IMG/VR virus record: IMGVR_UViG_3300005512_000225
Coordinates: 1 to 30,169 of that record
Length of the DNA: 30,169 nt
Direction: 5' to 3' (one strand)
Source: a virus
Lineage: Duplodnaviria; Caudoviricetes
The translations under genes were made by a program, and so were the position numbers. The notes under the pieces are model-generated. The model saw only the letters and a program-made list of their open reading frames with translations, was not told the origin of the DNA and did no database searches. Shown here in pieces: positions 1 to 30,169 of this stretch. How positions within the stretch are numbered: position 1 is the stretch's first letter; each line of letters begins with the position of its first letter.

Positions 1-287
1 TCTGCTTCTTTGTTTATTCCGGTCGCATTGTACGCAATCTTAACAATTGGTATAATTTGTTTGAGTAGTGGAACAACAAATTCCACATCACTTATATTGG
101 AAAGTTCTTGATTGGGTTTAAAGACAGGACTGTGCCAGCCTCCTTGGTTACTTATTTCTGGAGGTTGTACGAATATTTTTTGTAAATCTAATACACGATT
201 CACTATTGATTCATCAAAATCTAATCTAGCATGGTATATAGCATTTATAAATGGAACTAGTTCGCGTACTTCTATAGGTTCTGACAT
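1..287 (-). CDS. Putative 2OG-Fe(II) oxygenase, TIGR02466-like (N-terminal part; runs off the left edge)
   Basis: Not in the ORF track. Manual translation from ATG at 287 gives MSEPIEVRELVPFINAIYHARLDFDESIVNRVLDLQKIFVQPPEISNQGGWHSPVFKP..., open to the edge, with AGGA Shine-Dalgarno upstream. SNxGGW(H/Q)S is typical of the N-terminal part of these phage oxygenases. The catalytic residues would lie outside the window. Confidence 0.7.
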   Translation of the reverse strand, partial: MSEPIEVRELVPFINAIYHARLDFDESIVNRVLDLQKIFVQPPEISNQGGWHSPVFKPNQELSNISDVEFVVPLLKQIIPIVKIAYNATGINKEA

Positions 288-309
288 TGTATTCCTTTTG
301 TTTACATAG

Positions 310-315
310 TAGTTA
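310..315 (-). promoter_or_regulatory. Possible variant late-promoter box TAACTA
   Basis: One mismatch to TAAATA. It is 22 nt before the ATG at 287, close to the 21-nt spacing of the boxes at 7059 and 11489. Confidence 0.35.
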
Positions 316-335
316 GTACAAAAGGATTTACAGTA

Positions 336-536
336 TTATTCTTTTGAAGGTAAAACTTCAGAATAAAGTAAATTAGAAATAGCAACTATGTGATTTTGTA
401 TATACTTTCTATGTATAGTATCACTTACGGCAGGAAGTTTATCTTCCCATTCTTTTAACAATTCTGGAGTAATATTTTCTAAACCTAAATTTAGTACTTC
501 TTCATATATTGTTTCATATGTTACATCGTAATTCAT
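336..536 (-). CDS. Hypothetical protein (66 aa, acidic)
   Basis: AAGGA SD; starts 9 nt after the stop of the upstream fibre gene; no recognisable motif. Confidence 0.65.
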   Translation of the reverse strand: MNYDVTYETIYEEVLNLGLENITPELLKEWEDKLPAVSDTIHRKYIQNHIVAISNLLYSEVLPSKE

Positions 537-545
537 ATTTTTTCC

Positions 546-2273
546 TTATACCTGATACCTAATAAGAACTACACCAGATCCACCGCTTCCGCTTGCCGAA
601 CCTCCTCCAGATGTTAAACCATTGGAATCCTGTCCATCTTCTGATGCGCCGCCTCCACCACCACCGGTGTTTGGTAAGCCGTCAATGTTTGCTGAATTGT
701 TTTGTGTTCCACCACCCACTCTGGATGATTCTCTAGCGGAATTTCCTTGTCCGCCACCTCCTTGGCCTCCGGATGATTGGGTTCTAATTTGGTTGTGTGA
801 ATAACAAGCACCCCCGCCTCCGCCAGCAAACCAACCAGATTCGCCAAATCCTGTTCCAAACACACCTGAATAATCTCTACCTGCTCCGCCGTCGCCGCCT
901 TGAGCATCGTTTGTTGACGTACTGCCAGTGCCGCCACCGCCGCCAGCGCCACCACCACCGCCACCACCGTGGTTGCCTGAACCAGCACTTGCTGATCCTG
1001 AGTTTCCGCCTGAATTTCCGTATGATTCCCAACCTGATGGAGTTGTTTTGTTAGAACTTGCTCCAATGTTGTTAGAGGCTGTACCGTTTCTAGCACCAGC
1101 ACCACCACCTGAGCCGCCTTGTCTCGGAGGACCTGCATTGTTATCGCTAGTGCCCCCGGCGCCGCCACCGTTGGCTGTTACCCCAAACCCTGTAGTGTTG
1201 CTACCGTTGTTACCTAGAGGAGCAGTACTGTTGTTTCCTTGGCTTCTGCCAGCACCACCTCCGCCTACTGTGATTGAATATGTGCCTGCTCCAGGAGAAT
1301 ATCCTGCTCTATATAAAATTTGTCCAGCACCGCCACCGCCTTTTCCGGTGTCTTGGTCACCATACCCAGGACCGCCGGCGCCGCCTCCTCCTACAAGAAG
1401 AACGTCAATTGATTTATTTGTGTTAAGCACAAAATTATTTGTACCTGAATTGAATGAATGAACTTTGTAATCCGTACCACTGATGTTTACATCTGTAACA
1501 GTTCCGCCCGATGCTACTGGATTTACAACAATATTAAATGTTCTGTCTGCTGTAATGGTATTTGCTGTTGCTCTAATAGTAAATGTGTAGGTAGTTTGCC
1601 CAGAAACTGCTGTAACATTGCCTGATGATATTTCACCTGTGCTTGTATTTAAATTTGTATTACCGGGAAGGCTTCCACTTTGAAGTGAGTATGTTATTGG
1701 ATCACTGTTAGCATCAGTTGCTGTAACCGTAACAGTTTGATTAGCAGTACTATTCCATGTAGCAATAGTACCTGCGCCTGTGCTCCAAACCGGTGGAGCA
1801 TCAATTGTACCTGCAGGAGTTAATACAGCACTTAATCCTGATGGATTTGTTACTTTAACGTCAAAACTAGCACCTGCTACATAATTTACCGATGCGGCAT
1901 TGGTAGCGGCAGTAAGTTCACCGGAATTTACAAAAGTTGTGGCTAAATTTCTTGCTATACCACTAACACCTGCTCCTTCGATAGAAATTGTGCTTCCTGA
2001 TTTAAAATTAGAACCAGTTATTGTTATAGTTGAATTTGAAGATGGAAAAATTGTACCAGAAATACTTGATACTGTAGGGGGAGCATCAATACCTGCCCAA
2101 CCCGTAGCATTATATTGTTCTAGGAATCCTAAATCTGTGTTGTAACGTATGTTACCTGTAACGTTTGATACACGTTCAGCAGTTGTTCCTTTAGGTACCT
2201 GCATACCATCTGTACCTTCAATTATAGGATTTTTTAGTGATTTACTATATTTTTTATCTGCGTAATCTGCCAT
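546..2273 (-). CDS. Putative fibre tip / receptor-binding protein A: connector motif, IPT/TIG-like and putative Ig domains, C-terminal glycine-rich domain
   Basis: N-terminal VPKGTTAER..GNIRYNT; PPTVSSIS..TITITGSNF (TIG-like); ATDANSDPITYSLQSGSLP (putative Ig); VLLVGGGGAGG...GGGGGAG...NTGGGGGG...GSGGSGVVLIRY is the common phage Gly-rich fibre domain. Confidence 0.85.
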   Translation of the reverse strand: MADYADKKYSKSLKNPIIEGTDGMQVPKGTTAERVSNVTGNIRYNTDLGFLEQYNATGWAGIDAPPTVSSISGTIFPSSNSTITITGSNFKSGSTISIEGAGVSGIARNLATTFVNSGELTAATNAASVNYVAGASFDVKVTNPSGLSAVLTPAGTIDAPPVWSTGAGTIATWNSTANQTVTVTATDANSDPITYSLQSGSLPGNTNLNTSTGEISSGNVTAVSGQTTYTFTIRATANTITADRTFNIVVNPVASGGTVTDVNISGTDYKVHSFNSGTNNFVLNTNKSIDVLLVGGGGAGGPGYGDQDTGKGGGGAGQILYRAGYSPGAGTYSITVGGGGAGRSQGNNSTAPLGNNGSNTTGFGVTANGGGAGGTSDNNAGPPRQGGSGGGAGARNGTASNNIGASSNKTTPSGWESYGNSGGNSGSASAGSGNHGGGGGGGAGGGGGTGSTSTNDAQGGDGGAGRDYSGVFGTGFGESGWFAGGGGGACYSHNQIRTQSSGGQGGGGQGNSARESSRVGGGTQNNSANIDGLPNTGGGGGGASEDGQDSNGLTSGGGSASGSGGSGVVLIRYQV

Positions 2274-2274
2274 A

Positions 2275-5200
2275 TTATCTATCCTTCAATAACCATCCGT
2301 TTGTTGAATCATAATACACCAAACTAAATGCGGCTCTTTCTGTTGTTACAGTCATGTCTGACGCATCACCTTGTATATTACTACCGTTTCTTCCAATTGT
2401 TAAGTTGTTGGTATCAAAAGTACCTTCAACATCAATAACTCTTACTTCGTCTCCTTGGTTCGGACTGCTCGGTAAATTTACTGTCATTGCTCCTCCCGAT
2501 GTGTCTATCCATAAAAACTGGAAAGCACTAGCACTGTATGGACTACTGCTTACATCTATATTTACATTGCTCAAACCACCTGCCGGAACCCAAGCACTTC
2601 CTTGATAAACTTCTAATGCGCCAACACTGGTATTGTATCTTATATAACCAGCAATCGGAGAACCTGGTCTTTCGCCTGTTGTTCCTTTTGGAACTAGTAA
2701 AAACTGATCTGCTATCTTAGCAACAGTTGTTCCTGCAATATCAAAATTAATAGTATCAGTACTTGCACCAGTACCAGATACACTAACTTTTGATTGAGTT
2801 GGACTTGCGCCTGCAATAATAGCGTTAGACCCTGCAACTTTTCCATCTACATATGTCTTAACTGCTTTTTCAGTTGGTACAGCACTGTCACTGTTATCTG
2901 CAAAAGTGCCATCTGTACTAAATTCGTTAATTGTAGCACCCTGTTTACCTGCTGTAATAGATCCTAACTGTAATTCGTTCAAACCAGCCAAGTCAAACTC
3001 TTCTGATGAAAGTGTGGCTCTACCAGTTGCTTGTTCAACCTTGAAGTAATCACCTACTCGGAAGTTACCATCTTGGTCTGTGGTAACATAGAACACACGA
3101 CCACCATTTTCAGCAAGTGTTTCTCTTTCTTGATTTGGTGGTTGTGAGTAATCAGCATCAATAATCACAGGATAGTTTGTGTCAGCAAATCCACCTGTGC
3201 CAATGTCTAGGAAGTCATGTCCACTCATACGTACTTGGCTAAACGCCTCACGGAAAGTTAAAGTTGTTTGATCATTTGGTGTTTTGTTTGATGGAATAGC
3301 AGGATCCAATTGAATTTGACATGTTCCGTCGTTAGTACTATCGCCTTCTAAGAAGTTAGAAACACCAATTACAAAATAAGTTTCCGAATCACCGTCAATT
3401 TGTAATACTGAACCTTCTTTTGGTGATCTATCAAGTTCATCAACATTAAACAATACGCCTGTACCAATACCAGCAAAACCTGCTCTTGTTGCTACTGCTG
3501 TTCTAGTCTGACTAGGGGTTTGATTCAATGTAAGCGACTCGTCTGTTGTCCCTAGAGCAAGATTATTCACATCAATTTCATTAAACTGTTGTTGAACTAT
3601 TGTAGAATTATTAACTGTGGCATTCGAAACAGCAAGAGCATACCCTCCGCTCGATACCGTACCTATACCATTTGCTAAATCTCTTTGAATATTAACTATT
3701 ACACTGTTACCTTGTTCTATACCTGCCGCAATTATGTTAACACCGTCTAGCATAACACCATTAAGTGCCAAATTATTTGTCCCATTGTCAAATTTTTGTT
3801 GCCACGAAACTGTGCCATTACTGGTATATCTAACAATTAAGGCCGTATTATTATTATTAGATCCTTCGTTAAAGTAACCTACAGCATAAATGTCATCCCC
3901 AAAAGGTAACACATCTTTAAATTCGCCTTGTTCTGGAGATAAATCATATTGATTTTGCCATTGTACCGCTCCCGCAACATTTAATCTAAAAATTATAGGA
4001 GCAACATTAACCGCACCTGCATCATAATAACCTGCCGCCATTAAGTAAATTCCGTCTCCGTTACCGGTGTCTAAACGAAGTTTATTGATACGTACATCAC
4101 CGTATGTGTATGAAGCAATATTTGCTCCTGTACTTGAAAGTCTGGTTATAACTGCTTGATTAGCAGTTGAATCATAACTTGCTATGTATAAATTATTTTC
4201 TGCTGTAGCATCTCCTGCTAGAGCATATGTGTCAACACTTGTGGTCGGTGTTCCAGCAAATGTACATGACGTAGCAACTAGAGTATTCGCGGCCGCACTG
4301 TCATTATACTCAAGTGTGCGACTCCACTGTTCAATTCCTGCAGGATTTAGTTTAATCACACTAGAACCTGTGGTGCTGTGTGTTCCGACAGCATACAAAT
4401 TATTATCGTCTGTAGCAAGATCGACTATTTCAGTTGTGTCACCTATGGTTTTCTGCCATTGAATTTCACCTGCTTTTGATATGCTTAGTATAAATCCTTT
4501 ATTAGAACCGTCATATATAACACCGCCACAATAAATTCTATCACTTAATTCAATGGCTGAGTGAATAGCACCATATGAACTTTCATAGGTATAAATCCAA
4601 TCTAAACTACCTGCTGAATTAAATTTAGCAATAAATGGATATGAAGCACTATTGCTCCATGAACTTGATACATCTGTTCCCGTAGGAGCAGTATGTCCCA
4701 CAAAAAATCTATTACCTACTGAATCTCTGTAACTAGTGAATACATGAACGTTTGATCCAAGTTGTGTAATTGAACTAATGGTTTGATTGGTTAATCGTAA
4801 CTTACCAATTAGTGGAGTTTCTGATTGTGAAAATCCTCTAGCAACAGCACCATATTCCCCATATGAGTTGTTACCAACAATACCACGAATCTTACCTCCG
4901 CTTTCTGCTAGATAACCAATATCACAATAGTATGTAAAACATGATACAATCTCAGTTCTACCATCGTTCAATACGTGAATGCCAATACCATCTGAGTTGA
5001 TCTGTGTCCAGTCATTGGCAACCATTGATTTATAACCACCATTGTGTAGAGCACCATCAATCTTAAATCCAGTACCACCTGGAGTAAATGAAGTACAGTT
5101 TTGTACATATGGTGATTGTGAAGTAATCCATACACTTGTATCATCTTGTCCTGTTCCCGGATCTAGTGATACAAGAACTGACCCTGTGCTAAAGTTTCTA

Positions 5201-6771
5201 AACACAAAGTTACGCATTCTACAACCGTTATTCATATGGAATACGTATGAGTTTGCGTTAGGTGTTGATCCGTCATCTGATATACCTACACCAAAACCGT
5301 TGTCATTTGTTGTATCTGGTTGGACTGTAACAGCACCCAAGCCATTACCTTCAAGCACTACTGAACGTCCTATTCTAATAGGACACTGTTCTGAATAGGT
5401 CCCAGCACTAACATTAATACGACACTGGCCTATGTTAAATGTTTGTTCTGCGGCATGTCTGATTGTTTTCCAACTTGTGGTAGGAGTTCTACCATCATTA
5501 CTATCATTACCCTGTGGAGATACATAATAATCATTTTGCGGAGTTAAGTGACCCCAAGTTAAATCTGTTCCGTTTGAAGTAAGAAATGATCCTGCCGGGC
5601 CGATCGGTAAACGCACTGCTTGTGTAGCATCTCTTGTAAGTATATCGCCTCTTGTTGTAAGTACTGCATTTGAATCACCTTGTGCAAGCAGGTTCCAAAA
5701 TGCAGGAGAACTACTAGGTACATTGCCTAAATTATCTTCGTCAATACTAATATACGAACTTTGAGCATACTCAACAGTATCACCTTTTTGATATGTTGTT
5801 CCAATTTGCCAACTGCCGTTCCATTTAAATCCTTCAGTAAATGTTTCCCAATATTGTACATTAGGCGGAGCAACACTTGTTGATCCATCATCGTCGAAAC
5901 CTTCTTTACAAACATAAACATGCCCACCGTACCTTACTAGGTCTCCTGGATAGTATTCATTAGGACTTGTATAATTTCCTCTCCAACGCAATCCATCTAC
6001 AAATAACTCAAAATCATTAGTAATATCAGGTGCGTTATTAGAAGTAACTGATATAGTACGATAAATTTTACCACCATGTTTAACAATATCATTTGGATAA
6101 TAAGTTTGTCCAGATATCCAGTCACTTCTCCAATTAAAGCCTTCTAAAATTATTTGCCAATTATCAGTGTCGGTGGGATCAATTCCTATTGGAGTTTTTG
6201 TTTCTTTTACTGTATACCTATTACCGCCTAGACTGACTGTATCACCGGGTTTATATTGGGTTGCTTGATTGTAAGCCCCAACAAATTCATAACCTTTTAT
6301 ATAGACATCCCAGTAAGTTGCATTTGTTGGCGTGTTAAGAATTGTATTTTGTTTTGCAACGTATGAGTATCCACCATAATAAACAATATCACCTTTTTGA
6401 TAATTTGTTCCACTATTCCAATTACCTTCAAATTGCTGTCCATCTACAAACTTTTGCCAATATGAAGTTTCAGTATAAGGATTTTGATTTGTTGATTCTT
6501 GTAGTGCTATATAAACAGCACCACCATAGGTTACTGTTTGTCCTAATTTGTATAAAGTTCCTGAATTCCATACTCCGGCATTTTCTAAACCACTAACCAT
6601 TAATTCCCATTTAGCACTATCAGGTGCAAATGTTGATTGGCTAGTATGAGCAGTTATACAAACATAAACGTTAGGACCGTATTTGACTACGTCATCAGCA
6701 TCATATGCAGTTGACTGGGCCCAATCGCCTGCCCAATAAAATTTAAGATTTCCTAAAATTATGTCTGCCAT
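2275..6771 (-). CDS. Large virion structural/fibre protein, paralog A (1498 aa)
   Basis: About seven W..T.Y..GD.V.YGG..Y repeats (CBM5/12-like); YYVSPQGNDSNDG..WKTI start of a beta-helix-like region; beta-propeller-like repeats; HDFLDIGTG / VTTDQDGNFRVG core; connector motif; C-terminal IDTSGG..TVNLP.SP..GD.V..GW domain resembling T4 gp34 N-terminal repeats. Confidence 0.85.
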   Translation of the reverse strand: MADIILGNLKFYWAGDWAQSTAYDADDVVKYGPNVYVCITAHTSQSTFAPDSAKWELMVSGLENAGVWNSGTLYKLGQTVTYGGAVYIALQESTNQNPYTETSYWQKFVDGQQFEGNWNSGTNYQKGDIVYYGGYSYVAKQNTILNTPTNATYWDVYIKGYEFVGAYNQATQYKPGDTVSLGGNRYTVKETKTPIGIDPTDTDNWQIILEGFNWRSDWISGQTYYPNDIVKHGGKIYRTISVTSNNAPDITNDFELFVDGLRWRGNYTSPNEYYPGDLVRYGGHVYVCKEGFDDDGSTSVAPPNVQYWETFTEGFKWNGSWQIGTTYQKGDTVEYAQSSYISIDEDNLGNVPSSSPAFWNLLAQGDSNAVLTTRGDILTRDATQAVRLPIGPAGSFLTSNGTDLTWGHLTPQNDYYVSPQGNDSNDGRTPTTSWKTIRHAAEQTFNIGQCRINVSAGTYSEQCPIRIGRSVVLEGNGLGAVTVQPDTTNDNGFGVGISDDGSTPNANSYVFHMNNGCRMRNFVFRNFSTGSVLVSLDPGTGQDDTSVWITSQSPYVQNCTSFTPGGTGFKIDGALHNGGYKSMVANDWTQINSDGIGIHVLNDGRTEIVSCFTYYCDIGYLAESGGKIRGIVGNNSYGEYGAVARGFSQSETPLIGKLRLTNQTISSITQLGSNVHVFTSYRDSVGNRFFVGHTAPTGTDVSSSWSNSASYPFIAKFNSAGSLDWIYTYESSYGAIHSAIELSDRIYCGGVIYDGSNKGFILSISKAGEIQWQKTIGDTTEIVDLATDDNNLYAVGTHSTTGSSVIKLNPAGIEQWSRTLEYNDSAAANTLVATSCTFAGTPTTSVDTYALAGDATAENNLYIASYDSTANQAVITRLSSTGANIASYTYGDVRINKLRLDTGNGDGIYLMAAGYYDAGAVNVAPIIFRLNVAGAVQWQNQYDLSPEQGEFKDVLPFGDDIYAVGYFNEGSNNNNTALIVRYTSNGTVSWQQKFDNGTNNLALNGVMLDGVNIIAAGIEQGNSVIVNIQRDLANGIGTVSSGGYALAVSNATVNNSTIVQQQFNEIDVNNLALGTTDESLTLNQTPSQTRTAVATRAGFAGIGTGVLFNVDELDRSPKEGSVLQIDGDSETYFVIGVSNFLEGDSTNDGTCQIQLDPAIPSNKTPNDQTTLTFREAFSQVRMSGHDFLDIGTGGFADTNYPVIIDADYSQPPNQERETLAENGGRVFYVTTDQDGNFRVGDYFKVEQATGRATLSSEEFDLAGLNELQLGSITAGKQGATINEFSTDGTFADNSDSAVPTEKAVKTYVDGKVAGSNAIIAGASPTQSKVSVSGTGASTDTINFDIAGTTVAKIADQFLLVPKGTTGERPGSPIAGYIRYNTSVGALEVYQGSAWVPAGGLSNVNIDVSSSPYSASAFQFLWIDTSGGAMTVNLPSSPNQGDEVRVIDVEGTFDTNNLTIGRNGSNIQGDASDMTVTTERAAFSLVYYDSTNGWLLKDR

Positions 6772-7037
6772 TATCTATAATCCTCATTTAAGTCGTATCT
6801 TGCGACCAGTTTTCCTCTTGCATTGATCAAGTATTGCATAGATCCGGGTCCTAAATGATACTGTTCGTATAATTCATTGCCATCGCGATCTTGTAAAATA
6901 ATATTTGTAAATTCTCTATCAATTACTTCTTTTGTGTAAACAAGTTGGCCTTTTGCATTTACATTAAATCCATGCAGTGCGCCGGCACCACCTCCGCCGC
7001 CACCGTCTGCGATTAATCTAGCATTACTACTTGGCAT
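6771..7037 (-). CDS. Small cassette protein, paralog A (88 aa)
   Basis: AGGAG SD and an upstream TAAATA box; stop overlaps the next ATG (TAATG); shares HGF..NA.G.L.YT, LQD...NEL and Y.IN..G.L with 20494..20754. Confidence 0.85.
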   Translation of the reverse strand: MPSSNARLIADGGGGGGAGALHGFNVNAKGQLVYTKEVIDREFTNIILQDRDGNELYEQYHLGPGSMQYLINARGKLVARYDLNEDYR

Positions 7038-7058
7038 TCTTGTCTCCTATCTTGCTTG

Positions 7059-7064
7059 TATTTA
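7059..7064 (-). promoter_or_regulatory. T4-like late promoter box TAAATA
   Basis: In the gap between the protease stop and cassette A, 21 nt before the ATG; same hexamer as in other gaps. Confidence 0.65.
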
Positions 7065-7067
7065 CCA

Positions 7068-8612
7068 TTAACTGCTTATACTTAAACCACCGCTAAATCT
7101 ATAAGGAATACCGCTTACAAACGGTGTATTTAGATATCTATTAGGAGCACCATTTAATGCACGGGTATTTTGATAATCCGTGCTAGGTGATCCTGTAGTT
7201 GGGTCATACAATCTTGTGTTTACCGCATTATCCTGCAACCAAGCAAGACAATCTGCCGCTGTGTAGTTGGGTCTTGCCTGTAACATCTGTGCTAAAACAC
7301 CTGTTACCTGTGGACAAGCCATTGAAGTTCCTTGTAATTTGCGAATTTTGTAACTGGCATTGTCGGGATGTGTTGTGCTATTTGAATCAAGTGTAGCGCC
7401 TGACGGAATTGCCGCCTGCACTGCATATCCAGGAGCAAAAACATCTACCCTAGGACCTTTTTCTGTGAATCCAGCACACTGTTCTTGACCACTGTTATAT
7501 GTGTAATCAATTGCACCTACGCAGATTGTACCGGCCGCGGCCTGTGGAGTACCGCCTCTATGATAATATCTATTTCCAAAAAGTGTGCTAACAAAATAAT
7601 TGTCATAATCAACGCCACCCACAAGATCCATTTTATGTTCACTGTTGCCAGCCGCCGCAACTAAAATTACTCCGTCTGCAATACAGTCTTCCATGTCACT
7701 TTCTACACTTGTAACCCTTAAAGGAAAAGTAAAAGAACCTTGGTAAAATCCACCCTGGGTCATTCCAAACTGTAATTGTAAAGTAGTACCACCCCATGGT
7801 GTTCCTCTCCAGTTACCGCCATTAATATTTGTGTACGTACCGAAGTAACCCCAACTCATATTAACCACAGTTGGTCGACCTGTGCCTTTGAGATTGTGCC
7901 AACCTCGAATCATGTTGAAACTTGCACTTACACCATATGCATCTGTGTCAAAAATCTTAATTGCATAAATGTCTGAGTTATTTGCCCAGCCATATAATTT
8001 TCCTGCTGTCGTACTTGCACAATGAGTACCATGACCATATTGATCAGTGTAATGATTAGCACCTTGTGCGTATATTCCACTTAATCCACTTGCACTTGGC
8101 CAGTCAATTTGTTTTAATCTAGAAGCACTACCGTCTCGAGTGTTCCATTCAGGATGTCCTACTTCAATTCCACTGTCTTGAATAACACAATCAACACCCG
8201 TGCCATCTAAACTATATGCGTGTGCATAATTCAAACTTGTGCCGCCACCGTATCTGCTTGTTTGTGATGTGCATTCTGCAAATGCCCACGGATAGTGAGT
8301 GTTATTAACAGTGTTATCTCGTTGATGCGAACGAGAAGGTTCTGTAATATTGTGCATGGGAATAAATCCATTTTCTAATTTGCTTCCCCATCGCACATCT
8401 CTTACTCGTGGATCATTTTTTAGAGTTTCTGCTTCTGCCTGTGTTAACACAAAATCAAAATTTGAAACTGAATCTGGTTTTTCGTTGTGCAGTGTTACAC
8501 TTCTAGCAGGTATTGCATCACTGCCAAATGTTGTTGTCATATTATCTAAAAATTCGTCAGCATCTACACCCTTGTGTAATGTTACTACTGCTCTTTTTTC
8601 TTCTGCACTCAT
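7068..8612 (-). CDS. Subtilisin-like serine protease (peptidase S8) with probable N-terminal prodomain
   Basis: Complete motifs: VIQDSG (Asp), HGTHCAST (His), AAAGN (oxyanion Asn), GTSMACPQV (Ser); AETLKNDPRV typical of I9-like propeptides; AGGAG SD; no obvious signal peptide. Confidence 0.92.
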   Translation of the reverse strand: MSAEEKRAVVTLHKGVDADEFLDNMTTTFGSDAIPARSVTLHNEKPDSVSNFDFVLTQAEAETLKNDPRVRDVRWGSKLENGFIPMHNITEPSRSHQRDNTVNNTHYPWAFAECTSQTSRYGGGTSLNYAHAYSLDGTGVDCVIQDSGIEVGHPEWNTRDGSASRLKQIDWPSASGLSGIYAQGANHYTDQYGHGTHCASTTAGKLYGWANNSDIYAIKIFDTDAYGVSASFNMIRGWHNLKGTGRPTVVNMSWGYFGTYTNINGGNWRGTPWGGTTLQLQFGMTQGGFYQGSFTFPLRVTSVESDMEDCIADGVILVAAAGNSEHKMDLVGGVDYDNYFVSTLFGNRYYHRGGTPQAAAGTICVGAIDYTYNSGQEQCAGFTEKGPRVDVFAPGYAVQAAIPSGATLDSNSTTHPDNASYKIRKLQGTSMACPQVTGVLAQMLQARPNYTAADCLAWLQDNAVNTRLYDPTTGSPSTDYQNTRALNGAPNRYLNTPFVSGIPYRFSGGLSISS

Positions 8613-8620
8613 TTTATCTC

Positions 8621-11467
8621 CTACGATACTATGTTAATTGTTCCAACCATTCCGCTATGGAATTGACATTGGTAATATAATGTTGCTGGTGCATTCATAG
8701 GCACTTCAAAAACCACGATAGTTGTTGATGTTCCGCTTACTCCGCTCGTGTATTGATTACCCGTTCCTGTGCCTGGTGTTGTTTTAATCAATAATGGATG
8801 AGCACCTGCCATATTTGTAACATCAAATCTATAAGTATGACCTCTAATCAAATACAAGTCTGGGTCATTTGCTGTTGTTGGAAAACCAGGACCATCAAAT
8901 GTATAATCACTGTTACCGTTGTTTCCTAATTGCCATTGAATTACAGGACCGCTAGTTGGTACCCAAGTTCCTGAAATATTAACAAGCATGTCACCGTCAA
9001 CATATCCTGCTGTGTTAACATCACTTAGACCATTTAGATTTGTTGCACCACCACTTGCACTTGATGTAAATTGTATAACACCTGTACCAGCGTTGGTGTT
9101 GATGATCATGTTTGTACCGGCATCAAATGTCACTGTAGATGTTGCACTTCCGGCAACTATATCCGACTGTCCTGCTGTACCTGTTACACTAATTGTTTCA
9201 AAGGCGTTTTGGTTTGCTTCGCCTGTTGCTGTGATTGTAATATTGCCTTCAGCATCACTGCTTGTGGTTGCCGCACCACTACCAATAATTTTAATTGTTT
9301 CTCCACTATTAATTTGTCTTAGTGTAGAATCGTCTGCGGCAATGTTAAAGTGTTTGAATGTACCGTCAATTTGTTCATCAACATACTGTTTGTTGGCGGC
9401 ATGTAATCCCTGTGTTGGTATTCTAATGTTATTAACTATGCTACCACTAAAATTTATTTCGCCAGCGGCATCAAAAATTATATCATTGCCTGATGTAAAT
9501 GTTGGAACACCAGTGCTTGTGCTTTGTAATACTTCTGCGTTAATTGTGTCTGCTGTAATAGTTTGACCTGTAGCATTAATATCGCCTGTGGTTGTTATTG
9601 CACCACTGTTGATAGTTCCTGTGGTAATGTTACCAATGCTACCAGTTACTTCTAAATTTGCAACAGTGAGCGTATTCAAAGTTCCGTTCCATGTTAGATT
9701 AGAATTGGTTTCTACAACAGTATCTGAAGTAGTTCCGTAGTATGCTAAACGTCCTGCTGTACCTGTAGTAACTGTACCTGTACCACCGCTACCTGCACTT
9801 GCATTAATTGTTAATTCATCGCCCGCGGCATTAGTTGTAATTGAAATATTGCTTCCTGCAATAAGAGTAAGTGTATCGCTTGTGGTGTCAGCAACAATAT
9901 CGCTTTGTCCACTAACTGCAATAGTACCAAAGTTGTTTGGAATTACACCCTGTGTGCTTGTTATTGTTAGTGTATCACCAACGATAGCCGTTGATATTCC
10001 TGTGCCGCCAACAATGTTAAGAGTATCTGTTACACTGTTTGCTGTTGTGCTACCACTGTCACTTGAAATTGTGGCAAATAGATTTTGATCAACATTTGGA
10101 CTATTATTTACAATAGTAAGAGCATCACCTGTAATGCTTGTTGAAATACCTGCGCCGCCTGCAATGGTAAATTGATCCGTTGTTGTGTTTGCTGTTGTGC
10201 TACCACTGTCACCTAAAAATGTTAACCATTGATTAGGTGCTGTTGCACTTGAAGTGATTTCTACTTCATCATTTAGTGGATCTGTGGTAATTGTAATACC
10301 TGCGCCAGCAACAAAAGTTAAAGTATCAAATGCACTGTCTGCTACAACAGGACTTTGTCCCGAAACAGCAACACTGGTAAATGCACTTCGTGTGTTTTGA
10401 ATTTCAATTGTGTTTGCTGTTGGATTTAATCCTATTCCTGTTCCAGCAACTATGCTCTTAAATTGTAAATCAACGCCTGATTTTTGTAAAAATACGCCAC
10501 TGCCTGCACCAACATTACTTGCTGTGTTTGCTTCACCGCTTCCTACAACACTTACCCAAGTAAAATCTCCGTTGCCGTCGACACTTAAAATTTGTCCTGA
10601 TGTTCCAACCGAACTATCTGCTGTTGCAATTCTATCAGGTGTAAGTTGATAGGTTCCAATTTTTTCATTTGTAATTAACTCGTCACCGATTTGATTAAGT
10701 TGAATGGTTCCTGATAGGTCAAAGAAACTGCTTGCTCCGCCTCCACTGCCACCGCTTGGTGGATTAATGAATACTAAATTACCTGCACCGTCAGTAGCAA
10801 GTACTTGTCCTGCTAAACCATCACTTACATTTAGTTCGTTTACACTAATTGAGTTTGCATTTATAACCGCGGCACTTGCTGTGCCAGATAATGCTCCACC
10901 CAGTGCAGGATCTTGTGTTGGAATAGTTTGAAAACTTAAAGTTCCTGCACCGTTGGTTGTTAAAACCTGTCCTACCGTGCCATCGCCAAATACTAATTCA
11001 TTTAAACCAATCGAACCCGCTGGCACACTTGCACTTGTTACAGGACTAAACCCTCTTATGGTAATTTCTGCACCATCCAATGGAGGATTTTGTGTGCTGT
11101 CATCTTCCGTAAACGTAATAATGTTTGTGCCTTCAACCCTAAAGTCAATGTCCTTGGTAAGTTGAATACCGTTTACTGTAACAACTAGATAATCTGCATC
11201 ACCTATTGCACTTGATGTAATAAATTCATAGGAACTGCCGTCTCCTCTAAAATACTCTACAAAAGTTCCTGGAAATGGACCAATCGAACCCCAAGCACTG
11301 CCTGTGTATCCTTCAAATACACCTAAATCAGTATTAAGTCTAACTTCACCTGTTCTAGGAGCGCCTGCTCTTTGTGCTGTAGTTCCAACAGGTAGTACGA
11401 TACCTGCTGTACCGTCAAATTTGATATTAGGTCTAATTTGTCCTTGTGAAACTCTAGTTTTTGCCAT
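8621..11467 (-). CDS. Repeat-containing fibre protein with C-terminal cupredoxin-like domain (948 aa)
   Basis: N-terminal connector motif and F.GDG domain; DG..GQVL.T.G.G.L.F repeats; about six F.TI....A(D/N)S..DTL...G.GI repeats; C-terminus ...AHPL...LYYQCQFHSGMVGTINI. Confidence 0.85.
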   Translation of the reverse strand: MAKTRVSQGQIRPNIKFDGTAGIVLPVGTTAQRAGAPRTGEVRLNTDLGVFEGYTGSAWGSIGPFPGTFVEYFRGDGSSYEFITSSAIGDADYLVVTVNGIQLTKDIDFRVEGTNIITFTEDDSTQNPPLDGAEITIRGFSPVTSASVPAGSIGLNELVFGDGTVGQVLTTNGAGTLSFQTIPTQDPALGGALSGTASAAVINANSISVNELNVSDGLAGQVLATDGAGNLVFINPPSGGSGGGASSFFDLSGTIQLNQIGDELITNEKIGTYQLTPDRIATADSSVGTSGQILSVDGNGDFTWVSVVGSGEANTASNVGAGSGVFLQKSGVDLQFKSIVAGTGIGLNPTANTIEIQNTRSAFTSVAVSGQSPVVADSAFDTLTFVAGAGITITTDPLNDEVEITSSATAPNQWLTFLGDSGSTTANTTTDQFTIAGGAGISTSITGDALTIVNNSPNVDQNLFATISSDSGSTTANSVTDTLNIVGGTGISTAIVGDTLTITSTQGVIPNNFGTIAVSGQSDIVADTTSDTLTLIAGSNISITTNAAGDELTINASAGSGGTGTVTTGTAGRLAYYGTTSDTVVETNSNLTWNGTLNTLTVANLEVTGSIGNITTGTINSGAITTTGDINATGQTITADTINAEVLQSTSTGVPTFTSGNDIIFDAAGEINFSGSIVNNIRIPTQGLHAANKQYVDEQIDGTFKHFNIAADDSTLRQINSGETIKIIGSGAATTSSDAEGNITITATGEANQNAFETISVTGTAGQSDIVAGSATSTVTFDAGTNMIINTNAGTGVIQFTSSASGGATNLNGLSDVNTAGYVDGDMLVNISGTWVPTSGPVIQWQLGNNGNSDYTFDGPGFPTTANDPDLYLIRGHTYRFDVTNMAGAHPLLIKTTPGTGTGNQYTSGVSGTSTTIVVFEVPMNAPATLYYQCQFHSGMVGTINIVS
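9050..10390 (-). repeat. Degenerate in-frame tandem repeats of about 48 aa in the 948-aa fibre
   Basis: Protein-level repeats; GTTTGCTGTTGTGCTACCACTGTCAC (+ strand) occurs identically near 10037 and 10187. Confidence 0.75.
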
Positions 11468-11488
11468 GCGATTGTTCCTTGTTACGTA

Positions 11489-11494
11489 TATTTA
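11489..11494 (-). promoter_or_regulatory. T4-like late promoter box TAAATA for the fibre-protease pair
   Basis: 21 nt upstream of the ATG at 11467, followed by AAGGA SD. Confidence 0.65.
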
Positions 11495-11509
11495 GCGTGT
11501 AATCACATA

Positions 11510-11538
11510 TTGACTTTGCTTGACAAATAGCGTATAAT
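11510..11538 (+). promoter_or_regulatory. Sigma70-type promoter TTGACT-N17-TATAAT
   Basis: -35 at 11510-11515 and -10 at 11533-11538, 17-bp spacer; ATG at 11546 follows the -10 by 7 nt with no SD. Confidence 0.8.
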
Positions 11539-11545
11539 TACATAT

Positions 11546-12181
11546 ATGTTTAACAACGCAACACCATTATTTCCACAGGGCGTAGTAGGCCAATATCATC
11601 ACGAAAACTACGTGCTAGATCCTGCTTTGATTTCAAACTTTGAAACTACCAGGGCAGGAGAAGGCATCGAAAGCACACAAATTAAACGTGAAGCAAACGA
11701 AAACATTCTAGATTATCAAGTGCTAGAACCTATACGTGACTTTATTGTTCATTCTTTGCACCATTATCTACAGGATATTGCATCAATTCCATATGAAGAA
11801 TTTTGGTTTACTAGCAGTTGGTTAAATTTCACCAAAACAAATGGTCATCAAAACTATCACAATCACACAAACAGCATTGTTAGTGGTGTGTACTACATAT
11901 ATTCAGATGACAAAGATCCAGGACTAACTTTTAGAAAAGAACACAGAAGTCATAAACCGTATATTACAACATATACAAATACAGCAAATATGGTACATGC
12001 TGATCATGCAACTGTTCCTACTAAAACAGGCGATCTATTGATTTTTCCTAGTCATATGATTCATGGGTATGATAAAAGCGAATCACCCAACACAAGAATT
12101 AGTCTAGCATGGAATATTTTACTAAATCAACCCGAGCATCTTGCTCCTGAAGGTTGGTATCATATTAGGTTTCAAAAATAA
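11546..12181 (+). CDS. 2OG-Fe(II) oxygenase, TIGR02466-like
   Basis: SWLN..HNHTNSIVSGVYY, LLIFPSHMIH, RISLAWN. Confidence 0.9.
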   Translation: MFNNATPLFPQGVVGQYHHENYVLDPALISNFETTRAGEGIESTQIKREANENILDYQVLEPIRDFIVHSLHHYLQDIASIPYEEFWFTSSWLNFTKTNGHQNYHNHTNSIVSGVYYIYSDDKDPGLTFRKEHRSHKPYITTYTNTANMVHADHATVPTKTGDLLIFPSHMIHGYDKSESPNTRISLAWNILLNQPEHLAPEGWYHIRFQK

Positions 12182-12717
12182 TGTCTGACTATGTAATAGA
12201 ACAAATATTATCTCCACAAGAATGTGCTGAAATTATAGAACTAGGCACAACCAAAGGCATTAAAAAACAAGACAATGTAATTAACAGTGATAATGTTGCT
12301 GTAGACAAAAGTGTGCGTTCAACAGATGTATATTTTTTAAATGATATAGCACTATATCAAAAAATTATGCCACATGTTACACGATTAAATCAATGGGGTT
12401 ATAGTTTTTCACGTGTAGAACCTTTGCAGTTGGGAATTTACAGGGAAGGTGATCACTATGACTGGCATGTTGATGACGATGGAGTAGCATATGATTCAAG
12501 TGCAGGACCGTTTGCAGGACTAAACAGAAGATTAAGTTTTTCAATACTGCTTAATGAAGATTTCGAAGGCGGTGAATTTCTATTAGAAAACAATGTTGAT
12601 GTAAATTTAAATCAACAAGGAAATATATTACTATTTCCTAGCACATTACCACACAAAGTCAACCCAGTAACACAAGGTACTAGATATTCGTTGGTTGGCT
12701 GGTGTTGCGGAGCATAA
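12181..12717 (+). CDS. 2OG-Fe(II) oxygenase, prolyl-4-hydroxylase/PKHD-like
   Basis: YDWHVD (HxD), RRLSFSILLN..FEGGEF, FPSTLPHKVNPVTQGTRYSLVGW; TAATG overlap with the upstream gene. Confidence 0.92.
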   Translation: MSDYVIEQILSPQECAEIIELGTTKGIKKQDNVINSDNVAVDKSVRSTDVYFLNDIALYQKIMPHVTRLNQWGYSFSRVEPLQLGIYREGDHYDWHVDDDGVAYDSSAGPFAGLNRRLSFSILLNEDFEGGEFLLENNVDVNLNQQGNILLFPSTLPHKVNPVTQGTRYSLVGWCCGA

Positions 12718-12727
12718 CGGAGACAAT

Positions 12728-13366
12728 ATGAGCAACGATACAAAAATTTTTAGTCTATTTGCACATGGTATCTTTGAAGGCACACTTAATATTCCAGAAG
12801 AAGACAAAGTAAAAATGCTAGATCACATAGAATGGGACGTACACAAAAGAAATAGAGATCAAGACCCTGATTGGTTCACACAATCTAAGAATAGATTTTT
12901 ACATAAAGAAAACAATTTTAAACTTTTTGCTACAACAATAGAAGAAACAGCATCTTTATACTGGAATAAACTCGGATACGGCCGTACTGAGTTTTTTGTT
13001 ACACAGATGTGGGGAAATTCAATGAAAGGAAGAGGAGAAATTGGAACACATTATCACAGTAACAGCATTATAAGTGGTGTATTTTATTTTGATGTAAACG
13101 AAGAAGATAGCGGAGGCACTACATTTATAAATCCAATGTTTGGATTAAATCAACAAATTAGTGTTCCAATTGAATCTTATTCAGAATATACTAGAATGAA
13201 TTATACTGTTCCGCCTAAACAGAATAGATTAATTTTATTTCCTAGTTATATACAACACAAAAGCGAAAGATGCTGGAACAATAATATTAGAACAACATTG
13301 AGTTTTAATTTGTTACCAAAAGTTTTAGGAAATGATGCTGATTTAAACTATTATAAATTAGTTTAA
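12728..13366 (+). CDS. 2OG-Fe(II) oxygenase, TIGR02466-like
   Basis: MWGN..HYHSNSIISGVFY, LILFPSYIQH, RTTLSFN. Start moved to ATG 12728 because GGAG SD lies at 12719-12722. Confidence 0.9.
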   Translation: MSNDTKIFSLFAHGIFEGTLNIPEEDKVKMLDHIEWDVHKRNRDQDPDWFTQSKNRFLHKENNFKLFATTIEETASLYWNKLGYGRTEFFVTQMWGNSMKGRGEIGTHYHSNSIISGVFYFDVNEEDSGGTTFINPMFGLNQQISVPIESYSEYTRMNYTVPPKQNRLILFPSYIQHKSERCWNNNIRTTLSFNLLPKVLGNDADLNYYKLV

Positions 13367-14055
13367 CGTTTTCTATATTCTTGTTCTTTGTTATTGATAT
13401 CATTCCAGTTTTCTAAAAATTCTAAATCTTCATTTGAAATTAAATCAACTGTAGCATCTATGTCACTAATCGGAATAAAATGAGCAATTGGTGTTCCTTT
13501 TTCGATAGTTATATCTTTAGAAAGTAATGTAGGTAAGTGTAAGTAAGGATAAAAACTTGTATCAATAACTCCAGGCATTATTTTATAGTCTGCATTTTCA
13601 TATAATAACGGTAACACCAAGAGTTTTGTTCCTTTTGACGAACGTGCTTTAATTGGATTAATCAGTTTAATTGCATGATTATAAGTTTGTCTAATTGGCA
13701 ATTCTAAAAACTGACTTACATGATGTATATCCCATGACACATGAGGATTTTCACTTTCTAATAAAGGCCATCCTGTATTACCATTAAACTCTTTTATAGG
13801 ACACATACTATCTCTAGTTTCGTCTTGTGTTATACTTAAATTTACAGTTTCCCACATATGTAAGATATAACCTGTAGATAAAAAATCTACAATTCCGGGG
13901 CATTTTTTAATAGTAGAAAAATTATAATTCCCTTGAGGTAATTTAGAAGTGTCAATAGGACAAGTACCTAATTGATTTTTAAACCACTGAGGTATACATT
14001 TTTTGGCAGGTTTAATTATTTCTAATAAATCTGGATATTCTGTAAAAAACTTCAT
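13363..14055 (-). CDS. Hypothetical phage protein (230 aa)
   Basis: P.WFK..TIKKCPGI.D.L..GYI and PGVID..IEKGTPIAHFIP pattern recalled from proteins near phage oxygenase clusters; the latter loosely resembles a dUTPase-like fold. Start set at ATG 14055, just after the stop of the 51-aa ORF. Confidence 0.7.
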   Translation of the reverse strand: MKFFTEYPDLLEIIKPAKKCIPQWFKNQLGTCPIDTSKLPQGNYNFSTIKKCPGIVDFLSTGYILHMWETVNLSITQDETRDSMCPIKEFNGNTGWPLLESENPHVSWDIHHVSQFLELPIRQTYNHAIKLINPIKARSSKGTKLLVLPLLYENADYKIMPGVIDTSFYPYLHLPTLLSKDITIEKGTPIAHFIPISDIDATVDLISNEDLEFLENWNDINNKEQEYRKR

Positions 14056-14057
14056 GC

Positions 14058-14213
14058 TTACCATTTTTTAATTGGACAATGAAATACTGGTATCCTTGCC
14101 TTAACTTGCAAAAAACAACCGCATCTTTTACATAATTGTAACGTCTTATGATAGTATTTGCAAGACTTACAAATATCCATTTTTTGTTCAAAAGTTAACT
14201 TACCATCTTCCAT
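14058..14213 (-). CDS. Small Cys-rich protein (51 aa), DUF6171-like
   Basis: Below the track cutoff. Manual translation MEDGKLTFEQKMDICKSCKYYHKTLQLCKRCGCFLQVKARIPVFHCPIKKW*; fills the gap and has the same Cys pattern as the upstream ORF. Confidence 0.8.
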   Translation of the reverse strand: MEDGKLTFEQKMDICKSCKYYHKTLQLCKRCGCFLQVKARIPVFHCPIKKW

Positions 14214-14475
14214 CTGGACATTTTTCATTTTTCCAACACGCCTTATATCTTAGATTACACCCACAAAGTTGACAGTTACTAAAACTACTATATCTAGGAG
14301 GAACATCACCGCCTATCCAATGACGATATTTGTATTCACAGTTTTGGCATTCACGTCTACGTTTGCGAAAAGTATCAGTATCAACTAACACATCATCATC
14401 GTGGGCATTGGGAATATAATTTTGATATCGAGGATCATCCAATAGAGGATATGTATGCTTAATCTCTTCTGACAT
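14200..14475 (-). CDS. Small Cys-rich protein (91 aa), DUF6171-like
   Basis: CxxC...CxxCGC...K......CP..RW; TAAATA box 5 nt upstream of the ATG. Confidence 0.8.
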   Translation of the reverse strand: MSEEIKHTYPLLDDPRYQNYIPNAHDDDVLVDTDTFRKRRRECQNCEYKYRHWIGGDVPPRYSSFSNCQLCGCNLRYKACWKNEKCPDGRW

Positions 14476-14480
14476 ACACC

Positions 14481-14486
14481 TATTTA
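14481..14486 (-). promoter_or_regulatory. Late promoter box TAAATA, 5 nt before ATG
   Basis: TTAAATA-GGTGT-ATG; same spacing as at 28558. Confidence 0.6.
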
Positions 14487-14508
14487 AGCGTTAGATAAAC
14501 TTTGGCTT

Positions 14509-15981
14509 TTAGTTTCGAGCGTATATTCTAACAGTACCGCCGTTGCCCATCCAAGAACCACGTGCAAATCCACCTGGGTTGCCGCCACAATAGTTAGGAT
14601 GAGTTCCTAGTCCGCTGTTAACATCGTTACCATTATCGTGTGCATTAAACCCAAACATCAAAGGTTGTCCACATCCTACATTACCTCTACTTGTGTTACC
14701 GTAAGCATTGTTTGAGTTTGATCCATACCTGTCAAATCTAGGCTGGCCGGTTCTATCATGTCCAAATACACTACGCCAAGTGCTATAACTGGTATCAGCA
14801 TTCATGTATTGGCTTGTGCTAAACATCAAATTGCTAGGTGTGCTAGAACTGTTAAATGTAAACGGCATAAATGCTGTGCTACCAGAACTGGCACCACTAA
14901 AGCCTGTTCCATAAATCATAATTGCGTTGCAGTTGTTAAAAGTATAGAAACCTCGGTGTTTTGAAAAACTGCCGTTTGCTGGGGTTGTTTGTAAATTGCT
15001 TTCACTGTATGATGTGCTGTTATTCCATTCGCCTGAACCATATTGTTGACCATCATTGCCATTTCCACGCATTAGCCACATCCAACCGCCACCTTGGTTA
15101 CTCATATCAATGTAAACCTGAACAGCACCACTACCATTAATATTCATCCAATATAATCCGCTTGGTGAACCTAAGTCTCTGATTGCTGTTGAACTAGTCG
15201 CCGCTCTACCCGAACTTGTACCATCTGGGAATGGATTTACAATAATGTTAAATGTTCTTGCTACACTTTGACTGTTTGATGTTGCTGTAATATCAAAAGT
15301 GTATGTAGTGCTATTGTTAACGTTTGTAACATCTGAACTAGAAATTGCACCAGTGCTTGTATTTAAATTTGTATTACCGGGCAAACTTCCTGATGTTACC
15401 GAATATGTTATGCCAGTTCCATCAGGGTCTGATGCTGATACTGATACCGTTTGACTTCCTGGTTGATCACTCCATGTTGCAATATTACCTTGTCCTGTTC
15501 CCCATACAGGATCTCTATCAACTGTTCCTGCAGGTTCTAACACTGCACTTAATCCTGACGGATTAGTAACTTTTATATTAAATGATGCTCCTCCGACATA
15601 GTTTACTGCCGTGGCATTTGTTGATGCTGTAAGTTCGCTTGAACTTACAAAAGTGGTTGCAAGAGTTCTGTCTAGACCGTTAACTGCCGCACCTTGAACT
15701 ACAATACTAGATCCACTTTTAAAATTAGATCCTGTAACTGTAATAGTGCTATCGGTGTTTTCATTAATCACTCCTGTAACATTAGATACAGTCGGAGGAG
15801 CATCAATACCTGCCCAACCGGTCGCATTATATTGCTCTAAAAACCCTAAATCTGTATTGTATCTTACTTGTCCTAATTCAGTTCCTGTTCTTTCTGCTGT
15901 GGTTCCTTTAGGTACTTCGATACTATCTGTACCACCAAATTTGGTATTTTTATTTTTTAACTTTTCGTAATCTATAGCCAT
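14509..15981 (-). CDS. Putative fibre tip / receptor-binding protein B: same N-terminal half as 546..2273, C-terminal fibrinogen-like/lectin-like domain
   Basis: Start moved to ATG 15981 (GGAG SD; 1 nt after the upstream stop, as in cassette A). RYNTDLGFLEQYNATGWAGIDAPPTVS identical to paralog A. SGLYWMNING..VYIDMS..GGGWM resembles the start of fibrinogen C-terminal domains. Confidence 0.85.
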   Translation of the reverse strand: MAIDYEKLKNKNTKFGGTDSIEVPKGTTAERTGTELGQVRYNTDLGFLEQYNATGWAGIDAPPTVSNVTGVINENTDSTITVTGSNFKSGSSIVVQGAAVNGLDRTLATTFVSSSELTASTNATAVNYVGGASFNIKVTNPSGLSAVLEPAGTVDRDPVWGTGQGNIATWSDQPGSQTVSVSASDPDGTGITYSVTSGSLPGNTNLNTSTGAISSSDVTNVNNSTTYTFDITATSNSQSVARTFNIIVNPFPDGTSSGRAATSSTAIRDLGSPSGLYWMNINGSGAVQVYIDMSNQGGGWMWLMRGNGNDGQQYGSGEWNNSTSYSESNLQTTPANGSFSKHRGFYTFNNCNAIMIYGTGFSGASSGSTAFMPFTFNSSSTPSNLMFSTSQYMNADTSYSTWRSVFGHDRTGQPRFDRYGSNSNNAYGNTSRGNVGCGQPLMFGFNAHDNGNDVNSGLGTHPNYCGGNPGGFARGSWMGNGGTVRIYARN

Positions 15982-15982
15982 T

Positions 15983-18900
15983 TTATAACTCCAATAGTTT
16001 CCAACCTTGTGAAGCACCTACATATAGTAGTTGAAACCCTGCATGTTCTTGACTAACAACTAATGTATCATTTACTCCGTTAATATTTTCTGCACCAGGA
16101 TCAACAGTTAATGCATATCCATCAAATGTACCGCTTTTATCTAAAAATCTTACATTGTCTCCTACATTAGGAGAAGCAGGTAAGTTAATTGTAGTTACAC
16201 CAGCACTTGTATCAACTAGTATTCTATCATTATTTAGAGCAGTATACCCTGTGTCAGCATCTGTTTTAGTTACCCACGGATTGCCGCCGCCAAGTCCACT
16301 CCACGCTCCATTGACATATCCTTCGAATGCATTAATAGTTGTATTATATCTAATATATCCGTTAGTAGGTGTACTTGGTCTTTCAGCAGTTGTGCCTTGA
16401 GGAATAAGCAAATATTCTTTACCAATTTGTGCTACATTACCACCGTGAATATCAAAATTAATAGTGTCTGTTGCTAGACCCGAGCCAACAACTTCTACTT
16501 TTGATTGAGTTGGCGATAATCCAACTTGAATTGTTCCTGCTCCTGCGACTGCTTGTGAAATTTCTGTATCTACATAAGTTTTAACTGCTTTTTCAGTCGG
16601 TACCGCCGCATCAGAATTATCAGCAAAAGTACCATCAGTACTAAATTCGTTAATAGTAGCACCCTGTTTACCTGCTGTAATACTACCAAGTTGTAGTTCA
16701 TTCAAACCAGCAAGATCAAATTCTTCAGATGAAAGGGTGGCTCTACCTGTGGCCTGTTCAACCTTAAAGTAGTCACCAACTCGGAAGTTACCATCTTGGT
16801 CTGTGGTTACGTAGAATACTCGTCCTCCATTTTCTGAAAGCGTTTCTCTTTCTTGGTTAGGTGGTTGAGTATAATCAGCGTCGATAATAACAGGATAGTT
16901 TGTGTCAGCAAATCCACCAGTACCAATATCAAGGAAGTCATGTCCGCTCATACGTACTTGAGAGAACGCTTCTCTAAATACTACATTTGTTCCGTCATTT
17001 GGTGTTTTGTTACTTGGTATTCTTGGATCAAGAACAATTTGACAAGTTCCAGTGCCGCCAACACCTGCTATAAAATTATTAACACCAATAACAAAATATG
17101 TTTCTTGGTCGCCTGTAATTTGCAAAACAGAACCTTCTTTTGGTGATCTTTCTAAACCAGCAATGTTGAATACTGCTCCCGTACCAATGCCAGCAAAACC
17201 TGCTCGTGTAGCAACCGCTGTTCTTGTTTGGCTTGGCGATTGATTAAGTGTCAATGCCGTATCACTTACACCTAGTGTTGCGCCTAATAAATCAATTTCA
17301 TTAAATTGTTGTGTTACAACTGTGTTTGATGTTTCCGTAGGAGTTAATGCTGTAAATGCATAACTTCCTGAAGTCACAGTTCCTATACCGCCGCTTACAT
17401 CTCTTTGAACATTAACTATTACAGAGTTTGCTTGTTCAATACCTGCCGCAATAACATTCACACCATCAAGCATTACACCATTCAGTGCTATATTATTTGT
17501 TCCGTTATCAAATTTGTATAACCATTGAACAGTTCCGTTGCTTGAATATCTAACCAGTAATCCTGTATTATTATTGTTTGTTCCTTCATTAATATAACCT
17601 GTAACATAAACATCGTTACCTAACGCAATCACATCTTTAAATTCACCTTCTTCGCTTGAAAGTGCTAATTGCTTTTGCCAAGCAACAGATCCGTTGACTG
17701 TTAATCTAAACACTAACGGATTTTTGTTTACTGCACCAGCATCATAATAGCCAGCGGCCATTAAGTAGATACCATCGCCATTACCTGTGTCTAAACTTAA
17801 AGAATTAATCCTAACATCACCGTATTGATATGTTGCAACATATGTTCCTGTGCTTGTTAATCTAGTAATTAAACTTTGATTTACTGTGCTATCATAACTT
17901 GCTACATATAAATTATCTTCTGCTGTAGCATCGCCGGCGAGAGCATATGTGTCTGTTGATGTTGTAGGAGGCCCGGCAAAAGCAAGTGCTGTTGCTGTAA
18001 GTGTATTAGCCGCACTACTGTCGTTATATTCTAATGTCTTACTCCATTGCTCTACCCCGGCCGGATTTAATTTTATAACACTTACACCTGTTGTTGTATG
18101 TGTTCCTACAGCATACAAATTGTTTTCATCTGTTGTTACATCAGTAATTTCGCTTGTATCACCTACGATTTTTTGCCATTGTATTTCACCTGCTTTAGAA
18201 ATACTTAAAATAAATCCTTTATTAGTTGCGGCATCATATATAACACCACCTGCGTAATATCTATCACTTAATTCTACAACACTGTGAATTGCACCAAATG
18301 AACTCTCATATGTGTAAATCCAGTCTAATGATCCAGCCGAATTAAACTTACAAATAAATGGATAACTTGCTGTGTTATCCCAACTAGATGTAACGTCTGT
18401 TCCTGTTGGATTTGTATGTCCTACAAAGATTCTGTTACCAACGCTATCTCTATAACTTGTAAACACATGAACATTTGTTCCCAATGTTGTTACAGAGTTG
18501 ATTGTTGTATCACTTAATTCTAATGTACCTGTAAGAGGTGTTTCACTTTGTGAAAATCCTCTAGCAACAGCACCATATTCTCCATATGAGTTATTACCAA
18601 CAATAGCACGAATTTTAGCACCACCTTCTGCTAGATAACCAATGTCACAGTAGTATGTAAAGCATGATACAATCTCAGTTCTACCATCATTAAGTGCATG
18701 GATTCCTACACCGTCTGAGTTAATTTGTGTAAAGTCATTGGCAACCATTGATTTATAACCGCCATTATGTAAACTACCATCGATTTTAAATCCAGTACCA
18801 CCTGGAGAAAAATTAGTACAGTTTTGCACATAAGGCGATTGTGATGTGATCCAAACTGACGTATCATCTTGTCCTGTTCCAGGATCAAGTGCTACCTGGA

Positions 18901-20497
18901 CACTACCTGTTGAAAAATTTCTAAATACAAAATTACGCAATCTTGCACCGTTATTCATTTGAAATACATCTGAGTTAGCATTAGGTGTAGAACCGTCTTT
19001 TGAAATACCAACACCGTAACCTTTATCATTAGTAGTGTCTGGAGAAATAGTAACAGCGCCTAAACCATTACCTTCAATAACCACACTACGACCTACTCTG
19101 ATAGGACATAATTCTTCGTATATACCTGCACTGACATTTATTCTACATTGTCCAATATTAAAAGTTTGTTCTGTTGCATGTTGAATAGTACGCCAACTGC
19201 TAGTAGGAGTTCTACCATCATTATTATCATCACCTTGTGGAGATACATAGTAATCATTTTGCGGTGTTAAGTGACCCCAAGTCGGAACTCCGTTGTTTAC
19301 AGTTAAAAACGAACCACTAGGACCAATTGGTAATCTTACTGTTGCACCAACTCCATTGCGATAAATCATATCTCCTGTTGTTGTCATTGGTGAACTTATA
19401 TCACCTTGTGCTAGAGATTGCCATCTTCCTGTATCTGTATTAGGTGTAGGTGCGCCTGAACTTGTGTGTGCTTGAATACAAATATAAGCACTTCCTGAAT
19501 ACTCAATTACATCATCTAATTTGTATTCAACACTAGATGCACTCCATGCACCTTTAAAGTCAAACCCTTTGTTTAAAATTTCCCAGTAGTTTGTATCTGT
19601 TGGTTTAATTTCTGTAGGTGATACAAATATTGCATCTACTGTACAAATATAAGTTCTTCCACCGTATCTAACTACATCACCTGGGTTGTAATCTGTACTT
19701 GATTGCCAGTCAGATCTAAAATTAAATCCTTCATGATACAAACTAAAATACGTAGGATTTATAGGTCTATTACCAAGAGAAGTTTGAATAGTTATATAAC
19801 TATTACCACCGTATCTTACTATGTCACCGGGCCTATAAGTTGAAATATTATTCCAAGAATTTCTATAATTTGATCCACTTACAAATAAATCCCAGTTACT
19901 TGACGGAGGTGCATCGTTTGTATTTGTTGCTTTTGCAGAATAAACTTTACCCCCTAATTCAACTAATTCACCTGGCAAATATTCTATTGCATTGTTCCAA
20001 GAGCCCTTAAAAATATAACCTCTGTTTAAAATTTCCCAATAATTTGTATCAGTTGGTAAGTTGCCAAGCGTGTCCGTTGTAGCAGTATAAGTATAGCCGC
20101 CATACCTTACGATATCACCGTCTTGATATTGTGTTCCGTTATTGTAATCACCTTCAAATTCTAATCCGCCAACTAATTTTGACCAATAACTTGGTTGAGT
20201 AGCAGGAATAGTATTGATGTTTTCTTGTAAAGCAATATAAACTGCTCCACCATAGTTTACAATATCGTAAACTTGATAAAGTGTTGCTTGATTCCAAACG
20301 CCGCCATATGCCAGTCCTTCTGTCATTAAATCAAATTTAGGTTTGTTATCTATAAAAGCAGATGTAGAAGTGTGTGCATCTATACAAACATATGTACTAG
20401 GACCATATTTTACAATATCGTCTTTTTTGTACTCAGTTGCAGAAGCCCATACTCCCTTCCAAGTAAATTTAATATTTCCTAAATTGATTACTGTCAT
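15983..20497 (-). CDS. Large virion structural/fibre protein, paralog B (1504 aa)
   Basis: Colinear with 2275..6771 over the full length, with long identical peptides in the core. Confidence 0.85.
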   Translation of the reverse strand: MTVINLGNIKFTWKGVWASATEYKKDDIVKYGPSTYVCIDAHTSTSAFIDNKPKFDLMTEGLAYGGVWNQATLYQVYDIVNYGGAVYIALQENINTIPATQPSYWSKLVGGLEFEGDYNNGTQYQDGDIVRYGGYTYTATTDTLGNLPTDTNYWEILNRGYIFKGSWNNAIEYLPGELVELGGKVYSAKATNTNDAPPSSNWDLFVSGSNYRNSWNNISTYRPGDIVRYGGNSYITIQTSLGNRPINPTYFSLYHEGFNFRSDWQSSTDYNPGDVVRYGGRTYICTVDAIFVSPTEIKPTDTNYWEILNKGFDFKGAWSASSVEYKLDDVIEYSGSAYICIQAHTSSGAPTPNTDTGRWQSLAQGDISSPMTTTGDMIYRNGVGATVRLPIGPSGSFLTVNNGVPTWGHLTPQNDYYVSPQGDDNNDGRTPTSSWRTIQHATEQTFNIGQCRINVSAGIYEELCPIRVGRSVVIEGNGLGAVTISPDTTNDKGYGVGISKDGSTPNANSDVFQMNNGARLRNFVFRNFSTGSVQVALDPGTGQDDTSVWITSQSPYVQNCTNFSPGGTGFKIDGSLHNGGYKSMVANDFTQINSDGVGIHALNDGRTEIVSCFTYYCDIGYLAEGGAKIRAIVGNNSYGEYGAVARGFSQSETPLTGTLELSDTTINSVTTLGTNVHVFTSYRDSVGNRIFVGHTNPTGTDVTSSWDNTASYPFICKFNSAGSLDWIYTYESSFGAIHSVVELSDRYYAGGVIYDAATNKGFILSISKAGEIQWQKIVGDTSEITDVTTDENNLYAVGTHTTTGVSVIKLNPAGVEQWSKTLEYNDSSAANTLTATALAFAGPPTTSTDTYALAGDATAEDNLYVASYDSTVNQSLITRLTSTGTYVATYQYGDVRINSLSLDTGNGDGIYLMAAGYYDAGAVNKNPLVFRLTVNGSVAWQKQLALSSEEGEFKDVIALGNDVYVTGYINEGTNNNNTGLLVRYSSNGTVQWLYKFDNGTNNIALNGVMLDGVNVIAAGIEQANSVIVNVQRDVSGGIGTVTSGSYAFTALTPTETSNTVVTQQFNEIDLLGATLGVSDTALTLNQSPSQTRTAVATRAGFAGIGTGAVFNIAGLERSPKEGSVLQITGDQETYFVIGVNNFIAGVGGTGTCQIVLDPRIPSNKTPNDGTNVVFREAFSQVRMSGHDFLDIGTGGFADTNYPVIIDADYTQPPNQERETLSENGGRVFYVTTDQDGNFRVGDYFKVEQATGRATLSSEEFDLAGLNELQLGSITAGKQGATINEFSTDGTFADNSDAAVPTEKAVKTYVDTEISQAVAGAGTIQVGLSPTQSKVEVVGSGLATDTINFDIHGGNVAQIGKEYLLIPQGTTAERPSTPTNGYIRYNTTINAFEGYVNGAWSGLGGGNPWVTKTDADTGYTALNNDRILVDTSAGVTTINLPASPNVGDNVRFLDKSGTFDGYALTVDPGAENINGVNDTLVVSQEHAGFQLLYVGASQGWKLLEL

Positions 20498-20754
20498 TGT
20501 GGATTCTCTCTATACGTGTAAATTAGTTGTCCATTGGTATTTATCGAATATGATCCATCATCATCGCCGATGTATTTTTCGTCAAATAATTCATTATTGT
20601 TTCCGTCTTGTAAGTTAATTGTGCCGCTTGTAATACGTGTATACAGCAAATCACCGTTTGCATTCTTTGTAAATCCGTGAAAACAACTACGTCCTTCACC
20701 ACGTCCTGCTGGTCCTCCTTGTGGATTACCTATAAATGATGGAATAGTTGCCAT
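20494..20754 (-). CDS. Small cassette protein, paralog B (86 aa)
   Basis: Similar to 6771..7037; ATGA overlap with the next gene. Confidence 0.85.
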   Translation of the reverse strand: MATIPSFIGNPQGGPAGRGEGRSCFHGFTKNANGDLLYTRITSGTINLQDGNNNELFDEKYIGDDDGSYSINTNGQLIYTYRENPQ

Positions 20755-20755
20755 A

Positions 20756-21088
20756 TTATGTTATCTCCAATACACTTATTGTAACATCGGCACTATTTGC
20801 AGTGTCTGATCTTACACACAATTCTTGTCCAGGAAGAACAACAAGTTTTTGTTCTCCGCCCACAGGCACGGTTGCAGTACCTGCATTTAGTGTTGTACCC
20901 TTAAGCAAATACACTTCTGTTGAGTCTGTATCACGCATAAACAAGTCGATTACAATAGGAGAACTTGTTCTATTTGCTACGGTATATCCAATAACTGTGG
21001 TATAAACTATGCCACTTCCTGGAGTGTATACTGTAACATCTCCTGTTCCTATGTTTGCTGTTAATTTATTACTAAAACTATTTGCCAT
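20756..21088 (-). CDS. Small putative virion protein (110 aa), similar to 26387..26737
   Basis: YT....T.V.....N and (K/R)LV(V/L)..G......S pattern; tightly packed in the operon. Confidence 0.75.
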   Translation of the reverse strand: MANSFSNKLTANIGTGDVTVYTPGSGIVYTTVIGYTVANRTSSPIVIDLFMRDTDSTEVYLLKGTTLNAGTATVPVGGEQKLVVLPGQELCVRSDTANSADVTISVLEIT

Positions 21089-21096
21089 ACTATTAA

Positions 21097-24000
21097 TTAT
21101 CCTAACGCTATCGAATATGTTATTGCTTCATCTACCGCTTCTGCTCTAGTAATTACCTCCGGAGCAGGTATTGTTGAGTAGTTTATGATGTTGATCCTAG
21201 ACTCTTCATCAGGTGCTTCGTCGACAAAAACTATGTAATCACCATCAATATCATACACTAGAGGATCCTGGTATACGTTATCAACAAACGGAATTATTCC
21301 AAATTTATCCAAAGGAGCAACACTTAATTTAAATCTACGTGTGCTTCCATCTCCAACAAATGTATCAACTCTAGTAGTTGCTACACTTGGGGCACTTAAA
21401 TGTCTAACATCAATAATAGCACCATCTTCCACAGGATATGCTGTGCTTGTGTTATCAATGAATATTAATTCTTGTCCACTTACAATGTAACTATCGCCCG
21501 GATTCTGTACCACACCGTTGATTGCTACCATAAGTGCTTGTGCTGAACTTACAGCATTTGTTAGTGTGAACGAATATGCTACACCATCACCTGTAAATTG
21601 TTGATACTGGACCGGAGTACCAAATCCTACACCTAGATAATTCCAACCTGCATCTGGATAGTATGCTTCATACTTGTTTGAAGTTTCGTTATATCTTACT
21701 TCTCCATTTGTGGGCGAGTTTGGTCTTTCAGCAGTTGTACCTTGAGGTAAAATTAATCTACCATCTGCAAAACTTACAATACCTTCCGCATTAATTGTTG
21801 TGCCGTTTGCACTTGTGATTAATTCTTTGTTAGAACCTGTACCAACAAGCATGTTGGCATCATAATTTGTAATTCTTACTGTACCTGTAGCAACAGTTTC
21901 ATAATTTGTAATTGCAACATTACCTTTAACAGTACCTTGTTCAATTGTTGTAATTGCCGCAAATTCGTCTGCACTTTCGTCATAAATGAAACCTTTGTTT
22001 AAATCAGAACCTCTTTCAAAAATAAGTCCCATGTCAACAAAGTTTGGACCTTGTGCAGTTGTGTTTAAACTCATCAAAGGATCTGTAGCAAAAATATTAC
22101 CTGCACTGGTTTCACCCGCACTACCATCAAGTATAACTCTACCTGCACCGCTTGCTCTAATAATTAAATCTTCGTTGGTGTTAATGTTTTCAATAACATT
22201 GCCGTTGATTTGAATTTTACCATCAACTGTTAAACCATTTCTGCTGATGTTAACCTTACCATAACTAATTGGAGTATCGTCAGGATTATTACTACCAACA
22301 TAGAAAGTAAATGTATCACTATCATCGTTTGCTGTTTCAACAGTAAGATATGTATCACCGTCACCATCAGTAACTGATCCGCCACCAATTAATTCCCAAG
22401 CAGTACCAGTCCAACTTTCTAGTGAACGCAGTGCTGTGTTAAATCTAACAACACCGGCATCGTCTGCATCATAACCACCGGGTCTTTCAAGTGTTGTTCC
22501 TCTTGGAATTCTAATACCATGTATTCCAGTGAAGTCAACATACGCTTCTGCATTTGTACTCACTGGAGAAATTTTATCAACTTTCAATCCGTTGGTGCTG
22601 TCTAGTTGAGCAGTAAGTGTTCCGCCTGTATAAAAATCTAATCTATCTTCATCACTGCCTGCACTTATTTCTGGAATAATATAAGTGTCGTTGTCTACGT
22701 CACGAACGCCACCTAAACTTGACCAAGCAATACCGTTGTAACCTTCAAACTGTGTAGTTTGTGTGTTAAATCTAACCAATCCTGTTGTTGGTGATCCTGG
22801 ACGCTGTGGAGTGTTTCCTACAGGTAATTTTAGTCCTGTGTTAGAACTAAAGTCAACCCAATCACCTGTTAGTGGTTGTATGTCATTTACTTTTAATGCA
22901 GTTTGATCAAGATTAGCAACTTCAACACCACCTGCAAAGAATTGTAAATTATCTTCGTCACTACCTGGTGATAATTCTGGTTGAATGTAAGTGTCACTGT
23001 CAACATCTCGCACACCGCCTAGTGAACTCCAAGCAGTTGCGGCGTACCCTTCGAACTGTTGTGTTGTTGAGTTGTAACGAATATGTCCTGTAACACCTGT
23101 TGGTCTTTGCAGTGTAGTACCAACCGGAATGTTAAGTGCTTCTGTACCTACAATATCAACATAACCTGTTGCATTACCTTGTAGTTCTAGATTAGCACCA
23201 CTAATAGTAGTTTCTAAACCGTTGTTTCTAATTAATACGTTGTCAACTTGTATTTGGGTAGCATTTACTTGATTTTCTTCTAGGACCATAATCAAGTTTG
23301 CTGTTACACCATCACCACCGTAGAAGTTTTGTATATGTGCATTTCTCCAACGCTTGGTTGCTTTACCAATGTCGTAAGTAATATCAGCATCAGGAATTAG
23401 GTTACTTTGTAAATCTGCATTAATAATAATGTTATCTGTGTCTTGATTACCTAATGTAATGTTACCACCTAAATCAATGTCACCTGTAACATTTAGGTTT
23501 CCTGTAATATTTGTTTCACCGCTGAACGGAGTTAGGTTAATATCACCCTGGGTGGATGACATTGTGTTACCACTTAAAACTAAATTTCCAGTTGATACTT
23601 GGAACGGATTTACTATTGTCTGATTGCCACCGTTGGTAAATGTAATACCTGTTAGTGAACTTACATCAAAGTTACCGCCACTAAATGTAACAGCACCTGT
23701 GTCTTGGTCTACATAAAATAAATCACCAATTCTATAATCGCCATATTGGTCAGTTGAATTGTAAAATACTCTACCACTGTTTACTTCAACAACTTCGTTT
23801 GCTGTTGCTACATCGTTGTCATTGTTATCAAATTTCTTTCCTGATCCAATATAACCAAAATCATGTGAACTCATTCTCAAACGTACATCTGGACCGTCTG
23901 CTCTAATACCAAATTGTCCATAAACGTTTGCTGATGCAATAGAACGCATCTCTGCACCAAAGTCTTTTCTATCGTATCTTACAATACTTGTTGCTGTTGC

Positions 24001-25776
24001 ACCACTACCGGTTGTTGCAACAATACTTTGAGGTGTTGTATCAAATCCATCTAGACCATCATAACGGCCATCAACAATTATTGTGTCACTGCCACTTACA
24101 CTTTCAACAGTACAAGTTGTTACTGTTGACCCGTCTGTTGAAGTAAATGTAACAACATCACCGGGAGCAAACGTTCCTGTAATTCCACTTAATTGAATTT
24201 TAGTTTTACCATCACCAAAGGTACCGCTTGTACCTGCTATACCTTCAATACCTTGACTTGCAAAATAAACGAAACAGTTAAGCCATTCTACTCGTCCGCC
24301 TTCTGTAATAATCAAACCTTTGGCATTTGGTACAATAAATGTTGCACTGTCAAACAGCATAGCAGTTTCAATTGATGCACTGTTTAATGCACTGCCGTCC
24401 ATTAATGCACCACGACCTGCATCGCCTGCCGCATAGCCATATGGATCATCCGCAGGAGCAGTACCAAGTCTTACCGTGCTACCAAAGTTTAATACTGTTA
24501 CGTGTCTAATGTAAGCACTACGTCTTGTAACTAGAGCGTTACTAGCATAACGGAAAGCATAACCGGTATCATTAAGGCTATCATATTCTATTTCACGAAT
24601 TGTTAAATGCTCAATAGTTACTTCACCGTTTAGTAAGAAAAAATCATTTGTTCTTGTTGCGGCGGTTGGTTTAAGTTGTGTTCCTCTTAGTCCAACACCT
24701 GCTACCGTAACACCTGCTGGTACTGTTAAAGGAGCAACCTCTTCAAATGTTCCTGAGCCAACAAAAATTGTATCACCTGCTGTTGCGACAGTAAGTGCAT
24801 GTTTTAGTGTTGCAAACGCTTCGTTGGTATCTCCACCATTGTTAGCATCGTTACCATTTACAGTTACATAGTAAGCATTACCTGGCTGTAATAAAATATC
24901 TGTGCCGTTGGCATATACTCTACCAGTTCCAGAACTATTGATGTTTATACTTGTGTTTGAATCGTTAGCAAAAATACCTGTGTTGTCGCCATCGCCGTCT
25001 ACGGTAATATTACCAAATTGTAATTGTGTTCCAGCAAGACTAACGTTACCACCTGCTTCTACTTGTAATCCATAAATGTCAACAACACCAGTACCATTAG
25101 CACGAATAATTAAATCACTGTTGGTGTTAATTGGTTCTAGTATATTATCTGTAATCTGTAATTCGCCAATATTAGCATTATTAGCGTCAATTGTTTTCCA
25201 ACGCTTTGTTGGTAAACCTAATCTATAAGTATCGCTTACGTCAGGAACAATATCTGATACAACGTCTGCATTAATTTGAACATTATCTAAATTGCCATCA
25301 CCGAGCGTAATGTTACCTGCCGCAGTAATATTTCCTGTTGCAAATAAGTTACCTGTTACGTTTGTGTTACCTACTAGTTCAATTGTGCCTGTACCGTTTG
25401 GTCTCAATTCAATAGGCGCATTAGAATCTAGAGTCGTAATATAGTTGTCATTAAATTCTAATGAGTCTACATGAATTTTTGAATGATAGATAACAGGATC
25501 GTTACCAGCAGGTAACAATTCAATTGTACCTAAGTTTGAACTAATTGTGTTGTTTTGTAGGTTTAAATTTCCTACTTCAATTTGGTTTGTGGCTTGTAAA
25601 TTTGTTGCGTTTATAGTGCCGTTTACATCAACATCGTAAGCGGGGCTTGCCGTCTTAACACCAATTCGGTTGTTTGTAACATCTAAGTATAATAAATCCG
25701 TTTCAAACGCTAAATCCACGCCATTACGCAGAAGGTTAGCCTTCAACAACGGACCTGAAATTCGACCGACGGCCAT
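21097..25776 (-). CDS. Very large virion structural protein (1559 aa), possible baseplate/fibre hub
   Basis: AGGAG SD; YYVTVNGNDANNG..FATL, HDFGYIGSG and FYNSTDQYGDYRIG show the same core family as the two 1500-aa proteins; four connector motifs, three followed by D.D.DTY repeats; two C-terminal F.GDG domains. Confidence 0.85.
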   Translation of the reverse strand: MAVGRISGPLLKANLLRNGVDLAFETDLLYLDVTNNRIGVKTASPAYDVDVNGTINATNLQATNQIEVGNLNLQNNTISSNLGTIELLPAGNDPVIYHSKIHVDSLEFNDNYITTLDSNAPIELRPNGTGTIELVGNTNVTGNLFATGNITAAGNITLGDGNLDNVQINADVVSDIVPDVSDTYRLGLPTKRWKTIDANNANIGELQITDNILEPINTNSDLIIRANGTGVVDIYGLQVEAGGNVSLAGTQLQFGNITVDGDGDNTGIFANDSNTSININSSGTGRVYANGTDILLQPGNAYYVTVNGNDANNGGDTNEAFATLKHALTVATAGDTIFVGSGTFEEVAPLTVPAGVTVAGVGLRGTQLKPTAATRTNDFFLLNGEVTIEHLTIREIEYDSLNDTGYAFRYASNALVTRRSAYIRHVTVLNFGSTVRLGTAPADDPYGYAAGDAGRGALMDGSALNSASIETAMLFDSATFIVPNAKGLIITEGGRVEWLNCFVYFASQGIEGIAGTSGTFGDGKTKIQLSGITGTFAPGDVVTFTSTDGSTVTTCTVESVSGSDTIIVDGRYDGLDGFDTTPQSIVATTGSGATATSIVRYDRKDFGAEMRSIASANVYGQFGIRADGPDVRLRMSSHDFGYIGSGKKFDNNDNDVATANEVVEVNSGRVFYNSTDQYGDYRIGDLFYVDQDTGAVTFSGGNFDVSSLTGITFTNGGNQTIVNPFQVSTGNLVLSGNTMSSTQGDINLTPFSGETNITGNLNVTGDIDLGGNITLGNQDTDNIIINADLQSNLIPDADITYDIGKATKRWRNAHIQNFYGGDGVTANLIMVLEENQVNATQIQVDNVLIRNNGLETTISGANLELQGNATGYVDIVGTEALNIPVGTTLQRPTGVTGHIRYNSTTQQFEGYAATAWSSLGGVRDVDSDTYIQPELSPGSDEDNLQFFAGGVEVANLDQTALKVNDIQPLTGDWVDFSSNTGLKLPVGNTPQRPGSPTTGLVRFNTQTTQFEGYNGIAWSSLGGVRDVDNDTYIIPEISAGSDEDRLDFYTGGTLTAQLDSTNGLKVDKISPVSTNAEAYVDFTGIHGIRIPRGTTLERPGGYDADDAGVVRFNTALRSLESWTGTAWELIGGGSVTDGDGDTYLTVETANDDSDTFTFYVGSNNPDDTPISYGKVNISRNGLTVDGKIQINGNVIENINTNEDLIIRASGAGRVILDGSAGETSAGNIFATDPLMSLNTTAQGPNFVDMGLIFERGSDLNKGFIYDESADEFAAITTIEQGTVKGNVAITNYETVATGTVRITNYDANMLVGTGSNKELITSANGTTINAEGIVSFADGRLILPQGTTAERPNSPTNGEVRYNETSNKYEAYYPDAGWNYLGVGFGTPVQYQQFTGDGVAYSFTLTNAVSSAQALMVAINGVVQNPGDSYIVSGQELIFIDNTSTAYPVEDGAIIDVRHLSAPSVATTRVDTFVGDGSTRRFKLSVAPLDKFGIIPFVDNVYQDPLVYDIDGDYIVFVDEAPDEESRINIINYSTIPAPEVITRAEAVDEAITYSIALG

Positions 25777-25783
25777 TGTGTTC

Positions 25784-25882
25784 TCCTATAAACGGGCATC
25801 CTGTGCCTCCAACCACATTACATAGCGGGTTGACCACTGTTTGTACTGCAAACCAAAATTCGGTCAAGTTTGCATTAACAGT
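25784..25882 (-). ncRNA. Candidate structured 5' leader (possible pseudoknot) of the 1559-aa gene
   Basis: By-eye pairings: ACTGTT/AACAGT, TGCAAAC/GTTTGCA, loop TTGACC with downstream GGTCAA, CAACC/GGTTG and GGCA/TGCC, ending before the SD. No family assigned. Confidence 0.5.
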
Positions 25883-25890
25883 ATTTAGTC
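25882..25890 (-). promoter_or_regulatory. Late promoter GACTAAATA
   Basis: The same 9-mer occurs at 27714-27722 and 28265-28273. Confidence 0.7.
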
Positions 25891-25916
25891 TTTATTGGAA
25901 AAAGGGTGTGATCGGC

Positions 25917-26387
25917 TTAGTCGAAACCGTGGATTACTACCACGTCTTTGCCTAGTGGTACAGCACTATCAAAACGTAGTTTGTATTCATTTTGTCCTGT
26001 TTGAACCATTGTGTAGTTTACTTCTGCAATCTGCACAACGTTTTCTACTAGGACTAAAATATTTTTTGAACTTGCTGGAATTGGCTCTAATGGTCCAAAC
26101 TCTTGTTCTACTGCATCACCTGCGCCTAAGTTTTGAATAGTGATAGTGTTTGGACGCATGGTACGTGCTTCTTCCCATGCATTGTTAACATAGAATTCAA
26201 ACTCGTTTAAATCTGTATTGTAACGTATTTGTCCATTTTCAGGATACTCTGGACGCTCTGCTGTTGTTCCTAGAGGAACTTTTACAGCATAATTTGTTCC
26301 AAGCACAACCTGACCATTTGCTTCAACAGAAACACTTGGGTCTGTAATTAACTTAGAATTTAGTTGTTGCTTTTTAACAAATCTCAT
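25917..26387 (-). CDS. Small structural protein (156 aa): one connector motif plus one GD(G/A)-type domain
   Basis: VPLGTTAERP..GQIRYNT..FEFY...W, then GDA..F....LVLVENVVQ..Y...F...P.G..V.V, as in the 948- and 1559-aa proteins. Confidence 0.8.
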   Translation of the reverse strand: MRFVKKQQLNSKLITDPSVSVEANGQVVLGTNYAVKVPLGTTAERPEYPENGQIRYNTDLNEFEFYVNNAWEEARTMRPNTITIQNLGAGDAVEQEFGPLEPIPASSKNILVLVENVVQIAEVNYTMVQTGQNEYKLRFDSAVPLGKDVVVIHGFD

Positions 26388-26737
26388 TATACTGCTACCG
26401 TGCTAATTGTTGCACTTACTGTAGCAGGTGATGTTGTTTGTGCTACAATAGTGTCACCGTTTTCTAACACCAAACGTTCCGAATCCATAATAAATGTTTC
26501 ACCGCCTGGAATTTTTAACTGATGTAAAATTTTGTTTTGGTCACTTGCTGATCCGCCGTTTGGTACAATATGCAAATCTAAAAATGTATCTGCATCTGTA
26601 AGAACAGTTCCGCTTGGTGACGCAATATTATCAACATCTGCATAGTTACAAAAAATCATACTTGTAACTGCTGTCTCACCGACGCTGGTGTATAGTGTTG
26701 TTAATGTAGCATCTATAAAGTTGTTTGTAATCGCCAT
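26387..26737 (-). CDS. Small putative virion protein (116 aa)
   Basis: AGGA SD; TAATG overlap with the next gene; similar to 20756..21088. Confidence 0.75.
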   Translation of the reverse strand: MAITNNFIDATLTTLYTSVGETAVTSMIFCNYADVDNIASPSGTVLTDADTFLDLHIVPNGGSASDQNKILHQLKIPGGETFIMDSERLVLENGDTIVAQTTSPATVSATISTVAV

Positions 26738-26745
26738 TTTCTTTC

Positions 26746-27687
26746 CTAAAATAACATGCTATACAGCAATGCCTTCTTTTTACTTACAAGTTCGTCTCTT
26801 GTACTAGATGTATTTACAAAATATAGTCCAGAACCACCCTCTGCTTCGGCTTGTGAATATAACTTAATTCTTCCGCTATCTGCACTAGGAGCACTAGGAC
26901 TTACAGCACCTTCAATACTCAGTACATCTCGAACAACAACTTCACCTGTGCCGTTTGTTTCTAAAAATAAACTTTCATTTGATGTTTTTGGACGTATTGT
27001 AGTTCCATCAATTTGTAATTGTTGTAATTCTGTTGTAATAGCGTTTACACTAAATCTTTCAACACCATCTACTTCAACTGTAAACTGTGATAGCGGATCC
27101 CCTTCACTAGTATCAAAAACTTCTGCAATAGTATTCCCTGATGTAATACGTGCAATAGCCGCTCCTGCAACCGCAGTGTCTACATATTTTTTGTTTGGAA
27201 TATCATCATCATCGGTTACATTGTTTTCGTAATCGCTTGTTCCTGTAACTTTAACAACAGCATTTGGTGCATTTTGTCCAAGCAGTATTAGATCTTCTCC
27301 AGTAGTTTCAAGAACGTGTGCTTGAATTGCACCTAAACTTGCACCTACTTTAAATGTAAAAACTCCAGGACCTGTTCCGCCATTTGGTTGTAGATAACTT
27401 AGTGTATCATTAAACAGCATGGTTGCCGCTGGACTGCTAGGACCTCGATACATGCTTATACCTGCTGTACCTAGCGTAATACCACTAGGCGAAGTTTCTC
27501 CTGTGTTGAGTTCAATAATATTGTCCTCAACTGTCATGTTTGCTGTGTCGATTGTGGTAGTTGTTCCTAGAACTGTTAAATCACCTGTAATTCTTACTTC
27601 TGGAGTTTGCATAGTAAGCAATGCTCCTATTGAAGAAGAGGTAATGATTTTATAATCACCGGTAACTTTTAGTACGTCTACAGCCAT
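26746..27687 (-). CDS. Putative virion structural protein (313 aa)
   Basis: GDLTVLGTTTTIDT.N.TVEDNIIELN and IPNKKYVD are fibre-type motifs; own late promoter and AGGA SD. Confidence 0.75.
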   Translation of the reverse strand: MAVDVLKVTGDYKIITSSSIGALLTMQTPEVRITGDLTVLGTTTTIDTANMTVEDNIIELNTGETSPSGITLGTAGISMYRGPSSPAATMLFNDTLSYLQPNGGTGPGVFTFKVGASLGAIQAHVLETTGEDLILLGQNAPNAVVKVTGTSDYENNVTDDDDIPNKKYVDTAVAGAAIARITSGNTIAEVFDTSEGDPLSQFTVEVDGVERFSVNAITTELQQLQIDGTTIRPKTSNESLFLETNGTGEVVVRDVLSIEGAVSPSAPSADSGRIKLYSQAEAEGGSGLYFVNTSSTRDELVSKKKALLYSMLF

Positions 27688-27713
27688 TTGTTAGAATCCT
27701 TTGTCTATAGCAT

Positions 27714-27724
27714 TATTTAGTCAA
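27714..27724 (-). promoter_or_regulatory. Late promoter TTGACTAAATA directly after a terminator
   Basis: Box 26 nt upstream of the ATG at 27687. Confidence 0.7.
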
Positions 27725-27754
27725 GAGAAAAGGGCAAAGCGAACTCTGCCCTTT
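27725..27754 (-). terminator. Rho-independent terminator after the 135-aa gene
   Basis: Minus strand AAAGGGCAGAG-TTCG-CTTTGCCCTTT followed by TCTCTT. Confidence 0.8.
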
Positions 27755-27766
27755 CCATAGATGCAA

Positions 27767-28174
27767 TTAGATTGCAGTAAGAACCATAATTGATTCTGTT
27801 GAGTCGTTTTGGATAGTCCAAGTATAACGATTGTTATTAAAATCTCTACAAGTTCTGTTGTAAAGTTTTTTAATACGTACCTGGTCTCCGCCACCACCTG
27901 CTAGTGTTCCTGAAATTGACATTTCATTAGCCGCTAATTGGGCTGTTTGTTTGTCAACTAGAGTACACACATCCACGTTACCCTGTACACCAGTGTCTCC
28001 GATGTCTGTGTTTGTACCTGTTTTAAGATCATTCACTAAGAATTTGTTGCTTGATCTTTGACTAATAATGTAACCGTCTTCCACTCTGTTGGAACCTGTC
28101 ACATTGGCATTCACTGTGAAATTAGTACCGTCGTCTAGTAAGCCGAAGTACCTTTTGTTTACTGGTCTTCCCAT
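27767..28174 (-). CDS. Hypothetical protein (135 aa, MGRPVNKRYFG), possible head-associated protein
   Basis: Strong AAGGAG SD with its own promoter, structured leader and terminator, near gp23. Function is inferred from position only. Confidence 0.7.
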   Translation of the reverse strand: MGRPVNKRYFGLLDDGTNFTVNANVTGSNRVEDGYIISQRSSNKFLVNDLKTGTNTDIGDTGVQGNVDVCTLVDKQTAQLAANEMSISGTLAGGGGDQVRIKKLYNRTCRDFNNNRYTWTIQNDSTESIMVLTAI

Positions 28175-28189
28175 TTTTTTCTCCTTTTA

Positions 28190-28260
28190 ATCCCGTTCTA
28201 GGGGCTACGCGGTGGGTCATTCCGCATAAGTCCTACCCTTTGTAGGCACGTTTAACGACA
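28190..28260 (-). ncRNA. Candidate structured 5' leader of the 135-aa gene
   Basis: Relatively GC-rich 90-nt gap with hairpins CCTAC/GTAGG (28232-28246) and TATGCGG/CCGCGTA (28206-28228). No family assigned. Confidence 0.5.
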
Positions 28261-28264
28261 AGTG

Positions 28265-28275
28265 TATTTAGTCAA
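28265..28275 (-). promoter_or_regulatory. Late promoter TTGACTAAATA overlapping the stop codon of the 94-aa gene
   Basis: Identical 11-mer to 27714-27724. Confidence 0.7.
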
Positions 28276-28552
28276 TCCTAGTAAAGAGATGCATAAGATG
28301 TACACTACTAAAATCTTTTATTGCACGATTGATTTTATCGCATTGATCTTTGTGCTTTTGTAAAATACTGTCGCGTTTTTGCTGTCGATATTGTAATTCT
28401 ATTTGACTTAATTTATTAACCTCGCCACGCATGCCACTGCAAAACTTAACAACATCAAAACGAAACTCTGGAGCAGTTTTAGCAAGTTCTCTTATTTGCT
28501 GTTCTACATCATGCCAGTCTAGACTAGACTCTATTTCTTTAATATTACTCAT
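28268..28552 (-). CDS. Hypothetical protein (94 aa, probably helical)
   Basis: TATAAATA lies 5 nt upstream of the ATG; no motif recognised. Confidence 0.7.
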   Translation of the reverse strand: MSNIKEIESSLDWHDVEQQIRELAKTAPEFRFDVVKFCSGMRGEVNKLSQIELQYRQQKRDSILQKHKDQCDKINRAIKDFSSVHLMHLFTRID

Positions 28553-28557
28553 AGTAA

Positions 28558-28565
28558 TATTTATA
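28558..28565 (-). promoter_or_regulatory. Canonical T4 late promoter TATAAATA
   Basis: Exact match to the T4 gp55 consensus; 5 nt from the ATG at 28552; no SD. Confidence 0.75.
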
Positions 28566-29000
28566 AATGATAAATAAAAAGACAGAGAGGAGTCTTTTTA
28601 TGAAAGAATGTACTAGTTGTAAAATTGCTAAAGATATTAATTCATTTTATAAAGATGCAAGTCAACCTGACGGCATGACTGCACAATGTAAAGAATGTAG
28701 GAAAGAACGTTCTAGACAAACTCATGCAAAACACAAAGAAAAACGTAACTTCAATAGAAAGTATAACCATACTAAAAAATTATATGGTGTAGATTACGAA
28801 GCATATCAAAATATGTTAGTAGAACAAAAACAAAAATGTGGAATATGTGATGAAGTTATGAAAAAGCCTGTTGTTGATCATTGTCATAAATCAGGCAAAG
28901 CAAGAATGTTACTATGTCAAAGTTGTAATATAATGTTAGGCATGGCAAAAGATAATCAAAACATTTTTAAATCCGCAATCAAATACTTACAGAAATTTTA
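28564..29000 (+). mobile_element. Inferred 437-bp endonuclease insertion
   Basis: Flanked by TTTA (28560-28563 and 28997-29000); removing it regenerates the terminator-TTGACTAAATA module seen at 27707-27735. Confidence 0.55.
28571..28600 (+). promoter_or_regulatory. Late promoter box overlapping a hairpin that occludes the endonuclease ribosome-binding site
   Basis: TAAATA at 28571-28576; 9-bp stem TAAAAAGAC (28575-28583) / GTCTTTTTA (28592-28600) around SD GAGGAG, including the A of the ATG. Confidence 0.7.
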
Positions 29001-29001
29001 G
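28600..29001 (+). CDS. Endonuclease VII-family (His-Me finger) nuclease, probable free-standing homing endonuclease
   Basis: N-terminal CxxC..FYKD..DG...CKEC; C-terminal YG...Y..M...Q...CGIC...VDHCH.SG..R.LLC..CN..LG...DN....AIKYL. Start moved to ATG 28600 (SD GAGGAG). Opposite strand to its neighbours. Confidence 0.88.
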   Translation: MKECTSCKIAKDINSFYKDASQPDGMTAQCKECRKERSRQTHAKHKEKRNFNRKYNHTKKLYGVDYEAYQNMLVEQKQKCGICDEVMKKPVVDHCHKSGKARMLLCQSCNIMLGMAKDNQNIFKSAIKYLQKF

Positions 29002-29006
29002 TCAAT

Positions 29007-29037
29007 AAAAAAGGGCGAACGCAATGTCCGCCCTTTT
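29007..29037 (-). terminator. Rho-independent terminator of gp23, probably bidirectional
   Basis: Minus strand AAAAGGGCGGAC-ATTGC-GTTCGCCCTTTTTT; T-tracts on both strands, between convergent genes. Confidence 0.88.
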
Positions 29038-29059
29038 CGTACTTTTGTACTACTCTCTA

Positions 29060-30169
29060 TTAAGAGAAAGATACGGTTGCAGATGTTACTGCAACTTTAC
29101 CTAAGTAGTCGCCAGCGTTACCAAGTGATGACGCAGTGTTTGTAAGTTCTACATAACCATAACGTGTCATGAAGCCTACAACTGGCTCAAATGTATCAGG
29201 ATCTAGTACTACACCTGAAGACATTAGAGGAATGTATGGGCAGTAGAATGCCGCCGCATCAGCCTCTGATGAACCTTTGTAACCAATTAATACTTGGTTG
29301 TTGTCGTCTGAATCACTCATGTAAGCGTCAACGTATACTCTCATAGCGTTGTTTAAAGTACCTACAAACTTAGTGTTTGTTGGTGCTTCAAATGTACCTT
29401 CTGTAGTTCTTGCGAACGCAGAAGTTGTAGCAGACTGTAGGATTGTCAATGCTTGGTTTGAAACCACTGCAAAGTTACCTGCGCCTCTACGTGTACGCTG
29501 AGCGATCTTGTTAGCAACTCTGTTGATTTGAACTGCTAATGCCGCATGTTCGTCACCAACGAATGTTGCAGTACCGCTTACAGCCGCCTGGTTGTAAGTT
29601 TCTTCAACTGAAGCAAGTGAACGAAGAGATGTTAAGATCTCTTGGTCAATCTCAGCAGTAATCTCTTGTGCAAGAGCCGCCATGATTTCTGCTTCAATGT
29701 CGATACCTTGTTGTGCTTGAGCGTCTTGTGCCGCTTCAAATGTCCAACGAGCAGATAGTTTTCTTGACTTCGCTTCTACTGCTTGCTTTAAGATTTGAAT
29801 TGACAATCTGTTACCAGCACTACCTTCTAAAGCCGCTGTAGAAGCCGCTTTACCGTCAGTACCGTCACCGGAATAAGCCTGACCGATCTTGAATGGTGAT
29901 AATGCTTCATCACCAGCAGTCACGTCGTTTGCTGTTCCTGTAGCGTTCTGAGTGTCTGAGTAACGTACTCTTAGTGTGTGAATTTGTGATACTGGGCCTG
30001 TCATAGGCTGTACACCAACAATCTCGTTTGCAATGACCGTAGGCATCACACGTCTGATTACTGGAAGAATCACTCTGTTTAATGTTGCAACATTTCCTGC
30101 GGAAGTTGCACCAGCAGTTGCCGACTCAGCGAGATAACGTCTAGTGTTCTCGAGAGTGACGTCCATTAC
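29060..30169 (-). CDS. gp23: T4-like major capsid protein (probably 5'-truncated by the window edge)
   Basis: IRRVMP..IANEIVGVQPMTGP, SRKLSARWT.EAAQD, ALAQEITAEIDQEI, GYKGSSE.DA..FYCPYIPL, FEPVVGFMTRYG are gp23 hallmarks; the frame is open to the edge. Confidence 0.96.
   Translation of the reverse strand, partial: VMDVTLENTRRYLAESATAGATSAGNVATLNRVILPVIRRVMPTVIANEIVGVQPMTGPVSQIHTLRVRYSDTQNATGTANDVTAGDEALSPFKIGQAYSGDGTDGKAASTAALEGSAGNRLSIQILKQAVEAKSRKLSARWTFEAAQDAQAQQGIDIEAEIMAALAQEITAEIDQEILTSLRSLASVEETYNQAAVSGTATFVGDEHAALAVQINRVANKIAQRTRRGAGNFAVVSNQALTILQSATTSAFARTTEGTFEAPTNTKFVGTLNNAMRVYVDAYMSDSDDNNQVLIGYKGSSEADAAAFYCPYIPLMSSGVVLDPDTFEPVVGFMTRYGYVELTNTASSLGNAGDYLGKVAVTSATVSFS

Follow-up and report, generated by a model that had tools for sequence, protein, structure and literature searches.

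Trimer knobs and terminal XD1-like domains in a Caudoviricetes fibre cassette: a possible joint between shaft and tip

The fibre genes on a 30,169-nucleotide Caudoviricetes fragment (IMG/VR record IMGVR_UViG_3300005512_000225; the whole stretch analysed, hereafter the window) repeat a short module across several proteins, raising the question of whether this module docks different proteins onto one another or holds copies of the same protein together, and of what joins one piece of the fibre to the next. The fragment probably derives from a jumbo phage of the gp23 type. The first-pass annotation had counted ten copies in seven genes, and our pattern search returned exactly that number, in seven minus-strand genes and at the places claimed: at residues 26 of p575, 35 of p490 (502-aa reading frame), 25 of p948, and 37 of p156, and, in the long proteins, at residues 1360 of p1498, 1365 of p1504, and 883, 984, 1090, and 1343 of p1559 (Table 1). 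The conserved pattern of this module (module A) is P.G....R....G..RYN.....E.Y....W. HMMs from which the test protein and its paralogue were excluded regained every copy at 40.8–65.5 bits, compared with 2.7–9.7 bits for the best of 200 shuffles per protein, and an HMM search of 22 window proteins found no eleventh copy. Five records contained 2–10 matches each, four of them being fragments (26–50% complete). Neither module A nor the second shared domain of the cassette (module B) matched a Pfam or NCBIfam family above cut-off, and no kinship between the two modules was detectable (hhalign probability 0.2%).

Table 1 Features of the fibre cassette and their positions in the window (all on the minus strand).
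Feature	Position	Residues	Remark
Tip protein p575, gene	546–2273
p575, other parts	N-terminal peptide 2235–2273; IPT-like domain 1815–2081		Glycine-rich C-terminal domain
Module A of p575	2082–2234	14–64	Trimer knob (predicted)
Shaft p1498, gene	2275–6771
X of p1498	2278–2559		C-terminal XD1/gp9-like domain; candidate socket
Module A of p1498	2569–2727	1349–1401	Immediately N-terminal to X
p88	6771–7037		Small; p86 paralogue; directly upstream of shaft p1498; candidate adaptor
p948, gene	8621–11467
Module B of p948	11045–11269	67–141
Module A of p948	11276–11431	13–64
Tip protein p490, gene	14509–15981		ATG at 15981; 502-aa ORF
p490, other parts	N-terminal peptide 15952–15981; IPT-like domain 15532–15798		Then Ig-like, fibrinogen-like domains
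Module A of p490	15799–15951
Shaft p1504, gene	15983–20497
X of p1504	15986–16270		C-terminal XD1/gp9-like domain; candidate socket
Module A of p1504	16280–16441	1353–1406	A+X aligns with CBA120 TSP4 residues 51–174
p86	20494–20754		Small; directly upstream of shaft gene p1504
p110	20756–21088		Small, conserved; after p1559 C-terminal ..IALG end; candidate adaptor
p1559, gene	21097–25776
Module B of p1559, second	21175–21375	1468–1534
Module B of p1559, first	21394–21615	1388–1461
Module A of p1559, fourth	21631–21783	1332–1382
Module A of p1559, three copies	22375–23166 (23011–23166, 22705–22863, 22375–22545)		In 101–106-aa tandem repeats
p156, gene	25917–26387
Module B of p156	25920–26141	83–156	Modelled XD2/XD3-like jellyroll
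Module A of p156	26160–26315	25–76
p116 and p313	26387–27687		Conserved; upstream of p156 in relatives
gp23-type major capsid protein	29060–30166		Cassette head; contig end cuts gene

Sequence comparison tied module A to CBA120 TSP4. The module A profile matched TSP4 residues 53–78 (E 5e-4), within the anchor-domain prism (residues about 43–78, just before XD1), and module A together with the domain that follows it in the shafts (A+X) matched residues 51–174 (E 1e-15; profile E 4e-24), a stretch described as a triangular prism (beta-prism II) that lies along the three-fold axis and leads into XD1 (PMC8825819). A monomer model of module A alone folded into three strands (pLDDT 92.6) and aligned 52 residues with TSP4 28–82 (2.7 Å, Z 4.0, 29% identity); its top eight structural matches included CBA120 TSP3, Mtd 5–53, the collagen XV trimerisation domain, TSP4 28–82, and HylP1 7–60 (Z 3.7–5.1), a set that Foldseek also returned. 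These fold scores are low (Z at most 5.1, best Foldseek E 0.007), as expected since the module spans only 56 residues. Against Mtd 5–53, the model gave Z 4.3 (rmsd 3.0, 45 aligned; Foldseek E 0.6); nothing in the window matched the Pfam family Mtd_N (PF18454) at E ≤ 10, nor did it appear among the families that 72 module A copies matched at E ≤ 1. In the Atlas, a cluster in which 32% of the members carry PF26696 (PTL_trimer) scored 0.91 against the tip N-terminus, and protein P0103, which has four module A copies, carries PF26696; module A is possibly a relative of this family. SAKe, a Kelch-type designed propeller, topped the profile search only through six summed sub-threshold matches and was rejected. 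Judging by its homologues, module A is very probably a homotrimer knob. Of the earlier reading of the module as a docking or trimerisation unit, trimerisation is supported by the TSP4 homology and fold relatives. The claim of an undescribed system was overstated, given that structures from T4 and CBA120 are available for relatives of each of the three domains, and the ten-copy knob alone is ordinary fibre architecture and no new docking unit.

The third of these domains had been overlooked. The module A copies described as C-terminal in both 1500-aa proteins do lie near the C-terminus but are not terminal: each is followed by a 95-aa XD1/gp9-like domain (X), with which both fibres end. Domain X is homologous in sequence to TSP4 XD1, to the T4 gp34 N-terminal domain (residues 81–162, E 2.5e-11), and to gp10 XD1 (residues 48–138, E 5e-7). 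In TSP4, XD1 is described as a spacer that binds no trimer along the axis and whose function is not fully understood (PMC8825819). Between the two cassettes of the window, the X regions share only about 37% identity. The A+X profile matched 33,855 cluster representatives at E ≤ 0.001, and many of the PHROG families that it matched have no assigned function.

Module B was present in four copies where it had been claimed (p948, p156, and twice in p1559), though with a weaker signal, and the p156 copy lacks the literal F.GDG motif. Leave-one-out models recovered the p948 copy at 25.7 bits, the first p1559 copy at 15.9 bits, and the p156 copy at 8.0 bits (best shuffled score, 6.2), and a model built from only two sequences missed the second p1559 copy. 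The p156 region was backed by a fold model, for which Foldseek ranked TSP4 first (E 0.003), and the module B model aligned with TSP4 XD2 and XD3 (Z 7.6, rmsd 2.2, 64–68 aligned), tied with other phage adaptor domains (Z 7.5–8.7). Sequence searches gave no TSP4 match for module B at E ≤ 5 and no PDB match for p156 alone, and the module B profile matched a K1 depolymerase (9K4A) twice (E 2.6e-10). Module B is predicted, from models, to fold like the XD2/XD3 domains of T4 gp10 and TSP4, which are experimentally supported docking sites (PMC8825819, PMC11721090).

The first-pass annotation had noted that, in both cassettes, a C-terminal copy is followed by a gene that begins with module A; this holds in the window and is widespread. 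In loci fetched by an A+X end, the next gene began with a short peptide and module A in 57 of 72 cases, versus 23 of 788 after other genes, and an A-starting gene followed in 63 of 72 when one small intervening gene was allowed. Fetched from the other side, 64 of 111 tips had an X end upstream (31 of them X without A), versus 5 of 327. The junction also occurs in Pelagibacter phage Mosig (gp63-gp62). Besides the jumbo-like group of the window, the order holds among Kyanoviridae that resemble Mosig and in a third group, whose tips are preceded by X-ending proteins of 130–136 aa. There are exceptions: no A gene lay directly after 15/72 A+X genes or 17/17 X-only genes in the A+X-fetched loci, 47/111 tips were preceded by a gene without X, S-SSM7 gp113 departs from the rule, and Melnitz and HTVC022P tips have no X adjacent. 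Independent cases are few, because only four of seven X lineages follow the rule at 60% clustering. The peptide before module A varies with the class of the upstream gene, and the type of X end travels with the type of peptide across different shafts, a co-segregation that joint inheritance of neighbouring genes alone can explain. Overall, this order suggests that shaft and tip probably join end to end.

One way to read the junction is that the knob of one protein binds the knob of a different protein, p1559 then being a hub with four such sites. Neighbouring genes do often meet with one copy of module A on either side. Both in crystals and in solution, moreover, the anchor domains of TSP4 mediate face-to-face pairing of its trimers, though the surface involved is that of the N-terminal beta-helix rather than the prism (PMC8825819). 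At the shaft end, however, X separates the two copies and would cap the shaft knob as it does in TSP4; X ends without module A precede 31 tips; among 519 copies counted across 150 database proteins, 459 occupy internal positions, with up to 15 per chain; and most p1559 orthologues hold just two. Knob-to-knob docking, the part of the earlier reading that found no support, is on this evidence very improbable.

Alternatively, there may be no contact at all: module A would be a mere knob, terminal X a glycan-binding or capping domain, and gene order a product of shared ancestry. The XD1 fold occurs in the glycan-binding modules of CpaA and StcE (PMC8825819), and X forms long tandem arrays (146 X-X neighbours in the 150 proteins, none of which has X directly before module A). 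The exceptions and the small number of independent lineages also fit this reading, but the order holds across the three phage groups above. Natural fusions bear on both alternatives. Three fusion proteins join shaft to tip inside module A, merging two copies into one, as docking of A on A would allow; they also show shaft and tip working as one colinear chain from which X and the peptide are dropped when the two are joined, contrary to an absence of contact. The fusions form one lineage (one cluster member occurs on 56 contigs) and are probably a single event, and the knob sequence appears to serve also as a recombination point for tip swapping. We consider the absence of contact unlikely, and put the chance that X is the contact surface between shaft and tip slightly above even.

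Tips might instead attach to module B of p1559, p156, and p948, as secondary spikes do in CBA120 and G7C, to give a branched tree. Such an arrangement would draw on the supported docking role of XD2/XD3 and on the modelled fold of the four module B copies in the window, but only three distinct A-starting genes followed a B end, compared with 103 after an X end, module B is missing from 36 of 41 p1559 orthologues, and the fusions tie the tip to the shaft and not to a B protein. The proposal that p1559 is a hub is weakened by its relatives: among 41 complete orthologues, four have four A and two B copies and 34 carry a pair of A copies without any B, so that the form in the window is lineage-specific. 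Three of its four module A copies belong to tandem shaft repeats. The A+B unit of p948 is 37.5% identical to that near the end of p1559, and relatives of p86 in other phages have an inserted module B. That module B is a branch point here is a tentative suggestion, and attachment of the tips to it seems improbable.

Our data are best explained, with moderate confidence, by a fibre in which the knob trimerises and terminal X plus a peptide join shaft to tip. The module A beta-prism would bind three chains of one fibre protein into a trimer. Both 1500-aa shafts end in this knob and a gp9/XD1-like domain, the likely socket for the tip encoded by the next gene. The N-terminus of that tip, a short basic peptide and its own knob, may be gripped by X, a contact that we infer from gene order and fusions. 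The tips would be exchangeable, their variable domains presumably binding the host; Pfam searches matched no depolymerase family, and the glycine-rich tip of p575 found no match in a PDB sequence search. Module B would provide another attachment point, of the XD2/XD3 type. In this lineage, the additional pair of B domains in p1559 may hold a side branch, for instance p948; of all the steps, this one is the weakest. More speculatively, and with some doubt, the XD1 trimer could be a true socket for peptide-and-knob plugs of differing specificity; p313, p116, p156, p1559, p110, p86, p1504, and p490 would then form an eight-piece daisy-chained fibre with an XD2/XD3 side branch, and SAR11 and other aquatic phages would swap tips within the knob. 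No relatives of p313 or p135 were found among cultured phages, and the Atlas yielded nothing usable for p135. If the socket reading is true, XD1 gains its first defined function. In these shafts the domain is free at the C-terminus, and the genomic evidence indicates a partner for it. The joint, if real, would explain how tips are mounted and exchanged in abundant uncultured aquatic phages and in the cultured Mosig, and would annotate many proteins. The literature searched (main texts, mostly outside subscription journals) contained no description of a terminal-XD1 joint.

The T4 long tail fibre is a chain in the order gp34-gp35-gp36-gp37, with a gp38 adhesin in related phages. Judging from the genes, the present cassette similarly has separately encoded pieces in gene order with a variable tip last. 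In T4 gp34 and gp10, however, X lies near the N-terminus, in contrast to its position at the shaft C-terminus here; among the PHROG matches no orthologues of gp35–gp37 were named, and X alone matched gp34. Gp38 is described as monomeric (PMC12032242), unlike these tips with their predicted trimer knob. The nine-protein branched fibres of RaK2 and phiK64-1 likewise belong to jumbo phages and spread several XD domains across fibre proteins, but the sections consulted place these domains at the N-terminus of depolymerases and propose no terminal XD1 socket (PMC10253068).

The module A model resembles the small three-stranded prisms of Mtd-N (1YU0), the HylP1 N-terminal domain (2C3F), the collagen XV/XVIII trimerisation domain (3N3F, 3HON), and the C-terminus of CBA120 TSP3, though it has its own conserved pattern and lacks a sequence match to Pfam Mtd_N. 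The closest parallel is TSP4 (AD-XD1-XD2-XD3; PDB 7REJ, 7RFV, 7RFO; PMC8825819), from the branched spike complex of Ackermannviridae, with which A+X is colinear and which has the same three parts, if module B has the modelled XD2/XD3 fold. No window protein has the N-terminal AD-XD1-XD2-XD3 order of a CBA120/G7C-type organiser; A+X is C-terminal, and A+B(+B) occurs elsewhere. The TSP4 unit occupies the N-terminus, with an internal XD1 described as a spacer and docking left to XD2/XD3, whereas here A+X ends the shaft, module B is found in proteins other than the shafts, and the cassette comes after the capsid gene.

Both long shaft proteins of the window (p1498 and p1504, named, like the others, by length) terminate in a 95-aa domain, X, which lies after the C-terminal copy of the repeated knob (module A) and was overlooked in the first-pass annotation. 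Domain X is homologous to XD1 of TSP4, the phage CBA120 tailspike with the N-terminal region AD-XD1-XD2-XD3, and to T4 gp34 81-162 and gp10 48-138. The final 170 aa of p1504 align to TSP4 51-174 (E 1e-15), a stretch in which, according to PMC8825819, each chain contributes a three-stranded sheet to a triangular beta-prism II and XD1 comes next. The same paper holds XD1 unable to bind a trimer on its axis, since linkers fill both faces; placed at a C terminus, X would leave one face free.

Gene order was examined in 2,269 same-strand neighbour pairs, with ORFs called by a simple script in the window and in 314 fetched loci (some contigs were fetched repeatedly). The next gene started with A in 92 of the 107 pairs headed by an A+X end and in 39 of the 61 headed by an X-only end, compared with 159 of 2,101 other pairs. 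Counts were split by query to limit selection bias: loci fetched by their A+X end had an A-starting next gene in 57/72 cases (63/72 if one small gene may intervene; 0/17 after X-only ends and 23/788 after other genes), while in loci fetched by their tip (p575/p490-type protein) an X end preceded 64 of 111 tips (33 with A, 31 without) versus 5/327. The order was obeyed by 72/91 X-end clusters at 90%, 28/39 at 75% and 4/7 at 60%, so independent lineages number only a few. The junction is present in Pelagibacter phage Mosig, where gp62 follows gp63. In S-SSM7 no A-starting gene adjoins A+X, and the A+IPT tips of Melnitz and HTVC022P lack an adjacent X. Also in S-SSM7, gp111 (152 aa) matches X weakly (17 bits) after its N-terminal part; its start appears to resemble Mtd_N, so that the knob-plus-X layout would recur here with another kind of knob. 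Since both shaft-tip junctions of the window recur nearly unchanged in independent metagenome contigs (L239, L240, L248), they are not assembly errors.

Three proteins of ~1,515 aa fuse a p1498/p1504-type shaft straight onto a p490-type tip. Each has one A, which combines the 17-residue loop found in shafts (12/12, against 1/11 tips) with a tip-type second half, and they contain neither X nor the short peptide that precedes A in tips. This shows that shaft and tip can form one colinear chain with A as the crossover point, and is consistent with X plus peptide acting as a non-covalent joint. A covalent X-to-A junction occurred in none of 150 proteins examined. Because the fusions are 75-88% identical over their common length (one cluster member is on 56 contigs), they probably reflect a single event. 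The source of the fusion (P0095, P0118) lists it as 'predicted RecA/RadA family phage recombinase', apparently a wrong annotation.

We propose that each protein is likely a homotrimer, with A knobs keeping register. The shaft has CBM5/12-like repeats at its N terminus and A+X at its C terminus. On the free X face, the tip trimer would place its N-terminal peptides; its own knob would come next, then IPT and Ig-like domains, and lastly an end that varies, being glycine-rich in p575 and fibrinogen-like in p490. Over their first 250 aa the tips share 56-74% identity, and mostly 20-40% beyond, as would be expected for exchangeable receptor-binding ends. Identity between the shafts is patchy (69-97% over aa 400-1300, 36-57% over the first 400 aa, 37% at the X end), a pattern suggestive of exchange between the cassettes by gene conversion or recombination.

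After X ends, the peptide before A is K/R-N-rich or of IR.SS type; p116-like genes are followed by an MR(F/L).K type, and other types occur elsewhere. In the close lineage, X-end and peptide types move together while shaft type varies, a pattern that could be a product of linkage. The order p313, p116, p156, p1559, p110, p86, shaft is conserved in many relatives, as are the termini (exceptions include L060, L062, L071 and L073), and a longer daisy chain along it is plausible. Two further junctions are candidate peptide-adaptor joints (see table).

The first-pass annotation had placed ten copies of A in seven genes, and leave-one-protein-out HMMs recovered all ten at those positions (40.8-65.5 bits; best score in 200 shuffles per protein, ≤9.7 bits). 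The copies are 25-54% identical to one another, except for the paralogous tips (72%), and their profile matches TSP4 residues 53-78 (E 5e-4). A confident AlphaFold2 model of A alone (72 sequences, pLDDT 92.6) is nearest to CBA120 TSP3, a trivalent nanobody construct, Mtd 5-53, the collagen XV trimerisation domain, TSP4 28-82 and HylP1 7-60; despite low scores (Z 3.7-5.1), the top matches are mostly trimeric fibre or trimerisation domains, and Foldseek gave an agreeing set (best E 0.007). Module A did not match Pfam Mtd_N by sequence and may be PF26696 (PTL_trimer). Module A is very widespread. Searching with p156 returned 153 phage records, mainly through the A region and mainly cyanophages; a single A copy matched 21 PHROG families, and an A+X profile 33,855 cluster representatives. 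The 150 top-ranking representatives contain 519 A copies, 459 of them internal, with as many as 15 in one protein. Giant proteins of this kind are among P0121-P0165, as are proteins in which long X arrays follow an N-terminal A.

Module B, the second shared domain, kept its four reported copies with weaker HMM support (25.7, 15.9 and 8.0 bits); the second p1559 copy was not recovered by a two-sequence HMM. In the p156 model, residues 81-156 superpose on XD2 and XD3 of TSP4 (Z 7.6, rmsd 2.2), which are known docking sites (PMC8825819, PMC11721090, PMC10253068); adaptor domains from T7-like fibres and other tails fit just as well (Z up to 8.7). The B profile gave two matches to a K1 depolymerase (E 2.6e-10) and also matched the P-SCSP1u fibre, with no TSP4 match. 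The earlier proposal of p1559 as a hub is weak: three of its four A copies belong to tandem repeats of 101-106 aa also present in other long fibres. Among 41 complete proteins encoded after a p156 orthologue, 34 carry two A without B, four carry four A plus two B, two carry a single A and one carries two A plus two B, which makes the hub form a local expansion. The A+B unit at the N terminus of p948 is 37.5% identical to that near the p1559 end, and one might speculate from this similarity that p948 forms a side branch of the TSP2-on-TSP4 type.

The window, a 30-kb fragment estimated at 14% of its genome, begins within a gp23-type major capsid gene and carries its structural genes on the minus strand. 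The capsid protein is 73% identical to that of Sinorhizobium phage Phosso, 70% to Vibrio phage 2.275.O and 67% to PA5oct (each >280 kb); the source is likely a jumbo myovirus. PHROG family 9158 spans both the Subtilase-family protease and the p948 C-terminal domain, and the two are therefore fused elsewhere.

Positions of features in the window, and of one gene in locus L320
Feature	Position	Strand	Observation
Shaft p1498	2275-6771
Shaft p1504	15983-20497
p86/p88 family	20494-20754, 6771-7037		Immediately upstream of shaft genes in many loci; 200-209 aa with B inserted mid-protein in Mosig-like loci (L134-L188)
Subtilase-family protease	7068-8612		Adjoins p948
p948 C-terminal third	8621-9544		phrog_677, 'baseplate wedge tail fibre connector' (E 7e-65)
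Three 2OG-Fe(II) oxygenase genes	11546-13366	+	Opposite strand, separating the two fibre cassettes; likewise present after the tip gene in Mosig
..IALG C-terminal end, then small MAN.F protein	21097-21140, 20756-21088		12/21 such ends; 12/29 such proteins
p313 ..LLYSMLF end, then p116	26746-26790, 26387-26737		Conserved junction
Endonuclease VII-like gene	28567-29001	+	Inserted after capsid gene; absent from that place in close relatives inspected
S-SSM7 gp111	L320 5108-5566

The pairing of a C-terminal XD1 with an N-terminal peptide and knob was described nowhere in the literature searched, and the passages of PMC9004378 and PMC13250141 consulted contain nothing on it. The broader suggestion of an undescribed system goes too far: modules A and B and domain X all have solved relatives, and both serial and branched fibre assembly are already established.
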